This document shows, piece after piece, positions 1-64,000 of a stretch of DNA of 64,000 nt. Both the position numbers and the translations under genes were made by a program. Below the pieces are notes generated by a model, which was given only the letters and a program-made list of their open reading frames with translations, was not told the origin of the DNA and searched no databases. How positions within the stretch are numbered: position 1 is the first letter of the stretch; each line of letters starts with the position of its first letter. The stretch is from positions 416,839-480,838 of the IMG/VR virus record IMGVR_UViG_3300028558_000791; one strand, 5' to 3'.

Positions 1-318
1 CGTTATTGCAATCAACCATGTCGCCTAATCACAAAAGGCTCTTTGCCCGATGGACTGGCAGAAAACAGAATCGCCCACTGCGACCCATGCAATGTCAAAT
101 ACTTCGATAGATTCCATGTCCTGGTCTGCAATATCAAAGATACCGAATACTCCGTCTCCTATATGGATGACCACCCAAACCACTGGACTTCTATCTACCA
201 ATACAACAAAAAGGAAAGGCCCAGGGTGCATGATATCGCCCTGAGCTTCCAATTCCATGTTAGGTTCACCCCAGCTAACTTCAAAGAAAAGCTAAAGATA
301 TACCTGCTGTTCAGTTAG
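1..318 (+). CDS. Hypothetical Cys-containing protein, probably 5'-truncated by the window edge
   Basis: Frame is open from base 1 (RYCNQPC...HCDPC) to TAG 318; converges on the 315..1013 gene. Confidence 0.5.
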   Translation, partial: RYCNQPCRLITKGSLPDGLAENRIAHCDPCNVKYFDRFHVLVCNIKDTEYSVSYMDDHPNHWTSIYQYNKKERPRVHDIALSFQFHVRFTPANFKEKLKIYLLFS

Positions 319-1013
319 TTAGGACAGTTAGTCAACACAGGTCCACCATCAGGTACCTGACTGCTATTAACTGGCTCCCCATCCACACAATAGTTCAAGT
401 TCCTAAGCTCCAAATCAAAGAAAGCAGATACCTTAACCATGGTATCATAATCAATGCACTGAAACCTGGCTCGACTATAATGCGGATACATCAACCTCTG
501 ACCCACATGACCCGATCCCATCAAATGACCAATCTCATGTAATGTCACACCATAAACATCATCATTCCCAAGTCTATCACGTACTAAGTACATGTGATGT
601 CCACCAACTTGCTCGCAAAAACCAATGGTCCAATAACCCTTGTCGTTAATCGGTACCATCTTGTTCTTACTGTCAACCTTCAAGAATAACCACCCGCCAC
701 TATTCACCTGAGTAACTATCTTATCAATCTCCATATCAAACTTAGTATCAACTACCTTCAATTTAACATAGCCATTCATAGCAAAGTTCCAAGCGTTAAT
801 AGCATCGTCAATAGCTAACTTGTCAGCTTCCCCAAAATTAATATCAATCCATATCGGTATCTCCCTAATAGGAGCCTCCTCAAAGACCGGTACATGTGTG
901 TAATGATACAAACCTAGCTTAGGATTACTAGGATTTAATGTAACACCAGCGCAACCAACTATAATAGCCGCAATAATAACAACTATTAATAAGACAATAG
1001 CAGTCATCTTCAT
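315..1013 (-). CDS. Matrixin/metzincin-like zinc metalloprotease, predicted lipoprotein
   Basis: HEIGHLMGSGH = HExxHxxGxxH followed by a Met-turn (LMYP); hydrophobic N-terminus ending IIVGC. Confidence 0.8.
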   Translation of the reverse strand: MKMTAIVLLIVVIIAAIIVGCAGVTLNPSNPKLGLYHYTHVPVFEEAPIREIPIWIDINFGEADKLAIDDAINAWNFAMNGYVKLKVVDTKFDMEIDKIVTQVNSGGWLFLKVDSKNKMVPINDKGYWTIGFCEQVGGHHMYLVRDRLGNDDVYGVTLHEIGHLMGSGHVGQRLMYPHYSRARFQCIDYDTMVKVSAFFDLELRNLNYCVDGEPVNSSQVPDGGPVLTNCPN

Positions 1014-1036
1014 GATAACACCTAAAATAAGGTTAC

Positions 1037-1939
1037 TTACTTCTTGACCGATTTGTTGTTGTTGCTGTCCAAAAAACTTGCAATCGTGTCACGGTGTACA
1101 AAGAATCCAACCTCTGGAGCACGAGTAATACGAACCGCAATGCCAATTAACTCGCCATAATCATTGAAACATCCACCACCAGAGTTACCATAGAAAATTG
1201 GTGACTGTACCTGCATGTATGGTCCCCTAGCATCATCCTTGCCAGCACTCAAACGCTTGTAATGATCAGCATCACGGTAAGCAGCAACCTGACCACCCAT
1301 GTACGTCCAGTATAATCCAGTCTGATGACCAACTACATTAACATGCTCGCCAAGTGCCGGTGTCTCACTAGCAATACGAGCTACCTTGTGTGCCGGTACT
1401 AAATCTCCCTGCGCCTCAAGTAACGCTAAATCATGCGCTTCATCAAATGCAACCGCCTTGCTCAAATGCCAGCCAGATGGCTCGGCCGCAACTCCCATAA
1501 CTTCCTTCTCTACAATGTAGTGAATCTTAAGACCCTTCTTCTCTACCTTGTCAGCCTCTTGTGGTCCTCCACTGCCACCACCAAATAGCTTCTGAAGCAT
1601 CTCTTGAAGACTCTTAGGCTCATCATTGCTGCCTTCCTTGCGCTTGTCAAGCCTCTCCTGCTGCCATTCAAGCTCTCCCTCAATACAATGATTAGCTGTG
1701 AGAATGTGAGTCTCATCAACCCAAACTCCAGTACAAAATGGACGATAACCAGTAGTAATAGTGGTCTCCTTATCGTCGTGGTATCCCATCAATGCAACAG
1801 TGGCTCCACCTTCCTGTATGATTAAATCGTGTGCGCTCAGCTTCGACTTAGGTATTACCCCAGAGTCTTTTAAACTAGCACAGCCGCCTAAAGTAACACT
1901 CAAAATAACTAATAGTAGCAAACTGAAATAACGTTTCAT
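1037..1939 (-). CDS. Trypsin-like (S1) serine protease, predicted lipoprotein
   Basis: LTANHC (His), HDLALL (Asp), GNSGG (Ser); lipobox-like LGGC. Confidence 0.85.
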   Translation of the reverse strand: MKRYFSLLLLVILSVTLGGCASLKDSGVIPKSKLSAHDLIIQEGGATVALMGYHDDKETTITTGYRPFCTGVWVDETHILTANHCIEGELEWQQERLDKRKEGSNDEPKSLQEMLQKLFGGGSGGPQEADKVEKKGLKIHYIVEKEVMGVAAEPSGWHLSKAVAFDEAHDLALLEAQGDLVPAHKVARIASETPALGEHVNVVGHQTGLYWTYMGGQVAAYRDADHYKRLSAGKDDARGPYMQVQSPIFYGNSGGGCFNDYGELIGIAVRITRAPEVGFFVHRDTIASFLDSNNNKSVKK

Positions 1940-2047
1940 GAAACCCCGACGAGGTTCAGTAGGCTACCGTACTTGGCAACCCAAGATTACAAAGATACAA
2001 GAATACATACCAAACCGTTACTCAAATGTTTCTTATACATTGTATAA

Positions 2048-2617
2048 TCAGTAATTTATATTACTATCTTTATAACCTATTGCGTCAATTAACAATGGCT
2101 GAGTTGCATCAATTACCTTCTCACCTCTTAAGAGTATAGCCGTATGATACTCCCTACTACAACCATCATCCGACCAGTCATGCCAGCGAGCCTCAAATTG
2201 GCTGCTAGAGAGACGTGCATACCGCCCAGCCACGCTGGGGTCCATTAGGTCCACAAAACCATTTATAAGGTTAACCAGGACCACGTAATGACCGTCTTCC
2301 CAGACCTCCGAGAAGTCCGTATCAGGCCCGTAATTACCCCAAGCTTGAATATTAAGAATACATGTGTATCCAGAATCTAAATACTCTTTAAGATCAGTTA
2401 TCTTTAGGTTATTACGATACAACACTTCTAACCCATAAGATACTGCTAGTTCTATAATGCTATAGCCAGAAGTACCATCGCAGTTTGTTCCAAGTAATGG
2501 GTATAACTCTGGTTCGCGCCCTGACCAAACTCCCCAATAGTATAAACAACTAGCTAAAGATGCTGCCCCACAACTGTAATCATAGGCTTGTCTAACTAGA
2601 GGAACATAGGTTGGCAT
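2048..2617 (-). CDS. C39-like papain-fold cysteine peptidase
   Basis: VRQAYDYSCGAA, GHYVVL, LMDP; likely start is MPTYVP at 2617. Confidence 0.8.
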   Translation of the reverse strand: MPTYVPLVRQAYDYSCGAASLASCLYYWGVWSGREPELYPLLGTNCDGTSGYSIIELAVSYGLEVLYRNNLKITDLKEYLDSGYTCILNIQAWGNYGPDTDFSEVWEDGHYVVLVNLINGFVDLMDPSVAGRYARLSSSQFEARWHDWSDDGCSREYHTAILLRGEKVIDATQPLLIDAIGYKDSNINY

Positions 2618-2972
2618 GTTGAATCTCCTGCTATTGAGAAAGTGAGAGAGTAAAAGAGAGAGAGAGGGTACAATCTGCCTGTATGCCATTATAGCCCAAG
2701 CGTATGCCTAACTGCAAAAACATATGTTTATAATGCGATAAGATGCTTTGAGAAATACCTAATTTATATTTGCTAGTTTTGTCGTACCTATATCCTGAAT
2801 AGACGCTAATAGGACACCCATATCGTCCATATGGGATACCAGAGCACACTCTAACTGCCCCAGATAGTCACTTGATGGTCACTTGATAGCTGTTAGACCC
2901 CTATTTGGGAGGCGAACTGCCACCGCGCACGACAATGGCCCACACTTTTCCAGTAGGGGTATAATGGGGCTT

Positions 2973-3005
2973 TGGCATAGCCTTTGCAATATGCAATCTA
3001 TGCCA
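2973..3005. promoter_or_regulatory. Sigma54-like palindrome, copy 1 (reverse half imperfect)
   Basis: TGGCATAGCCTTTGCA is GG-N10-GC on +; reverse half has N8 spacing; TATAAT at 2960. Confidence 0.5.
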
Positions 3006-3079
3006 ACTACATGTAGTATGATCTCTTTCCTTTCGATCACATCACATTATGTGTAGTATATTTCAATACATAGCAGAGA

Positions 3080-3114
3080 TGGCATGAGTATTGCAAAAAG
3101 CAATCAATATGCCA
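3080..3114. promoter_or_regulatory. Double opposed sigma54-like site, copy 2
   Basis: TGGCATGAGTATTGCA-AAA-AGCAATCAATATGCCA; GG-N10-GC on both strands. Confidence 0.6.
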
Positions 3115-3183
3115 GGTGGGATAAGGTGAGAGGTCTTTGGCTCCCATTCACTGTCTGATCTTACCCAAGATCGAGGTGATTCG

Positions 3184-3558
3184 ATGAACAAGAGCCAGGT
3201 TTCCGCCATCCTCGCAAGCAATCCTCGTGCCGTCACCAAGGCCGTTGTCCTACTCTTCGGCTTGCAGACCCACCAGGAGCGTGGGACACATCGCACCATC
3301 GACGACAACGGGGTCGGGTTCAGCGCGGCCGACGCTGACTTCGGCACCTACTGCGCGATGTGGGTGCTCAACATCCACAAGACCACTCCGCCTCACATCG
3401 TGGCCGACCGACTGGCCCACTACTTGCAGGGCGACAACCACCGCAGGTATCGCACCCTGTCGGGGAAGTTCCTCCAACGTGCGCTGGAGATGACACCGCG
3501 CTACTGGCGGCAGCTCTCACATGCTGCGAAGGTGAAGGCGGAGTCGGTTCCCTTCTGA
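3184..3558 (+). CDS. Conserved phage hypothetical protein
   Basis: GAGG RBS, 11-mer upstream; QTxxE...NGVGFSxxDA pattern familiar from phage early proteins. Confidence 0.7.
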   Translation: MNKSQVSAILASNPRAVTKAVVLLFGLQTHQERGTHRTIDDNGVGFSAADADFGTYCAMWVLNIHKTTPPHIVADRLAHYLQGDNHRRYRTLSGKFLQRALEMTPRYWRQLSHAAKVKAESVPF

Positions 3559-3574
3559 CATCAGGCGACTCGTC

Positions 3575-3610
3575 GGGAGAGGTAGGACATCCTACCTCTC
3601 CTTTCTTTTG
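3575..3610 (+). terminator. Intrinsic terminator
   Basis: GGAGAGGTAGG-acat-CCTACCTCTCC followed by TTTCTTTTG, after the 3558 stop. Confidence 0.7.
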
Positions 3611-3623
3611 TCTACAGTGTGGT

Positions 3624-3659
3624 TGGTATAGTCGTTGCAATATGCAAGGTGCCATGCCA
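3624..3659. promoter_or_regulatory. Sigma54-like palindrome, copy 3 (reverse half N11)
   Basis: TGGTATAGTCGTTGCA-ATA-TGCAAGGTGCCATGCCA. Confidence 0.5.
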
Positions 3660-3760
3660 GGTAAGTGCGAGCCAGGTAAAAGGGCGCGGCTCCCATTCAC
3701 TGACTACCCAGGCCGGAAGGTGCGACGCCAACCCAAACCGAACGAAAGAGAGATACCGCC

Positions 3761-4456
3761 ATGTCCGACCTTTCCCTCTCGCCCGACAACATCATCGCTC
3801 TCCTCCTCTCGCAGCACACGTCGCACCAGGTCGCACACGAGGCGACCAAGGTGACCACCACCATCATCCGCAACGCGGAGCCCAGCAAGAAGCAGGCCAA
3901 GCAGGCCGAGGCCCGCAAGGGCGAGGTGAAGGCTCCCATTCACAACGGCCCCAAGGTGTTCGGTGTGGCGATGCCCGACCGCAACACGCTGGATGCCAAA
4001 GGCTTCCTGATGGCTTGCCGCGATGCCGGCAAGCGCTCCTTCCAGACGGTCAACGAAGTGACCGGCGAAGTTACCTCGGTCGTCAAGCGTGACGAGCGAG
4101 AGGTGCGCAACGATCTCATCAAGGCGATTCACGCCTACTGCGGTTACGACAACGGCCGTGACTTCGGCTCGCAAGACACGGCGGCCAGGGCGAAGGCCAG
4201 TCGCGAGCTGAGCGGCAAGCCCATCGTCCTCGGTCCCTCGCGAGAGGAGCAGAAGGCGGCCGAGCGGTCAATGACCGGCTACGTTCACGGCATGCCGAAC
4301 TACATGGCGTCCAAGGTGGCCGAGCTGACGGCACGTGAGACGGCCACGGCAGAGGAGCTGATCGATGCCCGCAAGGAGGGCAACGAGGTGGAGGTGGCAC
4401 GCTTGACCGCACTGCTCTCCAACGTGCGAGGCGAGCTGAGCCGCCTCGGTCTCTGA
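3761..4456 (+). CDS. Hypothetical protein
   Basis: 231-aa ORF, strong C/G-ending codon bias, 11-mer upstream and one internal copy (KAPIH). Confidence 0.8.
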   Translation: MSDLSLSPDNIIALLLSQHTSHQVAHEATKVTTTIIRNAEPSKKQAKQAEARKGEVKAPIHNGPKVFGVAMPDRNTLDAKGFLMACRDAGKRSFQTVNEVTGEVTSVVKRDEREVRNDLIKAIHAYCGYDNGRDFGSQDTAARAKASRELSGKPIVLGPSREEQKAAERSMTGYVHGMPNYMASKVAELTARETATAEELIDARKEGNEVEVARLTALLSNVRGELSRLGL

Positions 4457-4529
4457 CACACACACGGACTTACATCAGAGAGGGCTGCACCTGGCGGGGT
4501 GTGGCCCTTTCGTTTTTCCGCAATCGGCT

Positions 4530-4564
4530 TGGCACGGACGTTGCAGAGTGCAAACGATGTGCCA
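4530..4564. promoter_or_regulatory. Double opposed sigma54-like site, copy 4 (closest to consensus)
   Basis: TGGCACGGACGTTGCA on + and TGGCACATCGTTTGCA on -. Confidence 0.7.
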
Positions 4565-4810
4565 CGGAGATCCGCCTCTCCACACAAGAAAGAGAGTGCC
4601 GCTCCCATTCACTGACAGTCGAGAGCGAGAAGCGCAGCAACGAACGGACGGCAGCAAGCGCAAGCAAGCGCAGCGCATGTAGGATGCGTGACTAGGAGAC
4701 CCCGAAGACGTGCCCGAATGTGAGGGCATGTAAGTCACCCTACCCGATGACCATAGCGCAAGTCGTCCAGCCGAGCTGCTCCCATTCACCGCTCGCTGAA
4801 AGGAGTGAGC

Positions 4811-5050
4811 ATGAGACGCCGCAACGAAGTCGATACCAACGCACTTCCGGATCTGATGCCACGTGTGGCACGCATGTTGGAAGTGACGGGCGTGAGCATC
4901 GAAGACGTGGTGGCAGAATTGCGCACTACGGATCTGACGGAGTACAACATCTTCCTCACCATCAAAGGTGCGGCCATGTGTTACCCTCACGTCAAGCAAG
5001 CGCTCGCTGATGCCTGCCCCGACACTCTGCCCTCTCCCATTCACGACTGA
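4811..5050 (+). CDS. Hypothetical protein
   Basis: AGGAG RBS, 11-mer at 4779; ends PSPIHD, encoded by the next 11-mer. Confidence 0.65.
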   Translation: MRRRNEVDTNALPDLMPRVARMLEVTGVSIEDVVAELRTTDLTEYNIFLTIKGAAMCYPHVKQALADACPDTLPSPIHD

Positions 5051-5106
5051 CTCGAAACGATAAACGCCGCAAGGCAATCACCGCAACGAACGAAAGAGAG
5101 ACCATC

Positions 5107-5295
5107 ATGGAAAACGTCAAGTTCACCCGCAACGGCGACAAGCTCACCATCGAAGTCGACCTCGCCTACCGTGGGCAGGTGTCCGCCACCGGCAAGACCC
5201 TTCGGGTCGCCAGCACCGAAGGCAACGTCCCCTGCGACGGTTCCCCCGAGATCAAGATCGGTCTCAACATCTTCGCCCCTGTTCCCAAGAAGTAA
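5107..5295 (+). CDS. Small beta-rich hypothetical protein, paralogue of 11486..11662
   Basis: KLTIEVDL...TGKTxRVASTEGN; about 40/58 residues identical to the second copy by hand alignment. Confidence 0.85.
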   Translation: MENVKFTRNGDKLTIEVDLAYRGQVSATGKTLRVASTEGNVPCDGSPEIKIGLNIFAPVPKK

Positions 5296-5366
5296 TTCGC
5301 CTACATCGGCGAGCCCCCTGCAATCCCGATACCAACAGGTACGCAAGGGACAGGGGGCTGACTCTT

Positions 5367-5453
5367 CGCCAGTGCTACACGAAAAACGGGGCGGGACGCC
5401 TCGGCCTTCCAAGGTGGTGTAGCGTAAGGGTTCGATTCCCTGACTGGCGACCC
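5367..5453 (+). ncRNA. tRNA-like element with non-canonical core (degenerate Gly-UCC-like loop)
   Basis: CGCCAGT/ACTGGCG acceptor, AGGG-TTCGATT-CCCT T-arm, CTTCCAA loop in a mismatched stem, extra GCTACAC/GTGTAGC helix. Confidence 0.5.
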
Positions 5454-5500
5454 TGGCTCCCATTCATGAGCCAGTAGATTCCAACATCGGAGGTTCCAAC

Positions 5501-5788
5501 ATGAAGTCACTCGACATGGCAGACAAGTATCCCCCGGCCGAAGACTTCGATGATGAGGACACCACCGTCCGCATGCATGTGCCTACCTTCCTCCCCAAGG
5601 TCATCGTCGAGGATGAGGGTGAGGACGAGTACGACCTCTGGGGAGCTAGGGATACCATCCCCTGCCCACCTCCCTACCCTCATCCCCACATGAAGCGAGA
5701 AGTCAATTGGGGTGCAGTCGGCATCCTTGCCTTCACCATCGTCTTCTGGTGGACCGTCGGCTACATGCTCTACTGCTGGATCTACTGA
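5501..5788 (+). CDS. Acidic protein with C-terminal transmembrane helix
   Basis: GGAGG RBS; hydrophobic C-terminus. Confidence 0.7.
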   Translation: MKSLDMADKYPPAEDFDDEDTTVRMHVPTFLPKVIVEDEGEDEYDLWGARDTIPCPPPYPHPHMKREVNWGAVGILAFTIVFWWTVGYMLYCWIY

Positions 5789-5872
5789 CCAGCTCCCTGG
5801 CCCGACCTCCCATTCACTGGGAGGCGGGCTTTAGGCATTATCAGGGGGCATGGGCAATGTCCCCATCTGTGT

Positions 5873-6014
5873 AGGAGGAATGCCGAGTAGTCGCTCAAGC
5901 CTGGAACATGGCGACACGAGCGTAAAAAGACTAGCAGGTGTCACACACCGTTTGGGCTAACTAGCTCCCGAGTGTGTGAAACTGTAATCTAGTGTAGCTA
6001 CTCGTAACTCTCCT
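5873..6014 (+). ncRNA. Candidate multi-stem structured RNA
   Basis: Nested complementary segments AGGAG/CTCCT, CGAGTAG/CTACTCG, CGCTC/GAGCG, ACTAG/CTAGT, TCACACAC/GTGTGTGA in a non-coding gap. Confidence 0.5.
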
Positions 6015-6054
6015 TGTGTTCTCTCCCATTCACAACTCACCCTGAGGTGCAGCC

Positions 6055-6303
6055 ATGGCGTACGGTCTTTGGAATGTGAGCGGTAAGGTCATCATCCCCG
6101 GCACGCGCAAGAGCGCCAGCTTCGGTCCCGTTCGCATCGGCGATAAGGATCGTCAGACCGCCAGCAAGTGGCTGGCCTGCATGCTGAACGACAAGTTCAA
6201 GCGTGACCTGCGCGGAGGTGCGAAGTTCTCCGACCACTTCGCCCTCATGAACCTGAAGTGGGAAGATGTCGGCAAAGCTGCGCCGGCTCCCGCACAGACG
6301 TGA
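6055..6303 (+). CDS. Hypothetical protein
   Basis: GAGG RBS, 11-mer at 6023, phage-like codon bias. Confidence 0.7.
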   Translation: MAYGLWNVSGKVIIPGTRKSASFGPVRIGDKDRQTASKWLACMLNDKFKRDLRGGAKFSDHFALMNLKWEDVGKAAPAPAQT

Positions 6304-6350
6304 GGTGGATGGCTCCAGGGTAATACCTGGGGCCGTTCTTCAAAAGGCGG

Positions 6351-6385
6351 TGGCACGCCCGTTGCACTCTGCATCCCGCATGCCA
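6351..6385. promoter_or_regulatory. Double opposed sigma54-like site, copy 5
   Basis: TGGCACGCCCGTTGCA-CTC-TGCATCCCGCATGCCA. Confidence 0.65.
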
Positions 6386-6430
6386 TCGCCGCTTCGGCTC
6401 CCATTCACAACCCCCTGGAGAGCAACGAAC

Positions 6431-6577
6431 ATGGCAACGTCATTCGTCATCAAGCTCCCCAAGCAGAAAGCGCGTAACCCCCTGGGTCACATGCAAGAGC
6501 GGAAGCAGATCATGCGTGACCGTCGCAACCGGCGTCCCAAGGATGCCCGCAAGCAACGCGAACCCTTCGAGTCCTGA
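6431..6577 (+). CDS. Small Arg/Lys-rich peptide
   Basis: GGAG RBS, 11-mer at 6398; MATSFVIKLPKQKARNP... Confidence 0.6.
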   Translation: MATSFVIKLPKQKARNPLGHMQERKQIMRDRRNRRPKDARKQREPFES

Positions 6578-6600
6578 ACCCTCCCATTCACCGCCAACAA

Positions 6601-6795
6601 GTGGAGATGCACATGAGCAAGCAAACGTTCCGAGTGGTCGAGATGACGATTGTCCCTGGCCAGGAGCCGGCGACCAAACTCGTGCAGGGCAACCTCCCCA
6701 AGGGCAAGGCTCAGTCTCTCCAGGAGAAGCTGGAAGAGAAGCTCGGCGACTTCGACCCGCAGAAGGTGGTCTCCTACCTGGTCCAACCAGCATGA
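6601..6795 (+). CDS. Hypothetical protein
   Basis: 11-mer at 6581, GGAG RBS before the internal ATGs. Confidence 0.65.
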   Translation: MEMHMSKQTFRVVEMTIVPGQEPATKLVQGNLPKGKAQSLQEKLEEKLGDFDPQKVVSYLVQPA

Positions 6796-7378
6796 CTGTA
6801 GCACCGAACCTTGCCAGCATCCAAAGCGTAGGATGCTGGTACGAGGACCAGGAACGTACGCAACCCATGCGGTACCAGGTGTGTGTACGCCAGTTCCGTA
6901 GAGGTGAGTGGGAAGTCATGATGGGTAGCATCGTAACCTACCTGTCACCCGAAGACTACTGCGACATGCATCAGCTACTACTGGTGGAGATGTATCGTGG
7001 CACGCGCCATGCACTCTCACACGAACGCACGGAGTTGATCTAACGATCCTCCTACAAGTCAGCAGAGCTGGGGAGGATGTCATGTAACATCACACGGTTG
7101 ATGACCGTTGTTTACTTGCGCCGACAACCAGAGAGATAGTAGCGACTCCCATTCATCGACACCCTCAAACCAAAGGAATCGAGATGCTGGGTTTAGTCGG
7201 GCGGGAGTGAGTCCCGCCCATCCTTGGCTACAGTGCTGCCCACGCGACTCTATGGGCTCTAGCTGCAAGGTAATTAGGTAACGTAGTCTGCAACGTTCTC
7301 ACATAAGCGTTCCGGGTTTAGGAACCAGTGAGTCATATCCTTCTAGGATGTGGGGATACGTCAGCTACCTACCGTTGG

Positions 7379-7406
7379 ATTGGGGCCTGGCGAGGCCCCA
7401 ATTTTA
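7379..7406 (+). terminator. Intrinsic terminator-like hairpin
   Basis: ATTGGGGCCT-ggcg-AGGCCCCAAT followed by TTT. Confidence 0.55.
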
Positions 7407-7494
7407 ATACGAACGCACCTACCCCGCACCACAGCACAGCACACACGGCGCCATCAGGGCGCTTTTTGTTAGCGTACATGTAGGGAAAGGTAGT

Positions 7495-7529
7495 TGGCAT
7501 GGGCAGTGCATATTGCAAACGATATGCCA
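7495..7529. promoter_or_regulatory. Double opposed sigma54-like site, copy 6
   Basis: TGGCATGGGCAGTGCA-TAT-TGCAAACGATATGCCA. Confidence 0.6.
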
Positions 7530-7579
7530 GCAGGTTCCGCCCGCACAATCAAGCGACCGAAGGTGTGGGATAAGGTGGT

Positions 7580-7614
7580 TGGCATGGCCGTTGCATATTG
7601 CGAAGGCTATGCCG
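7580..7614. promoter_or_regulatory. Double opposed sigma54-like site, copy 7
   Basis: TGGCATGGCCGTTGCA-TAT-TGCGAAGGCTATGCCG. Confidence 0.6.
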
Positions 7615-7794
7615 GGCTGGGCGCGAGGGTGCAAGGGAAGCGGCTCCCATTCACGGATAGCCGGCGACCGAAAGCGCCGCAACCAACCACGAACAAGCAA
7701 ACGAGTCACACACTCACAATGACTCACAAGGTACGGAACGGCAGCTCCCATTCACGGCGCATCGAACGCCAAGGTCACGACGGAGGAAACGAAC

Positions 7795-7995
7795 ATGGGT
7801 AAAGTCATCGTCATCATTCTGGCCACGTGTGCGGCACTGGGTATCCTGGTGCACTTCCTGGGCCATGCGACTATGGGGTCAACGGCCGTCACTGTCCCCA
7901 ACACGGAACACACTCCCGCATTCGGACTTACATGGTTCGTGATCGGTGGTCTGTTCATCGGCGGTCTCTTCTACAAGCTCGTCAAGGGCAAGTAG
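7795..7995 (+). CDS. Small two-helix membrane protein
   Basis: GGAGG RBS; two hydrophobic segments. Confidence 0.7.
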   Translation: MGKVIVIILATCAALGILVHFLGHATMGSTAVTVPNTEHTPAFGLTWFVIGGLFIGGLFYKLVKGK

Positions 7996-8202
7996 GAGGG
8001 CCTGTAGGAATCTGGGTATACCCCCTACCCCTAAAAAAGTTTTACCTGTTTTCCCAAAAACGGTAATCGGGGTTCGGTATACGCATACCATTCCTGTAGG
8101 TTTTCATGGGTGGGGTGTCAAGCCCCCAGCAAGTCTAGCTAGGAGCCTACCTTGGTTGCCAACTAGCTAGCTCCCATTCACTGCACGTCGAGAGGTGAAA
8201 GC

Positions 8203-8457
8203 ATGGCACACTCAATCGGTCTCGGCGATATCGTCTCTCTCCAGTGGAGTGATGGGTACGACAACGGTACTGTCTGTCAGGTCCACAAGGACGGAACGGT
8301 AGACGTCTTTCGTCCCTACGTCCACAATGCTGACTTCTCATGTGCAGGTAGTCACGAGGGTTCACTGTCGGTCATCTGCTACATTGGAGTCGAGACTAGC
8401 AAGGGTATCAATCCCGAGCGTCTCAAGGTACTCCGCAAGGGCGGCACGATTCGATAG
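8203..8457 (+). CDS. Hypothetical protein
   Basis: GAGGTG RBS, 11-mer at 8171. Confidence 0.7.
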   Translation: MAHSIGLGDIVSLQWSDGYDNGTVCQVHKDGTVDVFRPYVHNADFSCAGSHEGSLSVICYIGVETSKGINPERLKVLRKGGTIR

Positions 8458-8493
8458 CCTCCCATTCACGGCGGCAGGAAAGCGACAATAGCA

Positions 8494-8695
8494 ACGGCGG
8501 GCTAGACTCTGGGTACATGGCATACTTGGTCGCTACCCAAGTAGGTCCCAACTGAGACAGTATCTTGTAGCGAGGGAATGTCTTGGGGGCCACAAGCTCC
8601 CCACATAGGGGTTCGACTCCCCACTACTATCCAAGTGGTAGGAGACCAGGTTGGCTGGGTGTGTGTTGGCATGAACCTAGAGTCTAGCCCATCGT
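8494..8695 (+). ncRNA. Long terminal-stem RNA enclosing a compact tRNA-like domain (8565-8633)
   Basis: GGGCTAGACTCT/AGAGTCTAGCCC end stem; internal GGGG-TTCGACT-CCCC T-arm, G-rich anticodon-like arm, ...TCCA. Confidence 0.55.
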
Positions 8696-8731
8696 CGGGC
8701 TCCCATTCACGGCCCATCAGCGGAGGATGAC

Positions 8732-8962
8732 ATGAGCAACAACAACGCAACGGCGCAGCAAGTCACGGCAGGCATCAGAGCAGCGGCGGCCATTGGTGAG
8801 GTAATTCGAGACTTGGGCTCTGTCCCCTCGGGGCACCTGTATGCCCGACTCATGGGACGTATGAGCCTGGACACCTACAACAGTCTCATCGGACTACTCA
8901 AGCAAGCCAATCTGGTGGAGGAGTCTAACCACCTTCTCACCTGGGTCGGCCCCAAAGAGTAA
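8732..8962 (+). CDS. Small winged-helix-like protein
   Basis: Helix-turn-helix pattern followed by LVEESNHLLTW wing; GGAGG RBS. Confidence 0.55.
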   Translation: MSNNNATAQQVTAGIRAAAAIGEVIRDLGSVPSGHLYARLMGRMSLDTYNSLIGLLKQANLVEESNHLLTWVGPKE

Positions 8963-8971
8963 CCATCTCAC

Positions 8972-9229
8972 ATGAAAAAACATCTCATCATCCTACTCAC
9001 GCTTACCCTGATGGTGGCGGCAGGTGTTCACTGCGGGGAGCGTGAGTTGGAGTCAGAGTGTGACTCTTTCGGTCCCACATCCACACACTGTCAGTGGAAG
9101 ATCGAAAACAGGTATGCGGGACTCTGCTGTCCTGGCACACATCCCTACTGCGGTAGAGAGGGTACTACCTGTCCAGTTGGTAGTTGCTGCGAGTCGGCAC
9201 CTCTGTACACACATCTACACACCAACTAG
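8972..9229 (+). CDS. Secreted Cys-rich protein
   Basis: Signal-like N-terminus; CC and CG motifs. Confidence 0.6.
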   Translation: MKKHLIILLTLTLMVAAGVHCGERELESECDSFGPTSTHCQWKIENRYAGLCCPGTHPYCGREGTTCPVGSCCESAPLYTHLHTN

Positions 9230-9261
9230 CTCCCATTCACGGCAGACCGGAGAGCAAGGTC

Positions 9262-9483
9262 ATGAAGACCGCAATCGAGGTTCCCAAGGCCATTGTCATC
9301 CAGGTGGCTACGTGGTACGATGGTGAGCTGGTACTGGAGACGGTGTGTCGAGACTACGACCACTACACCACACTACCCAACGTGGTAGTCTACGAAGGGG
9401 TGGAGTGTGGTAAGACGGGTTGGAGTAGTGATAACCACTATGCCTGCTACAAGTCAGGAGCCAGTATCGCACATGGGCGCTGA
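9262..9483 (+). CDS. Hypothetical protein
   Basis: 11-mer at 9230, GGAG/AAGG RBS. Confidence 0.6.
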   Translation: MKTAIEVPKAIVIQVATWYDGELVLETVCRDYDHYTTLPNVVVYEGVECGKTGWSSDNHYACYKSGASIAHGR

Positions 9484-9622
9484 TTCCAAGAGCAAGCGTG
9501 AGCGTTGGGGCGAGGTAGTTAGCAAGACGGGGAAGTGTCCCTTCTGCCCACCTCACAACGGGGAGAACGCCAAGAGGCGTACTCGTACGGACAAGTACAA
9601 GAGCAAGCGCAAGGGCCGCTGA
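9473..9622 (+). CDS. Small basic CxxC peptide
   Basis: KCPFCPPH; overlaps the upstream stop. Confidence 0.5.
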   Translation: MGADSKSKRERWGEVVSKTGKCPFCPPHNGENAKRRTRTDKYKSKRKGR

Positions 9623-9670
9623 GGGCTCCCATTCACGGTCGAACGAAACCCAAGGTCGGAGGCAACGAAC

Positions 9671-10300
9671 ATGGCTGACACGAAAGAGCGCAAGATGACC
9701 CCCAAGGGATTCTTGCACAAGACCACGACCAAGGCCGCAAACTCGGCCATCGCGTTTCTGACTCAGTACCGGGAGTATCTGACCACGGGTGAGGTGAAGG
9801 AAGCCTGCGCCCCCATCATCGCCAAGGTGGACTCTGGTGAGCTTCTGCCCACCCCTGCCCTCAAGGAGATTCAGTATGCGGTGATGACGCACATCATCGT
9901 CTCTGACTCCACCAAGGCCGACAAGTCAGCGGTGGAGCCCAAGGTCAAGGGGCAGACACGCAAGGCATGGCGGTCAACCATCTACGATGCGGCTGGTGTA
10001 GTCCAGACTCGCACCAACGGCAAGGGTGAGGAGGAGGATCTCATTCAGGGGTTCGATCTCTCACAACGTGCCAACGAGTGGGCAGACCGGCGCTTGTTCG
10101 AGGGGACGCATGGCTGGTATGCCATCGTGGAGCACACTGTCATCCCCAACATCTCCAGTCGAATCGAGCGAGGGGATTCCATGGCACGAATCCTGAAGCA
10201 GCCCAAGGGGCCGGCCATTCAGCAGAAGGGCAAGAGCACCAAGACTCTCGGGTTCGGGGTCAAGGCCAAACAGACACGAGTGACTTTCTCGGGTAGCTGA
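9671..10300 (+). CDS. Hypothetical protein
   Basis: 209-aa ORF, GGAGG RBS, 11-mer at 9626. Confidence 0.8.
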   Translation: MADTKERKMTPKGFLHKTTTKAANSAIAFLTQYREYLTTGEVKEACAPIIAKVDSGELLPTPALKEIQYAVMTHIIVSDSTKADKSAVEPKVKGQTRKAWRSTIYDAAGVVQTRTNGKGEEEDLIQGFDLSQRANEWADRRLFEGTHGWYAIVEHTVIPNISSRIERGDSMARILKQPKGPAIQQKGKSTKTLGFGVKAKQTRVTFSGS

Positions 10301-10369
10301 GACAAGGGAGGGGCAGGTAGGTTGTCGTGGGCCTGACCTGCCCCTCCCATTCACGGAAGGACGAGTGAC

Positions 10370-10663
10370 ATGGCTATGACGTTGACCGAAGCAATGAAGG
10401 CACTGGGTACGACAACCGAGTCAGTCACGGCCAAGCTGAGGGAGAAAGGTATCAAAGGGTACCGTCGTCTGGCACACTCGTGTCCCCTCGCCAAGTATCT
10501 CAAGCAAGAGTGTCAGGTCCAGGATGTGACTGTCGGCACCACGGCTAACATCTACCAGGGTGAGAGTCAGACACCGGATGAGAGTTACATGCTCCCCGAT
10601 GGTGTCAAGGTGTGGGTGCAGAACTTCGATGATGGGATGTATCCGGAGTTCTGGTTGGACTGA
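10370..10663 (+). CDS. Hypothetical protein
   Basis: 11-mer at 10344; CPLAxYL pattern. Confidence 0.7.
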   Translation: MAMTLTEAMKALGTTTESVTAKLREKGIKGYRRLAHSCPLAKYLKQECQVQDVTVGTTANIYQGESQTPDESYMLPDGVKVWVQNFDDGMYPEFWLD

Positions 10664-10895
10664 AGGTCCCTTGCTGGAGTAGGTGTAGACCCCCCACCCC
10701 TAAAAAAGTTTTCGGTCAATTCTCAGAATCGGTAATCGGGCCTTGGAATCCACATAGTTTTTTCCAGGGTTTTTTGGCTCCCATTCACTGAGCGAATCTA
10801 GCGGCGGATCGGAAAGGGTGTATGTCGCCATGAGAACCTGGGAAGAGTACGAGGAAGAGACCAGCAAGTTTCCCTGGTGGTACACGGGGGACTAG

Positions 10896-11156
10896 GTGGA
10901 CACCGACGAATTCGAGATAACTGCAACACATCCACACATGGAGGCACGTGTGTGGACTAGGAGTCGCTACGAAGTAGCCAAGGCAATTGCTGATGGGGCG
11001 GTTACCAAGCTAGGGTATAGCAAGGTAGTAGTCATCAACACCTTCGGTGGCCATAGGAGCGATACCTTGTACGAGGTAGTGTCGGGCTCCCATTCACGGG
11101 ACTACGTGGAGGAGGAACGCAATGCAAGTCACCAAGCGTTCAATGCTCAGCGGTAA
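10896..11156 (+). CDS. Hypothetical protein
   Basis: GTG start; 11-mer near the 3' end. Confidence 0.5.
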   Translation: MDTDEFEITATHPHMEARVWTRSRYEVAKAIADGAVTKLGYSKVVVINTFGGHRSDTLYEVVSGSHSRDYVEEERNASHQAFNAQR

Positions 11157-11319
11157 AGAGCACACTCTGGAGATTGACATCACCTGGGAACAGATGCATC
11201 GTTGGAAGATGGGTGGAGAGCTACTACAGAACGTGTGTCCCCACTTGTCGGTGGATGACCGAGAGTTTCTCATCAGTGGTTCCACCAAGGAAGAGTGGGA
11301 TAACTTCTTCAAGCGATAA
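11122..11319 (+). CDS. Conserved small phage protein
   Basis: SMLSGKEHTLEI...LLQNVCPHLSVDDREFLISG pattern common in phages; GGAGG RBS. Confidence 0.75.
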   Translation: MQVTKRSMLSGKEHTLEIDITWEQMHRWKMGGELLQNVCPHLSVDDREFLISGSTKEEWDNFFKR

Positions 11320-11485
11320 GGGGCCTGCGAGTCTGGGTAGAACCAGTAAGGATCCCTTCACGTAAACCTGTAATAGTAACCTAAACCCTTGGCCCGTACC
11401 TATCGAAAGATGGGGCGGGCATAAGGCATTGAAACAACTTGGGAGATGCAATGCTCCCATTCACCAACGCAACGGAGCAATGCAC

Positions 11486-11662
11486 ATGGAAAACGTCAAG
11501 ATGTCGGTCAACGGAACGAAGCTCACCATCGAGGTGGATCTCGCCCATCGTGGTGCGAAGTCCAGCACGGGGAAGACGGTGCGAGTCGCTTCCACCGAGG
11601 GGAACATCGAGTGTCCCGAGAATCCGGCCATCAAGGTTGGCCTGAATATCTTTACGAAGTAA
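11486..11662 (+). CDS. Paralogue of 5107..5295
   Basis: GGAG RBS; shared KLTIEVDL/TGKT/VASTEGN. Confidence 0.85.
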   Translation: MENVKMSVNGTKLTIEVDLAHRGAKSSTGKTVRVASTEGNIECPENPAIKVGLNIFTK

Positions 11663-11723
11663 TTCGTAAGGGTAGGATCAACTCCCATTCACCAAACAAC
11701 CAAACGAGAGACACAACATCAAC

Positions 11724-11921
11724 ATGTGCGGCAACAAGCGGGATGCAGTCGAGAACGTCCAGATCAACCTCAACTACATGAAGGAGGACGTCAGCAGCGC
11801 ACTCTCCTACGCCAGTGATGTGGGCGACCCGGAGCTGACCAAGCAGCTCACGGAGCTGAAGGACAAGACCCAGGGCGTCAAGGACTACATCAAGTCCAAG
11901 GCCGACCCCAAGAAGGGCTGA
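11724..11921 (+). CDS. Small helical hypothetical protein
   Basis: 11-mer at 11682; strong codon bias. Confidence 0.7.
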   Translation: MCGNKRDAVENVQINLNYMKEDVSSALSYASDVGDPELTKQLTELKDKTQGVKDYIKSKADPKKG

Positions 11922-11986
11922 AGCACAAGACGGGCATTGGACCGATAGCTATCTAACCATACCTCCCTCTGGCGGTAGCTATCCGA

Positions 11987-12116
11987 GGTCCGAAACAAGG
12001 TAAGTGAAAGTATATAGGTAGGGTCCCTGTCACACTAGCGGTGGTGATGTCAGCCGTCCCGACCATGCGAGTAACTACCTTGTCCCCAGCGTAGGGCGCT
12101 GGGCTGATGAGCCAAC
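11987..12116 (+). ncRNA. Hammerhead ribozyme (type II-like permutation) with large insertion in stem III
   Basis: GAAA 11992-95; stem III ACAAGGTA/TACCTTGT; GUC at 12082-84; stem I CCCAGCG/CGCTGGG; CTGATGAG 12104-11; stem II is non-standard. Confidence 0.7.
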
Positions 12117-12284
12117 CATGAAGTATCTCCTCCCATTCATAGTAGTAGTGATGATAGGTTGCAGGACGGTACTACCCAAGGAAGACTACAGCATAGTCAT
12201 TACCTCTCATGTCTGCGATGTAGACGGAGGTGCGTGTCACAAGGAGACGAAGGTTCTCCCATTCACGGCGGAGGGTTCAAAGTG

Positions 12285-12533
12285 ATGGCAATCGGTACAA
12301 CGCTGACGGTTCAAGGAATCACTTGGGCATCCATGAAGTACAATGGCAAGCTAGCCCTGGGATACAGGAAGCATGCCATCGCTTGGGATTGTGGTAGTGG
12401 CAAGTATCACATCTTGGAAGAGGGTCGCAGTATCTTCTCTGACTCAAGTGTGACTGCCTGCTTGGAGAACGCGGCAGCACTGGTGTGGGACTACTACGCC
12501 AGCAAGATCATTCCCTCTTGGGAAGTGGCATAG
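12285..12533 (+). CDS. Hypothetical protein
   Basis: GGAGG RBS, 11-mer at 12256. Confidence 0.65.
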   Translation: MAIGTTLTVQGITWASMKYNGKLALGYRKHAIAWDCGSGKYHILEEGRSIFSDSSVTACLENAAALVWDYYASKIIPSWEVA

Positions 12534-12616
12534 GGACGAAGGCGCTCCCATTCACGGGACGCCGGCACGAACGAACAACCGAGCAATCACGCTCAACTGA
12601 AAAGGACGAATCAATC

Positions 12617-13069
12617 ATGGCTTGGGACAAGACCCCCTCTCAGAAGGAAGCCGTCAAGGCGTTTCTCGTGACCACGGATGGCAAGACGGATCTGGAGGCT
12701 TCGGTGGAGAAGTACCGCCAGGTGTGTCTCGGATACATCGCTGGTCAGACGGCAGAGCAGGATCTCGTTGCATCCTGCATGACGGAGCTGTTCAACTTCC
12801 GCAAGGGAGCCACGCTCAACCTGGACTACATCAAGAGCCAGACGGTGGCTCTGATGGTCAAGCGTGAGCCCAGCCTCAGCGACCCCACGCTGTTCGCCAT
12901 GCTGAGTGGTCGGGTGGAGGACTACCTCCATGCCAACTGCAACCAGCCGGCGCAGGAAGCCAAGGGCAAGCGTCCTGCCAAGGAAGCTGTCACTGGCCAG
13001 ACCTACTCGGTCCGTCGTGGTCTGGGTGGCGGGTTCTACCGCGACACCGACCAGGCGCCTACCAAGTGA
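12617..13069 (+). CDS. Winged-helix-like protein, paralogue of 29579..29995 and 19708..20187
   Basis: LVTTDG..D..AS, TELF, LSGRVEDY, RRGLGGG. Confidence 0.8.
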   Translation: MAWDKTPSQKEAVKAFLVTTDGKTDLEASVEKYRQVCLGYIAGQTAEQDLVASCMTELFNFRKGATLNLDYIKSQTVALMVKREPSLSDPTLFAMLSGRVEDYLHANCNQPAQEAKGKRPAKEAVTGQTYSVRRGLGGGFYRDTDQAPTK

Positions 13070-13167
13070 GGTTCATTCGCCGACAGTGGGCCAAGGTGGT
13101 TCACTGGATCAACGACGGAACGCACGGTCCCTGCGACTGGTAGGGTTACCATTCACGGAGAGTCAGC

Positions 13168-13791
13168 ATGCGTAATTCAATTGCGGTGATGTTGTGCTGC
13201 TTGGTTTGCGCATGCGGCTCTTTTGCTTCAGAGGATGAGGCGAGTGATACTGTTGCTGCTACCACTGATTATGGTAGTAGCAGCAACAGTGATAGTGGGA
13301 ATGACAACATTGTTGTCATCATTCACAAGGGAGTTTTCACTTTCTACAACGACAGTGATTCTCAGGTGAGTGACTCTGGTGTCGAGACCAGTGTGGATGT
13401 GTCGGATGCTGGAGTGGATTCCAGTGACGATGATGCATCGGCTGGTGATGATGCCGGCCTGAGCGAACCGACTTGCGAGACAGGAACCTACGTTGTCGGG
13501 CATTGCCTATACAACATGGCTACTGTTTGTCAGGAATACTTTTCTGACCATGAAGCTGACTGCAAGAGTCTGACGGTTCATCCTATGGGAGGGTCTTGGT
13601 GGCCTGGACCATGTGGTGGTGAGCCTGGCACTGACCTTCACCGTTCATCTGGTGGCTGTATGAACGAGTGTGGGAGCATTACTTGGAGTTACCGCCTGGG
13701 TGGTGGTCCTCCTGACGAGGTATCGATTCAGGGCGAGAAGGATCTTTGCGAAGCCTTCCCTGGTTATACCTACATCATGACTGGATTCTGA
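13168..13791 (+). CDS. Cys-rich, acidic lipoprotein of myxobacterial style
   Basis: LVCAC lipobox-like; D/S/A-rich linker (DAGVD, DASAGDDAG); paired Cys. Confidence 0.7.
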   Translation: MRNSIAVMLCCLVCACGSFASEDEASDTVAATTDYGSSSNSDSGNDNIVVIIHKGVFTFYNDSDSQVSDSGVETSVDVSDAGVDSSDDDASAGDDAGLSEPTCETGTYVVGHCLYNMATVCQEYFSDHEADCKSLTVHPMGGSWWPGPCGGEPGTDLHRSSGGCMNECGSITWSYRLGGGPPDEVSIQGEKDLCEAFPGYTYIMTGF

Positions 13792-13990
13792 CACGAGGTT
13801 TCCTAGACAGAGTGACGGTTGCCTCCCTGAATAAGACAGAGGGTTACTATGCAATGGTCAAGCGCCAGTAACCGGGACGCAGCTTGATAGGACTGACCAA
13901 CTAACAAGTCAGTGGGTTTCGACTCCCATTCACGGCAGAGAACGTCGTGAGCTATATGAGGCAGGCGTCACCCTGTTTAGGAGATACATC

Positions 13991-14350
13991 ATGTGCAATC
14001 CCGATGTGGATACTAAGGTCGAGTTGGCGAGACTGCCACAACTCCTACGGGAGAGGGGATGGTCAAGCTCAGAAGTCAAGAAGGACTATCCTGGTTCTTC
14101 TGGTCCTGGCGACTGGATCCAAGGTTCCTCGGGGCCAACCGAAACCCACCAGGGGATCACTTTCTTCTCTGGCACACCATTCCAGGTGATTGCCCGTGAG
14201 GATGACCTAAAGGTACGAGTAGGTTGGCCGGCACAAGGAACGACTACCTATACTTGCTTCTCAGCAGAGCAGGTGGAATGGTGGTTGGGTAAGATACTGG
14301 AGATGGCCGACAAGGACATTGCTGATAGACGACGGGCCTTACTAGTCTGA
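13991..14350 (+). CDS. Hypothetical protein
   Basis: AGGAG RBS, 11-mer at 13923. Confidence 0.65.
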   Translation: MCNPDVDTKVELARLPQLLRERGWSSSEVKKDYPGSSGPGDWIQGSSGPTETHQGITFFSGTPFQVIAREDDLKVRVGWPAQGTTTYTCFSAEQVEWWLGKILEMADKDIADRRRALLV

Positions 14351-14353
14351 GAT

Positions 14354-14433
14354 GTAGCTAAGAGAGCGTAGGTTCGCTCAAGGGTGTTGTAACCCTGGCC
14401 TGATCAACCGTGGTTCGAGTCCACCTAGCTACC
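14354..14433 (+). ncRNA. Cloverleaf tRNA-like RNA with 6-nt anticodon loop
   Basis: GTAGCTA/TAGCTAC acceptor; GAGCG/CGCTC D-like arm; AGGGT-GTTGTA-ACCCT; GTGG-TTCGAGT-CCAC. Confidence 0.6.
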
Positions 14434-14566
14434 CGAGCTGACTGTCACACCGAAGGATACGACCCTCTCCAAAGAACCCCCAGGGAGGCTACGGAGGATC
14501 TTTTCGTCCCTCGATGGACTAGGTGGCACATCCCCGAAGGTGGTTGGGGAAGTGTGCAACGACAGT

Positions 14567-14601
14567 CGGCTCTCTAATTGCACTCTGCAAAACAGGAGCC
14601 A
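14567..14601. promoter_or_regulatory. Double opposed sigma54-like site, copy 8
   Basis: CGGCTCTCTAATTGCA-CTC-TGCAAAACAGGAGCCA; GG-N10-GC on both strands; 11-mer 6 nt downstream. Confidence 0.55.
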
Positions 14602-14643
14602 TCGGTGCTCCCATTCACGGCACGACGAAAGCCGAGGGAGTCG

Positions 14644-14832
14644 ATGTATCCTATCGTTTGCAAACATCACAAGGAACATTGCGAGGACTGCGCTATGTGT
14701 CGTAACTTCGACCAGGCTGTCCAACAGAGCTTAGTGAGTTTCAAGCCTCATCCTAGCCAACACTCCACGGTCATGATGCCGAGAATCAAGGCTTGGATTG
14801 ACTCAGTGTTTCCGGTTCCCATCAAGTCATAG
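14644..14832 (+). CDS. Small Cys/His-rich protein
   Basis: GAGGGAG RBS; CKHHKEHCEDC. Confidence 0.5.
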   Translation: MYPIVCKHHKEHCEDCAMCRNFDQAVQQSLVSFKPHPSQHSTVMMPRIKAWIDSVFPVPIKS

Positions 14833-14838
14833 GGCCAC

Positions 14839-15207
14839 ATGAAACTCCTACTCAACGCCATTCAATGTCTGTCATGTGATGAAGTGATTGTCTCTCGGGA
14901 CCGTCATGACTTCAAGACATGCAAGTGTGGTAAGGTTAGCGTGGATGGTGGGTTGGACTACAAACGGCGTGCCTTCCAGGGAGTACATAGTTACTTGGAG
15001 CGTTGTGCCTGGACCTATTCCAAGAACACCAATCCCAGCGATGTGGTAGACAAGTTCATTGTCTGGAGTCCTGGCGGCAAGACCAATCCTGGAGTCATCT
15101 TCGACTATCAGGGCGATGCCGAAGCATCGGCCAAGGAACTATCGGCCAGGGTTCCAGAGAGTGATTGGTACGTGGCACAACTGTATCACGTGCCCACTAA
15201 GCCATGA
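14839..15207 (+). CDS. Zn-binding phage protein
   Basis: NAIQCLSC...HDFKTCKCGKVSVDGG, a pattern common in phages. Confidence 0.75.
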   Translation: MKLLLNAIQCLSCDEVIVSRDRHDFKTCKCGKVSVDGGLDYKRRAFQGVHSYLERCAWTYSKNTNPSDVVDKFIVWSPGGKTNPGVIFDYQGDAEASAKELSARVPESDWYVAQLYHVPTKP

Positions 15208-15911
15208 TTCGCTGGCTACTTGCCAAGCTCTGGGAGAAGGTCAATCTACCTGCTGTCTATCGAGAGATGAAAGCTCTTGGTAAGAAGCATGGTCGAAGAT
15301 TCTTCTGGGCGGCTATCATCTGGGAAGCCATCGAAGACATCGTGCTCCCATTCATCGCCTGGTTGTGCGGAGTGCCAGAGTTGATTCCGGTCTTCCTGGT
15401 CCTGCACTTCGAGCCCATCGTTTACCCTGCCTTCTTCTGGGGATTCAAAACCTGGGACCGGCTACATGGTAGGGAACCTTGGGAGCCTAATCGAGAAGCT
15501 CAGTCTACACACTGGCGTTCTATCCTGAAAGGACTCACACTTCATCTGACTGTCTCTGGCTGGTTGTTACAGGTTGTTGCCTGGAAGCCACTAGCTATCC
15601 TGATGGTACTGATGAGTCTCTTTGGATTCATTCACGAGCGTATCTGGCATGATACTAACTATGGTATCATTGGAGATGATGTAGTTCAGTATCGGCGAAG
15701 CCTCGCTAAAGCTGGCACCTACTTGCTCATCTCCAGCATGACACTGTATCCTCTCCTGAAGGTTACTGGCTCGGTGCATATTCTGCATTCGTTGCTACTG
15801 GCTCAAGGTATAACGGGTTTCTTGTACCTGTTGTTGGAGAGTGTGTGGGCCAAGTCTAAGTGGGGTGTGACTCCCATTCACCCGCCTGATGACCCCGAGG
15901 AACATCGATAA
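15204..15911 (+). CDS. Multi-pass membrane protein with DUF2061-like repeats
   Basis: RSILK...FIHERIW and RSLAKAGTY...LESVW; several TM segments. Confidence 0.65.
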   Translation: MIRWLLAKLWEKVNLPAVYREMKALGKKHGRRFFWAAIIWEAIEDIVLPFIAWLCGVPELIPVFLVLHFEPIVYPAFFWGFKTWDRLHGREPWEPNREAQSTHWRSILKGLTLHLTVSGWLLQVVAWKPLAILMVLMSLFGFIHERIWHDTNYGIIGDDVVQYRRSLAKAGTYLLISSMTLYPLLKVTGSVHILHSLLLAQGITGFLYLLLESVWAKSKWGVTPIHPPDDPEEHR

Positions 15912-15916
15912 AACAT

Positions 15917-16108
15917 ATGCTGACTCCCGAGGAAGCTGTTGCCTATCACTTCATCAAGGCTTGGTTGGCGTGGGAAGAGGCCCATGACATTCAAGAATGG
16001 ATGGAGCGAGGTTTCAAGTTCAACGACGCTGATAGCCATCTCTATCAGGCCATTGGGCTTGCTGGATTGAAGTGGCCTTGGGAGTATCGCCTTCCCCGCA
16101 AGAGGTAG
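15917..16108 (+). CDS. Hypothetical protein
   Basis: Gene-packed position, upstream 11-mer at 15871. Confidence 0.55.
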   Translation: MLTPEEAVAYHFIKAWLAWEEAHDIQEWMERGFKFNDADSHLYQAIGLAGLKWPWEYRLPRKR

Positions 16109-16112
16109 CAAC

Positions 16113-16718
16113 GTGGCCTACACTGGACAACAACGGTTCCTACTCAGAGACGCTGACAAGTATCTCGAATTGGGATATCGAGTTGGCCTAGCTAAGGACA
16201 AGAAGTTCCTCAAGGAATACAAGAACACAACGACCATGACCTTCTGGGGTCCAATGCAGACTACTCCAGAAGTGAACGTTGACTTCAATGGCATCTCAAT
16301 CATCCCCGATGAGATTGTCTGCGTGGACATTGACATACCAGACTTCAGTGTTGTGTACGAGGAACTACCTCCTACCTTCAAGGAGAAGACGCCACGTGGT
16401 TGGCATCTCTGGTATCGTCTACCACAAGTGATTGGCGCACCCTGGTCACCGCAGATCAAGTGGCGCCCGCATGTTGACTTACTGACAACAGAGAAGATTG
16501 TCACACTCAGTCTTGGTTCTCCCTTCAAACGGCGGTCTCGCTATGACACTGGGGATGACGATGATGGGCAAGACGAACCGGCCATCGTCTCACACTGGGG
16601 TGAGCATGTGCTAAGCAGTGGAACTACAGGCTATCAACGAATGTGGCCTGATGAGACTCCTGCAAAAGCTGATCTTCCGATGGCGCCTCAATGGCTCCAA
16701 GACGCGCTGCTCAAGTAA
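16113..16718 (+). CDS. Prim-Pol (bifunctional primase/polymerase N-terminal)-like domain protein
   Basis: VCVDID and KTPRGWHLWY match AEP motifs DxD and T..G.H. Confidence 0.65.
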   Translation: MAYTGQQRFLLRDADKYLELGYRVGLAKDKKFLKEYKNTTTMTFWGPMQTTPEVNVDFNGISIIPDEIVCVDIDIPDFSVVYEELPPTFKEKTPRGWHLWYRLPQVIGAPWSPQIKWRPHVDLLTTEKIVTLSLGSPFKRRSRYDTGDDDDGQDEPAIVSHWGEHVLSSGTTGYQRMWPDETPAKADLPMAPQWLQDALLK

Positions 16719-16730
16719 GGGCTCCCATTC

Positions 16731-17042
16731 ATGGAACCGGCTAAGCTGACTCATGTGGCGGTTCGAGTAAGAGGAGTCCTCTACTCACTACCGTCTCCCA
16801 ACAGACACCATCATATCCTCTGGATTCTTGCCAAGAGAAAAGGCGATGAGGGTGCGCCAGAGGTGGCTGACGAGCACCTGCTAACGGAGACCTTGAATGC
16901 TGGCGATAACAGTCAAGGTTTCTTGGATGCCGATGGTCAGTACCTAAACAGGGCTGACGGTCTAATCAGGGCGCAAGCTACTGGACAGATCAAGAACGGG
17001 AAGACTATCGGAAGTGTTCTCACTTCGGAGGACTTGTGGTAA
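16731..17042 (+). CDS. Conserved phage hypothetical protein
   Basis: PNRHH...QGFLD..GQYLNR...LTSEDLW pattern; ATG overlaps an 11-mer variant. Confidence 0.75.
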   Translation: MEPAKLTHVAVRVRGVLYSLPSPNRHHHILWILAKRKGDEGAPEVADEHLLTETLNAGDNSQGFLDADGQYLNRADGLIRAQATGQIKNGKTIGSVLTSEDLW

Positions 17043-17221
17043 TGGCCAACGAACAATCGGTTGCGGTCAACATCGAGAAGCTGGGTGAGTTTCATACTCG
17101 CCAAGACAAGTGCCCGAGCTGCAAGAGCAAGGACATCAAACAGACTGACCCACCGGAGAACGGTACGCACTCCAAGGAGTGCAACATCTGTGACTATCAC
17201 TGGATGGAAACGCTTTCGTAG
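17042..17221 (+). CDS. Small zinc-ribbon protein
   Basis: CPSC...CNIC. Confidence 0.6.
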   Translation: MANEQSVAVNIEKLGEFHTRQDKCPSCKSKDIKQTDPPENGTHSKECNICDYHWMETLS

Positions 17222-17256
17222 CGCCTCCCATTCACGGCACATCGGGGGCCGAAGCC

Positions 17257-17655
17257 ATGAGCAAGCAGAACGAAATCGTACTCAAGCTGTATGACGAAGA
17301 GGGAGACGAGGTGGAGCACACCTTCCCTTCCAAGAACGAAGTGTGTCCGACCTGTGAAGGATTCGGTACTCACCTCAACCCCAGCATCGGCAACCATGCT
17401 TACACCATGGAAGAATTCAACGAGTCCTTCGATGAAGAAGGTAAGGAAGAATACTTCCGTCGGGGCGGCATCTACGATGTCACCTGCGAAGAGTGCAAGG
17501 GCAACAAGGTCATCCAGGTAGTGGATGAGGACCATCTTAGCGATGAGCAGAAGAAGCTTTACGCAGAGTGGGAAGAGCAAGAGGAAGAACGAATCAGTGA
17601 TGAGAGGGCTGATGCTCGCACTCGCTACTACGAATCTGGAGGCTACGATTACTGA
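17257..17655 (+). CDS. DnaJ-type zinc-finger-like phage protein
   Basis: CPTCEGFG...CEECKG. Confidence 0.75.
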   Translation: MSKQNEIVLKLYDEEGDEVEHTFPSKNEVCPTCEGFGTHLNPSIGNHAYTMEEFNESFDEEGKEEYFRRGGIYDVTCEECKGNKVIQVVDEDHLSDEQKKLYAEWEEQEEERISDERADARTRYYESGGYDY

Positions 17656-18008
17656 TGCCATCTCCCATTCACAATCCGTCGTTCGTCCAACGTAATCCAG
17701 CCACCAAGGAAATTGATGTGCAAGCCAGCCTGCGTATCATTGCCAAGGACTTGATTACTCAGAGGGACGAAGAGAAGCGGGTTCGCTCCAGTCGTCGGTA
17801 TCGCAATGCGGTCCGGGCTGTCCTTCTCGCCAATAACAACATCCCCATGACCAGGGCAGAGTTGGTCCGTGGTGCCATCACCAAGCTCAGAGTCAAGGAT
17901 TCCGAACGGACCAAGACGCTGGATGACTTGTGGAACCATGTCACCGCCAACCGCGAATTCGGCTACCTGTATATGGCAGGCCGAGGAATGAATCTCAAGC
18001 AACCATGA
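17655..18008 (+). CDS. Basic helical hypothetical protein
   Basis: TGATG coupling; internal 11-mer (PSPIH). Confidence 0.7.
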   Translation: MPSPIHNPSFVQRNPATKEIDVQASLRIIAKDLITQRDEEKRVRSSRRYRNAVRAVLLANNNIPMTRAELVRGAITKLRVKDSERTKTLDDLWNHVTANREFGYLYMAGRGMNLKQP

Positions 18009-18334
18009 AGCTCCCATTCATCGCCTCACTCATCGCTCTCGTCAGTGTCGTGGGTTGTGCAGCAGCCCCGCCCCCTGCACCGTTGCCTCCAGTGGTGGTG
18101 ACCATCAGGGACATCCCGACTCCTCCCGTCAGGGGTGAAGTTGTGGAGGACTCGGTTGTGGTGGTGGAGTCTGTCCAAGAGGAGACTCACGAGGCCATGA
18201 ATCCCGAGGACTACCAGAGGTTGTCTGGTCTTATTCACCGTGAGACGGCCAGCATCAAGTGTGTCTGCACTGCGGGTGACCCGCACTGCTTCTGCCGACT
18301 GCCCAACGGCCCCAAGATTCTTCCCAAGGAGTGA
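18005..18334 (+). CDS. Pro-rich lipoprotein
   Basis: MKLPFIASLIALVSVVGC lipobox. Confidence 0.7.
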   Translation: MKLPFIASLIALVSVVGCAAAPPPAPLPPVVVTIRDIPTPPVRGEVVEDSVVVVESVQEETHEAMNPEDYQRLSGLIHRETASIKCVCTAGDPHCFCRLPNGPKILPKE

Positions 18335-18337
18335 GTC

Positions 18338-18649
18338 ATGAGTGAGTATCTCAATAAGAACGGACTAGTGCAGGGTCTCATTCCTGCCAATACCGCTTGT
18401 CCGTTCTTGGAGAACTGCAAGCTCAAGGTTCACACCTGTCCTGGTGTGGATGGCAAGATGAAGCCAAACCACTTCTCTTGTGCCGCTGCCAGACTACACT
18501 CCGCAATCGCTCAAGCGGCTGATGCTCCCGCCTTTCAAGCTAAGGCTAGGAGTATCGTGGAGAAAGAGCCAACTCTCTTCGAGATTAGGCGCGGCAAAGC
18601 TTACATTACTTTTGGTAGTATGCCTGCCGTCAAGGATCCCAACAAGTGA
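18338..18649 (+). CDS. Cys-containing hypothetical protein
   Basis: CPFLENC...HFSCAAAR. Confidence 0.65.
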   Translation: MSEYLNKNGLVQGLIPANTACPFLENCKLKVHTCPGVDGKMKPNHFSCAAARLHSAIAQAADAPAFQAKARSIVEKEPTLFEIRRGKAYITFGSMPAVKDPNK

Positions 18650-18778
18650 AACCGTCTCCCATTCACTGCAAGGTCTGTCAACACAACATGGGACGGTCCA
18701 GGGTCAAGGGTGGCCGAGTGCGGTGTAATAACTGCAAGACGGTTTATATCGTTACCATAGTCCCCAAGAAAGACTGAC

Positions 18779-19105
18779 ATGGCTACCTACAAAGTCGAGC
18801 TGGATGCTGATGGACGTACTCACTATGTGATGGACTTGAAGTCTGGTCACGGCAAGGAGAAGTATGCTCACACCATGCTCATCTACTACTACCCGGCAGG
18901 TGACATCGACACTCGTATGAAAGACGCTCATATGATGTATGGCGCCCTTTACGATCTCTTCCAGACTCACGATGACTTGAAGGAAGGCGACATCTTCGAG
19001 ACTGAGTTTGGTCACTACCGATGTGAAGGGGTTCACGTTCTACCCAACTTCGAGTTGGGGCCGCAGCCCGAGTACATGACTCGTCAACACAACTTGGAGT
19101 GGTAA
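18779..19105 (+). CDS. Hypothetical protein
   Basis: 108-aa ORF, typical codon usage. Confidence 0.65.
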   Translation: MATYKVELDADGRTHYVMDLKSGHGKEKYAHTMLIYYYPAGDIDTRMKDAHMMYGALYDLFQTHDDLKEGDIFETEFGHYRCEGVHVLPNFELGPQPEYMTRQHNLEW

Positions 19106-19142
19106 ACCCGCTCCCATTCACGAACCGCAAACGAGGAAGACC

Positions 19143-19343
19143 ATGGACAACACCACACCGCCCCGTGATCGTCGAGTGACTGTCTCCGACCTGAAGCGTC
19201 AGAAGAAGGCGCTGACCAAGGCTCTCCGCAAGGAGCGCAAGCGTCAGGATGAGATCGCCAAGCTCCGTAAGGAGAACGAGGATCTCTACATCCAAGTCTC
19301 TCGTGTCAGAGACGCGAGGAACAACACTGGTGAGTGCTGCTAA
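19143..19343 (+). CDS. Small coiled-coil basic protein
   Basis: GAGGA RBS, 11-mer at 19111. Confidence 0.7.
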   Translation: MDNTTPPRDRRVTVSDLKRQKKALTKALRKERKRQDEIAKLRKENEDLYIQVSRVRDARNNTGECC

Positions 19344-19344
19344 C

Positions 19345-19473
19345 ATGAAGCGTCACCTGCAACGTGGTTACACGTTGGTCGAGCTGGTCACCATCCTTGG
19401 ATTGTTTGGTCTCTTCCTGGGGAGTCTTGCTCTCCTTGGAGTCATCATTCACTTCATCATCAAGCTATGGTGA
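19345..19473 (+). CDS. 42-aa type IV prepilin-like mini-peptide
   Basis: MKRHLQRG-YTLVEL-hydrophobic helix: class III signal with G|(F/Y)xxxE. Confidence 0.7.
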   Translation: MKRHLQRGYTLVELVTILGLFGLFLGSLALLGVIIHFIIKLW

Positions 19474-19480
19474 GTGTGAC

Positions 19481-19711
19481 ATGATCGAGATTCGAGAGGG
19501 CATGCGGATCAGGTTCAAGTCCATCGACGGAACTGGGCCAATTCACAATAAGACTGGTATTGTCCAGCCTGGAGTTGGATTGCCCAATCACCCTCACAAA
19601 GTCATCTTCGATGGAGAAGTAGATGTCTCTTATTGTGGTAGGGCCTACTTGGTTCCTATCGACGATAAAGGGCATCCGCTGGAAGATTCTGAAGGAGAAA
19701 CATTCCAATGA
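19481..19711 (+). CDS. Small SH3-like hypothetical protein
   Basis: Gene-packed; GMRIRF...TGIV pattern. Confidence 0.55.
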   Translation: MIEIREGMRIRFKSIDGTGPIHNKTGIVQPGVGLPNHPHKVIFDGEVDVSYCGRAYLVPIDDKGHPLEDSEGETFQ

Positions 19712-20187
19712 GCTGCGGACCGTGTAACTGTAGTGACTGTCGCATCGACCGATTGGAAGAGGACGAGAAGCCGCCTCCCATTCGCAGGATGACGTGGGAC
19801 GAAGCTGCGCCGGCCAACGAGACTCAGGCCAAAGCGTGGATGGGTTACATCAACGAGGTGTATGCCCAGTATCCGACCAATACCATCCCGATGCAAGCGA
19901 TGCTCAGCATGGTCTGTCAGAAGATTCCCGGTCTCAAAGCCGAGAACTATCTGGGAGTCATGGCTTCAGTGGAGCGATTCATTCGTGAGTCGCCTAGCTT
20001 GGAGCTTCGCAAGGGCAAGAATGGTGGAGTCTTTCGCAAGACTCTCTACATGGATCTACATCCCATGACGGGTGTGCCGGACATGATTACCGGCAAGTTG
20101 ACAGACAACTACACATGTGGTTGCGGCAACACCAAGCTCAACAGGACTGAGAAGTCTTGCTGGAAGTGTGGCGCGGCAATCACATGA
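19708..20187 (+). CDS. Winged-helix-like paralogue flanked by Cys clusters
   Basis: EVYAQY..IPM...SMVCQK...EN...RKGKNGG; CGPCNCSDC and CGCG...CWKC. Confidence 0.75.
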   Translation: MSCGPCNCSDCRIDRLEEDEKPPPIRRMTWDEAAPANETQAKAWMGYINEVYAQYPTNTIPMQAMLSMVCQKIPGLKAENYLGVMASVERFIRESPSLELRKGKNGGVFRKTLYMDLHPMTGVPDMITGKLTDNYTCGCGNTKLNRTEKSCWKCGAAIT

Positions 20188-20342
20188 ACGACTTCGACAA
20201 GCGCTTCAAGGCTCATCAGAGTCTCATGGCCAAGGGCATCACTGTCTTCTGGTTCATCTGGTTCTTGGCGGCATGCGCAGGATTGGCCGGTTCGATCGCC
20301 CTGGTGTATGTCGCCATTCACTTCCTCGCCAAGTTCTGGTAA
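20184..20342 (+). CDS. Small membrane protein
   Basis: ATGA overlap; hydrophobic. Confidence 0.6.
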   Translation: MNDFDKRFKAHQSLMAKGITVFWFIWFLAACAGLAGSIALVYVAIHFLAKFW

Positions 20343-20356
20343 TTGTATAAATTACC

Positions 20357-20659
20357 ATGAGCGAGAAGGCCCTACAACTCTTCAAGGAACATCAAAGGAG
20401 ACGAATGGAAACTGGAACCTTCACCATCGAGTTGGACTGTCCGCCCGGTGGTATTCGCCCTGGTGACCTCATCGCTGATGTCATCGAGGGAACGGGTCTT
20501 CCCGAAAGAGATCCGGTCAGTAAGGTCTTTGGTCAGTGGACTTGGGAGTATGGTGATGTCGAAGGCATCGCTGCTCTCTGGCCCAACATCAAACCAAAGC
20601 TCAAAGAGCGCATCGAAAAGCTCTACCATCGTGGAGTGATTCGGTTCGGAAGCTGGTGA
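20357..20659 (+). CDS. Hypothetical protein
   Basis: LDCPPG..RPGDL...WGSW-like pattern. Confidence 0.7.
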   Translation: MSEKALQLFKEHQRRRMETGTFTIELDCPPGGIRPGDLIADVIEGTGLPERDPVSKVFGQWTWEYGDVEGIAALWPNIKPKLKERIEKLYHRGVIRFGSW

Positions 20660-20913
20660 GTAGGCCGGTGGCGGTGATGGGTTTGGATGCTGACGATGGC
20701 AAGCACATTGCTGTCGTGGTATGTCTAGACCCACCCGAAGCCTACGCCAACAAGGATCAGAAACATCTCGGGTTCATCGTTGCTGCCAAGCTAGTTCCTG
20801 CTCCCAAAGCAGAAGTAGTTAGCGAACGAGAACATGCTCTCATCATTCGGGCTCACTTCGCATTGCGAGGAGCCCTTGACAATCTCCGAACGATTCAAAA
20901 GGACTGGCCATGA
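20656..20913 (+). CDS. Hypothetical protein
   Basis: GTGA coupling on both sides. Confidence 0.55.
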   Translation: MSRPVAVMGLDADDGKHIAVVVCLDPPEAYANKDQKHLGFIVAAKLVPAPKAEVVSEREHALIIRAHFALRGALDNLRTIQKDWP

Positions 20914-21308
20914 AGATCAACAGGCTCTTTCTCGCACTGATTCTTCTGACTGGCTGTGCCGGTTGGGAACGTGACTGCAACTCCAGTGTTGCCAGTTCAT
21001 TCGGTGCTGACTGGATCGTTCTCCAGTATGGGTTCGATGGTACGCCCATCAACTGCTGGAAGCTGACCAACACCGGCATCACCAACGAGCAGGGAACTGA
21101 TGGTATCTACTGGCAGAACCCTGGTGGTCACCTGGTTCACATCTCTGGCTGGTACAACCGAGTCCAGGTCAGCGGTGGTGACTTCGCTGGTGCTGCCAAG
21201 TCGATTGGTGTCGAGGTGGAGCGCTGCACTGGTGGCAAGTATGTCACCGACAAGAAGACCGGCTACTACAACTCCTATCCCACGCCTTGGGCATTCGCTC
21301 AGAACTGA
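20910..21308 (+). CDS. Lipoprotein
   Basis: LILLTGC lipobox. Confidence 0.75.
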   Translation: MKINRLFLALILLTGCAGWERDCNSSVASSFGADWIVLQYGFDGTPINCWKLTNTGITNEQGTDGIYWQNPGGHLVHISGWYNRVQVSGGDFAGAAKSIGVEVERCTGGKYVTDKKTGYYNSYPTPWAFAQN

Positions 21309-21318
21309 AAGGTCGAAC

Positions 21319-21618
21319 ATGAAAATCGGACTCATCGCTCTTGCAACCGTGGCTGTTCTCTCCGTGACTGGCTGCGGCGTCACCGCCGAGAACAACCGCC
21401 TTCGTTCCCAGGTGGATGCTCAGCAGCAGCACATCCGAGAGCAGGACTACAAGCTCGCAGAACTTCAGAAGGCCAAGGATGCTGGAGCATCCACCTTCGA
21501 CCAGGCATGGGATTGGGTCAAGGTCCATTCTGCGGAAGCCTGGAACAGCGACACTTCGGTGGATGCACGGGAACGATTCCGTCGCTGCTGGATCGACCTG
21601 AAGACGGCCACCAAGTAA
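21319..21618 (+). CDS. Coiled-coil lipoprotein
   Basis: VLSVTGC lipobox; AAGG RBS. Confidence 0.75.
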   Translation: MKIGLIALATVAVLSVTGCGVTAENNRLRSQVDAQQQHIREQDYKLAELQKAKDAGASTFDQAWDWVKVHSAEAWNSDTSVDARERFRRCWIDLKTATK

Positions 21619-21808
21619 GTCTCCCATTCACGGGTGAGATGGGCAAGCGCAAAGAAGAGAAGAAGAGACTCAAGAAAAAAGCTCAGTTCTTTTACATTGA
21701 GGGACACATACTCAATGAGAAGACGGGCATACTGGAACCGTACAAGAAGAAAGTATATTGGTATCCAGTAGGGCGCTGCGGAACGTAGCTCCCATTCACG
21801 GTGAAGCA

Positions 21809-22201
21809 ATGTATTGGTTCAAACTAGTAACGTGGTTCAAGCGTACATGTTTGACCATTATCTGTAACATGGTGGGCGGAGGCTCGATAGTAGGTCTGGC
21901 CTATGTGATGCGTGACAATGACGCACCATGTGGTAACGCCGCAACGCATATGGAGAGAGGGCAAGACGCCCCAGTATGTGTGGCTAATGCAGAGGTTGCC
22001 TCTGCAATACAAGCGGGATACACGCACGCTTATGTTCATCATCCAGTTGCCGAGATCGTTGCGACTACCGTAATTGGTATTGCTTACGCAACGATCTCGA
22101 TAGCTATCACAATCACGTTGTGGTTTCTTTTTCTACACATGGTATGGCAATTCTTCAATGCAGTTCGAGGGAAGCCTACATCATGGGGAAAAGATACATA
22201 G
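21809..22201 (+). CDS. Membrane protein
   Basis: Two hydrophobic segments; AT-richer codons; bracketed by 11-mers 21789 and 22207. Confidence 0.55.
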   Translation: MYWFKLVTWFKRTCLTIICNMVGGGSIVGLAYVMRDNDAPCGNAATHMERGQDAPVCVANAEVASAIQAGYTHAYVHHPVAEIVATTVIGIAYATISIAITITLWFLFLHMVWQFFNAVRGKPTSWGKDT

Positions 22202-22238
22202 GGCAGCTCCCATTCACGGCTCACCGAGGGCGTTGAAC

Positions 22239-22433
22239 ATGCCGAAGCAAAGCAAAGCGGACAAGGCGCTGGACCGCGAGATCGACGAACTGTACCGAGA
22301 GAACTGCGCCAACATTCAAGTGTCCATCATGGACATCCCACGTATCTTCTCCGAGGCCAAGAAGGCTAGGTCAGAAGGTCGGGACATGAAGGACGCAATC
22401 ATCTCATTCGTCAACAGCATCCGAAAGAACTGA
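22239..22433 (+). CDS. Small helical hypothetical protein
   Basis: GAGGG RBS, 11-mer at 22207. Confidence 0.65.
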   Translation: MPKQSKADKALDREIDELYRENCANIQVSIMDIPRIFSEAKKARSEGRDMKDAIISFVNSIRKN

Positions 22434-22584
22434 ACGTGAACCAGGATAACAAGATGACGGTCCCCGCTATGCCGGCGGCCATCAAGAAGCTGCATCGTCC
22501 CACCCTCGTCATGAAAACGGCTGTCGAGACCAAAGAGGAGCGAGAGCCTGGGCGCTACAGCGTCATCGTTCCGAGGGCTCAACA

Positions 22585-22956
22585 GTGAGTCAGAAACGTA
22601 AGGAACGTATTCGAGAACTGCGACAGCAAGTCGACCAACTCAACAAGAAGAAGAATGAGTTGTTTGATGAGATCGTAAGGCTTGACCTGGAAGAACGCAA
22701 GGAAGAATACTCCTGTCTTTGCGTCAGGCTGAACAGAGACATCGATGTGTTCGATATGGCGGAGCAGGAGCACAAGCACCGAAACCCTTTGAGTGTTGGC
22801 GGTTTCGTTGCTGACACGCTGTCAGCTCGCAAGGACTGCACAACCTGTCAAGGCACTGGCAAGCCCAAGACACAACCTCAGCACAATCACTTCGGTGAAG
22901 TCTTCATGCCTGATACGTGTCCAGCGTGCCGGTTACTTCAACGCAACATCGATTAG
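22585..22956 (+). CDS. Coiled-coil protein with Cys motifs
   Basis: CTTCQGTG; CPAC. Confidence 0.65.
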   Translation: MSQKRKERIRELRQQVDQLNKKKNELFDEIVRLDLEERKEEYSCLCVRLNRDIDVFDMAEQEHKHRNPLSVGGFVADTLSARKDCTTCQGTGKPKTQPQHNHFGEVFMPDTCPACRLLQRNID

Positions 22957-22962
22957 GATAAC

Positions 22963-23556
22963 ATGGATACATGGTTCATCAGTGACACTCACTGGGGTCA
23001 CGCCAACATCATCAAGTATTCCAACCGTCCCTTCAAGGACGTGGATGAGATGAACGAGAAGATGTTGATCGAGTGGAACAAGGTTGTCAAACCTGGTGAC
23101 AAGGTGTACCACAATGGGGACGTGGCCTTCATGCCATACCCCAAGCTCAAGAACTATCTCTGGCGCCTCAATGGTGACATCGAGTTGGTCTTAGGGAACC
23201 ATGACAAGGCCATCATTCAGAACGAACACGACCTTCTCAAGCAAGGGAAGATCAAAAGCATCGCTCACTACAATGAGCTGAAGCTTCCTGGCACTCCGAT
23301 GATTGTTCTGTTCCACTATGGACAACGTGTGTGGAACAAGTCGCATCATGGAAGCATTCATCTGTATGGACACTCGCACGGCTCACTGCCGCCGCATGGT
23401 CTGTCAGTGGATGTCGGAGTAGATAGCAAAGAGATCACTACCGAGTACCGTCCTATTCACTTGGATGAGGTACTCTCGTACATGAGTAAGCGACAGAAGG
23501 CTGTCGTGGATCACCATGGAATGACCGAGGAACAGGGGACCGACGAGTCACCCTGA
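22963..23556 (+). CDS. Calcineurin-like metallophosphoesterase
   Basis: SDTHWGH, NGD, LGNHD, FHY, GHSHG. Confidence 0.9.
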   Translation: MDTWFISDTHWGHANIIKYSNRPFKDVDEMNEKMLIEWNKVVKPGDKVYHNGDVAFMPYPKLKNYLWRLNGDIELVLGNHDKAIIQNEHDLLKQGKIKSIAHYNELKLPGTPMIVLFHYGQRVWNKSHHGSIHLYGHSHGSLPPHGLSVDVGVDSKEITTEYRPIHLDEVLSYMSKRQKAVVDHHGMTEEQGTDESP

Positions 23557-23566
23557 CGAGGCAATC

Positions 23567-24016
23567 ATGATTCGGGCTCCGAAACTTTTCAACGGGACCT
23601 TCATCAATCGTCACCTCTTCCCCAGCTTCTTCAAGTATAACAGGCTCAGCGTCATCAATAGTGGGCGCTGCTACGATTGGGCGTACTTCGCTCACCGTTT
23701 GTTTGGCGCGAAGCTTTGGTCAACGGACTATCATGCCTGGGTTCAATACGGCAAGAAGTTCTACGATTCAGAAGCGGGCCTGCACGGGGTCTCAAACTTC
23801 TTGGCGCTGAAGTGCAACAAGAGGAATTGTTTCCCTCTTCCTTGGGATGAGATGCCGCCTGCCACTATGGATCTCAAGCAATTCAAATCCTTTTGGGACA
23901 GTAATGGTGGGGGACATCGAAGGCATTGGGATTCCATGTTGGAACCTCAGTTGCAAGAGGTGTTGGGTAAGCGGTACAGTGAACTGACTCCCATCTTTCA
24001 TCCAAGGAAAATGTAA
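23567..24016 (+). CDS. Putative papain-like Cys-His-Asp protein, paralogue of 39678..40091
   Basis: INSGRCYDWA...HAWV...KFYDSE. Confidence 0.65.
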   Translation: MIRAPKLFNGTFINRHLFPSFFKYNRLSVINSGRCYDWAYFAHRLFGAKLWSTDYHAWVQYGKKFYDSEAGLHGVSNFLALKCNKRNCFPLPWDEMPPATMDLKQFKSFWDSNGGGHRRHWDSMLEPQLQEVLGKRYSELTPIFHPRKM

Positions 24017-24192
24017 TGAAGTGTCCCCGCTGTAACGAGCGGTTCAAGCCCGAAGAGAATGAGGGCAAGACTGGCCGAGTGGCCACTGGTGACGGCAAGC
24101 TGGATTACATTCTAGCTTGCTACACCTGTCACTGGCAGGTACACATCAGAGAGCTGGAAGTCTGGCTCAAGAGATACGGGTATCGCAAGTAG
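24016..24192 (+). CDS. Small zinc-finger protein
   Basis: CPRC...CYTCH; TAATG coupling. Confidence 0.55.
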   Translation: MKCPRCNERFKPEENEGKTGRVATGDGKLDYILACYTCHWQVHIRELEVWLKRYGYRK

Positions 24193-24226
24193 GGCTCCCA
24201 TTCACGGCGGGCAAACGAGGACGACC

Positions 24227-25048
24227 ATGAGCAAGTTTCTGTTGACGGACTGGGAAATCAACGGGTACGACGACTCTGACTTCATGTGTTCGTACTACGA
24301 TGATGTGACCAACACCATCGGGTTCAACTGCTACGGCAGCACTCGGTATCCTTCCGCCTCTGTCATTGGCATTGGTGGAGGCATCAGTTCAGTTGTGGTG
24401 GATGGAGACAATCTCCTGATGCCCGACGCTATGGTAGTGGAGAAAGCACGACTGGTTCTGGAGGAAAGTATCTTTCAGAAGCTGGTGTCCTCTGACAAGC
24501 GGCTGGTAGATACTCCAGATGTGGAAGACCTCAAGGAAGGTCTGGCCATTCGGTTGACTGCCAAGGCAAAGATGCAGATTCGTGAGTCGGCTCCCTGTCA
24601 GAAATGCAGTGGTTCTGGCAAGTGGATCAATCCTCGCAATGCCAACGACAAGCGAGACTGCTTTGCATGCAATGGCAGTGGTCAGCATGTTGGGGCTAAG
24701 CGCAAGAACGAGCAAGGCAAGCAGGTATATGAAGAGTTACCTGCTGGCCTCTCGGGTAAGGTTGTGGACTGGACCAGTTTTGGTCAGTTCTATGCCGGCG
24801 GGTACAACAAACCCAACCGAGAGAACACGACGGTTCAATTCCGTTTGGCTGATGGCAAGGTTGTTCGAGCCAGTCTATCCAAGATGAGATTGGATCGTGA
24901 CTATCGCCCGGCTGAGGAGTTGAGAGATAGGGCTCGTGACCTTTCATTCAACTACAGCTTCAGTGCATTGTATCCCAGGTTCGCTTGGGACACTCACAAC
25001 TTCGCTGTTCAAGTAGCTAAGGCTGCCGCTCCCATTCACGCCGCATAG
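24227..25048 (+). CDS. Hypothetical protein with DnaJ-like Zn finger
   Basis: NGYDDSDF; CQKCSGSG...CFACNGSG. Confidence 0.8.
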   Translation: MSKFLLTDWEINGYDDSDFMCSYYDDVTNTIGFNCYGSTRYPSASVIGIGGGISSVVVDGDNLLMPDAMVVEKARLVLEESIFQKLVSSDKRLVDTPDVEDLKEGLAIRLTAKAKMQIRESAPCQKCSGSGKWINPRNANDKRDCFACNGSGQHVGAKRKNEQGKQVYEELPAGLSGKVVDWTSFGQFYAGGYNKPNRENTTVQFRLADGKVVRASLSKMRLDRDYRPAEELRDRARDLSFNYSFSALYPRFAWDTHNFAVQVAKAAAPIHAA

Positions 25049-25060
25049 GCCGAGGGTGTC

Positions 25061-25807
25061 ATGACGGTCGATTACAAGTCTCTCGCTGATAACGGACTCA
25101 GCATCATCATTGGTGCGGTGCAAGTCAACAAGTCTTTCACCTACCACAACAACCACTTCGAGACTGCTGCGTGGTGGGAAGACCAGGAAGCACAGGTAGG
25201 AGTCCACCCAGTTTATCTGGGGCGACAGTACAACTACCCGAAACACCTGACTCTCACCGCTCAAATCAAGGCCAAGGTGACTGACGATTGGTTCCCTGGT
25301 CTTTGGGGTGGCGTTCGCATCAGCAACGAGCCCTACGTTCCCAAGCACATTGGGGAAGAGCGCACCATTCGACAGAGCATCGAGGTGGTGGAAGCCATCG
25401 AGCGCACTGGTAACTCGCCAGGTAGTGATCTCGATTGGTTCATTCACCCTTCATGGTGGCGTATCTTCACGGAAGAAGCTATCACAAACCTTCGTGAGGA
25501 CTATCGCAGACTCCCGGAATTCTGGGAGCCGTGGGATAAGCTGGACCAAGTTGGTGCTGCTTCTTTCAAACCCAACAAGAACCAAAAGGATCTTCGTTGG
25601 GACTTCGATGATGAGTATCGTTCCAAGGTTGGAATGATTGCTCACTTCGGTTCCAACCTGGAGACGTGGGCCAGGCGCATCGAGAAGATCAATTGGCGTT
25701 CTCAGTATCACAAGGTGGGCAGTCATTACGACACCGCTTACCAGCGTGACAACTTCGCCAAGAACACCGAGTGGACCAAGGGGATTCAGATTCAGGTGAT
25801 CGATTGA
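25061..25807 (+). CDS. Hypothetical protein
   Basis: 248-aa ORF, GAGGG RBS. Confidence 0.75.
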   Translation: MTVDYKSLADNGLSIIIGAVQVNKSFTYHNNHFETAAWWEDQEAQVGVHPVYLGRQYNYPKHLTLTAQIKAKVTDDWFPGLWGGVRISNEPYVPKHIGEERTIRQSIEVVEAIERTGNSPGSDLDWFIHPSWWRIFTEEAITNLREDYRRLPEFWEPWDKLDQVGAASFKPNKNQKDLRWDFDDEYRSKVGMIAHFGSNLETWARRIEKINWRSQYHKVGSHYDTAYQRDNFAKNTEWTKGIQIQVID

Positions 25808-26009
25808 GCAATAGAAAGTACGCCAGGATCTTCCACGATGCTGGCAACTTCTTCGTGTGGGCCGTCATGTCGGATGAAGAGCAAGTCATTCGGCGTTCCG
25901 GTATCTCTGACCGGAACATCAACGAATTCGTCAAGGTGTTTACCGACCAGAATTACCACGTCAGTCTTTACACCGTGAGTAATCCACAATACTTTGCGGA
26001 GACTAAGAC

Positions 26010-26228
26010 ATGAGAGCCCATCTGTTCATCATGGAGAACAACGAGAAGAAACTCCTTGCCAAAGTAGATGGGGTTGAGGTTGTTCCCCGTGGACTTTATG
26101 TGGTGGATGGAGCGGTTTACCAGTACACTGGACAGCCGACCTTCATCATCGAGAAGGTCCCATACCTTCATGGTGGTAACCACATGATGACTCACGTGGA
26201 GCTAACAGTAGAAAAAGTCGAGCAATGA
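26010..26228 (+). CDS. Hypothetical protein
   Basis: ATGA couplings. Confidence 0.6.
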   Translation: MRAHLFIMENNEKKLLAKVDGVEVVPRGLYVVDGAVYQYTGQPTFIIEKVPYLHGGNHMMTHVELTVEKVEQ

Positions 26229-26941
26229 CTACTCAACCAAGGGTCATCATCCTTGCTGACGGAGCTGGGACTCGGTGGACTGCCGATACTCCCAAGCATC
26301 TAGCGATTGTGGATGGTGAGCCCATCCTTCTTCGCACTGTACGTCAGTTGACAGAGCGGGGAATGACTGACCTTTGGTTGACTTCTCGACTAGAGCGATA
26401 TGACTCGCTTCAGCCGACCGTAAAACGTTACGTACCGATTGACAATCGTTTCAAACTTGACCAGTTTTATGCTTGTCGTGAGATATGGTCAGGTCATGAC
26501 GATGTAGTTTTTATCTACGGTGACGTTCGCTTCAGCGATGCAGCGATGGATACGATTCTCAAAACAATTCCACAAGACTTCGTTTACTTCCAACGGACAC
26601 GTGGTAGCACAATCACTGGTAAAGGTTGGAAAGAAGGTTTCGCTATGCGGGTTTGTGATACCCACATGTTCGAGACCTCTCTCAAGTATCTGCGTACAGG
26701 GATTGAGAACGGAAGCATCGCTCAGATGCACCATCAAGTTCAAGGTTACCTAGAAGGTAAAGGTGTAGGAGAGTTCAAGGGCATCGGATCTCATGGCGTT
26801 GAGATTGATGATGAGACCGATGACTTCGATTACCCAACAGATGTTAGGGTCTGGACTCAAAACGTGGCTATGTGGCGAACTGGCTATTCAGCCACTAAGA
26901 ATCTTTCGCCGCTACGTAAGAAAGATGACAAAAAAGAGTAG
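26225..26941 (+). CDS. NTP-transferase (sugar/phosphocholine nucleotidyltransferase-like)
   Basis: IILADGAGTRW...PKHL...GEPIL..TVRQL; YGDV; EIDD..D. Confidence 0.8.
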   Translation: MTTQPRVIILADGAGTRWTADTPKHLAIVDGEPILLRTVRQLTERGMTDLWLTSRLERYDSLQPTVKRYVPIDNRFKLDQFYACREIWSGHDDVVFIYGDVRFSDAAMDTILKTIPQDFVYFQRTRGSTITGKGWKEGFAMRVCDTHMFETSLKYLRTGIENGSIAQMHHQVQGYLEGKGVGEFKGIGSHGVEIDDETDDFDYPTDVRVWTQNVAMWRTGYSATKNLSPLRKKDDKKE

Positions 26942-27096
26942 GTAATGTACGGACTCTTCATCGTAATCAGTTTGGCAGTAACCAGCTTCACGTTGTGGTG
27001 TGTTTACACACAGCAACCAAGTGAAACCTGTGGACTCAACCTGCTGAATATGCTGTTGAGTTTTGAGTTGGTTAGGCTTCACGGAAAGAAAAGAAC

Positions 27097-27288
27097 ATGG
27101 GCGACAAAATCAAGCCGTGGCACGACCGGAAACCCAAGCACGGCAACAAAGAACACAAGCGAAAGCGAGTAGTTCCACTTCAGCCTGGCAACGAACGAGT
27201 CTCTCCCCTTCGTACTGGTGATGACGGGGTGTCTCCCCTGACTAATGACAGCTACGATGACTGGGATGATGAGCGTTGGGAAACTTGA
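27097..27288 (+). CDS. Small charged hypothetical protein
   Basis: Basic N-half, acidic C-half. Confidence 0.45.
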   Translation: MGDKIKPWHDRKPKHGNKEHKRKRVVPLQPGNERVSPLRTGDDGVSPLTNDSYDDWDDERWET

Positions 27289-27807
27289 CATGCATTCAGA
27301 ACACAAGCTTCTGGCTGTCCTTTTCGTTTCCATTGCTGTAGCAGTCAGTTGCATTGCTATCACAGTGGCGTACACGGAAACGCACAAGCAGCAGTGCAAG
27401 TGACGTCATGAAAGATGCTATCTGGGTCTTTCGTTCCTTCGGTTTCAAAGCCGGAATCCTTTTCGTGGTAGGAGTAATCTCCACGGGAATCAAACGACTC
27501 TTCGGTCGGGCCAAAAAGCCCAAGAGATTCGAGGAGTTATCTGACGAAGAAGCCCAACAAGTTGCCAGGGCTTTTGGAATCTTCACGTGGCAGGATCGTC
27601 AAGACCTGAACGAGAAGATTGGCAACAACGATGAAAGAGTTCTGCACTAACATGCGGTTCACAGATGATGATTCTCCGGATTCTAGTGAAGAAATTTCGG
27701 AACCAACTCTTCCACCTGAGAAGTTGGAAGAGCAGAAAAAGCAAGAAGAGTTCTGGTCTGACCCTTGTTGGACGGAACCTCTCAACAAGTAGCAACAAGA
27801 TGTCGCA

Positions 27808-27842
27808 TGGCATCCTGATTGCACTCTGCAATTGAGAGGCCG
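27808..27842. promoter_or_regulatory. Double opposed sigma54-like site, copy 9
   Basis: TGGCATCCTGATTGCA-CTC-TGCAATTGAGAGGCCG; 11-mer 27 nt downstream. Confidence 0.6.
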
Positions 27843-27908
27843 TGTTGCAAACGCAGTGAAACCAACAAGCTCCCATTCACCATGATGGGATTACAAGGAC
27901 AGAGTCAC

Positions 27909-28262
27909 ATGAAGTTCTCGAAGGGCCGTACGTACAACACACACGACACCAGCGTGGAAAAAGGACCGGACGGTCGCATCGCCATCAACCAGGAACGAGG
28001 CGTCAAGTCTCGTTGTGACCTGGTGCTCCACGCTCTGCTTCGCTTCGGCCCCAAGGGAGCCACTGCGGACATCACTGCCGACCATCTCAATCGGCGTCTC
28101 AAGGCGAACTACACCCCCAGTGACATTCGGACGGCTCTGAACCGTCTGGTCAACGAGGGCGTCATCCGTGTCAACCGTGGTGGTCGTGGTGAGCACACCA
28201 TCTACCGTGCCACCAAGAGCGCCGAGGCTCACTGGCGGCGCATCCCGAAGGACGTTCTCTAA
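27909..28262 (+). CDS. Winged-helix DNA-binding protein
   Basis: TPSDIRTALNRLVNEGVIRV...IYRA recognition helix plus wing. Confidence 0.7.
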   Translation: MKFSKGRTYNTHDTSVEKGPDGRIAINQERGVKSRCDLVLHALLRFGPKGATADITADHLNRRLKANYTPSDIRTALNRLVNEGVIRVNRGGRGEHTIYRATKSAEAHWRRIPKDVL

Positions 28263-28455
28263 AGAACTTACGGAGTTTCCGATAAAGGCTCTCCATAAAA
28301 AGCCTCATCAACATGGTTATGTGTTATGAAGACCCCTGACTCAACAAACCCGACTAGTAGTGGTTGAGAGTAGCGGCCATCACCTAAACACTTCCTACGC
28401 CCATGATGGTAATTGGGCTTCATTCCTCATGCCAACGAAAGAAGGATCGTTCGAC

Positions 28456-28992
28456 ATGGCTTTGCAAGTTCTCGTAACGTTTCCAGGAACCATGACTCTC
28501 GGTGCATTCGAGGATCGTGTCAAGCTCCTGAAGAAGATGGGTTGCGCTATCCATCTTGGAACCGACCTGGCTCAACCTCTTGGTGAGATGAAGATCGCCA
28601 ACGTCTTCAAAACCAAGAAGACCACAAGCGATGTGATGACCGAGGAGCTTTCGCCCCAGGAGATCAGTCTCTTGGACCAGGGACTCCAGGCCATCTATGA
28701 CAGTAAGTCCTCTCCACTGCTGGATGCAATGGAGATGTCTGGCTCACTGCGTACCAGGCCCAACATGACCCAGGAAATCAAGAAGTTCTTCAAGGAGAAT
28801 CCTGGTCAAAGTTCCAATGTGGCGGCGGCAGCGCTAGCCAACAAGTTCGAGGCGAACTATCGGGACATCAACGATGCTTACAAGCGAATCAAATCGCTTA
28901 TCAGCTCCATGTCTTCTCCCAATAGTCCCCAGCATGCGCTCGATAAGCGTGGTGGATGGGGTGCACAAGCTCAAATCTTCCTCCTCGCTTGA
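28456..28992 (+). CDS. Hypothetical protein, possible C-terminal winged helix
   Basis: AAGGA RBS; helical C-terminal domain ending KRGGWG. Confidence 0.7.
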   Translation: MALQVLVTFPGTMTLGAFEDRVKLLKKMGCAIHLGTDLAQPLGEMKIANVFKTKKTTSDVMTEELSPQEISLLDQGLQAIYDSKSSPLLDAMEMSGSLRTRPNMTQEIKKFFKENPGQSSNVAAAALANKFEANYRDINDAYKRIKSLISSMSSPNSPQHALDKRGGWGAQAQIFLLA

Positions 28993-29578
28993 GTAATAAA
29001 GTCCCATAAGGGATAAGGAAGGTCTATAGTGTTCATGGTTCGGCAACAAGGAAAAGTGATTGGGTCATTCGACCTATTCGTCGATGCCTGGTTGTACGTG
29101 TACCTAGAATGCGAATGCTTCGCGCTCATCTTGGAGCGGGGTTCCAATGCAGTTTGGATAATCAATCCTGCATACATCACTTCTCACCCCATAAACTAAA
29201 CAAACTTAGCTGTTACTGTAGTCACCGGGTATGAATAGCAAATTCCGTTGACACTGGAACGGCTCCCATTCACGGCCCGCCGAACGGCGGAACCGCGAAA
29301 CGCAACGTAAGTAACATAAACGGGGCAGACCTGAGCCCCATTGAATGACGGAGCTAAACTCTCTTACTTAGCAGTCTTGATAGAGCGGATAATCCGAGTT
29401 ACATACTGACTGCTTCGTCATAGAGCGGATGCAACGGCAAACGATGCCGGCTCCTAACCTGTCTCGTCATCAGGACGAGACGCAACTTCTCTTAGTTCGT
29501 CGCTACAAGCTAATAGCTTCCCGGTTACCGGGGCTAGGATAGTGAGTAGTATGTCTCGTCAAAAAGGATTCACACATC

Positions 29579-29995
29579 ATGTCCAATCTCTCTATCACGG
29601 TCGATCTCGTCACCACGGACGGAGCCATCGACATCGATGCTTCGGCCCAGGCGTTCCGCACGGCGGCTCTCAAGCGCCAGGCGGAGCTGGAAACGGAGGG
29701 CGCGGAGATCGCTCTCGCTTGCAGCGAGCTGTTCGACCAGTACCGCGGCAAGGCCATCCCGATGCCGACCGTCGGCAGCATGGTGGCGCAGAAGCTCAAT
29801 GCGCAGCCCGAGAACTTCAAGGTCCTCAGCGACCGTGTTCTCGACTACGTTCGAGCCAACTCGCAGACCACGGGGTCGGAGGAGGACGGCAACCTGGAGC
29901 AGCACCCGGATTCGCTGTTCGTCATCGGCAAGGGCAAGGGCGGCGGTTGCAGCCGTCGTGCTGACGTGCCGGCCAAGCCCGCCAAGAAGGCGTGA
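29579..29995 (+). CDS. Winged-helix-like paralogue with long structured leader
   Basis: LVTTDG, SELFDQY, IPM, SMVAQK, GKGKGGG; very strong codon bias. Confidence 0.8.
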   Translation: MSNLSITVDLVTTDGAIDIDASAQAFRTAALKRQAELETEGAEIALACSELFDQYRGKAIPMPTVGSMVAQKLNAQPENFKVLSDRVLDYVRANSQTTGSEEDGNLEQHPDSLFVIGKGKGGGCSRRADVPAKPAKKA

Positions 29996-30052
29996 GGCCG
30001 AGGTGAACAGGAGCTAATCTCAATCGTCGAGGCTAGCTCCCATTCACCAACA

Positions 30053-30087
30053 AGCTACGAGTGAGATTACCTATCAATCTCGTAGCT
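30053..30087 (+). promoter_or_regulatory. Conserved leader hairpin (second copy at 32743-32772)
   Basis: AGCTAC-GAGT-GAGATT-ACCTATC-AATCTC-GTAGCT. Confidence 0.6.
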
Positions 30088-30123
30088 CCAATGACTTCCA
30101 ACTCAACCGCCACGGAGATTTTC

Positions 30124-32208
30124 ATGACTCTCAACGCCACCAACATCCTTCTTCGTCACAACCTCATCGACATCACTCCGACCTCGGGTGAGGATATCCA
30201 GCTTGCTGGTGACGAAGCGCGGGCTACCGTGCTGATGAATCTCGCCTACTACGGCAGGGGACTCAGTACGGAAGGTTACAAGGCGTTCCTCCAGCTTGGC
30301 AAGGGATCCATCGTCGACTTCTGGGCTCGCATCGAACCCGAGTTGAAAGACATTACGGGAGCCGATCGTAAGATGGGCGACTTCGTTGTCTACAAGAACT
30401 TCCCCAAGGAGGTTCTCGACAAGGACGCAGCGGCCTACTGGATTCCCCAGCTCCTCATGTACTGGGGATTCCCCAAGGACTACTTCACTGACCCGGTTGT
30501 TGCTCGTCCCAAGATGGATAAGCAGCCTGCCGTCACGGTTCTCAAGCTGTCCAAGAAGGATACGCTCAAGAGCATCCTCGATTCTCACGTGCAGTCTCCT
30601 GCTCGTTGGAAGGATCAGGAGTTTCAGGAAGTGGTTTTCCTTTCGGAAACCCTGCCTGTCAACTTCGCCAAGCTGGTGTTCAAGGAGAACCTCGTCAAGC
30701 TGGCGACTCACTTCATGACCAGTGGCCGCAAGGTCAACATCACCACGGCAACCGACGTTCTTCGTCTGGCTGCTGGCCTGAGTGATGGTGACGTGTCGCT
30801 CCGAACCAAGTTCAAGTTCAAGTCTTTCAAGAAGCCGATGCGTCGGTTCCTCCTTTCCATCCTGGAAGGGTGTGCCAACTTGGAAGAGGACGTGGCACGC
30901 CGACCGGAACTGTTCAAGCGCCTGTTGCACAACCTGCATGCAGGTGACTTCAAGCGTTCCTACCCCCGAGTCATCAAGGTGGCCGATGATCTCTACAAGG
31001 ATCGTCTCGTCACTTTCAATGGCAAGGTGGAGAGCATGCTTCTCGCCAAGAACTCCGAGGTTCTCGACGTGCTCTCGACTCGCCCTGGTGACTTCCGAAG
31101 GCGCCTGGTTCACACCTTGGACCTTTTCGGCAAGCAAGCAGCCCAGGCTTTCACGTCTGCTGACGTGTTGAGCAAGTTGACGGTCAATCAGCTCGTTGCA
31201 ACCCGTTCCTTTCTGGGAATGGCCAACGAGAGGAAGGCTCGCATCTTCCCGCCCAAGGGGAATTGGAGTCTTGCCAAGTTTGGTGAGCCCAGGCCGGTCA
31301 CCAAGTCCAGTCTAAAGATCATCGACAAGGCTCTTGCTGCTGCTCTTCGTGAGCGAGTGCCTGCTGTTGGTGTGCTCGACCCTGCCACCAGCAAGGTCAA
31401 GTTGCCGAACAACGGTGAGGAGGGACCGTACACTCGTGGTACTGTCTTCCCGATTCCGGAAGGAACGGACTTCATCCGTACGGCTTCCTACTGGAACGTC
31501 AACGCCAAGGGCTACACCTGGTTCGACAATGGCTGGAACTTCTTCAGCGATGATTGGAAGCCGGTGGGCGCTTGCTGTTGGAGCAGCCCCAAGTTCCCCG
31601 GTCATCGTTGGGACATGAAGGCCAACGACCAGAACACTGGAGCGGTCTTCTCTGGAGACCCGACCATTGCCAAGGGCAAGGCGTGTCAGATGATCGACCT
31701 GTATCCCGAGCAGCTTCGTGCTGCTGGTGTCAGGTACGCTGTCTGGAGCGTTCTCTGCTACTCGGGAATGACCTTCAACGATGCAGAGGAAGTCTTCGCT
31801 GCATTCCAGTGGGGCAAGGATGCCAATAAGGGTAGGCTTTTCGAGCCGGCCCGTTGTCAGCTTGCCATCCCTCTCAAGGGTCAGCAGTTGACCAAGTACG
31901 TCGTTCTCATCGACCTCGATAAGAACGAGATGATCTATCTGGATGCAGGACTCAAGAGCAGCGTTCGTAGCGCTGAGTCGAATGGTCCTCTTCTCCAGAA
32001 GAATCTTCCGGCCTTCATGGAATACATCAAGGCACTTCCCTCTGTCCATGACCTCTTCCGAGAGTCTGTGGATGCAGGTAGCAACACTAAGATCCTCTAC
32101 TCCGATAAGGATGCGAGCCTTCGAGGTGAGTCTGCCTACGTCTTCAAGCAGGAGAACAAGGACAGCAAGTACAAGTCGGTGGACCTGAACGGTCTATTGG
32201 CGAAGTGA
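30124..32208 (+). CDS. ROT/TROVE-like helical repeat protein with C-terminal TerD-like domain (RING-less relative of the Prok-RING4-associated family)
   Basis: NLAYYG, YKNFP, TATDVLRLA..LSDGDVSL, RPGDFRRRL, then a beta-rich TerD-like part (SYW, FSGD, QMIDL, RYAVWSV.CYSG); GGAG RBS supports ATG 30124. Confidence 0.7.
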   Translation: MTLNATNILLRHNLIDITPTSGEDIQLAGDEARATVLMNLAYYGRGLSTEGYKAFLQLGKGSIVDFWARIEPELKDITGADRKMGDFVVYKNFPKEVLDKDAAAYWIPQLLMYWGFPKDYFTDPVVARPKMDKQPAVTVLKLSKKDTLKSILDSHVQSPARWKDQEFQEVVFLSETLPVNFAKLVFKENLVKLATHFMTSGRKVNITTATDVLRLAAGLSDGDVSLRTKFKFKSFKKPMRRFLLSILEGCANLEEDVARRPELFKRLLHNLHAGDFKRSYPRVIKVADDLYKDRLVTFNGKVESMLLAKNSEVLDVLSTRPGDFRRRLVHTLDLFGKQAAQAFTSADVLSKLTVNQLVATRSFLGMANERKARIFPPKGNWSLAKFGEPRPVTKSSLKIIDKALAAALRERVPAVGVLDPATSKVKLPNNGEEGPYTRGTVFPIPEGTDFIRTASYWNVNAKGYTWFDNGWNFFSDDWKPVGACCWSSPKFPGHRWDMKANDQNTGAVFSGDPTIAKGKACQMIDLYPEQLRAAGVRYAVWSVLCYSGMTFNDAEEVFAAFQWGKDANKGRLFEPARCQLAIPLKGQQLTKYVVLIDLDKNEMIYLDAGLKSSVRSAESNGPLLQKNLPAFMEYIKALPSVHDLFRESVDAGSNTKILYSDKDASLRGESAYVFKQENKDSKYKSVDLNGLLAK

Positions 32209-32352
32209 ATGAGCAGCAATACTGGAAGGCTAGGACATACTTGTCCTTCCAGTACGCTAAAACTCCTGTCAAAGACAGGAACAACAAACCACCAACTCCT
32301 TCCGAGTGCCTCTTGTATGAGATGGTATTCGAGTATCAACGGGGAGTTGAAA

Positions 32353-32736
32353 AGTTAGTCGGGCCATGAAGATCCTTCCTTCTACAAAAAAATGGAAAAA
32401 CAGGGTCTACGCTTTCCCGACGCTAACTACCTTCTAGGAATGCTAGCCAGTGTAAGGCTTTCCCTTGGTCCACCTATAAGCGACATGATGCATAGGCGTG
32501 TCGGGGAACCTAGCTAGAAGGTACAATGTCATGGGCTATAAGGAGTCTTCCTTCTACTCACAGGCCAAAAGCCTGTATCAAAAATAGACTCCTTGCTTTC
32601 CCATACTGATGAGCCATGAGAATCCTTCCTTCTAAAAACGGATAAAACAGGGTTCTTGCCTACTCATCATTGACGAGCCATGTAAGGTCTTCCTTCTAAT
32701 ACATGCTAAATAAAACAGACCTTACGCCTTCTCGTC
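32353..32736 (+). ncRNA. Tandem array of at least four covarying structured RNA units
   Basis: Units 32358-32421, 32531-32604, 32607-32669, 32672-32736: stem-GC(C/T)AT-9 bp stem-TCCTTCTA-A-rich loop-stem'-GC-pyrimidine bulge-stem'. Confidence 0.8.
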
Positions 32737-32742
32737 TCTAGT

Positions 32743-32772
32743 CCTGAGTGAGATTACTTATCAATCTCAGGG
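32743..32772 (+). repeat. Second copy of the 30053 hairpin with a different outer stem
   Basis: CCT-GAGT-GAGATT-ACTTATC-AATCTC-AGG. Confidence 0.7.
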
Positions 32773-32852
32773 CACCGGCGCCACGAACACAAGTAAGTCC
32801 TTTCCTTCCAGGCAATGTAGTTTGATGGCGCCTCTAATTGTAATAGAGGAAT

Positions 32853-33116
32853 ATGGAACACATCGAAGACCCTCCTCCTTGTCGTCATTGCGGGCGCTGT
32901 GTTTTCTGTGGTCCTCCATGCTGTGATGGTATGGCTGCTGACCAAGAAGCTTGGTACAAATCTCCAGAGTATCTGGAATTAGTTCGCAAGCAAAAGGAAG
33001 AGAGCATACGTGCCAAGGCAGAAAGAAAAGCTGCCAAGAAATTGAGGCGAGCCAAGCAGCTTGCCGAACGAAACGGCCCTCCCATTCACGGCAACCCGCA
33101 ACCACAAGAAAAATGA
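32853..33116 (+). CDS. Cys-rich basic hypothetical protein
   Basis: CRHCGRCVFCGPPCC; GAGG RBS. Confidence 0.6.
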   Translation: MEHIEDPPPCRHCGRCVFCGPPCCDGMAADQEAWYKSPEYLELVRKQKEESIRAKAERKAAKKLRRAKQLAERNGPPIHGNPQPQEK

Positions 33117-33709
33117 ACAAGCCCTACATCCAACTGAATCAGGACTTTCCCGGAATCGTCAGCCTCTTCATGTACGACAAGGAGACGGCCAAGAACATCT
33201 CTGCATTGGCAGAGACTATCATGCGGCGGGCTCGGCCTCAGGGTCTTTCGGTTGGTCAACGAGAGCTGATTGCTTCGTTCGTCAGCAAGGTGAACGAGTG
33301 CAACTTCTGCTGCGACTCCCATTCAGCGTGCACCGCCGAGTATCTCGGGCAGGACGTGGTGGATGAGGTGATTCGCAATCAGAACGCGGAGTATCTTCCG
33401 CCCCGGATGCAGTCACTTCTCAGTGTGGCGGCATGCGTAGCACTGTTGGATCGTGAGCAGCTCTCGAAACAGATCGCCATTGCCAAAGAGCAAGGGGCGA
33501 ATGACGAGGAGATTCACGATACGGTCCTGGTGGCTGCCATGTTCTGCATGTGCAATCGCTACGTGGATGGTCTCGGCACTACGTTCAAGGCTGGAGAGCC
33601 TGAAGAGGGTGGTCGTGGTCTTGCCAAGTATGGGTACAACTTCGGTATCCGACGCTTCTTCGGTGAAGTCTTTCCGAAGATGTGGTCCAAGTTTTGGAAT
33701 AGACCATGA
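33113..33709 (+). CDS. AhpD/carboxymuconolactone decarboxylase-family protein
   Basis: RELIASFVSKVNECNFCCDSH. Confidence 0.85.
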   Translation: MNKPYIQLNQDFPGIVSLFMYDKETAKNISALAETIMRRARPQGLSVGQRELIASFVSKVNECNFCCDSHSACTAEYLGQDVVDEVIRNQNAEYLPPRMQSLLSVAACVALLDREQLSKQIAIAKEQGANDEEIHDTVLVAAMFCMCNRYVDGLGTTFKAGEPEEGGRGLAKYGYNFGIRRFFGEVFPKMWSKFWNRP

Positions 33710-33886
33710 AATTCCTAATCACATTCAAAACTCCTGATGTAATCGAATATGCTGCCGATAACTATCCCGAAGAAAATCGGGAAGAAATCAGAGAAGCGGC
33801 TAAAAAGTTCGTTACGTATGGTGAATACATAACCGTCTTGTTCGACTCCCAAAAGAAAACAGCTACTGTCCTACCTTCTCGGTAGG
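33706..33886 (+). CDS. Small conserved phage protein
   Basis: MKFLITFKTPD...YGEYITVLFD; ATGA coupling. Confidence 0.55.
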
Positions 33887-33905
33887 CCACCAAAGAAGAT
33901 GAAAG

Positions 33906-34283
33906 ATGCCTAAGTTCCAGAAGCTTCTGACCATGAATCGTCAGGGCGAGTTCACGATTCTCACGACAGGGGATAGCCATTGTGGCACCTTGACCAACCA
34001 GTTCCTTCCGGTCAAGTATCACATGGTATGTGAATGCGAGAACGTTCTGGACAGTCGTGGCTTCCTGTTCGAGCAAGTCAACGTGGACAGGTTCTTCAAG
34101 AACCTGAAGCGGACGACTCTCTCGTGTGAGAGGCTGACAATCTCTTGCTGTAAGAAGCTGGTCACGCTCATCAAGAAGGACAACCCAGTGTGTCGAGTGC
34201 GAAGCATCAAGCTGACGCTCTCGCCTCATCCCTTCCAGGCAAGCATGACCTACTCAGTCGAACCCATTCTCCTGAACGCTTGA
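33906..34283 (+). CDS. Hypothetical protein, weak T-fold (QueD-like) resemblance
   Basis: HCG...YHMVCE...LDSRGFLFE...SCERL. Confidence 0.45.
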   Translation: MPKFQKLLTMNRQGEFTILTTGDSHCGTLTNQFLPVKYHMVCECENVLDSRGFLFEQVNVDRFFKNLKRTTLSCERLTISCCKKLVTLIKKDNPVCRVRSIKLTLSPHPFQASMTYSVEPILLNA

Positions 34284-34325
34284 AGAAGCGCAGGACCAAT
34301 CTTCCTAACCCCAACGAGGCATATC

Positions 34326-34661
34326 ATGGCTGACAATCGCAAGTACGAAAACAAGAACCGCAACGATCGCAATGGTCCCCGACAGGATCATCGCAACGAG
34401 CAGGTGGAGTTGGAGGAAGAGGACAAGTGGAATCCGACTCCCGAACAGTTCGCTGCTTACCAGGCCAATGACGCCAAGCTGGCCAGCAACAATCTCAAGT
34501 TGCTTCTCGCCGGGCGGAGCGGTCAGACGCTCAAGGACCTGAAAGACTCGGCGCTTCACACGTCGAGCACCATCGAAGCTCAGTTGAGCGAGTGGGTCAA
34601 GTCCGGCTTTGTGGTGGAAGTCAAGGGGCGCTACTCTTTGGCCTCTACTCAGGCTCGCTGA
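34326..34661 (+). CDS. Winged-helix protein
   Basis: TLKDL...STIEAQLSEWVKSGFVVEVKGRYSL. Confidence 0.7.
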   Translation: MADNRKYENKNRNDRNGPRQDHRNEQVELEEEDKWNPTPEQFAAYQANDAKLASNNLKLLLAGRSGQTLKDLKDSALHTSSTIEAQLSEWVKSGFVVEVKGRYSLASTQAR

Positions 34662-34933
34662 TGTTCCCGTCTCCGAAAGAGTTGGATGCCCAATCAGAAA
34701 TCCAAGTGGACGACTGGTTGGACATCGACTCGGAAAGATGGCGAGAGACGGATCCTGATCCTGGTCTAACCAAAAAATGGTTGGCCATGCTGATGAAGGA
34801 GCCTGCTTACCTCTTTACCGATTCAATGGGTAGAGTCTGGGGTAAAGGTGAGAACGGAAAATACTATCCGTATCACTACGACTACGGCAAGAAGCTGTAC
34901 GGCATTCGTATCTCTAAGAAGGCGGCCAACTAA
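34661..34933 (+). CDS. Hypothetical protein
   Basis: TGATG coupling. Confidence 0.6.
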   Translation: MFPSPKELDAQSEIQVDDWLDIDSERWRETDPDPGLTKKWLAMLMKEPAYLFTDSMGRVWGKGENGKYYPYHYDYGKKLYGIRISKKAAN

Positions 34934-34966
34934 GCTCCCATTCACGGAGCATCGAGGAGCACGGTC

Positions 34967-35683
34967 ATGGAACGCGAAAACATCATCGACAAAATCCGCA
35001 AACTCCGTGCTCTGGCAGACAACGCTGCCGCCACTGTTGACGAAGCTGCGGCTGCTGCAAGGGCAGCCGAGCTTCTCATTCAGAAACATGCCTTGCAAGA
35101 GGCTGAGTTGGGAGCTGTCTCTCAGGAAGTCTTGGAAAGTATCATCGATGATGATACTCCTCTGACCGACTGGGCCAAACGACAGAAGGTTTGGCAGAAC
35201 GTTCTTCTCCATGCAATGGCAGAGAACTACAACTGCTCCAACGTGATGAAGCGTGTTGGTGGTATCTCTAACATCTACACCATCGGCCGAGCATCTGACA
35301 TCGCTGTTCTGCGATATCAGTTCGCTTACTTCGTGGTGGAGTTGACTCGTCTGGCTCATCTCCTCGCTCCGTCTGACCTCAAGCGAGGCAGTGGTAAGAC
35401 GTGGCACAACTCGTTCTATCATGGAGCGACGGATGCCATCATCGCTTCCATGAAGTCGGCCAAGAAGGAAGTCATCAAGGACGCATCCTCAACTGCATTG
35501 GTGTTCATCAGCGAACACATGCGCAAGGTGGAGGAACTCAAAGCTCAGAAGTATCCTTGGAGTCGAACCAGTCACTCTGCACGACGGTTGGATCCCGAGG
35601 CATACGAGATGGGCAAGATGGCTGGTGCAGGGCTTCAAGCAAAGCCCGCCTTGGCTCCAGGTGTTCGCGGTCTTCTCAAGTAA
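34967..35683 (+). CDS. DUF2786-domain phage protein
   Basis: IIDKIRKLRALA...EA.AA...A..L..KH. Confidence 0.8.
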   Translation: MERENIIDKIRKLRALADNAAATVDEAAAAARAAELLIQKHALQEAELGAVSQEVLESIIDDDTPLTDWAKRQKVWQNVLLHAMAENYNCSNVMKRVGGISNIYTIGRASDIAVLRYQFAYFVVELTRLAHLLAPSDLKRGSGKTWHNSFYHGATDAIIASMKSAKKEVIKDASSTALVFISEHMRKVEELKAQKYPWSRTSHSARRLDPEAYEMGKMAGAGLQAKPALAPGVRGLLK

Positions 35684-35694
35684 AGGAAAAGAAA

Positions 35695-36243
35695 ATGGCT
35701 AAGCAATTCATGGTTCCTCTTTATCACCTGGAACTGGTGCGTGAGAGGGACATTCCCTACCGCTCTGTCGTCAAGAAAGAGGCGGCGGTGGAAGTGTTTC
35801 ATGAGATGCTAGACTCGGCTCATGTCGAGAAGTTGGCAATGATTCACTGCAACTCCGGTCTCGATATGATTGGAGCAGAGATTGTGGCCATGGGCAGCCT
35901 GGAAATGGTTGGCACCACCATGAGCGAACTGTTCAAGGGAGCACTGCGTAGCAATGCTGCTGCGGTGTACCTGTCTCACAATCATGTGGATGGTCGGGTG
36001 AAGGCTTCTCTGCCCGATTACAAGTTCACGTTGCGTGCTCTCCAGGCTGCTCAGATTCTGGAGATTCCGCTCATCGACCACATCGTGGTTGGTCCTGGGG
36101 CACACTACTCCATCATCGAGCACCAATACGAATTGGAGAATGACTTGCTTCGTTGGGAGCAGAAGCAGCGTCTCAAGATGCTGAAGGGAATGATTCCCGT
36201 GCCCCATGGAACCAAGGGTCTCAAGGGTTTGTTCGGAGGATAA
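35695..36243 (+). CDS. radC: RadC-like JAB-domain protein
   Basis: E...ELFKGAL..NAAAVYLSHNHVDG...S..D...IPLIDHIVVG. Confidence 0.85.
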   Translation: MAKQFMVPLYHLELVRERDIPYRSVVKKEAAVEVFHEMLDSAHVEKLAMIHCNSGLDMIGAEIVAMGSLEMVGTTMSELFKGALRSNAAAVYLSHNHVDGRVKASLPDYKFTLRALQAAQILEIPLIDHIVVGPGAHYSIIEHQYELENDLLRWEQKQRLKMLKGMIPVPHGTKGLKGLFGG

Positions 36244-36253
36244 AAGGAATACC

Positions 36254-36478
36254 ATGTCTAGTCGAGAGGTCACTGTCAAACTGGGAGGGTCGGGAGTTAG
36301 CTTCACGGCTCTCTTGGGCCTTCTCTTCATCGGGCTCAAGCTGGCTGGAGTCATTACCTGGTCTTGGTTCTGGGTTCTCTGCCCGTTCTGGATTGGGCTG
36401 GCGATCTTCAGCGTCTTCGTGTTGATCGCTCTCATCTGCTTTGTGGTCGGAGCTATCATCCACATCTGTCTTCGATAG
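36254..36478 (+). CDS. Small phage membrane protein
   Basis: LLFIGLKLAGVITWSWFWVLCPFW. Confidence 0.8.
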   Translation: MSSREVTVKLGGSGVSFTALLGLLFIGLKLAGVITWSWFWVLCPFWIGLAIFSVFVLIALICFVVGAIIHICLR

Positions 36479-36484
36479 AGTGTC

Positions 36485-36976
36485 ATGGCACTCCATCCTG
36501 TTTCCCAGAGTAACCACACGGGTTGTTTCATTGCTTGTGTGGCAATGCTTCTAGGGAAAAGTTACAGCGAAGCTTTCAAACTACTGCATCCTGGTAAGGA
36601 CGAATTCATTACGTACCCTCATGGGTTTAGTGATGTCTCCATGGAGAATGTAGCTCACAAGCATCTCCGAGGTTTGGGATTCGAGACACATACCGGAAGG
36701 TATAAGAAGTTCCAAACCTATCGGAACCGCTCCAGCAAGCACGCTATCATGATCGTCAGGTGGGAATTCGATCCCATCATGTGTCACTGTATCATGTTTG
36801 ATGGTGAGACCAAACGATTCATCGAGCCTGATGGTGGTTACATTGTGGAGAGTAAGTACAAGCTCAAGAGTTTGCAACGTCAGCTTGATTGCTCCATTGT
36901 GATCGATAAGATTCCTAACCTGGTAACCGCCCATGACGTTCATCGAAGTCCTGATCCTCTTGGACTCGCGTGGTGA
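36485..36976 (+). CDS. C39-like cysteine peptidase
   Basis: Q....GCFIACVAM; HCIMFD; FIEP. Confidence 0.6.
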   Translation: MALHPVSQSNHTGCFIACVAMLLGKSYSEAFKLLHPGKDEFITYPHGFSDVSMENVAHKHLRGLGFETHTGRYKKFQTYRNRSSKHAIMIVRWEFDPIMCHCIMFDGETKRFIEPDGGYIVESKYKLKSLQRQLDCSIVIDKIPNLVTAHDVHRSPDPLGLAW

Positions 36977-37144
36977 GAAAATTGTCTCTGACAAAACTCA
37001 CACTATCATGACAGACAAGTTTACTTATTCCCGTGAGCCGAATGGTGACTGGATTCAGAAAGACCTGCCTGTCACAACCATCGTAGTGGACAAGTTCCCT
37101 CCACTGGAATCTGTTCTTCCTCCAGCGCTCAAGAAGAAAAAGAA

Positions 37145-37363
37145 ATGAAAGCTCGTGATGTTTCCGTTTCAGTAGTGGACTTTGGTAACGATGGGCTTCA
37201 CGTGATGGTCACGCTCAAGTTGTCGGGCCATCATCTTTCGAGAGAGGCTACCCACCCAAGCGGTGATATGTACAAGGGAGTACGTGTCAGCGAAGCTTCT
37301 CGACGACAGAAAGCTAAGGAGCTTCAGAGACTTCTGGAGTCAGTGGAGTTTCCTAATGGCTAG
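37145..37363 (+). CDS. Hypothetical protein
   Basis: ATGA coupling. Confidence 0.55.
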   Translation: MKARDVSVSVVDFGNDGLHVMVTLKLSGHHLSREATHPSGDMYKGVRVSEASRRQKAKELQRLLESVEFPNG

Positions 37364-37691
37364 AACTAAATTTGAACTGAGCAATCTCCAGCAGGAACGC
37401 ATGGATGCCTGGTTCAAGCATCATTGGGATGTTGTCCATAAGGGATGGCGTCCGCCGGATATGTCTGGCTTCGCTGGTCACTTTCGTTTCGGGCCAACTG
37501 GAGATGGGTGCAACGTTGATTACGAATGCGCCTGGTGTCTGGATGGTTCCCCTCATCAGAAGGTGATCCTCACTGATGACGATGATGGTGACTTCATCTA
37601 CGAATACGATGAGAACTGGAATCGTCTTCCAGCACCTTGGGAGAAAACCAATGACACGGCTGGAAGCGATCCAAAAGATTCGTCGGGGTGA
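37356..37691 (+). CDS. Hypothetical protein
   Basis: F.F.PTGDG..V...C pattern. Confidence 0.6.
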   Translation: MARTKFELSNLQQERMDAWFKHHWDVVHKGWRPPDMSGFAGHFRFGPTGDGCNVDYECAWCLDGSPHQKVILTDDDDGDFIYEYDENWNRLPAPWEKTNDTAGSDPKDSSG

Positions 37692-37920
37692 ACGACTGAT
37701 AGTTGTAATCTCGGCCGAGACCAATGGTATCGAGCGAGACATCGAAGTTTGGATAAACTATGAGGAATCTTGTAGTGGTTTCCAAGCACGAAGAAGACAC
37801 GAGCATCAATCAATCGGTCCACTTCATCTTCGGTTCTGGGCAGTTTCTATGCCCGACTGGCTTCACATCAATCCTAAACAACTTCTCGGGTTCATTCGTA
37901 GGAACTACCCAAGAAAGTGA

Positions 37921-38445
37921 ATGGTTATGTTTACTTACGGATTCTGGTTCTACGAAGAACTGGCTGAGCGTGTAGGTGTGGGACCTGGCAAACACCGTGG
38001 AGACAAGGTGGATGCCTACATAGACCTGGAGACGCCTACTGGTGGCAACTTCATGGTCAAGGTGTCAAGCCTGCGCTTGGAGTTGTTCCGCCAGAATCCG
38101 AAGTGTGTTGCGTGTGAACGCATCGGGGCTCTTTGGATTCTCGAATCGCATCATCGCAACGAACCGCCTCACCTCAATCTCTATCACGTTGGTGACGAGA
38201 TCGAAGAGTGGAAGAAGCTTTCCAAAGACGGGTTGGTCATGATGACAAAGGACCACATCATTCCTCGCTCTAAAGGTGGACCGACTACTTTAGAGAACCT
38301 TCAAACCATGTGCGCCATCTGTAATGGTAAGAAGGGTAATCAGATGCACAGCCAACTGAGTAGACTGCGGCGGTCACAAGATCCGCTCATCGTTGTCCCA
38401 GAAGGTTCGATGCAAAACATGAACGGTAAAGTTCAATTCCTATAA
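37921..38445 (+). CDS. HNH endonuclease
   Basis: CVAC...TKDHIIPRSKGG....NLQTMCAICNGKKG. Confidence 0.9.
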   Translation: MVMFTYGFWFYEELAERVGVGPGKHRGDKVDAYIDLETPTGGNFMVKVSSLRLELFRQNPKCVACERIGALWILESHHRNEPPHLNLYHVGDEIEEWKKLSKDGLVMMTKDHIIPRSKGGPTTLENLQTMCAICNGKKGNQMHSQLSRLRRSQDPLIVVPEGSMQNMNGKVQFL

Positions 38446-38454
38446 GGTGTAGTC

Positions 38455-38916
38455 ATGGAAATTTGGACGCTAGAGTGGTCGTGTCCCTCTGATGGTGAAA
38501 CTGAGATCACTCTCTGGGAAAATGAGATTGATGCTCTCAAGAGGGGAGTCAAAGAAGTCGGGGACTACATTCAAAGAACCTTCGATTTCGATAACTCTAA
38601 TGATGAATCATGTGCCACCGATGTCAATGATATGATTGGTCGCGGGCAATACAAAGAAGCCATCCGTCGCTTCAATGATCATCAGGACGATCACAACCCA
38701 GACTACGCACAGTATTGGTTTGTCGTCAAAAAGCCTGTTCATGGTTCGGAAGGAATCAAAAAACAGGTTGCTGCATCGACATACCATTCAAACGGTGCAA
38801 CGTGTCGTGGACCTTGCAAGCAGCATAACCCATACGCCAACGCAGATCAATCTGATGGGACGTATGTGTGTCGGCAGTGCTCTACCTTCCAACACATCTT
38901 CGGAACCAAGTCATGA
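38455..38916 (+). CDS. Hypothetical protein with C-terminal Zn ribbon
   Basis: CRGPC...YVCRQC. Confidence 0.7.
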   Translation: MEIWTLEWSCPSDGETEITLWENEIDALKRGVKEVGDYIQRTFDFDNSNDESCATDVNDMIGRGQYKEAIRRFNDHQDDHNPDYAQYWFVVKKPVHGSEGIKKQVAASTYHSNGATCRGPCKQHNPYANADQSDGTYVCRQCSTFQHIFGTKS

Positions 38917-39245
38917 GTGAGGAATTCAATTCAGTCACATGCAACTCTTGTGGCTTGGAATTCAAGTTCCCCAAGAAGGTTGAGGAATTGTGGAGGAACT
39001 CTGAAAAGACCTTCTACTGTCCCAACGGTCATGGGCTTGTCTGGAACAAGCCGAAAGAATCTCCAGAACAAAAGGAGCTAGTCAAGCTCCGAGCAGAAGT
39101 CAAGTCTTTGAAAGATAAGCTTGACGAAGCTATTACCAAGGCGGCAGAGTATAGGGTGAAAGTTCAGGAGCTTACCTCTGAACTGGAAATCTGGCGGCCG
39201 TCCACACCACTCGAAGAGAAGGTTGAACAAACCAATGGCAGCTAG
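38913..39245 (+). CDS. Zn-ribbon plus coiled-coil protein
   Basis: CNSCG...FYCPNGH. Confidence 0.7.
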   Translation: MSEEFNSVTCNSCGLEFKFPKKVEELWRNSEKTFYCPNGHGLVWNKPKESPEQKELVKLRAEVKSLKDKLDEAITKAAEYRVKVQELTSELEIWRPSTPLEEKVEQTNGS

Positions 39246-39677
39246 TAAGCTGGTTCTGGAAATCGAATTGGGCAATGATGCCATGAAGTTGCCTGCTCAC
39301 GTAGCAGAAGCGCTGGCAGCCGTTGCCAAGCAGGTTCCCCACGTCATCATGTCGAAGGGAATCTCCACGAAGATCAAGGATGTCAATGGCAACACCATTG
39401 GTCACTGGTCATACAAGTGATGTTTCGTATCAAAACAAAACCTCCAACGATGGACCTTCTCAATTCCGATTGGCAGGGTATCTTGGAGCAGCTTCATAAG
39501 TCTGACCCTAGAACTGATGAGTTCTTTTTGATCGTCATCAATAAGGGACAGTCGGATGAATACCGAACCAAGTTCATGACGTACCAGGAGACAGCAGAAC
39601 TAATCATTCTGGCCCTGGAAAAGAAAAGGCTACGAATTCCGTTGTCGTTGTAATTCCTCCCATTCACGGAACGCCGA

Positions 39678-40091
39678 ATGAAACGGTTGAACGGCCCGCT
39701 TGACGTACAGTTCATCAACAACAACTTCTTCTCCCACCATGCCAGACCTTCTGACATCAATAAGGGCGAGTGTTTTCTCTGGGCATACTACGCTTATCGC
39801 CTGTATCCAAATGTAGAACTTTGGGACATGGGTGCTCACGCCTTCGTACGGGACAAGGTCACTGGTAAATTCTACGATTCCGAGAGGCCCAATGGCGAGG
39901 AAGACTGGCAGGACCTGCCTGCCACTAACTTCGGCAAGGGGTGTGGTTGCCCTATCTGTAGGCGGCCTGCTCGTAAGTTTGGAGTGGCTCGCAAGTTTCG
40001 TAAAGCATGGCGTGGTATGACTAAGAAGTTCAATGTGAAGTGGAATATCATTCACCTCAAAGTCAAACACACTATCGAGAACTACGCATGA
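39678..40091 (+). CDS. Putative papain-like Cys-His-Asp protein, paralogue of 23567..24016
   Basis: INKGECFLWA...HAFV...KFYDSE. Confidence 0.7.
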   Translation: MKRLNGPLDVQFINNNFFSHHARPSDINKGECFLWAYYAYRLYPNVELWDMGAHAFVRDKVTGKFYDSERPNGEEDWQDLPATNFGKGCGCPICRRPARKFGVARKFRKAWRGMTKKFNVKWNIIHLKVKHTIENYA

Positions 40092-40253
40092 AAGCGAATT
40101 GGGAAACGATCTCTGTTGGATTGGACCAGCTTTGGTTCACGCCATTCGGTGACTGCGAATCCCCTCAAGACCGGGCTGATGCAATCGAAACCTTCCTTCA
40201 GTCCAATGGTTGGACTTGGGATGAGGTTCTCAATGAGATTGGAAAAGATTCCT

Positions 40254-40805
40254 ATGGACAACCAGACGTTCGTAACTGAACTGAGCAAGCTTCGCCCCGG
40301 TTCAACCTTCCTGACTGTCAGGGGTTACCGAAATGAGGCCAGCGAGATTGCTGACTACAGCATCGCCTTCCACTTCTCCTACGAGAATGCTCTCAAGAAG
40401 AGCATCGAGACTCTGGCGAAGTTGGATCTCAAGGAAGCCCTGGAGATTCAGGCGAGGGATGAGCTGATCAGCAGCTTCAAGACTTCGCTGGCTCGTGGTG
40501 CGGCATCTCCCGAGTTGGAGGAACGTGACCCGACGTTCTCTTACTTCAAGGACAACAACGGCAACTACGTCAAGGGCGTCAAGCTTCACGAGGCAACCAA
40601 CACGCTGCATCTCTACGGCCTGGTGGTTCACAAGAAGGTTCTGATGCCTGGTTTGTATGCTCCCAAGAACTCTCGTCCTCTGACGGTTGCCAAGGGCAAG
40701 CTCCGGTATCTCACGCCGGTTGGCAAGTTCCGGTCCTTCAAGATGACCCCGTTCCAGGTCGACTACATCGCAGTGGAGAACATCTCCCTTCTGCCCCCGG
40801 AGTAA
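40254..40805 (+). CDS. Hypothetical protein
   Basis: Strong codon bias; 183 aa. Confidence 0.75.
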   Translation: MDNQTFVTELSKLRPGSTFLTVRGYRNEASEIADYSIAFHFSYENALKKSIETLAKLDLKEALEIQARDELISSFKTSLARGAASPELEERDPTFSYFKDNNGNYVKGVKLHEATNTLHLYGLVVHKKVLMPGLYAPKNSRPLTVAKGKLRYLTPVGKFRSFKMTPFQVDYIAVENISLLPPE

Positions 40806-40806
40806 C

Positions 40807-41121
40807 ATGGAACTCTATACTGCTGAAGGCGTACGTCAGTCACTCGCTCCTATGTGGGATACTTACTACGCCAAGTTGGCAGTAGGCCAGCCTCCGAACT
40901 GGAAGTGTGACGAGCGCACCAAACTGAATTTCTGTCTGACTCAATGGATGATGGATGAATGCCCTAAGATAGGGTGCAGTCCCGAAGACACACGAGTCTT
41001 ACTGCGGGGATTCAATCGCTGGGCCAGAGCCGACTCTGATCTGTATGAAGTGGCTGCTCACTTCATGAACTCGTGGTTGAACAACGACATCCAAAGATAC
41101 GATGGAATGAGAAGGCACTGA
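40807..41121 (+). CDS. Hypothetical protein
   Basis: Gene-packed ORF. Confidence 0.6.
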   Translation: MELYTAEGVRQSLAPMWDTYYAKLAVGQPPNWKCDERTKLNFCLTQWMMDECPKIGCSPEDTRVLLRGFNRWARADSDLYEVAAHFMNSWLNNDIQRYDGMRRH

Positions 41122-41547
41122 AGTCATGAGCAAACAACCCATTGCATACTACCTGATTGCCCTGGTAATTTGCGTGTGTGCTTTGGGCAACGCTCAGTAC
41201 CATAGAGCCGATGCTCTCAGAGAGTCTCGGGTGAATGGTTCTCTCAACTTCCAGAATGAAATTCTTCAAAGGCAAGTCAAGGAGCTAGAGCACAAGCTCG
41301 AAACGTGTAGGTAGGGGTAAGATGAAAGACGACCTCAAAGTTCCGTACGAAGTCATGGCGTTGGAGGTTGACAAGCTCTACCCGCCGCACTACGTTCTCA
41401 AAGCCGGCGAGACCATCGAGCAACACTTGATGGACATCGAAGCGTTCATCGAGTCATGTGGATGGACAACCGAGGAATATCTTGCGGAGTACATCCATCG
41501 TGCTGTGCATGAATTCTTCCCTAACCCCAAAGACATGAACTGAAGTC

Positions 41548-42039
41548 ATGAGTTTCACATTCGAGAATGTCAGGGAGTTTCTAACATCGTGGGGACTTCA
41601 CTTCGATACTCCTAACGGGGAGTCCAACGACATTCCATACCCTCAAGTGTATGAGCGCATGAAGGAAGACGCAGGTGATGTGGGTGGTGACAAGCTTCAG
41701 AAGTTTGTCTCATCCATTACGAACACAACGGATAGTCGCACCTATCTTTCTGCCGATGACTGGGAAGAAATGGAGCAGGCTTGGGATGCCTTGGACACTC
41801 CTGAAGTCAAGAAGATGCGTGAGCATCCGATTCAGTTTGAGTATTGCGAATGTGGCTGTCATTGCCATGCCGCCTATTCCAAAGGGATTGGTTACACCAT
41901 CTACAATAGTCTTCAAGGAAAGAAATCTCTTTCTTTGAGGCGAGGTCATGGGATTCTTGGAACACAGATTGGACCTCTTCGAGATTCTTTCGAGGAGTGT
42001 GTCAAGGCTGCCCAAGATGACTTCGATAAAATTCCATGA
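41548..42039 (+). CDS. Hypothetical protein
   Basis: CECGCHCH cluster. Confidence 0.65.
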   Translation: MSFTFENVREFLTSWGLHFDTPNGESNDIPYPQVYERMKEDAGDVGGDKLQKFVSSITNTTDSRTYLSADDWEEMEQAWDALDTPEVKKMREHPIQFEYCECGCHCHAAYSKGIGYTIYNSLQGKKSLSLRRGHGILGTQIGPLRDSFEECVKAAQDDFDKIP

Positions 42040-42236
42040 AGGAGGAAAGGAAACTCCATCTGGTTGGCAGTAAATACGAAGTAAGGGAATTGTATACTGC
42101 CAAATCTTGGGAGAACGATAAGCTACTTGCATCTTGCACTTCATTGGAAGCTATGTATGCAGCAGCAAGGTTACTCTCAATTCCCTAAACAACAAACCTG
42201 AATCGCATTAGCGAGTACCATAAGGAACAGGACAAC

Positions 42237-42692
42237 ATGGCTGACGACAAGAAGACTGAGAAGACGGACAAGAAGACCAAGGCGGAGAAGGCTGCGGAGG
42301 CAGAGCAGTCTGCACGTGGTGACCGTGGTGAGTTGGGGACGGCTACGCCCAAGCTGACCATCACGCAGCTCTGGCATGCGGCGCACTTCACTCGCAAGGA
42401 TGCCAACGACAAGGGCAACTTCCGAAAGCGCCTCTACGTCCCCAACCACGGCGCCCCATCGCTGAAGAAGTTCGCCCGTGAGCTTCTCAAGGCTGGTGAC
42501 CCGGTGGCCAAGGCTTGGTTCGCCAACAAGGTTGGAGCCAAGAACGAGAAGCGCAACGACAAGAACACGGCCCGCATCTCGGCGGAGAAGATTGCCAGCA
42601 AGGCGGCTCGTCGTAAGAAGAGCCAAGGCAAGCAGGGCAAGGCTGCAACCGACACGGCAGCTCCGGCTGCTGCGGCGGCTGGAAAGAAGTAA
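42237..42692 (+). CDS. Highly basic Lys/Ala-rich protein (possible nucleic-acid binder)
   Basis: AAGGA/AGGA RBS, extreme codon bias, K/A-rich tail. Confidence 0.75.
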   Translation: MADDKKTEKTDKKTKAEKAAEAEQSARGDRGELGTATPKLTITQLWHAAHFTRKDANDKGNFRKRLYVPNHGAPSLKKFARELLKAGDPVAKAWFANKVGAKNEKRNDKNTARISAEKIASKAARRKKSQGKQGKAATDTAAPAAAAAGKK

Positions 42693-42695
42693 ACC

Positions 42696-42917
42696 ATGGA
42701 AACCATCGCATCTCTCATTCGAGAGTTTCCATTCGGTAGCTTCCTGATCATCACTGCATTCATTGCTGGTGGTGTCAAAGTAGCTACGGCCTTTGTCAAT
42801 CGCAACAAGCCCGAGTGCAACTGCGAACGGGACTGTGAGTGCGAGGATGATGATGACGACTGTGATGATGACGAGGGCGAAGGTCCGGCCATCATGGGCG
42901 GTTCGGAAGAGGATTGA
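42696..42917 (+). CDS. Small membrane protein with acidic Cys-containing tail
   Basis: TM helix followed by CNCERDCEC and poly-D. Confidence 0.6.
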   Translation: METIASLIREFPFGSFLIITAFIAGGVKVATAFVNRNKPECNCERDCECEDDDDDCDDDEGEGPAIMGGSEED

Positions 42918-43176
42918 AAGACTAAGGGAGAAATCCCGAGGACCATCTCATACGGCAGGCGGTATGAGAGGTGACACAAACAGCTTGATGCAACCATGTT
43001 CTCGCTGGTCGGCACGTGGTGAAGTAATTTATAATAAAAGCCCAGCAAGCGTAGTCGGGTTGCGCTTGATATTCCGACAAAAAATCCTGGTCCCATGTAT
43101 ATCTGGAGGCGGTCTCTGAACTACCGACATTCATGGGGCCAGGTAACTTTCTAAACAATTCCAAAAGGAAAAACGA

Positions 43177-43476
43177 ATGAGTAACCACGGTCCGATCTTC
43201 ATGGCAGGCGATGCAGTTTACTACAATGGTGAGAAGCACAAGCAAGCTCTTTCTAACAAGGAAGGTAAGCCTTTCAAGGGTTGGATTCATGCGGCGGTAC
43301 AGAACGAACCGGGTGCATTCGTGGTCTGGTTTCCGGATACGAAGGAATCCGACTCGTACGTTCTCAGTGCGCAGAACCTGACCAAGGCTCGGCCCATCGT
43401 GGAGAAGGTTACGAAGACCCATGATGGTCCAGTGGTGGAGCACATGCCGAGCCGCCGCAAGCACTCGGAAGACTGA
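43177..43476 (+). CDS. SH3-like hypothetical protein
   Basis: AAGGA RBS; GDAVYY...GWI. Confidence 0.65.
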   Translation: MSNHGPIFMAGDAVYYNGEKHKQALSNKEGKPFKGWIHAAVQNEPGAFVVWFPDTKESDSYVLSAQNLTKARPIVEKVTKTHDGPVVEHMPSRRKHSED

Positions 43477-43699
43477 GGAGAGACGTCATGATTGGGTGGA
43501 TGATGGGTTGGTTATGGTGGTTTGCTTGGAGGCTAGTAGTATCAATCGCCTGCTTGTGGACCATCCAAAACGTCATCCACCAAGAAGGCTATTACATAGA
43601 GTTTCGTATTCTAGTAATAGCCGCTGTCTGTGCAGTTGTAGGCATTCGCGTTTGGATGCCTTCGGCTAAAGAAAATACCTCACATAAAGATTGACACCA

Positions 43700-45199
43700 A
43701 TGTCCCGCTACGAAGAAGAAGAGAACCGCATTCTCCGCAAAGCAATCGATGATGCCAAGAAGAAGTTGGCAGAGCAGGACGCTGTCCTCAAGCAACTTCT
43801 TGCCCTACCAACTGTTCAGGGTGTCGCCATCAACGTTCGAGGGACGAGAGTCCTGGTGTCAGCGCCCCAGGGTCTGGTAGAGGTAGAGTTTCCGTCCAAA
43901 CCTGTGGATGGAAAATACCTGAGCGTTCGTGCGGGTTCTCCCGTTCGTATGATCACACATCCCGAAACTGGACTTCTCTCCATCATCGATGTTCTCTCAT
44001 CTGATGATTGGTTTGGTGACCTGGTGGTTGCCAGCAAAGAAGCCAAGAACGGTGAAGTCGAAGTGGAATGGAACGGTAACACCCGTGTCATTCGCATCGG
44101 CGCAGGGATCAAGGTTCCAGAAGCAGGCGACCGCCTGATGATGGATGACAAGGTCACGGTCGCTCTCAAGAACTTCGGTCCCGATGAGTCCAAGTTCTCT
44201 TTTCAGGGAACCTCCACGGTTTCTTGGGATGACATCGGTGGCTTGGCATTGGCCAAGCAGACTCTGGTGGAAAGCATCGAGCTTCCCCACCAGTACCCGG
44301 ATCTGTTCAAGCTCTACAACAAGAAGCAAGTCAAGGGCGTTCTGCTCTATGGCCCTCCGGGATGTGGTAAGACCATGCTTGGCAAGGCTACGGCTTCCTC
44401 TCTTGCGAAGAGCCACGGCAAGCAGGCGACCAACACCGGATTCATCTATGTCAAGGGGCCGGAGCTTCTCGATAAGTTCGTTGGAAACTCGGAAGCTCAC
44501 ATCCGAGGCTTGTTTGCACGAGCACGCAAGCATCAGAAGAAGTTCGGCTATCCGGCTGTCCTCTTCATCGATGAGGGTGATGCCGTTCTCGGCAAGCGTG
44601 ATGGTCGACCTGGCATGGGCATCGAGGCAACTACGGTTCCTCAATTCCTGGCAGAGATGGATGGCCTGGATGAAACCGGACCCATCGTTCTCATCGCCAC
44701 CAATCGTCCTGACTCGCTCGACTCGGCCGTCACTCGTGATGGTCGTGTGGACCAGAAGGTTCAGGTCACTCGGCCTGATAAGTCTGGGGCCAAGGATATC
44801 TTCAAGCTCTACTTGAGCAAGATTCCTTTGGCTAAGGGCCTGGACGTGAATGAGGCGGCAGAGTTTTCTGCGGCACTCATGTACGACAACAAGTTCGAGT
44901 TCTACAATCTGTTCAACTCGAATGGAACCAAGGTCAACTTCACGTTGGCCGGGCTGGCAAACGGTGCAATGATTGCTGGTGTGGTCGATAAGGCCACCAT
45001 GCAGGCAATGCAGCGTGACATCGCAGCAGCTCAGCGCAAGCTGCACAACGATCGTGGTGTGACTCTGGAAGACATTCGTCTCTCCATCGAATCCACCTAT
45101 CACCAGAACAAGCATCTCAATCATGAGGTCGAGGTGAAAGAGTTCGTCGAGAACAATCAACTGTCGGTCGACAGAATCATCAAGGCTCAGGCGGCCTGA
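43700..45199 (+). CDS. ARC/Mpa-like proteasomal-type AAA+ ATPase
   Basis: N-terminal coiled coil, beta-rich inter-domain, GPPGCGKT, VKGPELL.KFVG pore loop, LFIDEGD, ATNRPD.LD.AVTRDGR.D, GAMI; no C-terminal HbYX. Confidence 0.85.
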   Translation: MSRYEEEENRILRKAIDDAKKKLAEQDAVLKQLLALPTVQGVAINVRGTRVLVSAPQGLVEVEFPSKPVDGKYLSVRAGSPVRMITHPETGLLSIIDVLSSDDWFGDLVVASKEAKNGEVEVEWNGNTRVIRIGAGIKVPEAGDRLMMDDKVTVALKNFGPDESKFSFQGTSTVSWDDIGGLALAKQTLVESIELPHQYPDLFKLYNKKQVKGVLLYGPPGCGKTMLGKATASSLAKSHGKQATNTGFIYVKGPELLDKFVGNSEAHIRGLFARARKHQKKFGYPAVLFIDEGDAVLGKRDGRPGMGIEATTVPQFLAEMDGLDETGPIVLIATNRPDSLDSAVTRDGRVDQKVQVTRPDKSGAKDIFKLYLSKIPLAKGLDVNEAAEFSAALMYDNKFEFYNLFNSNGTKVNFTLAGLANGAMIAGVVDKATMQAMQRDIAAAQRKLHNDRGVTLEDIRLSIESTYHQNKHLNHEVEVKEFVENNQLSVDRIIKAQAA

Positions 45200-45210
45200 A
45201 AGGAAACGTC

Positions 45211-45462
45211 ATGTTCGAGTTCATCAAGAAGAAGAAGGTCATCGGTGGTGGTGGTGGTAACGGTCCCGAGAAGGGCAACAGTGACGAGGAAGCCATCGAA
45301 GCCCCGGAAGTCGATGACACTCTGAGTGACCTGGACGCAGCTCTTGCTGCGGCCGATAAGGTCAAGGATCAGAGGGCCAAGGACGAGAAGCGAGCGCAAG
45401 AGCGTGAGGCTGCACTGGAGCGCGAGCGCCGTAGCTACGGTAGCCGTTGCGGTTGCGGCTGA
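45211..45462 (+). CDS. Pup-like small protein ending in CGCG
   Basis: KK..GGGGG, acidic linker, VDDTLSDLDAAL helix; AAGGA RBS directly after the ATPase. Confidence 0.6.
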   Translation: MFEFIKKKKVIGGGGGNGPEKGNSDEEAIEAPEVDDTLSDLDAALAAADKVKDQRAKDEKRAQEREAALERERRSYGSRCGCG

Positions 45463-45463
45463 G

Positions 45464-45772
45464 ATGAGCCTGCTTTCGTTTCTCTTCCTTGGTTTGTGCT
45501 GCGGCACAATCTCCTACACAATTACAAAGGGGTCCATCTTCGGACCCCTGCGTGTGTGGATGATTGAGCGCACCTACTGGCTAGGGAAGTTGATGCAGTG
45601 TCCTTACTGCATGTCTCATTGGGTTGCGGCTCTGGCTATGCTGGCGCTTCAACCCAAGATGATCGGTGGCAATGTTGTTGCCGATTATGTTGTAACCGGA
45701 TTCGCATTGACTGGACTGTCTGCGCTGACTGCTGGTTGCATCTTCAAACTCTTCTACGTCAAAGAAGACTGA
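45464..45772 (+). CDS. DUF1360-like membrane protein
   Basis: IFGPLR...LGKLMQCPYCMSHW. Confidence 0.75.
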   Translation: MSLLSFLFLGLCCGTISYTITKGSIFGPLRVWMIERTYWLGKLMQCPYCMSHWVAALAMLALQPKMIGGNVVADYVVTGFALTGLSALTAGCIFKLFYVKED

Positions 45773-45773
45773 T

Positions 45774-46031
45774 ATGAAAATCAAGGATCTTTTCGACAGT
45801 GCCAAGGGCGGATGCCAAATGCCTGGTTGCGATCATGCTCATGATAACGAGCCACTGATCTTGACTTCACGTTGTCATCCCGCTTCTGGCACTACGTTCT
45901 CAATCAACGTGGTTCAGAAAACTATGCAAGTGGTATGTGCCACTTGCAGCAAACCAATTATCATCATCAACTGTGCTGATCAATTGGAAACAAACAATCG
46001 GCTGTTGCCGAGCAACAAGGATACAAACTGA
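45774..46031 (+). CDS. Cys/His-rich hypothetical protein
   Basis: CQMPGCDH, RCHP, CATC. Confidence 0.6.
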   Translation: MKIKDLFDSAKGGCQMPGCDHAHDNEPLILTSRCHPASGTTFSINVVQKTMQVVCATCSKPIIIINCADQLETNNRLLPSNKDTN

Positions 46032-46349
46032 ATGTTCGTCTGTCAAGTTACTGGTAAGCTGAGCCGTCGTGGTGACCCGCGTATCGGGGAACTGCAATAC
46101 ATTCATGAGACCAAGGGTGATGACGTTCGTGGGAGCGAGAAGCTCAATCGAATCGTGGTCGCTACTCGTGAGCGCATCTACACTCGGTGGGTCAAAAACG
46201 AGGAGACTCACAAGTACGAAGAGGTCGAGGCCGGTCGTGGCTGGGAAATCGTTCGTGAGATCAATGCCAGCGATGAGGGCCTTGCTCTCTGGAATGGCTG
46301 GAACGAAGATGAGCGGGCGGCTTTCCTCAAGCACCTGGACGCTCGCTGA
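46032..46349 (+). CDS. Hypothetical protein
   Basis: MFVCQVTG...GWEIVRE pattern. Confidence 0.7.
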   Translation: MFVCQVTGKLSRRGDPRIGELQYIHETKGDDVRGSEKLNRIVVATRERIYTRWVKNEETHKYEEVEAGRGWEIVREINASDEGLALWNGWNEDERAAFLKHLDAR

Positions 46350-46409
46350 ACAAGGATTGATATTCTGTCTTTCCTTTTGAAACCGAAAAAGAAAACAAGG
46401 AATACTACA

Positions 46410-46748
46410 ATGGCTATGACACGCGAACAGGTTCTGGCAGAGATGGAAGCGAGCTTCAACGAGATGACCGAGGAGGAGCAGACGTCTGTTCTCTTCACGG
46501 ATGGAGGTGTCGACTGGACGCCTACGCTTCTCTTGGCGGAGGTTCGTCATGACACGGAGACCGGCCAGAAGTACGTCAAGAGCTGGGATGATAACAAGCA
46601 GAGCAATGCTCTTCTGGAAAGCCTTCTGGCTTCCCTCCTCGGTGGCGGCATGACCTGCGGTGACCCGGACTGTCCGAACTGCCATGGCGAGGTTCGGCCC
46701 TTCGGTGAGCTTCCGGCCACTGGCACCGACGACCCCACGATTCACTGA
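46410..46748 (+). CDS. Hypothetical protein with SEC-C-like Cys motif
   Basis: AAGGA RBS; CGDPDCPNC. Confidence 0.65.
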   Translation: MAMTREQVLAEMEASFNEMTEEEQTSVLFTDGGVDWTPTLLLAEVRHDTETGQKYVKSWDDNKQSNALLESLLASLLGGGMTCGDPDCPNCHGEVRPFGELPATGTDDPTIH

Positions 46749-47048
46749 GACGATAGAGTTTCCAGCTTCTCTTTCAAAAAGCTGGTGGAGCGGGACGACA
46801 ATTTTTTACGAGGATAATACAATGGCAAGTTCACAAACATGGGAAATCTGGCACAATCCCAAGATTCTCAACAAGGGTGAGGATGAGGACATCCTTTCCA
46901 TGATTAGTGATGTGGTCGAAACCATTCACAACCTGGAACGGATGTACGGCAACACGGTTGCACGTCTGACTGTGCGCAGTCTTCTACAAGAGTATCACGC
47001 TCTTACTAGCATTGCTGAGGCGAGAAACATTCGTAATTACGTGCGACC

Positions 47049-47537
47049 ATGAACTGGTTGTTACGACTGTTTGGGTTGGGGCCGAAGGCACTTCCGCCCG
47101 CTCCCATTCACGAGCCCGGCCCAGCAGCATACATCGAGCCACCCACTGCCCCTCTTCTCAGCGATATCTTTAGAGAGGCTATCCAAGAGACTCATGATGA
47201 GATCAATCAGCTTGAGAGGGAACTGTTGGATGATGTCAAACTTCGACAGTATATCAAGAATACTGTCAGAGCAATGACTCTTGGACTCAACAAAGATTCA
47301 TACGACTTCATTCTCATTCATCCTTCTGATGCCAAAATCTCTGACAAGATATGGCGTCCCTTTGCCCAGATCATGGTTCAGCTCTGCGCTGAAATTGGAA
47401 TCAAAGCGAAGGATGAGACAACCTATCTGAACGTAGACAAGAAAGAAGTTCGGAAGGCTTTCGCCAACCTCAAGAAACAAGTCGTTGATATCGACGAACG
47501 AACGCGAGCAATGCTGAGTCAAGGAATCTATCGATGA
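47049..47537 (+). CDS. Hypothetical protein
   Basis: Internal 11-mer (PAPIH). Confidence 0.7.
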   Translation: MNWLLRLFGLGPKALPPAPIHEPGPAAYIEPPTAPLLSDIFREAIQETHDEINQLERELLDDVKLRQYIKNTVRAMTLGLNKDSYDFILIHPSDAKISDKIWRPFAQIMVQLCAEIGIKAKDETTYLNVDKKEVRKAFANLKKQVVDIDERTRAMLSQGIYR

Positions 47538-48136
47538 ACTTCGATCGTATTGAGCGTTCAATTACGAAGGACACTCAAGCTGTTTTGCAAAAGAAATTGC
47601 AGTGGCTTGTTTTGGAGTTAGGTGTCAGAGAAGATAACTACCATATTGGTACTGGACTTGGAGGTAACAATGCTCAGTTGTTTGCACTCATGAGTTTCTA
47701 CCATGAAGTGGTTGTCAAGGATGACCTTACCATTCAAATTGATGATGGCGTTATGCGATGGGGATATGCCTGGTTCGAAAGGGCCAGTAAGAAAGATATT
47801 CGACGTGAGTTGGATATCAAACTTCCTGTCGTGAAAGGCGCCTCGTTGGACGATGTTCGGAAAGATCCGAGATTCTCTCTCGGCCCCAATGTCTCCAATT
47901 GGAGTGTACTCAGCTTTGCTGATATTCTATGTCAGAAGCTTGCTTCTGAACTAGATAACGGCGATGAATCCAATGTCGGCCCGACTGCTTTTGCATTGGC
48001 AGGCTTCCCAATGGAAGTGGTGCTAATGACTGTCAGAAGGCAGATTCAAATCGATAGACTCATTCGTCACAATCTGGACGAACATCCTCACTTCGGTAAA
48101 ATTCTCCACTCAATCAACAAGACCGTTGATTCATAA
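47534..48136 (+). CDS. Hypothetical protein
   Basis: ATGA coupling; 200 aa. Confidence 0.7.
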   Translation: MNFDRIERSITKDTQAVLQKKLQWLVLELGVREDNYHIGTGLGGNNAQLFALMSFYHEVVVKDDLTIQIDDGVMRWGYAWFERASKKDIRRELDIKLPVVKGASLDDVRKDPRFSLGPNVSNWSVLSFADILCQKLASELDNGDESNVGPTAFALAGFPMEVVLMTVRRQIQIDRLIRHNLDEHPHFGKILHSINKTVDS

Positions 48137-48327
48137 AAAGGAACACTATCATGGCCCGTCGCAATCATTCTACCGGAACGAAGTCCTGCACCTGCAACAA
48201 GTGTCTCGCTACTGCCGTGGCCCCTGCTGGGACCACGCACCGACGCTGCCCCGGTCAGCCCGAGCAGCCCCTTCGCCCCAAGGGCCAGGGCATCGAGCCG
48301 GCCCAGCGCGGCAAGTGGGAATGATAG

Positions 48328-48936
48328 ATGAAGGTCAATCTCAAGGAAGGTGAGATGGTCGTCAAGATGAACGACTTTGGATTCTTAGTTGAGTCCTACG
48401 TTCAGAAGCTTCTCAAGTACAATCCGTACGTGGCCGACGGCCCTCATGGTACGGATGCAAGGTTGCGTGAGTGGTGGCCTCTCCTAGAGGATTACTACAA
48501 GCGCCATATCCAAACGGCAATCGAAGTTGCGATTGCTTTGGATGACCCGCCCCGTTACAATCGGGAACCACTTCAGAACAAAGAGCTTTGGGTTCAGTTT
48601 CTCAAAGACTTCCGACCTGGAAAGTCTGCCTTCACTGTGAAGTATCATTGTCACAAGTGCAAAGCGAAGAACGTCAAACTCTGGCGAGGCGTACACGGGA
48701 GTGCAGATGAGAACGGACATGAGTTGCTTTGCGCAGCCTGTCTAGCACCCGGTGTCAAAGTAAGTGACCAAGGTAAAGCCAACTGGAAATATGATGGGAT
48801 GTCCGACATGGACTCTGATCAAATCAATGGCTGGTTACCAGCAATCCCTGTGGATAATACCTACTGGGGATATAGCAGCGTTCCCTCACAAGACGTGGAG
48901 TGGTGGGTAGGTCTACCAACCTATCCGTCAAAGTAA
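48328..48936 (+). CDS. Hypothetical protein with Zn ribbon
   Basis: CHKC...VKLWR...LCAAC...GW.PA.P...WGY pattern. Confidence 0.7.
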   Translation: MKVNLKEGEMVVKMNDFGFLVESYVQKLLKYNPYVADGPHGTDARLREWWPLLEDYYKRHIQTAIEVAIALDDPPRYNREPLQNKELWVQFLKDFRPGKSAFTVKYHCHKCKAKNVKLWRGVHGSADENGHELLCAACLAPGVKVSDQGKANWKYDGMSDMDSDQINGWLPAIPVDNTYWGYSSVPSQDVEWWVGLPTYPSK

Positions 48937-49840
48937 AAATGTTCGACGAAAACGGACTTCTCAGTAAGCTGGCAGAGGCAGAGAAGAGTTTGCACGAAGC
49001 AAGGAATGCTTTGGCAGATGCAAAAAGGAAATGGACCGCGGCAGAAACCGAAGTCATCTCTGCTAAGATTCATCGAGACCGTGTCAAGGAAGAACTGCGA
49101 GTATATCGCATCACAACGCCTCGATACGAACAATCTCCCCAAGACGTGGACTTGGAAAGATTCCGCAAAGAAAATCCCGAACTAATGGAGTGGGTTCGGG
49201 AAAGAGACTCTAAAAAGGATGATGAGGAATGAGGTTCTCCACTGGTGGCATCAGGTTATATCCCTGGCATTCAATCAATCTCATTCCTCAGGCGGCAATC
49301 GTTTCAATCGTGGATGACAGTGAGCCATACAAATACTACTCCATGGTGGAGTTAGTTGTTCTGGGTCACGTACTCCACGTGGACATGCCGTTCAAAGTCT
49401 CTCGTGGTTGGAGTACCCCGCTTCTGGGACCACTCTGGAGCAAACGTAAGAAGAAGTGGTACAGAGCCCCGAAATAAAAACCGAAGTGATATATTAGGCA
49501 AACAATGTTTGGAACAATAATTCTTGTGGGTGGTGGTATTGTATACGTAGTCGGAAGCGTGTTTACGTTTGCCGTGCTGGCTACGACATTTCCACTTAGC
49601 AAATCACAAGAATTAATCTTACCCAGCCTAGCCTGGCCAGTAGTTCTGCCTATCATAGTAATTGGATTAGGTGGGTAACGTGAGCACAATAGAACAGGTA
49701 GATTACCTACTAAGTATCATCGACATCATCTTATGTTTGATTGATATCGGTTTGATCATCTACCTGTTCTTCTACCGCTTCCCACCAGAGAAGAAAAACA
49801 AGTTCGACAAGTTTGGTTACTATCGCAAAAGAAAACGTCG

Positions 49841-50269
49841 ATGAAGACCCCTGTTACCATAGAAGTTTCTGTAGAGATTGTGGATTGGGATCCCGCTTTT
49901 GTAAAAGAAGGTGCAGTCTCTTTCGCCTCTGAAAAGGAAGCTGCCTTCTTTTGGTTCCGTCGGTCTGACTTCAATAGTCACTGCACCATCTCACAAAACC
50001 CACACACTAAACGATGGGTAATGGTGACAGAGATTTATGTTCCCAAATCCAAAGCAGAAGAGGTTGCTCTTTTTTGGAAAGAGGGTTGGGATACGCAGAG
50101 GGATGCGTATGGCCAAGCATGCTGGGACGAATACTACCGTGGTGTTCGTGATGCAGAACTGAATACAGTTTTTGATCGAGAGGGCTTTGGTGAGAAGATC
50201 ATTCAACGCCTGGCCAAAGCGATGCCTAAGTGGATGTTCGCAAATAAACAGTTGAAGGAAAACAAATGA
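49841..50269 (+). CDS. Hypothetical protein
   Basis: ATGA coupling to the RNA ligase gene. Confidence 0.6.
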   Translation: MKTPVTIEVSVEIVDWDPAFVKEGAVSFASEKEAAFFWFRRSDFNSHCTISQNPHTKRWVMVTEIYVPKSKAEEVALFWKEGWDTQRDAYGQACWDEYYRGVRDAELNTVFDREGFGEKIIQRLAKAMPKWMFANKQLKENK

Positions 50270-51360
50270 AGTTCATGGCATGGCCGGAGATTGAATCGTT
50301 CCACAATATTAGGAAGTTCATCCGTGTTGATCCGGGTGAGTGGTGGCACAAGAAAGAACTTCTTGCCGGCACGAGTGTTGTGTCCTACAAGGCCAAGGTC
50401 AAGCTGCACGGAACCAATGCGGCTGTACGAATTGATTCTAGTGGTAACGTCACGGCTCAAAGCCGAACCAACATCATCACTCCCGAGAATGACAACGCAG
50501 GCTTCGCCCGCTGGGTGAAGGCCAATGAGAATGAGTGGAAGAAGACGGCAGCCGTTCCTACTAAGGATAATCCTGCCGACCACTATCTCAATGTGGTTTA
50601 CTACGGTGAGTGGATTGGCCCTGGCATTCAAAAGAATGTTGCCGTATCTGAGATTCCCAAGAAATGTTTCGCCGTCTTCGCCATGAAAATTCTTGGCAAG
50701 GATGAAGAGGAAGTTCTTTTCGAGGTTGAACCTAAACGTATCGAGATGTATCTCGGCAAGAGTGGAATCAAGTTTGCTTTTTCAGAAGAAGCCAACCTTC
50801 CTGATGTCTATGTTCTTCCCTGGTATGAGCAGTCAATCGACATCGACTGGAAGCAGAACGATGAAGAACTGAGCAAGACCATTGCACCCATCAACGATTG
50901 GGTAATGGCTATCGAAGCCAATGACCCGTGGGTTGAGAAGACCTTTGGCGTCAAGGGAACTGGTGAAGGTTTAGTCTTCTATCCAGCTTCCGTTGCACAT
51001 AAGAACAGCTTCGAGCACTTCACCAACCTTTGCTTCAAGGCTAAAGGAGAGAAGCATAAGAACATTGCTACTGCCAAGCCCGTCCAGGTAAGTGCAGAAG
51101 CGGCTGCCAGCATCGATGCCTTCGTTGCCATGGTCCTCACTGAAGCTCGACTGGAGCAAGGGGCGACTAAGGTTTCTCCAGGTGGTGCACTTACCTATGA
51201 CATGAAGAATACGGGTAAGTTCGTCACATGGGTAAGTGCGGATGTGGAAAAAGAAACTCAGGACGAGTTGGCTGCAAGCAGTCTGACTTGGAAGGAAGTT
51301 CAGAAACCCATCAGTGACAAGGCCCGCTCCTGGTATCTCACTAAGGCTAAGGGATTTTGA
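50266..51360 (+). CDS. RNA ligase, Rnl2-type
   Basis: Motif I KLHGTN, YGEWIG.GIQK, FAVF, GEGLVF, FKAK. Confidence 0.85.
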   Translation: MKFMAWPEIESFHNIRKFIRVDPGEWWHKKELLAGTSVVSYKAKVKLHGTNAAVRIDSSGNVTAQSRTNIITPENDNAGFARWVKANENEWKKTAAVPTKDNPADHYLNVVYYGEWIGPGIQKNVAVSEIPKKCFAVFAMKILGKDEEEVLFEVEPKRIEMYLGKSGIKFAFSEEANLPDVYVLPWYEQSIDIDWKQNDEELSKTIAPINDWVMAIEANDPWVEKTFGVKGTGEGLVFYPASVAHKNSFEHFTNLCFKAKGEKHKNIATAKPVQVSAEAAASIDAFVAMVLTEARLEQGATKVSPGGALTYDMKNTGKFVTWVSADVEKETQDELAASSLTWKEVQKPISDKARSWYLTKAKGF

Positions 51361-51361
51361 T

Positions 51362-51967
51362 ATGAGCGATGCAGTTAGAGGCATGATTGTCTACCATCGC
51401 GTAGCTCATTCCCGTGGTACGGTCACGGCAGGCAATCAATCCAACGGAATGATTGCTGTTCAGTGGGATGATGGTGGTAGGCAAATCATCCACGTAAGCA
51501 ATCTGATGAGCGAGAAGCTCTACAACGAATTCAAAGAAGAAGAAAGAGTAAATCAAATGGCACTCAAGCCAGCAGAAGTAATTCTGGATGCAGTTGTATT
51601 CCAGGTAGGGAAGACTCCGCCGCTCAACAAGGGCAAGATTGTTGGACCATTGAATGGTTCACTTGCTATTGTCGAGTGGGAAGGCGGCCACATCAGCAAA
51701 GTGGATATCAAGAATCTGCTTGCCGAAGTGGCTGGCATCGCTGAGAACCAGCGCTTGCAAGATGAGAAGGATCGTTTGGAACGAGAGTTCGCTACGGTCG
51801 AGGTTGCTGTCAAAGACAAGTTGGCTGATGCAGCCAAGCTGGTCAATGAAGCGGCGGCCATTGCCAACAAGGGCAACGTGGACATCCAGGATATGTATGA
51901 TGCAACTCGTGACCTGGAACGTGCCATGGAGAACGCCGGCTGGAACACTTCGTCCTGGCATTGTTAG
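51362..51967 (+). CDS. SH3-like repeat/coiled-coil protein with C-terminal GWxxSxxxC
   Basis: Two GxxVxVxWxxG units; ends AGWNTSSWHC. Confidence 0.75.
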   Translation: MSDAVRGMIVYHRVAHSRGTVTAGNQSNGMIAVQWDDGGRQIIHVSNLMSEKLYNEFKEEERVNQMALKPAEVILDAVVFQVGKTPPLNKGKIVGPLNGSLAIVEWEGGHISKVDIKNLLAEVAGIAENQRLQDEKDRLEREFATVEVAVKDKLADAAKLVNEAAAIANKGNVDIQDMYDATRDLERAMENAGWNTSSWHC

Positions 51968-51974
51968 AGGCAAC

Positions 51975-53465
51975 ATGTATAAGAGAATCATTGTTTGTAG
52001 CCTAATTGTCTTGGTAGGGGCAGCCTGCAATGGATTAGACTCTCATACCTCTAATAAAAATACACCATCTACTCTGCCGTCTTTTGAAGATGATGCATCC
52101 ACATCCACATCCACATCCAATGACGCCGATTCTGGTGTAACATCTAACGATGCATCATCAGAACCTGATACTAGTGCTCCTCCAGTGCCCCATTGTGGTG
52201 ATAGCTCTCAACCTCAATGCCTTTTAGGAGAAGGGTGTAGAAGGAATGATGACTGTGCAAGCGGAGCCTGTGATTACCATAGTAAATGTATCAACGAAAA
52301 AAGTTGTACCGTCCACTTTGGTGGTGATACCTGTGGACAAGGAGAAGTAGGAGACCCTACTGCCGTTCACGAGTCTTGCTGTAAGTCTAATCTTGTTAAT
52401 GGTTACTCTGATCAAACCCATCCGGGCAAGGACGTTTACCTTGACAAGTACGAGATTACGGCTGGCCGTATTAGGGCTTTCGTTCAAGCAATCAATTCTA
52501 TTCCTGGCGGGATAAGGGCGTCTCTTACTACTAACCCTCCAACAATCTGGGATTCTTCTTGGAATAAGTTTCTCCCTGCACGAGAAAACGATCAGATTGT
52601 CATTGCCAGGTTACTACTTGGCGACCCTCGGCATGATGGTCAGACTCAAGCCCAAGCAGGGCCTGGAGTTGTTCTTCCTCCTACCACTGACCAAGCAGTA
52701 AGCCTTGGAATTACCCATCAGTTTGGTGGGCAAGTCTTTGCTGATGTTCATGGTAATAACTGCGGCACGTATGCAGGTGCGTATGGGTTCCCAACCTATT
52801 ACTATCCTGCTGATGTCATGGTTACGAATGGGGAGGTTCCCCGTTCCCTTAGTCAAGATGTTCTTGATACCAAATCAATGAACTGTATTACCAATGCGAT
52901 GCTTCAAGCATTCTGCACTTGGGATGGCGGGCAGCTTGCCACATCTGAAGTGATGGACTATGTAACAGATAGTTCAAGCGGGTCTAACGATGTCTCTGGT
53001 TGTGGTACTCAACATGATTCTCATGGGGAGTTACTCGGTAACATCTTTACTAACACGGTTCAGTCAGGTGGTACGTGCCCTCCTGTTAGCGTAGTCAATG
53101 CTACCTTCGATGCCGGCGATGCTTTGCCGGTTCCCGGTAGCTTTCTCAATACACACAACTACAGCTTCCCTGATGTGGGACCAACAACTTCCGATAAAGT
53201 CTGGGAGATTGCTGCGCCTGGTAGGATAGCGGCTGACAACATTAAGGGCTGGATGGATCTAGCCGGCAACCTTAGTGAGTCGGTGTTAGTAACGAATAAT
53301 GGTTCTTTTACAGGTCGTTTTGGATTGAAGTATCGTGGCATTGGTTATGGTAGTTCTCGTTCAGACTTGAACGTTACCTACATGCCAGGAGAATCAATCC
53401 TGCGAGTGGAGCGTCCCGAAGTCAAAACTGCTTTGGCTGGTGGTAGATGCATGCGATTCAAGTGA
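51975..53465 (+). CDS. Secreted FGE-sulfatase/SUMF1-fold lipoprotein of myxobacterial type
   Basis: VGAAC lipobox-like; ESCC, YLDKYEITAGR.RAFV, NCI...AFCTWDGG.L, DLAGNL.E, GGRCMR. Confidence 0.75.
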   Translation: MYKRIIVCSLIVLVGAACNGLDSHTSNKNTPSTLPSFEDDASTSTSTSNDADSGVTSNDASSEPDTSAPPVPHCGDSSQPQCLLGEGCRRNDDCASGACDYHSKCINEKSCTVHFGGDTCGQGEVGDPTAVHESCCKSNLVNGYSDQTHPGKDVYLDKYEITAGRIRAFVQAINSIPGGIRASLTTNPPTIWDSSWNKFLPARENDQIVIARLLLGDPRHDGQTQAQAGPGVVLPPTTDQAVSLGITHQFGGQVFADVHGNNCGTYAGAYGFPTYYYPADVMVTNGEVPRSLSQDVLDTKSMNCITNAMLQAFCTWDGGQLATSEVMDYVTDSSSGSNDVSGCGTQHDSHGELLGNIFTNTVQSGGTCPPVSVVNATFDAGDALPVPGSFLNTHNYSFPDVGPTTSDKVWEIAAPGRIAADNIKGWMDLAGNLSESVLVTNNGSFTGRFGLKYRGIGYGSSRSDLNVTYMPGESILRVERPEVKTALAGGRCMRFK

Positions 53466-53509
53466 AGTGGGGTGGGGTGAAACTTTTAAACGTATCGGAA
53501 TAAAAATCA

Positions 53510-54016
53510 ATGAAGAATCTTCTGCTGTGTTGTTTTGCGGTAGTGGTATCGGCCTGTGGAATCAAGGCAGTTACGGATCATAAAGACGCTGTAACGACTA
53601 GCGAGGCAGATAGTGGCAGTGGTAATTCTGTCGTAGCAGAAGATGGAAGCGTTACTCCTACCGATGATGCTTCTGTTCCCGTCACTGATTCGTCACTACC
53701 TCCTGTTGTTCAAAGCTGTTTGGACACATGCACATCTAAGCACCCGGTTGGTGTGAAGCTGGCCGCAGACATTGACACCTGCTGGAATGCACACTGCAAG
53801 AATCAGTGCGAGCTTGCCGGTGATCCTTCTGGCAAGGTGTATGGTCCTGATGCAAGCGTCAATGATGGTGGTACCTGTCAGACTCAGGTGCTTACTCCAT
53901 TCGAGAGTTGCTCTGAGTGTACTGTTACTTTCTGCTGCACTCCTTGGGATAAGGCATTCACCAATGATGATGCACTTGCACTGAATGAATGCACTAATGC
54001 TTGTTGGGGTAAGTAA
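53510..54016 (+). CDS. Cys-rich myxobacterial-style lipoprotein
   Basis: VVSAC lipobox; CLDTC, C...C...CC...C...C. Confidence 0.7.
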   Translation: MKNLLLCCFAVVVSACGIKAVTDHKDAVTTSEADSGSGNSVVAEDGSVTPTDDASVPVTDSSLPPVVQSCLDTCTSKHPVGVKLAADIDTCWNAHCKNQCELAGDPSGKVYGPDASVNDGGTCQTQVLTPFESCSECTVTFCCTPWDKAFTNDDALALNECTNACWGK

Positions 54017-54019
54017 ATC

Positions 54020-54271
54020 ATGGACTTGGAAGAAGAGTTTCAAAAGCTGATGCAAGGTGTGGTGGATCAAATCCAAGACAAGGTTACTGCTGGTACCTTA
54101 TCCGCGATTGATGGCGCCGACCTTGTTCGTATGGTTAGGGAGCGTAGTGCTCCGACCGAAGAAGCTTGGTCTTCTTCCACGCAGTCATGCATGGACTCAT
54201 ATCAGTATGCCGAGCCTGATGAAGATTCACGTGGATGGCAGCGTTCATCCTGGTGCGGAGATAACGGATGA
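54020..54271 (+). CDS. Small protein with two WxSS..C-like motifs
   Basis: AWSSSTQSC, GWQRSSWC. Confidence 0.65.
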   Translation: MDLEEEFQKLMQGVVDQIQDKVTAGTLSAIDGADLVRMVRERSAPTEEAWSSSTQSCMDSYQYAEPDEDSRGWQRSSWCGDNG

Positions 54272-54693
54272 GTCTATTTACATATGAATCTGGCATGCGG
54301 ATTCGCAACCGTGAAGGTAGCGATACTGGAGAAATTGTTGATGTCGATCGGGGCGCTGAAGAGATGCGTGTTCATTGGGATTCCAATGATACTATTTCTT
54401 GGACCGAAGCTCGTTTCATCATGCCAGATACACCCGAAGCGGCTCAACAGCTCGCCGAATTGAATCGAAAGATTCAGGCCAATATTGATGAGGCTACCTC
54501 TCTTTTGGAGCAAGCCTTCAAGAAGTGGCGGCTGGCCAACGCCATGGAGATGGAAGGGGTAGACAATCCCGGTCCTGATAGTGGTTACTTCGAGGGAGCA
54601 TATGCCCTTCGTAATAATGAAGAGCTGGACCTTTCCAAGTTCGAGGAAGTGGTAGAAAGCAATGGCTGGAGCACTTCATCTCTCTACTGTTGA
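54268..54693 (+). CDS. SH3-like/coiled-coil protein with C-terminal GWxxSxxxC
   Basis: Ends NGWSTSSLYC. Confidence 0.75.
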   Translation: MSLFTYESGMRIRNREGSDTGEIVDVDRGAEEMRVHWDSNDTISWTEARFIMPDTPEAAQQLAELNRKIQANIDEATSLLEQAFKKWRLANAMEMEGVDNPGPDSGYFEGAYALRNNEELDLSKFEEVVESNGWSTSSLYC

Positions 54694-54920
54694 TGTAATT
54701 ATCAAGGGACTCAAAAAGTCTAAACGAGAGTTACGTCAACTACTGAATACCATTCCTGATGAGGATGCGTATGCCACACCATACTCAATCATCGTTGATG
54801 GTATCAACGAACTTGATAATCTAATCAACGAAATCAAACCATCTATCAAAGATGCTAAAGAGCATCGTAAACAAAACCCTGACCAATTCCCTAACCGGGC
54901 TAAGAAATGGTGTGTGATAA

Positions 54921-55844
54921 ATGATTCTCGTAGGAAGTCGAGCGCTAGCTCTGAGGAAACCGGCAGCTCTCATGAGGAAACCGCTTGACTTCGATTGGGT
55001 TTGTACCTTTTCTGAGTATGAAGCTTGGATGGAGAAGAACTCATCTAAAGTCAAGCCGACCAAAGTGTACTCGGAGACTGGCCACAACTTCCACAAGATG
55101 ATTGTGGAAGGAACTACCAACTGCGAATTCGAGATCATTCAAGAGGGGCAAAGTTCGGAAATTCTCCAGAAATTTGTGGAAGGTAATTCCGAAAGTTTGG
55201 AGACGCCCTTCGGTTGGGTTCCGACTTTCGACATGTTGTTCACCATCAAGCAGTCTCATCGCTACTTGAGAAACAGCCCGCACTTCTGGAAGACATTGGT
55301 CGATTGGCATACCATGAAGCACATGGGCGCGGTGGTTCGTCCAGAGTACAAAGACTTCCTCAAGATGCGAGAGAAGGAAACCTATTGGTACAAGCATCCT
55401 AAGCTCAATACCACTAAGGAAAACTTCTTCAAGGATGATATGATCGACTACGTGTGGGACCATGATGATATCCATAAGTCGGTGGCTATCTATGACCGCC
55501 CTGCTTACACCTATTACCTGAAGGATGGAGCCCAGGTAGATTGTGATAAGGATAAGTTCTTTGCAATCTCTCAAGAGCTTCGTCTAGCCGGTGTAGTGGA
55601 AGAGGCCGCTGTCTTGGCAGTCGAGCGTAGTTTGGTTCCACACCCGAACGTATGGACTCCCGAGTACGCTTGGAAGTTTGCTCTAGCTAAGGTCTGCTCC
55701 AGCATTACGTCTGGATGGTTTCGTCAGTTCGCATACGAGAATGCGCCCAAGGTTCTCAAGCTTTACCCAACAGGGTATTGGGAGAAGTTCCAAACGGATT
55801 GCGCAAGCGGTCTGGTCAAACCTTTCACCGGAAGCAAATACTGA
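54921..55844 (+). CDS. Conserved large-phage protein with nucleotidyltransferase-like N-terminus
   Basis: LVGSRAL...DFDW (GS-x-DxD); K.SH; HD.IH. Confidence 0.65.
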   Translation: MILVGSRALALRKPAALMRKPLDFDWVCTFSEYEAWMEKNSSKVKPTKVYSETGHNFHKMIVEGTTNCEFEIIQEGQSSEILQKFVEGNSESLETPFGWVPTFDMLFTIKQSHRYLRNSPHFWKTLVDWHTMKHMGAVVRPEYKDFLKMREKETYWYKHPKLNTTKENFFKDDMIDYVWDHDDIHKSVAIYDRPAYTYYLKDGAQVDCDKDKFFAISQELRLAGVVEEAAVLAVERSLVPHPNVWTPEYAWKFALAKVCSSITSGWFRQFAYENAPKVLKLYPTGYWEKFQTDCASGLVKPFTGSKY

Positions 55845-55845
55845 A

Positions 55846-56322
55846 ATGAAGTTTCAAATCAAAGACAAGGTCATTCCCAAGGATACCATCAGGGCTCATA
55901 CCAACTACCTCGTCTCAGAGGTAGTTGCGTACCTGGATGGACACGTACTCACTATGATGTGGGGCGATGGTTTTGGTGATGAGATTCATCACTACGACTT
56001 TTTGGAAGACACTAAACCCGGTGACCGAAGCTGGGGTACCGCTATCCATCGATATCAGGAGAGCGATCTCTTTACTCCTGAAGAAGCTCTTGTTGAGCTT
56101 CGTAGGCTGGAAGCAATCAAAGACAATCTAGATGAAGAGTTCGAGGGTGTACGTGCAAGCATCCGAGCGAAACTAGATGCGGCTGCCGTCCTTGTTCAAG
56201 AGGCGGCAGATATTGCCAAGCCGTTCAACAAAGAGTTGGATGACCTGAGCCGAGATGAATGCAGGAAGCTGTTTGATGCTCAGGAAAAGAATGGCTGGCG
56301 AGCTTCACACGTCAGGTGCTAA
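55846..56322 (+). CDS. Coiled-coil protein with C-terminal GWxxSxxxC
   Basis: Ends NGWRASHVRC. Confidence 0.7.
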   Translation: MKFQIKDKVIPKDTIRAHTNYLVSEVVAYLDGHVLTMMWGDGFGDEIHHYDFLEDTKPGDRSWGTAIHRYQESDLFTPEEALVELRRLEAIKDNLDEEFEGVRASIRAKLDAAAVLVQEAADIAKPFNKELDDLSRDECRKLFDAQEKNGWRASHVRC

Positions 56323-56324
56323 AA

Positions 56325-56837
56325 ATGAAATACGATGATAATGTAGAATCACGATATGGAATCAAGTTGGTCGATGACCGGACGATCCGAAAGGAAGCGG
56401 AGTTTTCTCAGCGCGAAAACTTCGAGTGGATTCGTAAGCTGGTTCTCCACCTGATTGCCAACCCTGATCCGATGGTTGTCCCTATCTATCGCTTCGAGGT
56501 AATCACGGAGACTTCGGATAGAGACGATCGTAGGTGGGGTCACTACAAGTACGCCTACGAGATGATGCGTCTGCCCATGCTCACGCATGATGAGAAAGAA
56601 CTCATCACTGCTATGATTCAGAGGCGATGGACATCCAACAATCCACCTCCCGATGCTACCATCGAAGAGGGTCGAAGGAACTTCCCTGACCTAGTTGCAT
56701 TCATGACTCGTGTATTGGCTGAAGGCAACTACACTGACCTCCATGACAACAACTTCCTCAAGGATGAGCAGGGCAACTATCGCATCATCGACCTGGAAGG
56801 CTTCTCTCGATACCCTTCAATCGGTAATCGGCAATGA
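56325..56837 (+). CDS. Kinase-like (ePK/APH fold) protein
   Basis: YTDLHDNNFL...YRIIDLE. Confidence 0.65.
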   Translation: MKYDDNVESRYGIKLVDDRTIRKEAEFSQRENFEWIRKLVLHLIANPDPMVVPIYRFEVITETSDRDDRRWGHYKYAYEMMRLPMLTHDEKELITAMIQRRWTSNNPPPDATIEEGRRNFPDLVAFMTRVLAEGNYTDLHDNNFLKDEQGNYRIIDLEGFSRYPSIGNRQ

Positions 56838-57027
56838 AAGCTTCAGTAATGATTAGGTTTGGCTATGTAATGACAGCCGTTTACTTAGTCATAGCTCTGT
56901 GGTTCTGGCTTGCAGGAGGAGAAGACTCCCGAGAGCACACACTCATGTTCCTGGCCGGAGCGGCCGCCTGGGTCATTGGGCTGTTAGTCTGGTACAAAGT
57001 CTTAGAGCAAGAGCAAGAGGAGTGAAC

Positions 57028-57420
57028 GTGAAAGAGTGGATGGAAATAGATGAGGATAAATGTCGGTGTCGCGGTCTGGGGTGGGCCGAGGTACCGAGTG
57101 ACAAGTACATCGAATGCCCCATCCATTATGAAGGTCAACTTCATCCTGACACTCGGGCTCTTCTGTTTGATGAGCCCAATCGTTTGGCCGAAGAGGAACG
57201 TAAAAGCCGACTTCACTATCAAATTAGAGAGGGGCGAGCTAGGATTACTGAGTTCCAAAAACAAATCAAGCTGGAGCAAGAGAAGCTTGTCAAGCTGGAA
57301 TTGGAACTAATCAACCGAACGCCTACCGTCAAAGCTATGCCGGCCTTTCAGTATGAGTCGATTGAGGCTCATGAGCTTAGTGATGATGATATTACTTACT
57401 TGGAGGGAGATTCTATATGA
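57028..57420 (+). CDS. Hypothetical protein
   Basis: GGAG RBS, GTG start; CRCRG.GW...CP.H. Confidence 0.6.
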   Translation: MKEWMEIDEDKCRCRGLGWAEVPSDKYIECPIHYEGQLHPDTRALLFDEPNRLAEEERKSRLHYQIREGRARITEFQKQIKLEQEKLVKLELELINRTPTVKAMPAFQYESIEAHELSDDDITYLEGDSI

Positions 57421-57573
57421 ATACCAGCGAATACATGATTCAAGTTGCTGATGCTATGCGTAAGGGCGCGGCAGAAAATATCGTGCGCCTAGCCATGCAT
57501 GCAGACGGATACCCCTCCTATCGAATTGAAACCATCATTCGGTGGTGCAAACTCTACAACGAAAGAACCGCTG

Positions 57574-58011
57574 ATGAGTACCGAGAAGAAAATTTTTCCC
57601 TATCTCAAACTGAAAGATAACCATCCCACCATGGTCAAACTCTACAAGTTGTATGAGTTTGCTGAGGGGCTTGGAATCCATATCAGCTTCGCTCCACATC
57701 GGACTATTATTCAAGACAGCGATCGTGACAGCAATCTTCCTCCTCTCTTCTTGGAAGACATCGACAATGGTGAGGCCATTCAAGAATGGCCGCCTGTCTT
57801 TGAGTTCAAGGTTATCTATGATAACCCGGAGCATCTTGCTAAACAAAAAGCAGAGCAGGATGAGCGAGAGAAGGCTCGTGAATCTGAAAGGGTTCAACGA
57901 GAAGAGAAGCGTAAGGCACAAGAGTTAGCTGAAAGGGAAGCGCGTAAGCGTGCTGAAGAACAAAGGGAGCGAGCCGAATTGGCTCGTCTAAAGGCAAAGT
58001 ACAATGACTAA
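57574..58011 (+). CDS. Hypothetical protein with charged coiled-coil tail
   Basis: E/R/K-rich C-terminus. Confidence 0.65.
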   Translation: MSTEKKIFPYLKLKDNHPTMVKLYKLYEFAEGLGIHISFAPHRTIIQDSDRDSNLPPLFLEDIDNGEAIQEWPPVFEFKVIYDNPEHLAKQKAEQDEREKARESERVQREEKRKAQELAEREARKRAEEQRERAELARLKAKYND

Positions 58012-58206
58012 GAAGGACTACATCAAAGCTGCTAAGATGGTAAAGCAGATGCGCATGGATGCGCACTCTACTTCACGTTCCATTGGTCCTAAGCAGCGTC
58101 TCTACGAAGAGAACGTCTCTGTTGAGATGGAGGATTCTTTCGTTAAACTTTTCCAGGACAACAACCCCCGCTTTGACGAGAAACGTTTTCGTCAGGCATG
58201 TAAGGA

Positions 58207-58560
58207 ATGATAAACATGGATACGATTACGTATGACGATTTCGTCAAGGTGGATATTCGAGTTGGTACCATTACCAGCGCGGAGCTTGTTCCCAAGAGCA
58301 AGAAGCTGGTCAAGCTGGAAGTCTCTTTTGGAACAGAGACTCGTACCATCCTGGCTGGCATTGCATCCATGATTCCTTTCCTCTTGGATAGCAAAGTAGA
58401 GAACTTCGCAGGGCGGCAGGTTGTGGCGGTTCTCAACCTGGCACCTCGTGAAATGATGGGGATTCAAAGTCATGGAATGCTACTGGCCGCGCATGGCGCA
58501 GATGGTAATCTCTCACTTGCTTCCTGTCCAGGAGCCCCTGACGGAGCAGCTCTCGGCTGA
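58207..58560 (+). CDS. tRNA-binding OB-fold protein (CsaA/Trbp111/MetRS C-terminal-like)
   Basis: DDFVKVDIRVGTI...SKKLVKLEV...RTILAGI...NLAPR...S.GMLLAA. Confidence 0.9.
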   Translation: MINMDTITYDDFVKVDIRVGTITSAELVPKSKKLVKLEVSFGTETRTILAGIASMIPFLLDSKVENFAGRQVVAVLNLAPREMMGIQSHGMLLAAHGADGNLSLASCPGAPDGAALG

Positions 58561-58573
58561 ACCAGAGGAACCA

Positions 58574-58795
58574 ATGGAAAAGATTCCTGCGACCTACAAG
58601 CTGGACGAAGACGATCTCCGTGAAGCCATTACCGAATGGTTGAACGAACATCACTGTGATGATGGTTACTCATATGACTTCGTCATCACATTCAATACTA
58701 CTGAGAAACGATCTCCTGGTAGGGGATTGCCTGGTGGGATGAATGACGACATTGTAACCACTGTTATCTCAGCGGTGGCTACCAAGGACGAGTAA
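58574..58795 (+). CDS. Hypothetical protein
   Basis: GAGGA RBS. Confidence 0.55.
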   Translation: MEKIPATYKLDEDDLREAITEWLNEHHCDDGYSYDFVITFNTTEKRSPGRGLPGGMNDDIVTTVISAVATKDE

Positions 58796-59017
58796 GCGGC
58801 CGGCTCCCATTCACGGGCCGTCCGCACCGAAGGGTGCGCTCCATGCTCAGAATCAGAACCAAGATAGGAGAGGGTAGAGTATTCACTCTCTACTTCCAAG
58901 GCGAGTGGGTAACCATTATGTCTGGTATGGGCAAGACTCAATCAACTGAAGCTGACACTCTGGTGGGTGCCGGTATCAACCATCTAGCATACTGCCAAAA
59001 ACTGAAGGAGATCACCA

Positions 59018-59227
59018 ATGAAAGAGGAAGACTTGCTGAAAAGCTACTTCACGGAGCAGGACATTCACGGCTTGACTCAAACAGAATTTCAGTTGGCAAT
59101 GATGGGTCTCATCGAGAAGGGCTTGATGGAAATGATCGAGAAGGACGGTATTCAGTTCTATCGACCGACTCCCCTGGCTCGGAAGATGAAGAGCCACCTC
59201 AACTCTAATCCCAAGAATCAGAACTAG
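59018..59227 (+). CDS. Small winged-helix-like protein
   Basis: AAGGAG RBS; AMMGLIEKGLM...FYRPT. Confidence 0.6.
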   Translation: MKEEDLLKSYFTEQDIHGLTQTEFQLAMMGLIEKGLMEMIEKDGIQFYRPTPLARKMKSHLNSNPKNQN

Positions 59228-59230
59228 ATC

Positions 59231-59647
59231 ATGGAACAGAAAGAATTCGAAGCTAAACTAGTCAAGGAGTTTCCCAATCTATACAGGAACATGCGCGGAG
59301 ACCCGCGTGTGACCTGTATGGCCTGGGGGATTGCCGTCGGAGCTGGCTGGTGGGATATCATCTACGACCTCTCCCAGAAGTTGGAGACGATGATTCAGAA
59401 TATTCCCGAAGACAAGAGGCCAGAATACATGGCTGCGCAAGTCAAAGAGAAGTTCGGCGGGCTTCGTTTCTACATGGAGGCATCTACTCCAGAGATGAAT
59501 GCGTTCATCAATGAGGCTGAGGCTAAGTGTTGGCATACCTGCGAACAGTGTGGCCGGCCTGGCAAGCTGGTCAAGGCTGGATGGCTCTATGTATCCTGCA
59601 AAGAGCATGCGAAGAAAGAACATCAAACCCAATTCGAGGACACATGA
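59231..59647 (+). CDS. Conserved phage protein
   Basis: GAGWW.II...QVKEKFGGLRFY...TCEQCG.PG. Confidence 0.85.
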   Translation: MEQKEFEAKLVKEFPNLYRNMRGDPRVTCMAWGIAVGAGWWDIIYDLSQKLETMIQNIPEDKRPEYMAAQVKEKFGGLRFYMEASTPEMNAFINEAEAKCWHTCEQCGRPGKLVKAGWLYVSCKEHAKKEHQTQFEDT

Positions 59648-59940
59648 GCAACGAAAAAGTCGAAACCCTGGACAACCAAATCTTCACTGCCGATGCGTGG
59701 CGCCCTGACCAAGGACTCAATGCTCAGTACAAGGATGTGACTCTCAAGATTCAGGTGGGTGAGTTCCCGGTTGGTAGCAAGTTCCCCTTCGCTATCCTAC
59801 TTGGAGACGCATCCATGCTCGTGCTCGTGGATGAGGCCCATAAGGAACATGGGTTCCGTTTGGCCCTGAACGTTGGTGAGTCTGTGGATCTGTCCGAGCT
59901 TCAATGCCAGGACGAGAACTGCACCCATCATCACGGATAA
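59644..59940 (+). CDS. Hypothetical protein
   Basis: L.VQVG.F..G...P pattern; ATGA coupling. Confidence 0.7.
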   Translation: MSNEKVETLDNQIFTADAWRPDQGLNAQYKDVTLKIQVGEFPVGSKFPFAILLGDASMLVLVDEAHKEHGFRLALNVGESVDLSELQCQDENCTHHHG

Positions 59941-59944
59941 GACT

Positions 59945-60480
59945 TAGACTTACCAAACCAAAAGGACGCTGATGGTGAGGTAGGGCTGACAAGTACAGTC
60001 AGCTTTCGGTTCAACGACCTGCGCAACAGGTAGTTGGTTCGAGTCAAGGGGTTGCTAGCTGCACCTGTCCATCAATGGATTAAATTAGCTAGGGTATCAA
60101 CTTCCATAAGTTGAAGCGTAGGCGGTCAAGTCTTATACATAGCCCCGGTTCTTGTTCAATATTGCCGGTCTCAATATTGGTCTTAGGTCAACATCTCAAA
60201 CACCGAATGAAATTCGAGATCAGTGTTGCTGACTTCTGAAGTAGTAGAAGGTTAGGGGCACTCCTGCCCATACCCGTGAGCGTCAGTTTTCGCTTCCGTT
60301 TTGAGTACGAAAACATAAGCACATGCTTAGTAACCAACTTGCAAGGGTTACGGTGTAGGTGCCTATAAAACGGAGGATCAATCTTATAGGAGAGTGTACT
60401 GTGGCAACTTGAGCGCCACCATAACGAATGGAGATAGTTATGACACCCGCTGTTTGACCGTGGCGTTCAACGGTCTAAGC
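59945..60480 (+). ncRNA. Candidate large structured ncRNA upstream of tRNA-Glu
   Basis: About 530 nt without a convincing ORF, with at least 10 hairpins. Confidence 0.45.
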
Positions 60481-60481
60481 C

Positions 60482-60556
60482 GGCCCCATCTTCTAGCGGC
60501 TAGGATGCGAGACCTTCACTCTCGTCACACGGGTTCGAGTCCCGTTGGGGTCACCA
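60482..60556 (+). tRNA. tRNA-Glu (anticodon UUC) with encoded CCA
   Basis: GGCCCCA/TGGGGTC acceptor, CGAGA-CCTTCAC-TCTCG, ACGGG-TTCGAGT-CCCGT, ACCA; C at position 33. Confidence 0.85.
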
Positions 60557-60568
60557 GGAGAATACACA

Positions 60569-60838
60569 ATGGATTCAGTACCGCTCAAAAAGATTCGAGA
60601 AAAAGCCGAGGCATACGATAAGAAACTCCTGGCCACTGACCCTCGATTCCGAAGGGCAGTTACCATCCAACATGAAGATGGATCAGTTCTATATTTCAAT
60701 CACGCTTTCTTAGCAAGGATTGATGATTGGGTTGTGTGTTTCACTGAGCACCATGGCGTACACGTTTATCACTCTGGGGATTTATATTCCTATGAGGAAC
60801 ACACTCGAAGGCACGAGGCTATTGAGGAACTACCATGA
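60569..60838 (+). CDS. Hypothetical protein
   Basis: AGGAG RBS; FTEHHG. Confidence 0.7.
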   Translation: MDSVPLKKIREKAEAYDKKLLATDPRFRRAVTIQHEDGSVLYFNHAFLARIDDWVVCFTEHHGVHVYHSGDLYSYEEHTRRHEAIEELP

Positions 60839-61113
60839 TTGATGTGGATGCGACATTCAAAACGATTCGCAACATCTACCAGACTGTCACTGGTAAATCG
60901 GACAGTGATGTGACTCTCTCTTTCGAGACAAGTCTTGGTGTTACGAAGCCTTGGAAGGCTAAGATTGAGGCCAGGGAAGTGAAGCACGAGCAGTATGACG
61001 GGGCCTTGACTGGCCTTCTCGCCATGCTCAAGAAAGAATTGGCAGACAAAGTAAAGTCTGCCGAGAACGAAGCCAAACGATTGCAGCAGGCTTTCAACCA
61101 GCTAGGTAATTGA
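60835..61113 (+). CDS. Coiled-coil hypothetical protein
   Basis: ATGA coupling. Confidence 0.65.
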   Translation: MIDVDATFKTIRNIYQTVTGKSDSDVTLSFETSLGVTKPWKAKIEAREVKHEQYDGALTGLLAMLKKELADKVKSAENEAKRLQQAFNQLGN

Positions 61114-61431
61114 ACATGATTCGAGTACGATATTCAAACTTAGAGGTGGTAGAGTACAGTGATGTTGAGCTGGCCAACTTCATGGCCATCAATACCTTGT
61201 TCGCTACTCACGGATACATCGAACCTATCGAAGCGGTAGAGGTGATGGGTCATACTTCTGGTGGAGTATCAGTGGAGCGAGTGCTTTCAATCAAGCTTGG
61301 ATTCATTCAGTCCGGCTGGGATGCCTGAACGCGAATTTAATGGGGCCGCACTTGCCCGCCAGGTAGGGCCGCCAGGGAGCCGGGGCAACCATACGCCCAC
61401 ATACACACACACGAATAGTAGGTAATCAATC

Positions 61432-62304
61432 ATGACTCTTGGTGGATACAGCGATCACGCTACAGTAAGCGCCATTCGATATGAACAACCCAAGCTCTCT
61501 GCTGAGAACCCTATTGAGTTTAATCCTAAAGGACTCTGGACTCCTACCATTGACTCTGATAACATTGCTTATCAGTCATTGTTCAAGCCATTCAATCTGA
61601 ATCAATACTTGTACCCACGCCCACCTATTGATATGGGGCTGACGGCTCCCATTCACGGTGGCTGCCCGAACGTGTTACGGATGCCGCTCAAGTTTCCTGG
61701 GACAATCTACAAGATTCCCCGTCAATTGGAAGCGTTGGAACCATTGATTCAGAGAGTTGCGGAGTACGAGAAGTTCATTAACAAGGACCACGACTCCTGT
61801 TTTAGCCATATTACCTGTGATTTCTCCAACGTTTCGTCTGGTGAGTATCATCGCTTCCCAGGTTTCCATGGTGATGGCATTCAAGGAACTAAGCTTTCAC
61901 CGAAGGTGAATGTGGAACACTCTTACATTCTCACGTGGGATCCTCCTACGGAGTTTTGTTTGCAGCCGTTCTTTCTCAAGCACTTGGATGAGGCTAAGCA
62001 CAACTACTTCTTGGAGTTTGATCGTCAAGCCAAGGAGGTCAATCTGTACGGAACGATTCCATATCACCTGTATCTGATTGACCCTTACATGGTGCATCGC
62101 ACTCCTAAAATCAAACAGAGAACTAGCCGATTGTTCCTGCGTATCACTTACGCATTCACGGAGCTACAGCATCCCAAGAACACAATCAACCCACTCTTTG
62201 ATGGACAGGAATATCATAAGCGGATAGACATCCGTGAGAACCTGTGTGCCAATGAGTTTGAAGTACCGTGGCATCTGTACGGACTAACCAGGAATGACCA
62301 ATGA
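61432..62304 (+). CDS. 2OG-Fe(II) dioxygenase-like protein
   Basis: GFHGDG (HxD), MVHRTP (distal His), RLFLRI (Arg). Confidence 0.6.
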   Translation: MTLGGYSDHATVSAIRYEQPKLSAENPIEFNPKGLWTPTIDSDNIAYQSLFKPFNLNQYLYPRPPIDMGLTAPIHGGCPNVLRMPLKFPGTIYKIPRQLEALEPLIQRVAEYEKFINKDHDSCFSHITCDFSNVSSGEYHRFPGFHGDGIQGTKLSPKVNVEHSYILTWDPPTEFCLQPFFLKHLDEAKHNYFLEFDRQAKEVNLYGTIPYHLYLIDPYMVHRTPKIKQRTSRLFLRITYAFTELQHPKNTINPLFDGQEYHKRIDIRENLCANEFEVPWHLYGLTRNDQ

Positions 62305-62494
62305 GAAAGATTCAAGACACTGACATCGTCGGAAAGACTGTCAAATCAATCGAGAACAATGCAGTCAATGTTCTTAGACTGACATTCACGGATGGTACAA
62401 CCGTTGAGTTGTGGGCAGAAGATGCTGTTCATACTCAGTTTGGAAACATCCCTGGTATCTTCGTGGATGATCCTGCTGTACAAGTAGGATAACC

Positions 62495-62773
62495 ATGAGC
62501 ACAACTAACTGGATTCAAGTGCCGGAGCCTGGTGGCGTTCATGGTTATACCAGAAATGAAACCTACAAGCCTGGCACTTCCAAAGAAAGAAACTTCTATC
62601 TCTTCTTAGAGGAAGTGAAAGAAGCCCGCTTCAACTGGAAGCTAACTGTATCCGAGAATGATGGTATCCTTTTCACTAAGGAATTCTATCTCGGAGATGC
62701 CCTCAACACACCAGCCATTGCTAAACAAACGGCTGACTCGATTATGGCGAACTTCATAAAAGGACTACCATGA
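62495..62773 (+). CDS. Hypothetical protein
   Basis: AGGA RBS; ATGA coupling. Confidence 0.55.
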   Translation: MSTTNWIQVPEPGGVHGYTRNETYKPGTSKERNFYLFLEEVKEARFNWKLTVSENDGILFTKEFYLGDALNTPAIAKQTADSIMANFIKGLP

Positions 62774-63483
62774 ACGGCGCAATCTACGTTTCTGATTCAG
62801 GCAACCGCAAGATCATGGGGTCTAAGAAAGCGGATGCCACCTACACCTCAATCAAGACGAGCTGCCCTAAGAGCTGCCCTCTGATGGGGGAAGGGTGCTA
62901 CGCTGAATTGGGATACGTAGGCATCACTTCTCATCGTCTAGATGATGAGGCCAAGGGCAACTCTCCTTTGGATACGGCTCGTGCGGAAGCGAAAGCTATC
63001 GACGAAAGCTACAAGGGTGGAGCAGTTCCCACTGGTCGGGATATGCGAATCCATGTGGCTGGAGACTCGCGTACCATTCTGGGTACAAGGCTTATCAACA
63101 AGGCTGTTGCTCGCTGGAAGCAGCGTGGTGGTGGTGATTGTTGGACCTATACCCATGCCTGGTCTCACGTCCCCCGTGAAGAGTGGAGCAACGTTTCTAT
63201 CCTTGCTTCTATCTCCGACACTTCGGAAGTGGAAGCTGCACGAGCGCAGGGATATGCGCCTGCAATCGTGGTTCCTGAGCACCCCAGTGAGAAGGCTTTC
63301 CAGTTGGATGGTTGCGATACCAAGTTCATTCCTTGCCCGGCTCAAACGAGGGGTATCGGTTGTACCGATTGTAGGTTGTGCTTCAACGCAAACAGGTTGC
63401 ATGATAACAATTTTGGTATTGCTTTTGCTGTTCATGGTGTCATGAAAGACAAAATGAAACGACACCTAAATGTCGTTAAGTGA
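62770..63483 (+). CDS. Cys-cluster phage protein (possible Fe-S/radical-SAM-related, gp88-like)
   Basis: SCPKSCP...CYA, RIHVAGD, YTH, CPAQ...CTDCRLC...FAVHG. Confidence 0.6.
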
Positions 63484-64000
63484 ATGACATGGAGCTATAG
63501 GTCGCTATAATTTCATGAGCCCATTTGAGTAAATCAATTACTCTCTGGCCTCCTGGTTGATTAGTAGACCATAGCTCCAAGTTTTCAATTCGATTATCTA
63601 ATTTGTTTCCATTCTTGTGATGGACAGTTTCAGTAGATAGTAGTGGACGGCCAAGATGCCGCTCCATTACGAATCTATGTTCATAGAATTCTACTTTCTC
63701 ATCTCCAATTCGTTTGGAGAACTTCTTGTATCCGTTGGAGGCAATGCAACCTTCACCAGCTTTCCTAATCTTTTTGATCGGTGAAAGCGGTAGTCCTTTT
63801 AGTTTCTGCCTATCGTGGGGTTCACATAAACCATGACGGAAATTACGACGCCCACAACCTTTAAACGTACATACTTTGATTGCAATTCTAATCTCAGTTA
63901 GAGGGTGACCTCGTCGTATCTGTCTGATATGACTTGAACAGTAACCTTCTTTTGAGTCTCGTTTTCTTCCGCAGTCAATAAAAATACAAATTTTCGACAT
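63476..64000 (-). CDS. HNH homing-type endonuclease
   Basis: HRFVME.HLGR.L...[21 protein letters not shown]; repeated Cys/His N-terminal units; AT-rich. Confidence 0.9.

What the first reader, a model, noticed from the sequence alone, without database searches (positions are those of the whole stretch)
3141..61656. Strictly polar 11-mer CTCCCATTCAC repeated about 45 times with a steep positional gradient
Seen: all copies I found are on the + strand (none noticed as GTGAATGGGAG). There are 36 exact copies in 3.1-25.1 kb, 5 in 27-35 kb, 4 beyond 35 kb and none in the minus-strand block. Most lie about 20-75 nt before a start codon, often with GG/AG before and GG after. Chance expectation for an 11-mer in 64 kb is about 0.015 per strand. 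Established analogues: promoters of phage-encoded RNA polymerases, the asymmetric stoperators of mycobacteriophage L5, and PeSL repeats that shuffle genes in T4-like phages. Inference: an early-promoter or protein-loading code marking first-expressed DNA, possibly also a recombination junction that makes gene cassettes.
Basis: partly seen in the sequence, partly recalled or inferred. Interest (0 to 1): 0.85.

Follow-up and report, generated by a model that had tools for sequence, protein, structure and literature searches.

The report
Phage-specific promoter motif, huge soil phage
A strictly one-stranded 11-base word sits just ahead of about fifty small genes at one end of a roughly 0.5-Mb uncultivated soil phage genome and is most likely the promoter of a phage-specific transcription machinery, a known kind of signal whose polymerase here is still unidentified.

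Summary
In detail: CTCCCATTCAC occurs 45 times, all on the + strand, against about 0.04 expected. The core CTCCCATTC occurs 53 times on + and never on -. The 36/5/4 gradient is as described.

The window is the last 64 kb of a 498-kb rhizosphere phage contig. The motif block starts at a divergence point where GC jumps from about 0.40 to 0.60.

Copies lie between a stop codon and the next start. The commonest gap to the ATG is exactly 21 nt, and a purine lies 2 nt after the motif in 111 of 113 sites. The leader is unstructured and T-poor, and no second conserved element is present.

The word is invariant in at least a dozen related metagenomic phages whose flanks have diverged to background. A more distant relative carries a variant, GACCCATTCAA, in the same layout.

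Best reading: the core promoter of a phage-specific RNA polymerase or sigma-like factor (confidence about 0.6). The enzyme was not found, and no transcript 5' ends are available.

Gene-order breakpoints between relatives fall at the motif, which gives the recombination idea partial but confounded support.

A second conserved element resembling sigma54 promoters lies upstream of a subset of copies, so an RNA-level rival stays open.

The parts
3141..25039 (+). Dense block of the motif: 36 exact CTCCCATTCAC copies plus 7 variants that keep the 9-base core.
   Evidence: Exact copies are listed. Variants are at 5457, 7146, 12130, 15345, 16722 and 18011 (ending CAT) and 19775 (ending CGC). Density is about 2 per kb, roughly one per gene.
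27870..34945 (+). Sparser stretch: 5 exact copies (27870, 29263, 30037, 33079, 34935) and one variant ending CAG (33316).
   Evidence: The copy at 30037 precedes the 715-aa TerD-like gene. The copy at 34935 lies 21 nt before the ATG at 34967.
39657..39667 (+). Distal exact copy.
   Evidence: An upstream ORF stops 3 nt before it. Relative A has a copy at the matching place (L077 4607).
47101..47111 (+). Distal exact copy near the 5' end of the ORF at 47049-47537.
   Evidence: Relative A has a copy at the matching place (L077 10731).
58804..58814 (+). Distal exact copy, 8 nt after an upstream stop codon.
61646..61656 (+). Distal exact copy inside the 290-aa ORF at 61432-62304 (intragenic).
2973..3114 (.). 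Sigma54-like elements (TGGCAY-N5-TTGCW) in the divergent intergenic region: a + copy at 2973 and a palindromic pair at 3080-3114. They lie 61 nt upstream of the first motif copy.
   Evidence: The window holds 9 such elements against 0.13 expected. They are conserved in relatives A, B and L199.
4530..4564 (.). Sigma54-like palindrome lying between the terminator at 4478-4511 and the motif copy at 4602.
6351..6366 (+). Sigma54-like element 47 nt upstream of the motif copy at 6398.
7514..7595 (.). Sigma54-like elements (- copy at 7514-7529, + copy at 7580-7595) lying between the terminator at 7447-7463 and the motif copy at 7644.
27808..27823 (+). Sigma54-like element 62 nt upstream of the motif copy at 27870.
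3575..3602 (+). Strong intrinsic terminator after the first gene. A motif copy follows at 3690.
   Evidence: 12-pair stem followed by a T run.
4478..4511 (+). Strong intrinsic terminator after the second gene.
   Evidence: 15-pair stem followed by a T run.
7447..7463 (+). Intrinsic terminator.
10738..10777 (+). Terminator-like hairpin with a T run that abuts the motif copy at 10778. No sigma54-like element lies between them.
   Evidence: 11-pair stem, -14.3 kcal/mol, z-score -1.9.
3184..3558 (+). First gene of the block (124 aa), which has its own terminator.
   Evidence: It has 27 metagenomic homologues. The AlphaFold model has pLDDT 84.5 and is all-helical, with no match among solved PDB structures. 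Its only family hit is a PHROG of unknown function.
3761..4456 (+). Second gene (231 aa). It has its own terminator and contains a conserved internal motif copy at 3933.
   Evidence: Its family has 297 clusters at 50% identity. The model has pLDDT 86.7 with no Pfam, PDB-sequence or PDB-fold match. The internal copy is kept in relatives.
315..2689 (-). Minus-strand block of three peptidase genes (M10-like, trypsin-like, C39) that bounds the motif region on its left. It carries no motif copy.
   Evidence: The same junction is present in relatives.
2700..4000 (.). Step in G+C content from about 0.42 to about 0.60, coinciding with the first motif copy.
   Evidence: The same step is seen in relatives L066, L067, L311 and L314.

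Best explanation
The 11-mer is the core promoter of a phage-specific transcription system. That system would be either a phage-encoded RNA polymerase or a phage factor that retargets the host polymerase. It drives about fifty mostly small genes of unknown function, singly or in short runs, all in one direction away from a divergence point near window position 3000.

Proposed working (inferred): the enzyme reads the double-stranded word CTCCCATTCA(C/T), which is G+C-rich at its 5' half and A+T-richer at its 3' half. It melts the 3' half and starts at the purine 2 nt past the word. This gives leaders of about 20 nt that hold only a Shine-Dalgarno sequence.

The density gradient reflects gene size and operon length. 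Nearly every small gene in the first 22 kb has its own copy, while the larger genes further on share one.

Shown: the statistics, strand polarity, placement, spacing, conservation across relatives and the clade-specific variant.

Inferred: that the word acts on DNA as a promoter, the start site, the 'early' timing and the nature of the enzyme.
For: 1. Polarity and excess. 45 exact and 53 core copies on +, none on -.

2. Placement. An upstream ORF's stop codon ends 0-8 nt before the motif at 18 sites and within 30 nt at 26 sites. The commonest distance from motif end to the ATG is exactly 21 nt in three phages (12, 9 and 2 sites).

3. Start-site clue. The base 2 nt after the motif is a purine in 111 of 113 distinct sites from three phages and is never T. 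Some Shine-Dalgarno sequences begin 4 nt after the motif (12256), and some starts lie only 7-15 nt after it (21621, 21789, 10344). A start site would therefore have to lie within about 3 nt of the motif.

4. It is the only conserved element. Information content is flat upstream and there is no -35/-10 pair. Sigma70-like sites are depleted in 3-23 kb, 4 found against 10.3 +/- 3.3 expected. There is no conserved hairpin. The leader is less structured than controls (p = 0.003) and T-poor, 13% against 21%.

5. Terminator then motif then gene. This order is seen at 3575-3602 then 3690, 4478-4511 then 4602, 7447-7463 then 7644, and at a hairpin with T run that abuts 10778.

6. Selection on the word itself. 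It is identical in relatives A and B (about 70-77% nucleotide identity) and in at least 10 further metagenomic loci, always on one strand. 34 of 54 relatives' sites have no flank similarity above background. In one search the gene is about 85% identical and the 21-nt leader is scrambled but keeps its length, while the motif is intact.

7. Clade-specific variant. A distant relative (L316) has (C/T)GACCCATTCAA 24 times on + and 0 times on -, with 15-23 nt to the ATG. It shares the core CCCATTCA and differs in the flanks, as in families of phage RNA-polymerase promoters.

8. Replacement of a host-type promoter. Xanthomonas phage XacN1 has consensus sigma70 promoters upstream of the orthologue of the gene that carries the 11-mer here.
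Against: - No RNA polymerase, sigma factor or other transcription protein was found in the window. The first two genes have confident models with no known fold.
- Published descriptions of the cultured distant relatives report no phage RNA polymerase (PMC8504454 by its own text; PMC5852040 has no mention).
- There are no 5'-end data. The only RNA-library contigs, from a relative, run through motif copies.
- The conserved part, 11-13 bp, is shorter than classical T7-type promoters.
- Near-total invariance with no weak variants would also fit a sequence-specific binding or cleavage site.
- Sigma54-like elements 41-72 nt upstream of a subset of copies could be the real promoters there.
Confidence: 0.6

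Rival explanations
1. RNA-level element. The true promoters are the sigma54-like elements and possibly others. The 11-mer acts in the transcript, about 20 nt before each start codon. It would be either the recognition site of a sequence-specific endoribonuclease that cuts long transcripts into single-gene mRNAs, or a site for a translation or stability factor.
For: - Strand polarity, intergenic placement and a fixed 21-nt distance to the ATG are equally expected for an RNA signal.
- The order terminator, sigma54-like element, 11-mer, gene recurs in the first 8 kb.
- The 5' CTCC(C) can pair with the GGAG Shine-Dalgarno sequence downstream (seen directly).
- Leaders in L316 often lack a clear Shine-Dalgarno sequence.
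- RNA-library contigs contain the motif internally.
Against: - Beyond 8 kb there is only one sigma54-like element (27808), yet about 30 more motif copies follow.
- The copy at 10778 abuts a terminator-like hairpin with nothing else before the next gene.
- A copy precedes the very first gene of the block, where no cistron separation is needed.
- Tandem copies occur with no ORF between them (4602/4779, 7644/7745, 8459/8700).
- There is no conserved RNA structure.
- Contigs spanning the motif argue against efficient cleavage, though weakly.
Confidence: 0.2
2. Stoperator-like site. A phage DNA-binding protein binds the asymmetric word wherever it occurs and blocks or tunes transcription that passes in one direction, for example to shut off this gene block later in infection. 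This is how the L5 repressor gp71 acts at its 13-bp sites.
For: - The word is short, asymmetric and invariant.
- It lies in short intergenic gaps.
- It has one orientation relative to transcription.
- There are many copies.
- The invariance resembles that of a protein operator.
Against: - This model needs independent promoters, and those are not seen for most of the block.
- The fixed purine 2 nt downstream and the 21-nt mode to the ATG have no role in a roadblock.
- No repressor-like or integrase gene was found in the window.
- Lysogeny is not indicated for this roughly 0.5-Mb phage.
Confidence: 0.1
3. The word exists mainly as a recombination signal or microhomology that shuffles gene cassettes, with no role in expression.
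For: - Homology between relatives ends within a few bases of the motif on one side only: 11 sites downstream only, 5 upstream only, 4 on both sides (alignments).
- The order of motif-bounded units differs between phages.
Against: - The result is confounded. Nearly every gene boundary carries the word, and intergenic DNA diverges fastest.
- A pure recombination signal would not need a 21-nt spacing to the ATG, a downstream purine or strict co-orientation with the genes.
- 11 bp is short for homologous exchange.
Confidence: 0.05
4. Polar chromosome-handling signal of the Chi or KOPS type, read by a translocase or nuclease that moves from the nearby contig end.
For: Strict polarity and proximity to a contig end. 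The window ends 281 nt before the end of the 498-kb contig.
Against: Copies sit at fixed distances from start codons and almost only between genes. Density is highest far from the contig end. Chi and KOPS sites are scattered through coding DNA.
Confidence: 0.02

Closest known systems
Promoters of phage single-subunit RNA polymerases (T7, T3, SP6, K11, Syn5) and the 9-nt yeast mitochondrial promoter read by a T7-like enzyme (my own knowledge)
   Same: - One contiguous, near-invariant, strand-specific word that abuts the start site.
- G or purine starts.
- Many copies before genes.
- Related phages carry related but distinct words (CTCCCATTCAC against GACCCATTCAA).
   Different: - Only 11-13 conserved bp instead of about 17-23.
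- Far denser, about 2 per kb.
- No such polymerase gene was seen in the window.
- The start site is not mapped.
Single-element promoters read by small phage sigma-like factors with host polymerase (T4 late TATAAATA with gp55/gp33; phiEco32 gp36) (my own knowledge)
   Same: - One short, highly conserved element with no -35 partner.
- This would fit a lineage whose cultured relatives encode no polymerase (PMC8504454).
- Jumbo phages of the T4-like group carry sigma factors (PMC7824862).
   Different: - The sequence is unrelated and G+C-rich.
- In those systems the start lies about 6-7 nt past the element. Here Shine-Dalgarno positions and the fixed purine put it within about 3 nt.
- No sigma-like protein was found.
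PeSL (promoter-early stem-loop) cassettes of T4-type phages (my own knowledge of Arbiol et al. 2010)
   Same: Repeated regulatory words flank small early genes, and gene cassettes differ between relatives at those words.
   Different: PeSLs are about 50-70-bp units made of a sigma70 early promoter plus a stem-loop. Here there is an 11-bp word, no sigma70 consensus and no stem-loop.
Stoperators of mycobacteriophage L5 (my own knowledge)
   Same: A short asymmetric word, many copies, short intergenic gaps, and orientation tied to the direction of transcription.
   Different: L5 sites are repressor-binding sites in a temperate phage that has separate promoters. Here there is no repressor, no lysogeny genes and no other promoters for most genes.
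Host-takeover or pre-early modules at phage genome ends (SPO1 terminal redundancy, T5 first-step-transfer DNA) (my own knowledge)
   Same: A block of many small genes of unknown function at one genome end, each with its own strong promoter.
   Different: Those modules use host sigma-A or sigma70 promoters. Here the word is not host-like. It is also unknown whether this end is a true terminus or enters the cell first.

Membership tests
T7-type single-subunit RNA polymerase promoters | A contiguous conserved block of about 17-23 bp spanning -17 to +6. | tested here: not met
   Only 11 invariant bases plus weak G at -1 and purine at +2. Information content is flat elsewhere.
T7-type single-subunit RNA polymerase promoters | Transcription starts at a fixed purine at the 3' edge of the block. 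| tested here: inconclusive
   A purine 2 nt after the word in 111 of 113 sites, together with the Shine-Dalgarno positions, fits this. No 5'-end data exist.
T7-type single-subunit RNA polymerase promoters | The genome encodes a single-subunit RNA polymerase. | not testable with these tools
   No such gene is in the 64-kb window. The other 434 kb of the contig could not be fetched.
Single-element promoters of phage sigma-like factors (T4 gp55 type) | A short -10-like element ending about 6-7 nt before the start, with no -35 element. | tested here: inconclusive
   The absence of a -35 element is met. The inferred start lies within about 3 nt of the word, which does not fit, but that start is only inferred.
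Single-element promoters of phage sigma-like factors (T4 gp55 type) | A phage-encoded sigma-like factor. | tested here: inconclusive
   None was found by Pfam or PHROGs in the window. The first two proteins have no sigma-like fold. The rest of the genome was not seen.
L5-type stoperators | Many copies of an asymmetric 13-bp word in intergenic gaps, oriented with transcription. | tested here: met
   although the word here is 11 bp.
L5-type stoperators | A cognate repressor and separate promoters that drive the blocked transcription. | tested here: not met
   No repressor-like gene is in the window. Sigma70-like sites are depleted, and sigma54-like elements occur only in the first 8 kb plus 27808.
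T4-type PeSL cassettes | A repeat unit made of a sigma70 early promoter plus a stem-loop. | tested here: not met
   There is no sigma70 consensus and no conserved hairpin.
T4-type PeSL cassettes | Gene gain, loss or reordering between relatives is bounded by the repeat. | tested here: inconclusive
   One-sided homology occurs at 16 of the 20 informative sites, and units are shuffled. This is confounded with gene boundaries.
Chi / KOPS-type polar motifs | Copies are scattered through coding DNA irrespective of gene starts. | tested here: not met
   Copies are intergenic, with a 21-nt mode to the ATG.
Sigma54 (-24/-12) promoters (applies to the second element, not the 11-mer) | TGGCAC-N5-TTGCW with exact spacing. 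| tested here: met
   9 in the window against 0.13 expected. Several copies match TGGCACG-N4-TTGCA perfectly, and the element is conserved in relatives.
Sigma54 (-24/-12) promoters (applies to the second element, not the 11-mer) | An enhancer-binding AAA+ activator and a host that has sigma54. | not testable with these tools
   The host is unknown. The window's AAA protein (43691-45199) matches PF00004, not the sigma54-activator family. The frequent palindromic pairing of the element would also suit a dimeric DNA-binding protein.

The most novel reading that the evidence does not exclude
A clade of roughly 0.5-Mb soil phages uses a transcription machinery of a kind not yet recognised. The cultured distant relatives have no detectable polymerase or sigma factor. 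The machinery reads an unusually short 11-nt promoter placed before almost every small gene. The core CCCATTCA is shared across the clade, and the flanking specificity bases change from clade to clade. In the same genomes the first genes are launched from sigma54-type elements, which would make these the first phages known to exploit the host's enhancer-dependent sigma54 polymerase for immediate-early expression. The high-G+C, highly mosaic block would be a dedicated accessory-gene arena whose cassettes are exchanged at the promoter word.
Probability: 0.2. Interest if true: 0.8.

Novelty: new member of a known kind. Interest (0 to 1): 0.55.

Why it matters
If the promoter reading holds, the word gives a ready-made map of about fifty transcription units in an uncultivated huge phage. 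It also gives a handle for finding the unknown polymerase or specificity factor: look for the protein that co-varies with the CTCCCATTCAC and GACCCATTCAA clades.

It marks a compositionally distinct, rapidly shuffled block of small genes, which are likely host-takeover or counter-defence functions and could be mined.

The sigma54-like elements and the conserved G+C step are unexpected side features that deserve their own tests.

If the promoter reading fails, the alternative is an 11-nt RNA recognition site before every gene. That would be less ordinary than a promoter.

Tried and rejected
- **Nucleotide search against cultured phages.** No match. Only distant protein-level kin were found, XacN1 and Xoo-sp13 at 38-41%.
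- **Literature string search for the word.** It returned only unrelated primers. The XacN1, RsoM2USA, Matilda and jumbo-phage overview papers do not describe such a motif.
- **Looking for the same or an analogous polar word in distant relatives.**
  - It is absent from XacN1 and from loci L124-L131.
  - The recurring TTCCTTCTA there turned out to be a separate structured element, not a promoter analogue.
- **RNA evidence.**
  - No RNA run holds this DNA.
  - A soil metatranscriptome holds a relative's contigs, but they give no ends at the motif.
- **Candidate specificity factors.**
  - Pfam and PHROGs scans of about 60 window proteins found nothing related to transcription.
  - The first two proteins were modelled with good confidence but matched no solved fold or sequence.
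  - The 715-aa and 603-aa proteins look TerD-like and FGE-sulfatase-like respectively, not polymerase-like.
- **Conserved hairpin, as in N4 early promoters or PeSL.** None was found.
- **Collection scans with two motif copies 220-250 nt apart.**
  - IMG/VR gave only the three known contigs plus one unrelated ribosome-binding-site repeat, L134.
  - The genome collection gave 56 hits. My own estimate of chance is about 34. They are unrelated tandem repeats.
- **Related-loci searches.** A search with the p231 alignment failed for lack of a conserved stretch, and a search with the L316 protein found nothing.
- **Walking the contig to find a polymerase.** Not attempted beyond 10 kb, because the look-up caps allow only about 10 kb per step.

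Full report

Yes. CTCCCATTCAC occurs 45 times in the window, all on the + strand. Dinucleotide-preserving shuffles give a mean of 0.04 and never more than 1. The positional split is as reported: 36 copies up to 25039, 5 between 27870 and 34945, and 4 beyond.

The 9-base core CTCCCATTC occurs 53 times on + and never on -. The eight extra + copies differ only at the last two bases: six end in CAT, one in CGC and one in CAG. Two-mismatch hits are at chance level on both strands.

Around the word only three positions carry information. G is preferred at -1 and at +1, and the second base after the word is G or A in 43 of 45 copies. Upstream the profile is flat, with no second box.

**2. Where the window comes from**

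The window is the last 64 kb of a 498,445-bp contig from a rhizosphere metagenome. The contig ends 281 nt after the window. An independent ENA assembly gives 498,443 bp. IMG/VR holds a trimmed 480,838-bp version.

The only cultured kin are distant. A 715-aa TerD-like protein (30061-32208) is 38-41% identical to proteins of the Xanthomonas jumbo phages XacN1 and Xoo-sp13.

The motif block begins at a divergence point. To its left lie three minus-strand peptidase genes (315-2689). Beyond them is a low-G+C region with no motif copy on either strand.

G+C steps from about 0.40 to about 0.60 exactly where the first copy appears, then declines slowly to about 0.47. The same junction and the same step occur in every relative that covers it.

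**3. Anatomy of a copy**

- **Upstream side.** The stop codon of an upstream + strand ORF ends 0-8 nt before the word at 18 sites and within 30 nt at 26 sites. A few copies overlap the last codons of the upstream gene (5034, 15871, 25029). A few are truly internal (3933, 61646).
- **Downstream side.** The commonest distance from the end of the word to an ATG preceded by a Shine-Dalgarno (ribosome-binding) sequence is exactly 21 nt. This is seen at 12 sites here, 9 in relative A and 2 in relative B. The rest are spread from 7 to about 76 nt, with some longer.
- **Leader.** It is T-poor (13% against 21%), purine-rich and less structured than control windows (p = 0.003). No hairpin is conserved on either side.
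- **Host-type promoters.** Sigma70-like sites are fewer than expected in 3-23 kb, 4 found against 10.3 +/- 3.3.
- **Terminators.** Three strong intrinsic terminators, plus one terminator-like hairpin, are each followed by a copy and then a gene. The one at 10738-10777 abuts the copy at 10778 with nothing else between them.

**4. Relatives**

Two other IMG/VR jumbo contigs share the region at about 70-77% nucleotide identity and carry the identical word, always on one strand. These are relative A (209,766 bp) and relative B (340,341 bp). At least ten metagenomic loci, and further contigs found through the first gene's protein, do the same. For example, L314 has 28 copies in 10.5 kb and L199 has 26 in 11 kb.

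Of 54 relatives' sites, 34 have no flank similarity to any window site above background. The word is therefore conserved by selection on itself, not by recent duplication.

In one clean case the downstream gene is about 85% identical, the 21-nt leader is scrambled but keeps its length, and the word is intact.

Pooling 113 distinct sites from three phages, the base 2 nt after the word is a purine in 111 and never T.

A more distant relative, L316, has a homologue of the second gene at about 34% identity. It carries a different word, (C/T)GACCCATTCAA, 24 times on + and 0 times on -, with 15-23 nt to the ATG. The core CCCATTCA is shared and the flanks are clade-specific.

Still more distant kin have neither word near the orthologous TerD-like gene. 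This group has TerD-like proteins 33-52% identical to the window's and includes XacN1. XacN1 has consensus sigma70 promoters there.

**5. What it most likely is**

A short, contiguous, invariant, strand-locked word with these properties is the signature of a promoter for a phage-specific transcription enzyme:
- it is the only conserved thing between a terminator or stop codon and the next gene;
- a fixed purine and minimal leaders follow just after it;
- a sister clade carries a variant of it.

The position of some Shine-Dalgarno sequences is informative. One begins 4 nt after the word at 12256. Some starts lie only 7-15 nt after the word. A start site would therefore have to lie within about 3 nt of the word. 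This is the geometry of T7-type and mitochondrial promoters rather than of a sigma -10 box (my own knowledge of those systems).

I put this reading at about 0.6.

What is missing is the enzyme. About 60 window proteins show nothing transcription-related. The first two genes of the block each have their own terminator and were the best candidates for a specificity factor. Both give confident models with no known fold. The second belongs to a large family of 297 clusters that has no annotation and no cultured member.

No transcript 5' ends are available. A soil metatranscriptome contains a relative's contigs at uneven depth (21-283). These run through motif copies, so they show only that the word is present in some RNA-library molecules.

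**6. A second element, and the main rival**

Aligning the divergent intergenic region of three phages revealed conserved TGGCAY-N5-TTGCW elements. The window has nine of them against 0.13 expected. Several match the textbook sigma54 consensus TGGCACG-N4-TTGCA perfectly. They are often arranged as a roughly 35-bp palindrome.

The + copies lie 41-72 nt upstream of a subset of 11-mers: 3141, 4602, 6398, 7644 and 27870 here, and the same in relatives. They typically sit just after a terminator.

They may be host sigma54-type immediate-early promoters, or operators of a dimeric regulator. They also allow a rival model in which they are the promoters and the 11-mer acts in the RNA, as a processing site or a translation or stability site.

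Four points count against that rival:
- the sigma54-like elements stop at about 8 kb, apart from one at 27808, while about 30 more 11-mers follow;
- the copy at 10778 follows a terminator-like hairpin directly;
- a copy precedes the first gene of the block;
- tandem copies occur with no ORF between them.

I give the RNA-level model about 0.2, a stoperator-like roadblock about 0.1, a pure recombination signal about 0.05 and a Chi/KOPS-type signal about 0.02.

**7. The recombination idea**

Gene order and content differ between the phages in motif-bounded units. Among the 20 relatives' sites with any detectable flank homology, 16 have it on one side only.

Base-level alignments show homology ending within a few bases of the word. 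In one case the upstream gene is conserved and the downstream gene replaced. In others the reverse holds.

It is confounded, because the word marks nearly every gene boundary. The PeSL family features, a sigma70 promoter plus a stem-loop, are absent.

**8. Verdict**

The promoter interpretation is the best supported but unproven. 'Early' is inference. The recombination role is plausible but confounded.

In kind this is a phage-specific promoter family, so a new member of a known kind. The following features raise its interest:
- the very high density of copies;
- the short length and absolute invariance of the word;
- the unidentified enzyme;
- a clade-specific variant;
- the coupled sigma54-like elements;
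- the conserved G+C step.

Noticed in passing
window 2973-7595 and 27808-27823; relatives L067, L066, L199, L204, L198, L234, L314: Sigma54-like elements TGGCAY-N5-TTGCW, often as roughly 35-bp palindromes. There are 9 in the window against 0.13 expected. They lie 41-72 nt upstream of a subset of 11-mers, usually just after a terminator. They could be sigma54 promoters in a phage or operators of a dimeric regulator.
   Followed up: partly
window about 2700-4000; L120, L066, L067, L311, L314: A sharp, conserved G+C step from about 0.35-0.45 to about 0.60-0.66 exactly at the start of the motif block, followed by a slow decline to about 0.47 over 60 kb. The cause is unknown. Possibilities are host-like composition, avoidance of silencing proteins that bind A+T-rich DNA, or biased gene conversion in a recombining block.
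   Followed up: partly
window about 32350-32770 (+); L119 19534-19915 (XacN1); L124-L131 next to the TerD-like gene: A tandem array of 2-5 copies of a 65-90-nt element with conserved GGCYAT, TTCCTTCTA and GCTTTCC blocks. The closing helix covaries, with 13-15 double changes per pair. It always lies beside the TerD-like gene, from this phage out to XacN1. It has no Rfam match and looks like an undescribed small structured RNA family.
   Followed up: partly
L120 19949-20699 (about 9.3-10 kb upstream of the window start, on the window's + strand): The phage contig encodes a peptide-chain release factor (PCRF/RF-1 domains).
   Followed up: no
window 315-2689 (-): Three adjacent peptidase genes (M10-like metallopeptidase, trypsin-like, C39 cysteine peptidase). 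They are conserved in the relatives as the left boundary of the motif block.
   Followed up: no
window 3933-3943 inside the gene at 3761-4456: An intragenic copy of the 11-mer (encoding A-P-I-H) is kept in all close relatives. An in-frame ATG follows 27 nt later. This may be an internal promoter for a shorter protein form.
   Followed up: partly
window 3761-4456 and 3184-3558: Two conserved first genes give confident predicted structures (pLDDT 86.7 and 84.5) that match no solved fold or Pfam family. The 231-aa protein has 297 clusters of relatives in metagenomes and none in cultured phages.
   Followed up: yes
L119 19480-19990 (XacN1 upstream of ORF396): XacN1 has consensus sigma70 promoters (TTGACA-N17-TATAAT) in the long intergenic region before its TerD-like gene, the orthologue of the window gene that carries the 11-mer.
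   Followed up: no
run X5 laid on window 6000-10400: A soil metatranscriptome contains contigs of an 80-90% similar relative at very uneven depth (21-283). This suggests the gene block is transcribed in nature. DNA carry-over cannot be excluded.
   Followed up: partly
window leaders after 4602, 5034, 7644, 12545, 29263: The long leaders share T-free, C/A/G-rich stretches of low complexity (GAAAGCGCCGCAAC-like runs) that are partly conserved in relatives.
   Followed up: no
L120 13480-18258 (window coordinates about -7200 to -2500, on the window's + strand): A tightly packed array of about 13 genes of 105-175 aa. Some are weakly paralogous (22-47% identity). The array is also present in relatives L066, L311 and L314.
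   Followed up: partly
window 60482-60556 (+): A single tRNA-Glu (anticodon TTC) gene.
   Followed up: no
L138, L142, L171, L182, L189, L228, L294, L307 (metagenome and genome collections): The 10-mer CTCCCATTCA also occurs inside unrelated short-period tandem repeats (13-117 bp) in various organisms. These are not related to the phage motif.
   Followed up: yes

What the first reader, a model, noticed from the sequence alone, without database searches (positions are those of the whole stretch)
8494..8695. tRNA-like domain inside a long terminal stem, packaged as its own 11-mer-bounded cassette (Y-RNA-like architecture)
Seen: a 12-bp perfect end stem (8499-8510/8679-8690), extended by further pairs, encloses TACTTGG/CCAAGTA and a 69-nt cloverleaf-like part (8565-8633). 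That part has a T-loop TTCGACT, an anticodon-like loop CCACAAG lacking U33, and a CCA. 11-mers at 8459 and 8700 bracket it, with no ORF between. Established: bacterial YrlA RNAs join a Ro60-binding end stem to a tRNA-like domain and occur in some phages. Inference: a possible ligand for the TROVE-like protein, or a tRNA decoy.
Basis: partly seen in the sequence, partly recalled or inferred. Interest (0 to 1): 0.65.

Follow-up and report, generated by a model that had tools for sequence, protein, structure and literature searches.

The report
Phage RNA with permuted tRNA-like core
A giant soil phage carries a self-contained gene for a folded RNA of about 200 bases whose centre imitates the corner of a tRNA in the same rearranged order as bacterial Y RNAs; it looks like a new family of protein-binding RNA mimics, but its partner is still unknown.

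Summary
The sequence features are real. There is a 16-bp (+4) terminal stem, the UACUUGG/CCAAGUA hairpin, a canonical T-loop hairpin, and two copies of a short motif bracketing an ORF-less stretch. That motif is the gene-start signal of the whole region (55 copies, all on the + strand). The element is therefore one gene slot without a protein.

Three homologs keep the fold: L109 (84% identical) and L118 and L120 (remote, from a phage lineage with a different start motif). Between the window and L109, 13 changed pairs all stay paired (9 double changes, 0 broken).

Its 3' acceptor strand and CCA are deleted in L109, and forcing it costs 11 kcal/mol. What is kept is a four-way junction in the order closing helix, T hairpin, closed acceptor-like hairpin, D-like hairpin with a GG loop. 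This order defines bacterial YrlA Y RNAs.

However, the Rfam YrlA and tRNA models do not match, and the Ro60-contact motif (GNCGAA) is absent. The phage's true Ro60 gene lies 91 kb away, and the 715-aa protein at 30061 shows no TROVE signal.

Best reading: a cassette-borne, trans-acting tRNA-elbow mimic, a new RNA family built on a Y-RNA-like plan. Ro60 binding is possible (about 0.3) but unproven.

The parts
8459..8471 (+). upstream copy of the gene-start motif (CTCCCATTCACGG) that heads the ORF-less slot
   Evidence: There are 55 copies in the window against 1.8 expected, all on the + strand, lying 25-40 nt before start codons.
8499..8519 (+). 5' strand of the terminal stem (16 bp plus a 4-bp extension)
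   Evidence: Pair probabilities are about 1.0. Against L109 there are 3 double compensatory changes and 1 wobble change.
8523..8543 (+). hairpin H2 (7 bp); its loop holds CGCUA, which is conserved in all four homologs
   Evidence: There is 1 double and 1 single compatible change against L109, and 3 double changes between L118 and L120.
8544..8601 (+). nearly invariant core block; the fold inside it is unresolved
   Evidence: The block is 55/58 identical to L109, against 73-87% elsewhere. The string UAGCGA..GGGAA is shared with L118/L120.
8602..8606 (+). 5' strand of the closing helix of the four-way junction; pairs with 8659-8663
   Evidence: The pair A8603-U8662 becomes G-C in L109. The helix is U-A in L118 and A-U in L120.
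8607..8623 (+). T-arm-like hairpin with 7-nt loop UUCGACU
   Evidence: It is kept in all four homologs. L109 loses one G and one C together. The stems GUGGG/CCCAC (L118) and ACGGG/CCCGU (L120) covary.
8624..8641 (+). closed acceptor-like hairpin (7 bp, loop CCAA)
   Evidence: A hairpin of 3-7 bp with a different sequence sits at this place in every homolog.
8646..8658 (+). D-like hairpin (4 bp, loop GUUGG)
   Evidence: There are 2 double compensatory changes against L109. The stem is AUCC/GGAU in L118/L120. The loop always holds GG. No nucleotides separate it from the closing helix in any of the four.
8659..8663 (+). 3' strand of the closing helix
8670..8690 (+). 3' strand of the terminal stem
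8700..8712 (+). next copy of the gene-start motif, heading the 76-aa gene 8732-8962
   Evidence: In relative L108 a single motif copy joins the two flanking genes directly.

Best explanation
Window 8499-8690 (+ strand) is a stand-alone gene for a structured non-coding RNA. The RNA is about 190 nt long, or up to about 240 nt if it runs from one start motif to the next.

Shown:
- It occupies its own slot between two copies of the regional gene-start motif.
- The slot is present or absent as a unit among close relatives, and it sits beside different genes in each lineage.
- Its fold is kept by compensatory changes. The fold comprises a long terminal stem, hairpin H2 with a conserved CGCUA loop, a nearly invariant 58-nt block, and a four-way junction. 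The junction order is closing helix, T-loop hairpin, closed acceptor-like hairpin, D-like hairpin with a GG loop.

Inferred:
- The terminal stem locks both ends and stabilises the RNA.
- The junction brings the T loop and the GG loop together to imitate the tRNA elbow.
- The invariant block is a specific protein contact.
- The RNA is made with the neighbouring small early genes and acts in trans as a scaffold or decoy for a protein that reads tRNA shape.

Candidate partners, in my order of likelihood:
1. A host tRNA-handling or tRNA-targeting defence enzyme (about 0.35-0.4).
2. The phage's own Ro60 together with a host exoribonuclease, as for YrlA/Yrn1 and the phiLo Yrl RNAs (about 0.3).
For: Fold and strand:
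- The + strand folds better than the - strand and far better than shuffles. G-U pairs occur only in the + sense.
- With only the T hairpin enforced, the best fold (-95.0 against the MFE of -96.7) gives the T / closed hairpin / D-like / closing-helix junction.
- The unconstrained MFE of L109 gives the same junction, with T-pair probability 0.81 and z -5.3.

Covariation:
- Window against L109 over 59 model pairs: 42 unchanged, 4 changed on one side, 9 changed on both sides, 0 broken, 4 gapped.
- Of 30 substitutions, 22 fall in paired columns and all keep pairing. Slid-partner controls break 27-35 pairs.
- Remote homologs L118 and L120 (covariance model R2, E about 1e-5) keep every helix in the same order with further double changes.
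- A strain variant from another sample carries 4 changes. Two lie in the linker and two give G-U pairs. One of them breaks a pair of the rival MFE fold.

Autonomy of the cassette:
- The element is absent between the same two genes in L108 and in the P0003 contig.
- It lies upstream of the 84-aa gene homolog in L109.
- It lies between a 9671-like gene and an unrelated 64-aa gene in L118/L120, there bracketed by that lineage's own start motif.

Family context:
- No RNA family in Rfam matches.
- The T-AS-D order is that of YrlA (PMC4201824).
- The genome encodes Ro60.
Against: - There are no expression data; none of the public runs that hold the sequence is RNA.
- The family has only four distinct sequences from two lineages.
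- The T and acceptor-like stems shrink to 3-4 bp in L109 and L120.
- The junction linkers (1-2, 0-1, 1-4 and 0 nt) differ from those of tRNA and YrlA, so an L-shaped elbow is unproven.
- No terminator follows the element, so its 3' end must come from processing or read-through.
- The element is dispensable in close relatives.
- No partner protein is identified.
Confidence: 0.55

Rival explanations
1. It is a true Y RNA: a ligand of the phage Ro60 protein. The terminal stem binds Ro60, and the tRNA-like junction recruits a host exoribonuclease such as PNPase.
For: - A terminal stem plus the T-AS-D order is otherwise known only from YrlA/Yrn1 (PMC4201824).
- G000 encodes a Ro60 ortholog with TROVE and vWA_Ro60 domains.
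- Genomes often have several divergent Y RNAs (PMC4201824).
- Phage Ro60 with Yrl RNAs and host PNPase has been shown for Thermus phage phiLo (PMC12135203).
Against: - The YrlA covariance model gives no hit at E up to 10.
- There is no GNCGAA or CGAA motif in any of the four homologs.
- The T and D stem sequences that are near-invariant in YrlA are different here.
- The Ro60 gene is 91 kb away, whereas known Y RNAs lie within about 4 kb of it (PMC4201824).
- Other RNAs of the genome fit some Y features better.
Confidence: 0.3
2. It is the reader's version: a standard cloverleaf (8565-8633) with an anticodon-like loop and CCA. That would make it a tRNA decoy or a decaying tRNA-Cys-like gene held inside a stem.
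For: - Weak Rfam tRNA-Sec and Tymo_tRNA-like alignments of 17-18 bits.
- Relaxed ARAGORN modes call a 'Cys(aca)' tRNA at 8557-8632 or 8565-8633.
Against: - Those relaxed modes 'tRNAs' in the window, so they are noise.
- The fold is 11 kcal/mol worse than the MFE.
- The 3' acceptor strand and CCA are deleted in L109, while the junction helices covary.
- There is no similarity to the phage's own 58 tRNAs.
Confidence: 0.04
3. It is a cis-acting RNA structure of the early transcripts. It could be a leader, a stabiliser or a processing/insulator module for the gene downstream, rather than a trans-acting RNA.
For: - No terminator follows it.
- The terminal stem ends 0-9 nt before the next start motif in all four homologs.
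Against: - The downstream gene differs in each lineage: a 76-aa gene, the 84-aa gene, and an unrelated 64-aa gene.
- The same genes do without the element in close relatives.
- A 58-nt invariant block and a T-loop junction are more than a stabiliser needs.
Confidence: 0.13
4. It is a DNA-level element: the inverted repeats of a miniature transposon, a cruciform or origin, or an attachment site carrying a tRNA 3' part.
For: - There is a 16-bp inverted repeat at the ends.
- The element is present or absent as a unit.
- IMG/VR labels the record a provirus.
Against: - It is single-copy in the 481-kb genome.
- Internal helices covary with G-U pairs that work only in the + strand RNA.
- The indel is bounded by the start motif, not by target-site duplications.
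- The genome has no tyrosine integrase and no reverse transcriptase.
Confidence: 0.04

Closest known systems
YrlA / Yrn1 bacterial Y RNAs (Rfam RF02553; Chen et al. 2014, PMC4201824)
   Same: - The 5' and 3' ends pair in a long stem.
- Inside, a closing helix holds a T-arm hairpin, then a closed acceptor-like hairpin, then a D-like hairpin, with no nucleotide between the D hairpin and the closing helix.
- The T loop reads UUCGA.
- The D-like loop holds GG.
- YrlA RNAs also occur in phages that encode Ro60.
   Different: - The covariance model gives no match.
- There is no GNCGAA(N)G motif.
- The T and D stem sequences differ.
- The D loop has 4-6 nt instead of about 9, and lacks U8, A14 and A21.
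- The variable linker is 1-2 nt instead of 4.
- There are two extra domains: H2 and a 58-nt invariant block.
- The element is 91 kb from the Ro60 gene.
Thermus phage phiLo Yrl1/Yrl2 with phage Ro60 (PMC12135203)
   Same: It is a phage-encoded RNA with a 5'-3' stem, in a phage that has its own Ro60. The proposed use there is hijacking host PNPase.
   Different: The phiLo RNAs lie just upstream of the Ro60 gene and carry a CGAA motif in a large bulge. The element here does neither.
Canonical tRNA (RF00005) and phage tRNA genes
   Same: It has a T-arm hairpin with the consensus loop and a four-way junction. The genome is tRNA-rich, with 58 tRNAs and a tmRNA.
   Different: - The ends are not in the acceptor stem.
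- There is no anticodon arm.
- ARAGORN and Rfam do not call it.
Mobile promoter-bounded cassettes of T4-type phages (PeSL elements; from my own knowledge, not checked here)
   Same: Small early genes each carry a short regulatory motif. Slots are shuffled, gained and lost between relatives at those motifs.
   Different: The motif sequences and phage groups are different, and here the cargo is an RNA gene.

Membership tests
YrlA (RF02553) | Match to the family covariance model at or above 69 bits | tested here: not met
   There was no hit on the element at E up to 10, either in a 601-nt scan or in the whole genome. A remote homolog was also negative.
YrlA (RF02553) | Terminal 5'-3' stem enclosing T, closed acceptor-like (AS) and D stem-loops in that order | tested here: met
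   the order is kept in all four homologs with covariation.
YrlA (RF02553) | GNCGAA(N0-1)G motif near the 5' end (Ro60 contact) | tested here: not met
   A regex over all four homologs found no GNCGAA and no CGAA.
YrlA (RF02553) | Near-invariant T and D stem sequences, and tRNA tertiary-contact nucleotides (U8, A14, G18G19, U55C56, the 15-48 pair) | tested here: not met
   Only the T loop UUCGA and a GG in the D-like loop are present. The stems and linkers differ from the consensus.
YrlA (RF02553) | Encoded within about 4 kb of the Ro60 gene on the same strand | tested here: not met
   Ro60 is at genome 35734-37419 and the element at 425337-425528. They share a strand but are about 91 kb apart across the record ends.
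YrlA (RF02553) | Bound by Ro60 (Rsr) in vivo or in vitro | not testable with these tools
   This needs a pull-down or gel shift with the phage Ro60.
tRNA (RF00005) | Cloverleaf with a 7-bp acceptor stem formed by the two ends, and a 7-nt anticodon loop with U33 | tested here: not met
   The acceptor 3' strand is deleted in L109.
Retron msr-msd RNA | Flanking inverted repeats together with an adjacent reverse transcriptase | tested here: not met
   There is no RVT_1 match anywhere in the genome.
'Cassette B' RNA of the same phage group (model R1, built here) | Match to the covariance model built from five cassette B sequences | tested here: not met
   R1 does not hit 8494-8695. It hits window 14434-14571 and L109:1-79 instead. 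L109 carries cassette B and the element side by side.

The most novel reading that the evidence does not exclude
A new class of cassette-mobile, phage-encoded Y-RNA-like tRNA mimics. These would be early RNAs that present a permuted tRNA elbow on a long stem. They would either load the phage Ro60 and a host exonuclease, or trap a host tRNA-recognising defence or processing enzyme. They would spread between giant soil phages by recombination at gene-start motifs.
Probability: 0.3. Interest if true: 0.75.

Novelty: new variant of a known kind. Interest (0 to 1): 0.6.

Why it matters
Permuted tRNA mimicry inside a terminal stem has so far been tied to Y RNAs found next to Ro60 genes. Here the same plan appears in a different sequence family, far from Ro60. 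It sits in the early, fast-shuffling region of uncultivated giant phages, beside at least three other conserved structured RNAs.

If the RNA binds Ro60, the definition of Y RNAs widens, and gene-neighbourhood searches are shown to miss them. If it binds something else, it is a new kind of phage tRNA mimic, possibly a counter-defence RNA.

Either way it gives a compact, testable RNA: 190 nt, with clear covarying helices and an invariant 58-nt block.

Tried and rejected
Searches that found nothing useful:
- BLAST of the locus against deposited phages gave no match.
- An exact T-arm-plus-acceptor pattern in IMG/VR returned only an unrelated tRNA.
- A T-arm-plus-motif pattern returned mostly tmRNA and tRNA 3' ends.
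- A core-block pattern in IMG/VR returned nothing.
- Public runs holding the sequence are DNA only, so transcription could not be checked.

Tools or outputs not used as evidence:
- Relaxed ARAGORN modes are too noisy.
- Alignment A7 from the model search mixed in minus-strand hits and dropped L120, so it was not used.
- MAFFT alignments A2 and A5 misplace the T loop, so I aligned by hand in a script.

Homology tests that failed or stayed weak:
- Homology with the ORF-less element after the 84-aa gene in G001 (L006:3296-3450) is only borderline (score 31; 1 of 200 shuffles reach it). That element has ordinary end-to-end acceptor pairing, so I did not count it as a member.
- Homology with cassette B is borderline by local alignment and negative by covariance model.
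- There is no similarity to the phage's own tRNAs.

Readings rejected:
- Retron: no reverse transcriptase.
- Attachment site: no integrase.
- RNA-repair operon context: no RtcB.
- A GUA/GAA internal loop in the core looked like a loop-E motif, but it is not kept in L118/L120, so I dropped it.

Full report
**Setting**

The window is the last 64 kb of a 480,838-bp virus record. That record was cut from a 498-kb rhizosphere metagenome contig. It is a giant phage with 58 tRNA genes and a tmRNA.

G+C is about 42% over most of the genome. It jumps to 60% at window position ~3000 and decays to 48% by the end of the record. That high-GC part is packed with small + strand genes. Nearly all of them are preceded, 25-40 nt before the start codon, by the motif CTCCCATTCAC(G/T)G. 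The motif has 55 copies in the window against 1.8 expected, and none on the - strand.

**The observation**

The sequence features hold up.
- The 12-bp end stem is there and extends to 16 bp plus a further 4 bp.
- The + strand folds to -96.7 kcal/mol (z -5.9). That is better than the - strand (-83.4, z -4.0).
- The UACUUGG/CCAAGUA hairpin and a hairpin with the consensus T loop UUCGACU are present.
- The T-arm core GGTTCGANTCC occurs 5 times in the window against 0.14 expected. Only one of those lies in a recognised tRNA.
- The two bracketing 11-mers are simply consecutive copies of the gene-start motif with no gene between them.

**Family searches**

- ARAGORN finds only tRNA-Glu at 60482.
- Rfam at its gathering thresholds finds only that tRNA.
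- A permissive scan of 8300-8900 gives sub-threshold alignments to tRNA-Sec (18 bits) and a plant-virus tRNA-like element (16.8 bits), and nothing for Y RNAs.
- The YrlA model RF02553, searched over the whole genome, does not touch the element.

**Homologs**

The locus has no match among deposited phages. Neighbouring proteins led to related giant-phage contigs that use the same start motif.

Homologs of the upstream 84-aa gene, followed up by contig look-ups, gave the decisive material.
1. L109, a 3.3-kb contig, holds an 84%-identical copy of the element at L109:88-268.
2. A covariance model built from the two sequences (R2) finds two remote members, L118:639-830 and L120:1234-1415. Their E-value is about 1e-5. 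They come from a lineage whose gene-start motif is CCCATCGCYTCAC rather than CTCCCATTCAC.
3. A strain variant in a freshwater-sediment run covers 8500-8689 with four listed changes.

**Structure**

In the window, enforcing only the four G-C pairs of the T hairpin yields a fold 1.7 kcal/mol above the MFE. That fold has:
- a closing helix, 8602-8606/8659-8663;
- the T hairpin, 8607-8623;
- a closed 7-bp hairpin, 8624-8641;
- a 4-bp hairpin with loop GUUGG, 8646-8658.

L109's unconstrained MFE gives the same junction, with T-pair probability 0.81.

In a hand-made, structure-aware alignment of the window and L109:
- 59 model pairs give 42 unchanged, 4 changed on one side, 9 changed on both sides, none broken, and 4 gapped;
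- 22 of the 30 substitutions lie in paired columns, and every one keeps pairing;
- sliding the partners by 1-3 columns breaks 27-35 pairs.

Seven of the double changes lie outside the one hairpin whose alignment I fitted by hand. Three are in the terminal stem, one in H2, one in the closing helix, and two in the D-like hairpin.

It still has a shorter hairpin at that place.

L118 and L120 keep all helices in the same order with canonical pairs. They add double changes of their own: three in H2, two in the T stem, and one in the closing helix.

The four changes in the strain variant fall in the linker (two) or give G-U pairs (two). One of them breaks a pair of the competing MFE fold.

The many G-U pairs work only in the + strand RNA. 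The block 8544-8601 is 55/58 identical between the window and L109, against 73-87% elsewhere. Its internal fold is unresolved.

**An autonomous slot**

- In L108 (92% identity in the 84-aa protein) a single motif copy joins the 84-aa gene directly to the homolog of the 76-aa gene. The P0003 contig leaves only 33 nt between them. Relative to these, G000 has an insertion of exactly 'element plus one motif copy'.
- In L109 the element lies upstream of the 84-aa gene, next to a different RNA, cassette B.
- In L118/L120 it lies between a homolog of the 209-aa gene and an unrelated 64-aa gene, bracketed by that lineage's own motif.

Different neighbours, with presence or absence as a unit, argue for an independent gene rather than a leader of one particular mRNA.

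No intrinsic terminator or sigma-70-type promoter is seen. The terminal stem always ends 0-9 nt before the next motif. How the 3' end is made is therefore open; it could be processing at the motif or read-through.

**Comparison with Y RNAs**

Chen et al. (PMC4201824) define YrlA by four features:
- a 5'-3' stem with a GNCGAA(N)G motif;
- conserved T and D stem-loops with a closed 'acceptor' stem-loop between them;
- near-invariant T and D stems;
- location within about 4 kb of Ro60.

The Rfam consensus shows the same order, with no nucleotide between the D arm and the closing helix. The present family shares that topology exactly.

It fails every sequence-level criterion, however.
- There is no model hit.
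- There is no CGAA in any member.
- The stems are different.
- The D-like loop is short, and the 'variable' linker is only 1-2 nt.

The genome does encode a real Ro60, with TROVE and vWA_Ro60 domains, at genome 35734-37419. That lies about 91 kb from the element across the record ends.

A sub-threshold, full-length YrlA-model match (24 bits) lies 8.5 kb downstream of that gene, in the tRNA cluster. The same model also produces sub-threshold matches in 13 of 14 control genomes, so this match is weak. Phage Ro60 proteins with nearby Yrl RNAs are documented (PMC12135203), and TROVE proteins are noted in some jumbo phages (PMC7824862).

**Verdict**

The element is a real, conserved, structured RNA gene with a Y-RNA-like building plan. 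It is not a member of YrlA or of the tRNAs by any sequence-level test.

I take it to be a trans-acting tRNA-elbow mimic used as a scaffold or decoy. The partner is unknown. I put Ro60 at about 0.3 and a host tRNA-recognising enzyme or defence nuclease at about 0.35-0.4. A cis-acting role has about 0.13. DNA-level and pseudo-tRNA readings have a few per cent each.

The read-laying run stayed under 6,000 letters.

Noticed in passing
window 3141-62391 (55 sites); genome 4586-145532 (8 more): The gene-start motif CTCCCATTCAC(G/T)G lies 25-40 nt upstream of most small + strand genes. It is densest where G+C is highest. A related lineage uses CCCATCGCYTCAC in the same role. It is probably an early promoter or a processing site, and gene slots appear to be shuffled at it.
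   Followed up: partly
window ~3000 (genome ~419.9 kb) to the record end: G+C jumps abruptly from about 42% to 60%, then declines gradually to 48% and to 44% across the record ends. The first 2.7 kb of the window carry - strand genes. IMG/VR calls the record a provirus, yet no tyrosine integrase is found.
   Followed up: partly
genome 35734-37419 (L004:7735-9420), outside the window: A true Ro60 ortholog (TROVE 37 bits, vWA_Ro60 52 bits). It sits beside a nucleoside deoxyribosyltransferase-like/NUDIX protein, dCMP deaminase, microbial PARG and a GIY-YIG protein.
   Followed up: yes
genome 45921-46030 (L101:1501-1610): A full-length but sub-threshold match to the YrlA model (24.2 bits). It has a T arm, a 7-bp hairpin closed by GAAA, and a D arm, and it lies in the tRNA cluster 8.5 kb downstream of Ro60 on the same strand. 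The model also gives sub-threshold matches in most control genomes.
   Followed up: partly
window 5297-5455; L094:1321-1500; L097:~3090-3262; L098:~6690-6862: A second conserved ORF-less RNA follows a 62-aa gene. It is a long hairpin followed by a tRNA-like unit with ordinary ends (7-bp acceptor CGCCAGU/ACUGGCG), a T arm, and covarying inner helices but no anticodon arm.
   Followed up: partly
window 8000-8125 and 10676-10756; L095:576-720; L093:1143-1248; L094:4301-4410; L108:295-387: A third conserved ORF-less sequence ('cassette A', about 125 nt). It is present twice in the window, and one copy lies just upstream of the 84-aa gene.
   Followed up: no
L093:1246-1412, L095:769-955, L096:813-994, L097:7292-7509, L098:9215-9420, L109:1-79; window 14434-14571: 'Cassette B' is an RNA of 155-210 nt with a covarying terminal stem of about 21 bp and a conserved CCGAAGG just inside it. 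That is a looser fit to the Y-RNA CGAA motif than anything in the studied element. The window copy (19 bits, E 0.009) follows a tRNA-like unit at 14353-14434 with a perfect 7-bp acceptor and an irregular anticodon loop.
   Followed up: partly
genome 50073-50149, 172924-172997, 173183-173255: ARAGORN calls tRNAs with anticodons UUA and CUA (two copies), which would read stop codons. I did not test whether the phage recodes stops. All translations here used table 11.
   Followed up: no
Its function remains open.
   Followed up: partly
L093:2056-2123; L119:279-336; L097:~14272-14341; L099:~12024-12097: Relatives carry further tRNA or tRNA-like units inside ORF-less slots of the early region. One is above the Rfam tRNA threshold (34 bits). 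The others are minimal acceptor-plus-T-arm forms.
   Followed up: no
window 35559-35569 (- strand): Another exact T-arm core (GGTTCGACTCC), on the minus strand. I did not examine it.
   Followed up: no
window 8500-8689: A 194-nt contig from a freshwater-sediment metagenome matches almost exactly the stem-bounded element, at about 96% identity. A second rhizosphere sample holds an identical copy. The phage, or at least this RNA, therefore occurs in several habitats.
   Followed up: partly

What the first reader, a model, noticed from the sequence alone, without database searches (positions are those of the whole stretch)
11929..12120. Hammerhead ribozyme with a 70-nt insertion in stem III and an atypical stem II
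Seen: complete core (CUGAUGAG 12104-11, GAAA 11992-95, GUC 12082-84), an 8-bp stem III and a 7-bp stem I. The ends lie at stem II, where only G10.1-C11.1 pairs simply. An upstream hairpin (GGACC/GGTCC, GATAGCTA/TAGCTATC) and a possible pseudoknot (GACGG 11929 with CCGTC 12054) replace the usual stem. Established: this core defines hammerheads, which cleave after the NUH triplet. Inference: self-cleavage after 12084 processes the early polycistron or releases a structured RNA, perhaps under conditional control.
Basis: partly seen in the sequence, partly recalled or inferred. Interest (0 to 1): 0.7.

Follow-up and report, generated by a model that had tools for sequence, protein, structure and literature searches.

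The report
Four-helix hammerhead ribozyme in jumbo phage
The flagged stretch is a genuine, evolutionarily conserved hammerhead self-cleaving RNA of a 481-kb soil phage, built in an unusual way: the usual second stem is split into a long hairpin plus a short helix that joins the two ends of the RNA.

Summary
Window 11932-12114 (+ strand, between two small ORFs) carries every conserved hammerhead nucleotide in type II order: GAAA 11992-95, GUC 12082-84, CUGAUGA 12104-10. Stem III has 8 bp and stem I has 7 bp. A descriptor scan finds this one site in the 480,838-bp genome, against 0.05 per shuffled genome.

I found 16 further distinct homologues in related soil and sediment jumbo-phage contigs. 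All keep the core. In the model-fitted alignment 94% of pair cells pair (33-39% when the partners are slid), and 45 of 58 pairs show compensatory changes. These cover stems I and III, the upstream hairpin and helices inside the stem III insert. 102 G-U cells fix the + strand as the RNA strand.

It is invariant except for one double change (GUGC/GCAC). With P0 the RNA is a four-way junction.

Rfam's hammerhead models score below threshold (16-24 bits against 37). I could not test cleavage; no RNA run was listed.

Most likely the RNA cuts itself after C12084, separating the upstream cistron from the p55/p82 mRNA. In most relatives it is the 5' domain of a longer RNA with a tRNA-like end. Verdict: a new structural variant of a known ribozyme class.

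The parts
11932..11935 (+). 5' strand of terminal helix P0 (GGGC). C11935-G12111, G11934-C12112 and G11933-C12113 pair; G11932 faces A12114, a mismatch in the window only.
   Evidence: Invariant in 16 of 17 distinct homologues. L067 has GUGC with GCAC, a change on both sides. P0 is predicted in the MFE fold of every homologue taken alone and by RNAalifold.
11936..11938 (+). Junction linker AUU. It is 1-3 nt in relatives: AA, AU, AC, AAU, AAA, GUU.
11939..11991 (+). Long hairpin abutting GAAA, acting as stem II. Base GGACC/GGUCC, 3-nt bulge CGA at 11984-86, upper stem 11944-53 with 11974-83, CCA/UGG 11957-59 with 11970-72, apical loop UACCUCCCUC at 11960-69.
   Evidence: Covariation: 6 of 8 upper-stem pairs and 3 of 6 base pairs change on both sides. 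The first G-C pair is invariant. The loop always holds a CCUCC-like run.
11992..11995 (+). Core G12 A13 A14 and A15.1.
   Evidence: Invariant in all homologues. A15.1 pairs with U16.1 in every MFE fold.
11995..12002 (+). Stem III, 5' strand (pairs with 12076-12083).
   Evidence: 7 of 8 pairs show changes on both sides.
12003..12075 (+). 73-nt extension of stem III with its own helices. It includes a hairpin with the conserved loop UAGCGGUG at 12036-43.
   Evidence: The helices inside the extension covary: helices 8-10 have 14 of 16 pairs with changes on both sides. The length ranges from about 16 nt (L067) to 74 nt (95 in L048, which carries a duplication).
12076..12083 (+). Stem III, 3' strand, ending in G16.2 U16.1.
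12084..12085 (+). C17 and the predicted cleavage site (between 12084 and 12085).
   Evidence: GUC is invariant in all homologues. Cleavage itself is inferred from the established hammerhead mechanism and was not tested.
12085..12103 (+). Stem I hairpin: 12085-91 with 12097-12103, loop UAGGG at 12092-96.
   Evidence: 5 of 7 pairs change on both sides. The loop is U-N-R-G-G in 16 of 17 distinct sequences (UGGUG in L067).
12104..12110 (+). Core C3 U4 G5 A6 U7 G8 A9.
   Evidence: CUGA[U/C]GA in all homologues. Only the free position 7 varies. Unpaired in 13 of the 14 single-sequence MFE folds computed.
12111..12114 (+). 3' strand of P0 (GCC, then A).
   Evidence: GCCC in 15 of 17 homologues, GCAC in L067, GCCA here.
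12118..12285 (+). Downstream gene p55 (55 aa, lipoprotein-like signal). Its AUG lies 4 nt after P0 and 33 nt after the predicted new 5' end.
   Evidence: The ORF is conserved at 70-74% identity in L010, L019 and L024. No Pfam or PHROG match.
11724..11921 (+). Upstream gene p65b (65 aa). Its stop codon lies 10 nt before P0.
   Evidence: Conserved in L003 and L010. No family match.

Best explanation
Window 11932-12114 encodes, on the + strand, a hammerhead self-cleaving ribozyme of an undescribed four-helix architecture. The block order is that of type II: GAAA block, cleavage-site block, CUGANGA block. The two strands that normally form stem II do not pair with each other along their length. 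The strand before GAAA is the 3' arm of a long bulged hairpin (11939-91). The strand after CUGAUGA pairs with the far 5' end (P0, GGGC/GCC). The result is a four-way junction of P0, hairpin, stem III and stem I around the canonical core.

I think the hairpin most likely stacks on the core as the working stem II, with its conserved bulge placed to touch loop I, while P0 ties the two ends together.

Inferred mechanism: during or after transcription of the operon the RNA folds and cuts itself between C12084 and C12085 by the standard hammerhead reaction, giving a 2',3'-cyclic phosphate and a 5'-OH. After the cut the two products are held together only by the 3-bp P0 and tertiary contacts, so they should separate. 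The upstream p65b message then ends in a large stable structure. The p55/p82 message begins with a 5'-OH and the stem I hairpin, and the 14 nt before the p55 AUG are freed from the ribozyme fold. So the element most likely uncouples the stability and translation of the flanking cistrons.

Shown here: the conserved core, the covarying helices, the strand, the single copy in the genome, and the family in related phages. Inferred: cleavage, which helix stacks on the core, and the biological role.
For: Core and stems at the stated coordinates. One descriptor hit in the real genome against 0.05 per shuffle.

A covariance model built from three relatives only finds the window at 73.8 bits, E about 4e-19, over its full length. 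It finds one copy in the 481-kb genome.

Seventeen distinct homologues: 94% of pair cells pair, against 33-39% with slid partners. 45 of 58 pairs have changes on both sides, and 0 of 500 shuffles reach the observed value on any of the five measures.

Each of the 14 homologues then in hand, folded alone, gives the same P0, hairpin and stem III; 13 also form stem I and leave CUGANGA unpaired (the exception is L048, which carries a duplication). The later four give the same junction, apart from stem I in L068. RNAalifold gives the four-way junction independently.

P0 has strictly complementary flanks, with one change on both sides in L067. 102 G-U cells would be mismatches on the other strand.

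The base of the hairpin has 4 bp wherever stem I has 6 bp, and 5 bp wherever stem I has 7 bp.

Literature: type II hammerheads with 1-2 bp stem II are active, and phage or prophage hammerheads flank genes and cut polycistronic RNA in vitro and in E. coli (PMC3088659).
Against: No cleavage data: no RNA run was listed, and only two DNA runs hold the sequence.

Rfam hammerhead models stay below their gathering scores. RF02276 gives 16.3 bits against 37 in the window, using a wrong GAAA, and 24.3 bits in the compact relative L067.

P0 rests on a single covariation event and has only 3 bp in the window. The correlation between stem I length and hairpin-base length may reflect one evolutionary event.

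A helix or hairpin interrupting the strand next to the core has no precedent in published hammerhead alignments (PMC10085705), so activity cannot be taken for granted. In sequences whose linker ends in UU, including the window, the MFE fold pairs the linker with G12 and A13, a possibly inactive conformer. The alignments were fitted to the model's structure, which favours it.
Confidence: 0.8

Rival explanations
1. Same ribozyme, but P0 (GGGC/GCCC) is the true, canonical type II stem II (G10.1 = G12111, C11.1 = C11935). The long hairpin is then an accessory domain inserted between C11.1 and G12.
For: GCCC/GGGC directly following CUGAUGA and preceding GAAA is an ordinary stem II. An unrelated canonical type III hammerhead found by chance in another phage contig has exactly that stem II (L064). 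G12111 is covalently continuous with A9. P0 is nearly invariant, as the 10.1-11.1 pair is in hammerheads.
Against: The hairpin's last C is directly continuous with G12, with no linker, and its first G-C pair is also invariant. The distance from the core to the hairpin bulge tracks stem I length, which is expected if the hairpin lies beside stem I. P0 has only 3 bp in the window.
Confidence: 0.25
2. Same ribozyme, read: stem II is the single pair G12111-C11991. Above it sits a three-way branch made of the hairpin minus its first pair and P0 minus its first pair.
For: This is the only reading that keeps both backbone continuities of every known hammerhead (A9 to 10.1 and 11.1 to G12). [quoted passage not shown] It differs from the four-way junction only by migration of one pair.
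Against: It leaves G11939 and C11935 unpaired, yet both are invariant in 17 sequences while neighbouring pairs vary. It has one pair fewer, and P0 would be only 2 bp in the window. Thermodynamic folds of every homologue prefer the full four-way junction.
Confidence: 0.2
3. The RNA is a conserved structured element derived from a hammerhead that no longer cuts, or cuts only with a partner. It would serve as a stability, translation or protein-binding element. The conserved CCUCC loop, or the longer RNA in relatives, would be the functional part.
For: The architecture is unprecedented next to the core. Peripheral loops are conserved more strongly than needed for folding: CCUCC in the hairpin loop and GCGG in the stem III extension. 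In most relatives it is fused to a roughly 330-nt structured RNA with a tRNA-like end.
Against: Every catalytic nucleotide, the 15.1-16.1 pair, H17 = C and the pairs flanking the core are kept in 17 sequences while almost everything else in the helices changes. That pattern is what selection for catalysis predicts.
Confidence: 0.1
4. Chance resemblance, or a DNA-level element: the two palindromic GATAGCTATC-like arms would be operator sites.
For: Both arms of the hairpin are palindromic in the window. GATAGCTATC occurs 3 times in the genome against 0.46 expected.
Against: The palindromes are lost in relatives while arm-to-arm pairing is kept through compensatory changes and G-U pairs. ATAGCTAT occurs 8 times against 7.3 expected. 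Descriptor statistics exclude chance.
Confidence: 0.01

Closest known systems
Type II (GSC) hammerhead ribozymes of bacteria and phages (Rfam RF02276; Perreault et al. 2011, PMC3088659)
   Same: Same catalytic core, same 5'-to-3' order of the GAAA, cleavage-site and CUGANGA blocks, closed stems I and III, RNA ends on the stem II side, and an intergenic position in phage DNA between small genes. Very short stem II (1-2 bp) is known in this type.
   Different: Here the two stem II strands each pair with another partner (hairpin arm, far 5' end), giving a four-way junction. The usual pseudoknot of at least 4 bp between loop I and the 3' tail is not available; 2-3 bp at most (my reading of the sequences). 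Stem III carries a structured extension of about 16-74 nt (95 in one duplicated copy). The Rfam model scores 16-24 bits against a cut-off of 37.
Non-circularly permuted hammerheads, types SGC and CSG (Eckert et al. 2023, PMC10085705)
   Same: Hammerheads whose connectivity departs from the three classic types. They were found in metagenomic data and recognised by a conserved core plus covariation.
   Different: Those keep each of the three blocks intact and change their order. This family keeps the classic GSC order but breaks the rule, stated there for all known alignments, that nothing longer than 1-2 nt separates the core strands from the stem they share.
Hammerheads flanking genes in prophages and phages (Perreault et al. 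2011)
   Same: Position between cistrons of one transcription unit. The proposed role is cutting long phage transcripts into gene-length mRNAs, and cleavage was shown in vitro and in E. coli for some.
   Different: Single copy in a 481-kb genome rather than tandem arrays. In most relatives it is fused to a further structured RNA.
Small ribozymes next to tRNAs in phage genomes (HDV-like 'theta' ribozymes; recalled from memory, not checked here)
   Same: In most relatives of the window, though not in the window itself, the ribozyme lies upstream of a tRNA-like element.
   Different: A different ribozyme class, on the other side of the tRNA. The tRNA-like element here is not a recognisable tRNA (22 bits, or 'tRNA-???').

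Membership tests
Hammerhead ribozyme class | Conserved core: C3 U4 G5 A6 N7 G8 A9, G12 A13 A14, the A15.1-U16.1 pair, and H17 at the cleavage site. | tested here: met
   Present in the window and invariant in 17 distinct homologues. Only N7 varies, U or C.
Hammerhead ribozyme class | Stems I and III adjoin the core without mispairs and are real helices (covariation). | tested here: met
   Stem I: 5 of 7 pairs change on both sides. Stem III: 7 of 8. 96-98% of cells are paired.
Hammerhead ribozyme class | Stem II is formed by the strands directly 3' of A9 and 5' of G12, closed by G10.1-C11.1. | tested here: inconclusive
   G12111-C11991 can pair, but 10.2 and 11.2 cannot. Each strand instead pairs elsewhere: hairpin (covarying) and P0 (one covariation). 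Two invariant G-C pairs compete for the 10.1-11.1 role.
Hammerhead ribozyme class | Site-specific self-cleavage 3' of position 17, giving a 2',3'-cyclic phosphate and a 5'-OH. | not testable with these tools
   No RNA run was listed for this DNA. An in vitro assay is needed.
Hammerhead ribozyme class | Reaches the gathering score of an Rfam hammerhead model (RF00008, RF00163, RF02275-7). | tested here: not met
   No hit at gathering thresholds. RF02276 scores 16.3 bits against 37 in the window and 24.3 bits in L067. There was no hammerhead hit at E <= 1 in five relatives. This is an operational criterion; the models cannot span the insertions.
Type II (GSC) hammerhead | 5'-to-3' order is GAAA block, cleavage-site block, CUGANGA block, with stems I and III closed by loops. 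| tested here: met
Type II (GSC) hammerhead | Pseudoknot of at least 4 bp between loop I and the nucleotides just after stem II. This is a majority feature, not strictly defining. | tested here: not met
   Loop I (U-N-R-G-G) and the 3' tail (CCC or CCA) allow only 2-3 pairs, by inspection of the sequences. The tail pairs with the 5' GGGC instead.
Non-circular hammerhead permutations (SGC, CSG, GCS) | Block order other than CGS, GSC or SCG. | tested here: not met
   The order is GSC (definitions in PMC10085705).

The most novel reading that the evidence does not exclude
The hammerhead is one module of a composite phage RNA device. A ribozyme core carries, on a stalk of variable length, a conserved mimic of the 3' end of 16S rRNA (CCUCC; UCACCUCCUU in L057 and L065, extended to UCACCUCCUUA in L057). 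In most relatives it is fused to a tRNA-like domain. On this reading the stalk loop binds Shine-Dalgarno-like sequences or another partner in trans. Self-cleavage would release or switch this activity, rather than merely trimming an mRNA.
Probability: 0.1. Interest if true: 0.85.

Novelty: new variant of a known kind. Interest (0 to 1): 0.6.

Why it matters
Hammerheads are the best-studied small ribozymes, and their natural diversity has been described as permutations of three uninterrupted blocks around a three-way junction. This family would be a natural hammerhead built on a four-way junction, with the stem II strands taken over by two different helices. Current Rfam models do not detect it.

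If it cuts, it widens the rules used to search for hammerheads, so many may be missed at present. It also offers a natural scaffold in which the RNA ends and a long stalk both emerge next to the core, which is useful for ribozyme engineering. And it adds an RNA-processing element to the little-known accessory regions of soil jumbo phages.

The link with a tRNA-like domain in relatives suggests a punctuation-like processing system that is worth testing.

Tried and rejected
1. **Rfam.** The gathering scan of the whole window gave only a tRNA. The permissive scan gave a sub-threshold RF02276 hit that mis-assigns GAAA to 'CGAguAAC'.

2. **Cultured phages.** No DNA relatives in GenBank. Proteins reach at most 43% identity.

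3. **Paralogues.** None in the genome by blastn or by covariance model.

4. **Neighbouring proteins as probes in IMG/VR.** p82 and p150 gave nothing. p209 gave two relatives.

5. **Loop-only DNA pattern.** It gave one true and one chance hit. The genome-contig scan gave 11 hits; only one (L039) scored at all with the model, weakly, and none is convincing.

6. **Read evidence.** Only two DNA runs hold the sequence, both identical across the ribozyme. No RNA run was listed.

Rejected.

8. **A second, type III-like fold.** Rfam suggested one in L010, using a downstream GGCGAAAC. I rejected it because that GAAA is GAAC, GAUC or GAAG in other relatives, its stem III would have 3-4 bp, and the segment is absent from the window.

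9. **Palindromic arms as operators.** Rejected.

10. **Loop I to loop II kissing (GAGG with CCUC).** Considered unlikely, because the upper stalk varies from about 8 to about 19 bp while stem I stays at 6-7 bp.

11. **The CTGATGA with an 8-bp stem on the minus strand near window 29473.** It is only an inverted repeat with C at 10.1. I did not pursue it.

12. **Generic long-stem-III type II pattern in IMG/VR.** It found only an unrelated canonical type III hammerhead.

Full report
**Setting.** The window is the last 64 kb (416839-480838) of a 480,838-bp virus record. It is a jumbo phage from a rhizosphere metagenome; two DNA runs hold it. Contig Ga0265326_10000001 (498,445 bp) carries the identical ribozyme locus, about 350 bases compared (L031). 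The flagged stretch lies between two small + strand ORFs. p65b (11724-11921) and p55 (12118-12285) are both conserved in relatives and have no family assignment. All neighbouring genes run on the + strand.

**Observation.**
- A hammerhead descriptor finds exactly this one site on both strands of the 481-kb genome, against 0.05 hits per dinucleotide-shuffled genome.
- Of 110 CTGATGA sites, only this one is preceded by a compact hairpin.
- Rfam does not report it at curated thresholds. The permissive scan gives Hammerhead_II at 16.3 bits (cut-off 37) with a wrong GAAA, because the model cannot span the 73-nt stem III insert or the upstream hairpin.

**Homologues.** No cultured phage is close.
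- The p209 protein led to two IMG/VR relatives. One of them, L001/L003, carries an 83% identical copy of the hairpin region followed by a full hammerhead with U7 changed to C.
- The other relative (L002) has an HNH-like ORF at the same place and no ribozyme.
- A DNA pattern built on the conserved loop and GAAA found three more copies in metagenome contigs (L010, L019, L024).
- A covariance model built from those three alone (R1) recovers the window at 73.8 bits, E about 4e-19, full length, and L003 at 80.3 bits.
- Seventy-two homologues of the upstream protein p77 gave access to more contigs. Scanning them with R1 raised the family to 17 distinct sequences.
- The genome holds a single copy.

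**Structure.** All 17 sequences keep CUGA[U/C]GA, GAAA, the A15.1-U16.1 pair and GUC.
- On the model-fitted alignment, 94% of pair cells form standard pairs, against 33-39% when partners are slid by 1-3 columns. 45 of 58 pairs show changes on both sides, and no shuffle out of 500 reaches any observed measure (smaller sets).
- By helix, the pairs with changes on both sides are: stem I 5 of 7, stem III 7 of 8, upper hairpin 6 of 8, hairpin base 3 of 6, and helices inside the stem III extension 14 of 16.
- 102 G-U cells would be mismatches on the opposite strand, so the RNA is read from the + strand.
- Caveat: the alignment was fitted to the structure. Independent of any alignment, though, each of the 14 homologues then in hand folds by minimum free energy into the same P0, hairpin and stem III; 13 also form stem I and leave CUGANGA unpaired, the exception being L048, which carries a duplication. 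The four found later give the same junction, apart from stem I in L068. RNAalifold predicted the four-way junction before any model existed.

- The flanks GGGC (11932-35) and GCC(C) (12111-13) are complementary and almost invariant, while the sequence just outside them varies freely. The compact relative L067 has GUGC with GCAC, a compensatory double change. This terminal helix, P0, closes a four-way junction. In order, the strands are: P0; a linker of 1-3 nt; the hairpin; GAA; stem III; C17; stem I; CUGANGA; and P0 again.

**Which helix is stem II.** Three readings differ only by migration of one base pair at the junction.
- (a) The hairpin is stem II (G11939-C11991 as 10.1-11.1), and P0 plus the linker sit between A9 and G10.1.
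- (b) P0 is a canonical type II stem II, and the linker plus hairpin sit between C11.1 and G12.

Both junction G-C pairs are invariant while the next pairs vary. That argues for both being formed, which fits (a) or (b) better than (c).

The hairpin base has 4 bp wherever stem I has 6 bp, and 5 bp wherever stem I has 7 bp, in all 17 sequences. This places the conserved bulge (mostly CGA) two pairs nearer the core than loop I, as expected if the hairpin runs beside stem I and contacts its loop. That favours (a). It may, however, reflect a single evolutionary event.

An unrelated canonical type III hammerhead met by chance has GCCC/GGGC as its stem II (L064), which keeps (b) alive.

In any reading the family breaks a regularity stated for all known hammerhead alignments: no insertion longer than 1-2 nt between the core strands and their stems (PMC10085705). 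Its block order is nevertheless the classic type II order.

**Peripheral elements.**
- The upper hairpin stalk varies from about 8 to about 19 bp, yet its loop always carries a pyrimidine run with CCUCC or a close variant. In L057 and L065 the loop holds UCACCUCCUU (UCACCUCCUUA in L057), which is like the 3' end of 16S rRNA; that comparison is from my own knowledge. The variable stalk length argues against a fixed contact with loop I. Its role is unexplained.
- The stem III extension (about 16 to 74 nt; 95 in L048, which carries a duplication) has covarying helices and a recurrent GCGG-containing loop (UAGCGGUG at 12036-43).

**Function.**
- Established: hammerheads cut 3' of position 17. Type II forms with 1-2 bp stem II are active. 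Phage and prophage hammerheads flank genes and cut long transcripts in vitro and in E. coli (PMC3088659).
- Inferred for this element: cleavage between 12084 and 12085. After the cut only the 3-bp P0 and tertiary contacts hold the two products together, so they should part. The upstream message would keep a bulky structured 3' end with a cyclic phosphate. The p55/p82 message would begin with a 5'-OH and the stem I hairpin, 33 nt before the p55 AUG, and its initiation region would be freed from the ribozyme fold.
- I could not test any of this; no RNA run was listed.

**Relatives differ downstream.** In most homologues the hammerhead is followed by 200-570 nt without a called gene. Seven of them align into a conserved structure of about 330 nt, in which 31 of 55 predicted pairs change on both sides. 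It ends in a tRNA-like domain with an acceptor-like stem and a GGUUCGAnUCC arm. Weak tRNA-type hits support this.

The window and L054 lack this domain, and a gene starts at or within about 40 nt of the end of the modelled ribozyme stretch. So the window holds a 'solo' copy. Its conservation there shows that the hammerhead module is under selection on its own.

**Verdict.** The finding is real and more than chance. It is a hammerhead by core and helices, a new structural variant (four-way junction, split stem II) of a known class, and it defines a small family in soil jumbo phages that current Rfam models miss. Cleavage and biological role still need the bench.

Noticed in passing
L003:1637-1930, L010:1347-1637(-), L019:192-480, L024:610-900(-), L047:1587-1880, L049:3734-4030, L057:3467-3790 (absent from the window): In most relatives a conserved structured RNA of about 330 nt follows the hammerhead; 31 of 55 predicted pairs have compensatory changes. 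It ends in a tRNA-like domain (acceptor-like stem, GGUUCGAnUCC arm, odd anticodon-like arm with a CUAGCUA loop). It matches no Rfam family: tRNA 22 bits, mascRNA-like 21 bits, ARAGORN 'tRNA-???'.
   Followed up: partly
window 11960-11969; same loop in all homologues: The apical loop of the long hairpin always holds CCUCC or a close variant, on a stalk of variable length. In L057 it reads UCACCUCCUUA, like the anti-Shine-Dalgarno end of 16S rRNA. No partner was identified.
   Followed up: partly
whole genome; window = 416839-480838: The last 60 kb or so of the 481-kb genome has 49-55% G+C, against 39-45% elsewhere (window profile). Relatives share genes of this part, so it is probably a distinct module rather than a misassembly. 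IMG/VR labels the record 'provirus', 100% complete.
   Followed up: no
L002:5565-6022: In one relative the place of p65b plus the ribozyme, between the p77 and p82 homologues, is taken by an ORF that looks by eye like an HNH homing endonuclease; I ran no family search on it. The locus appears to be a hotspot for insertions and replacements.
   Followed up: no
L048:927-1123: One homologue has a 21-nt tandem duplication spanning the 3' strand of stem III and the GUC, giving two candidate cleavage sites. It could be real or an assembly artefact.
   Followed up: no
L064:11230-11290 (- strand): An unrelated, canonical type III hammerhead (stem II GCCC/GGGC) sits between a stop codon and the next start codon in IMG/VR contig IMGVR_UViG_3300008261_000142.
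   Followed up: no
whole genome: CTGATGA occurs 81 times on the + strand and 29 times on the - strand, with about 29 expected per strand. This is probably a coding-strand bias, since nearly all genes are on the + strand; only one site is a ribozyme.
   Followed up: partly
window 60482-60556: tRNA-Glu (UUC), the only RNA in the window that Rfam reports at its curated thresholds. An RNA ligase domain gene (PF09414) lies at 50266-51360.
   Followed up: no
window about 5106-5174 and 11485-11553; L002:489-659 and 5355-5564: The small protein p77 (true length about 58 aa) is present in two copies per genome and has 72 homologues in metagenomes. No function is known.
   Followed up: no
window 12139-12148 (inside p55); upstream of the p82 homologues in L003, L054, L059: The motif CUCCCAUUCA lies inside the p55 coding sequence (LPFI). 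In relatives that lack p55 it persists just upstream of the p82 start. It may be a remnant of a deleted p55 or an RNA signal.
   Followed up: no
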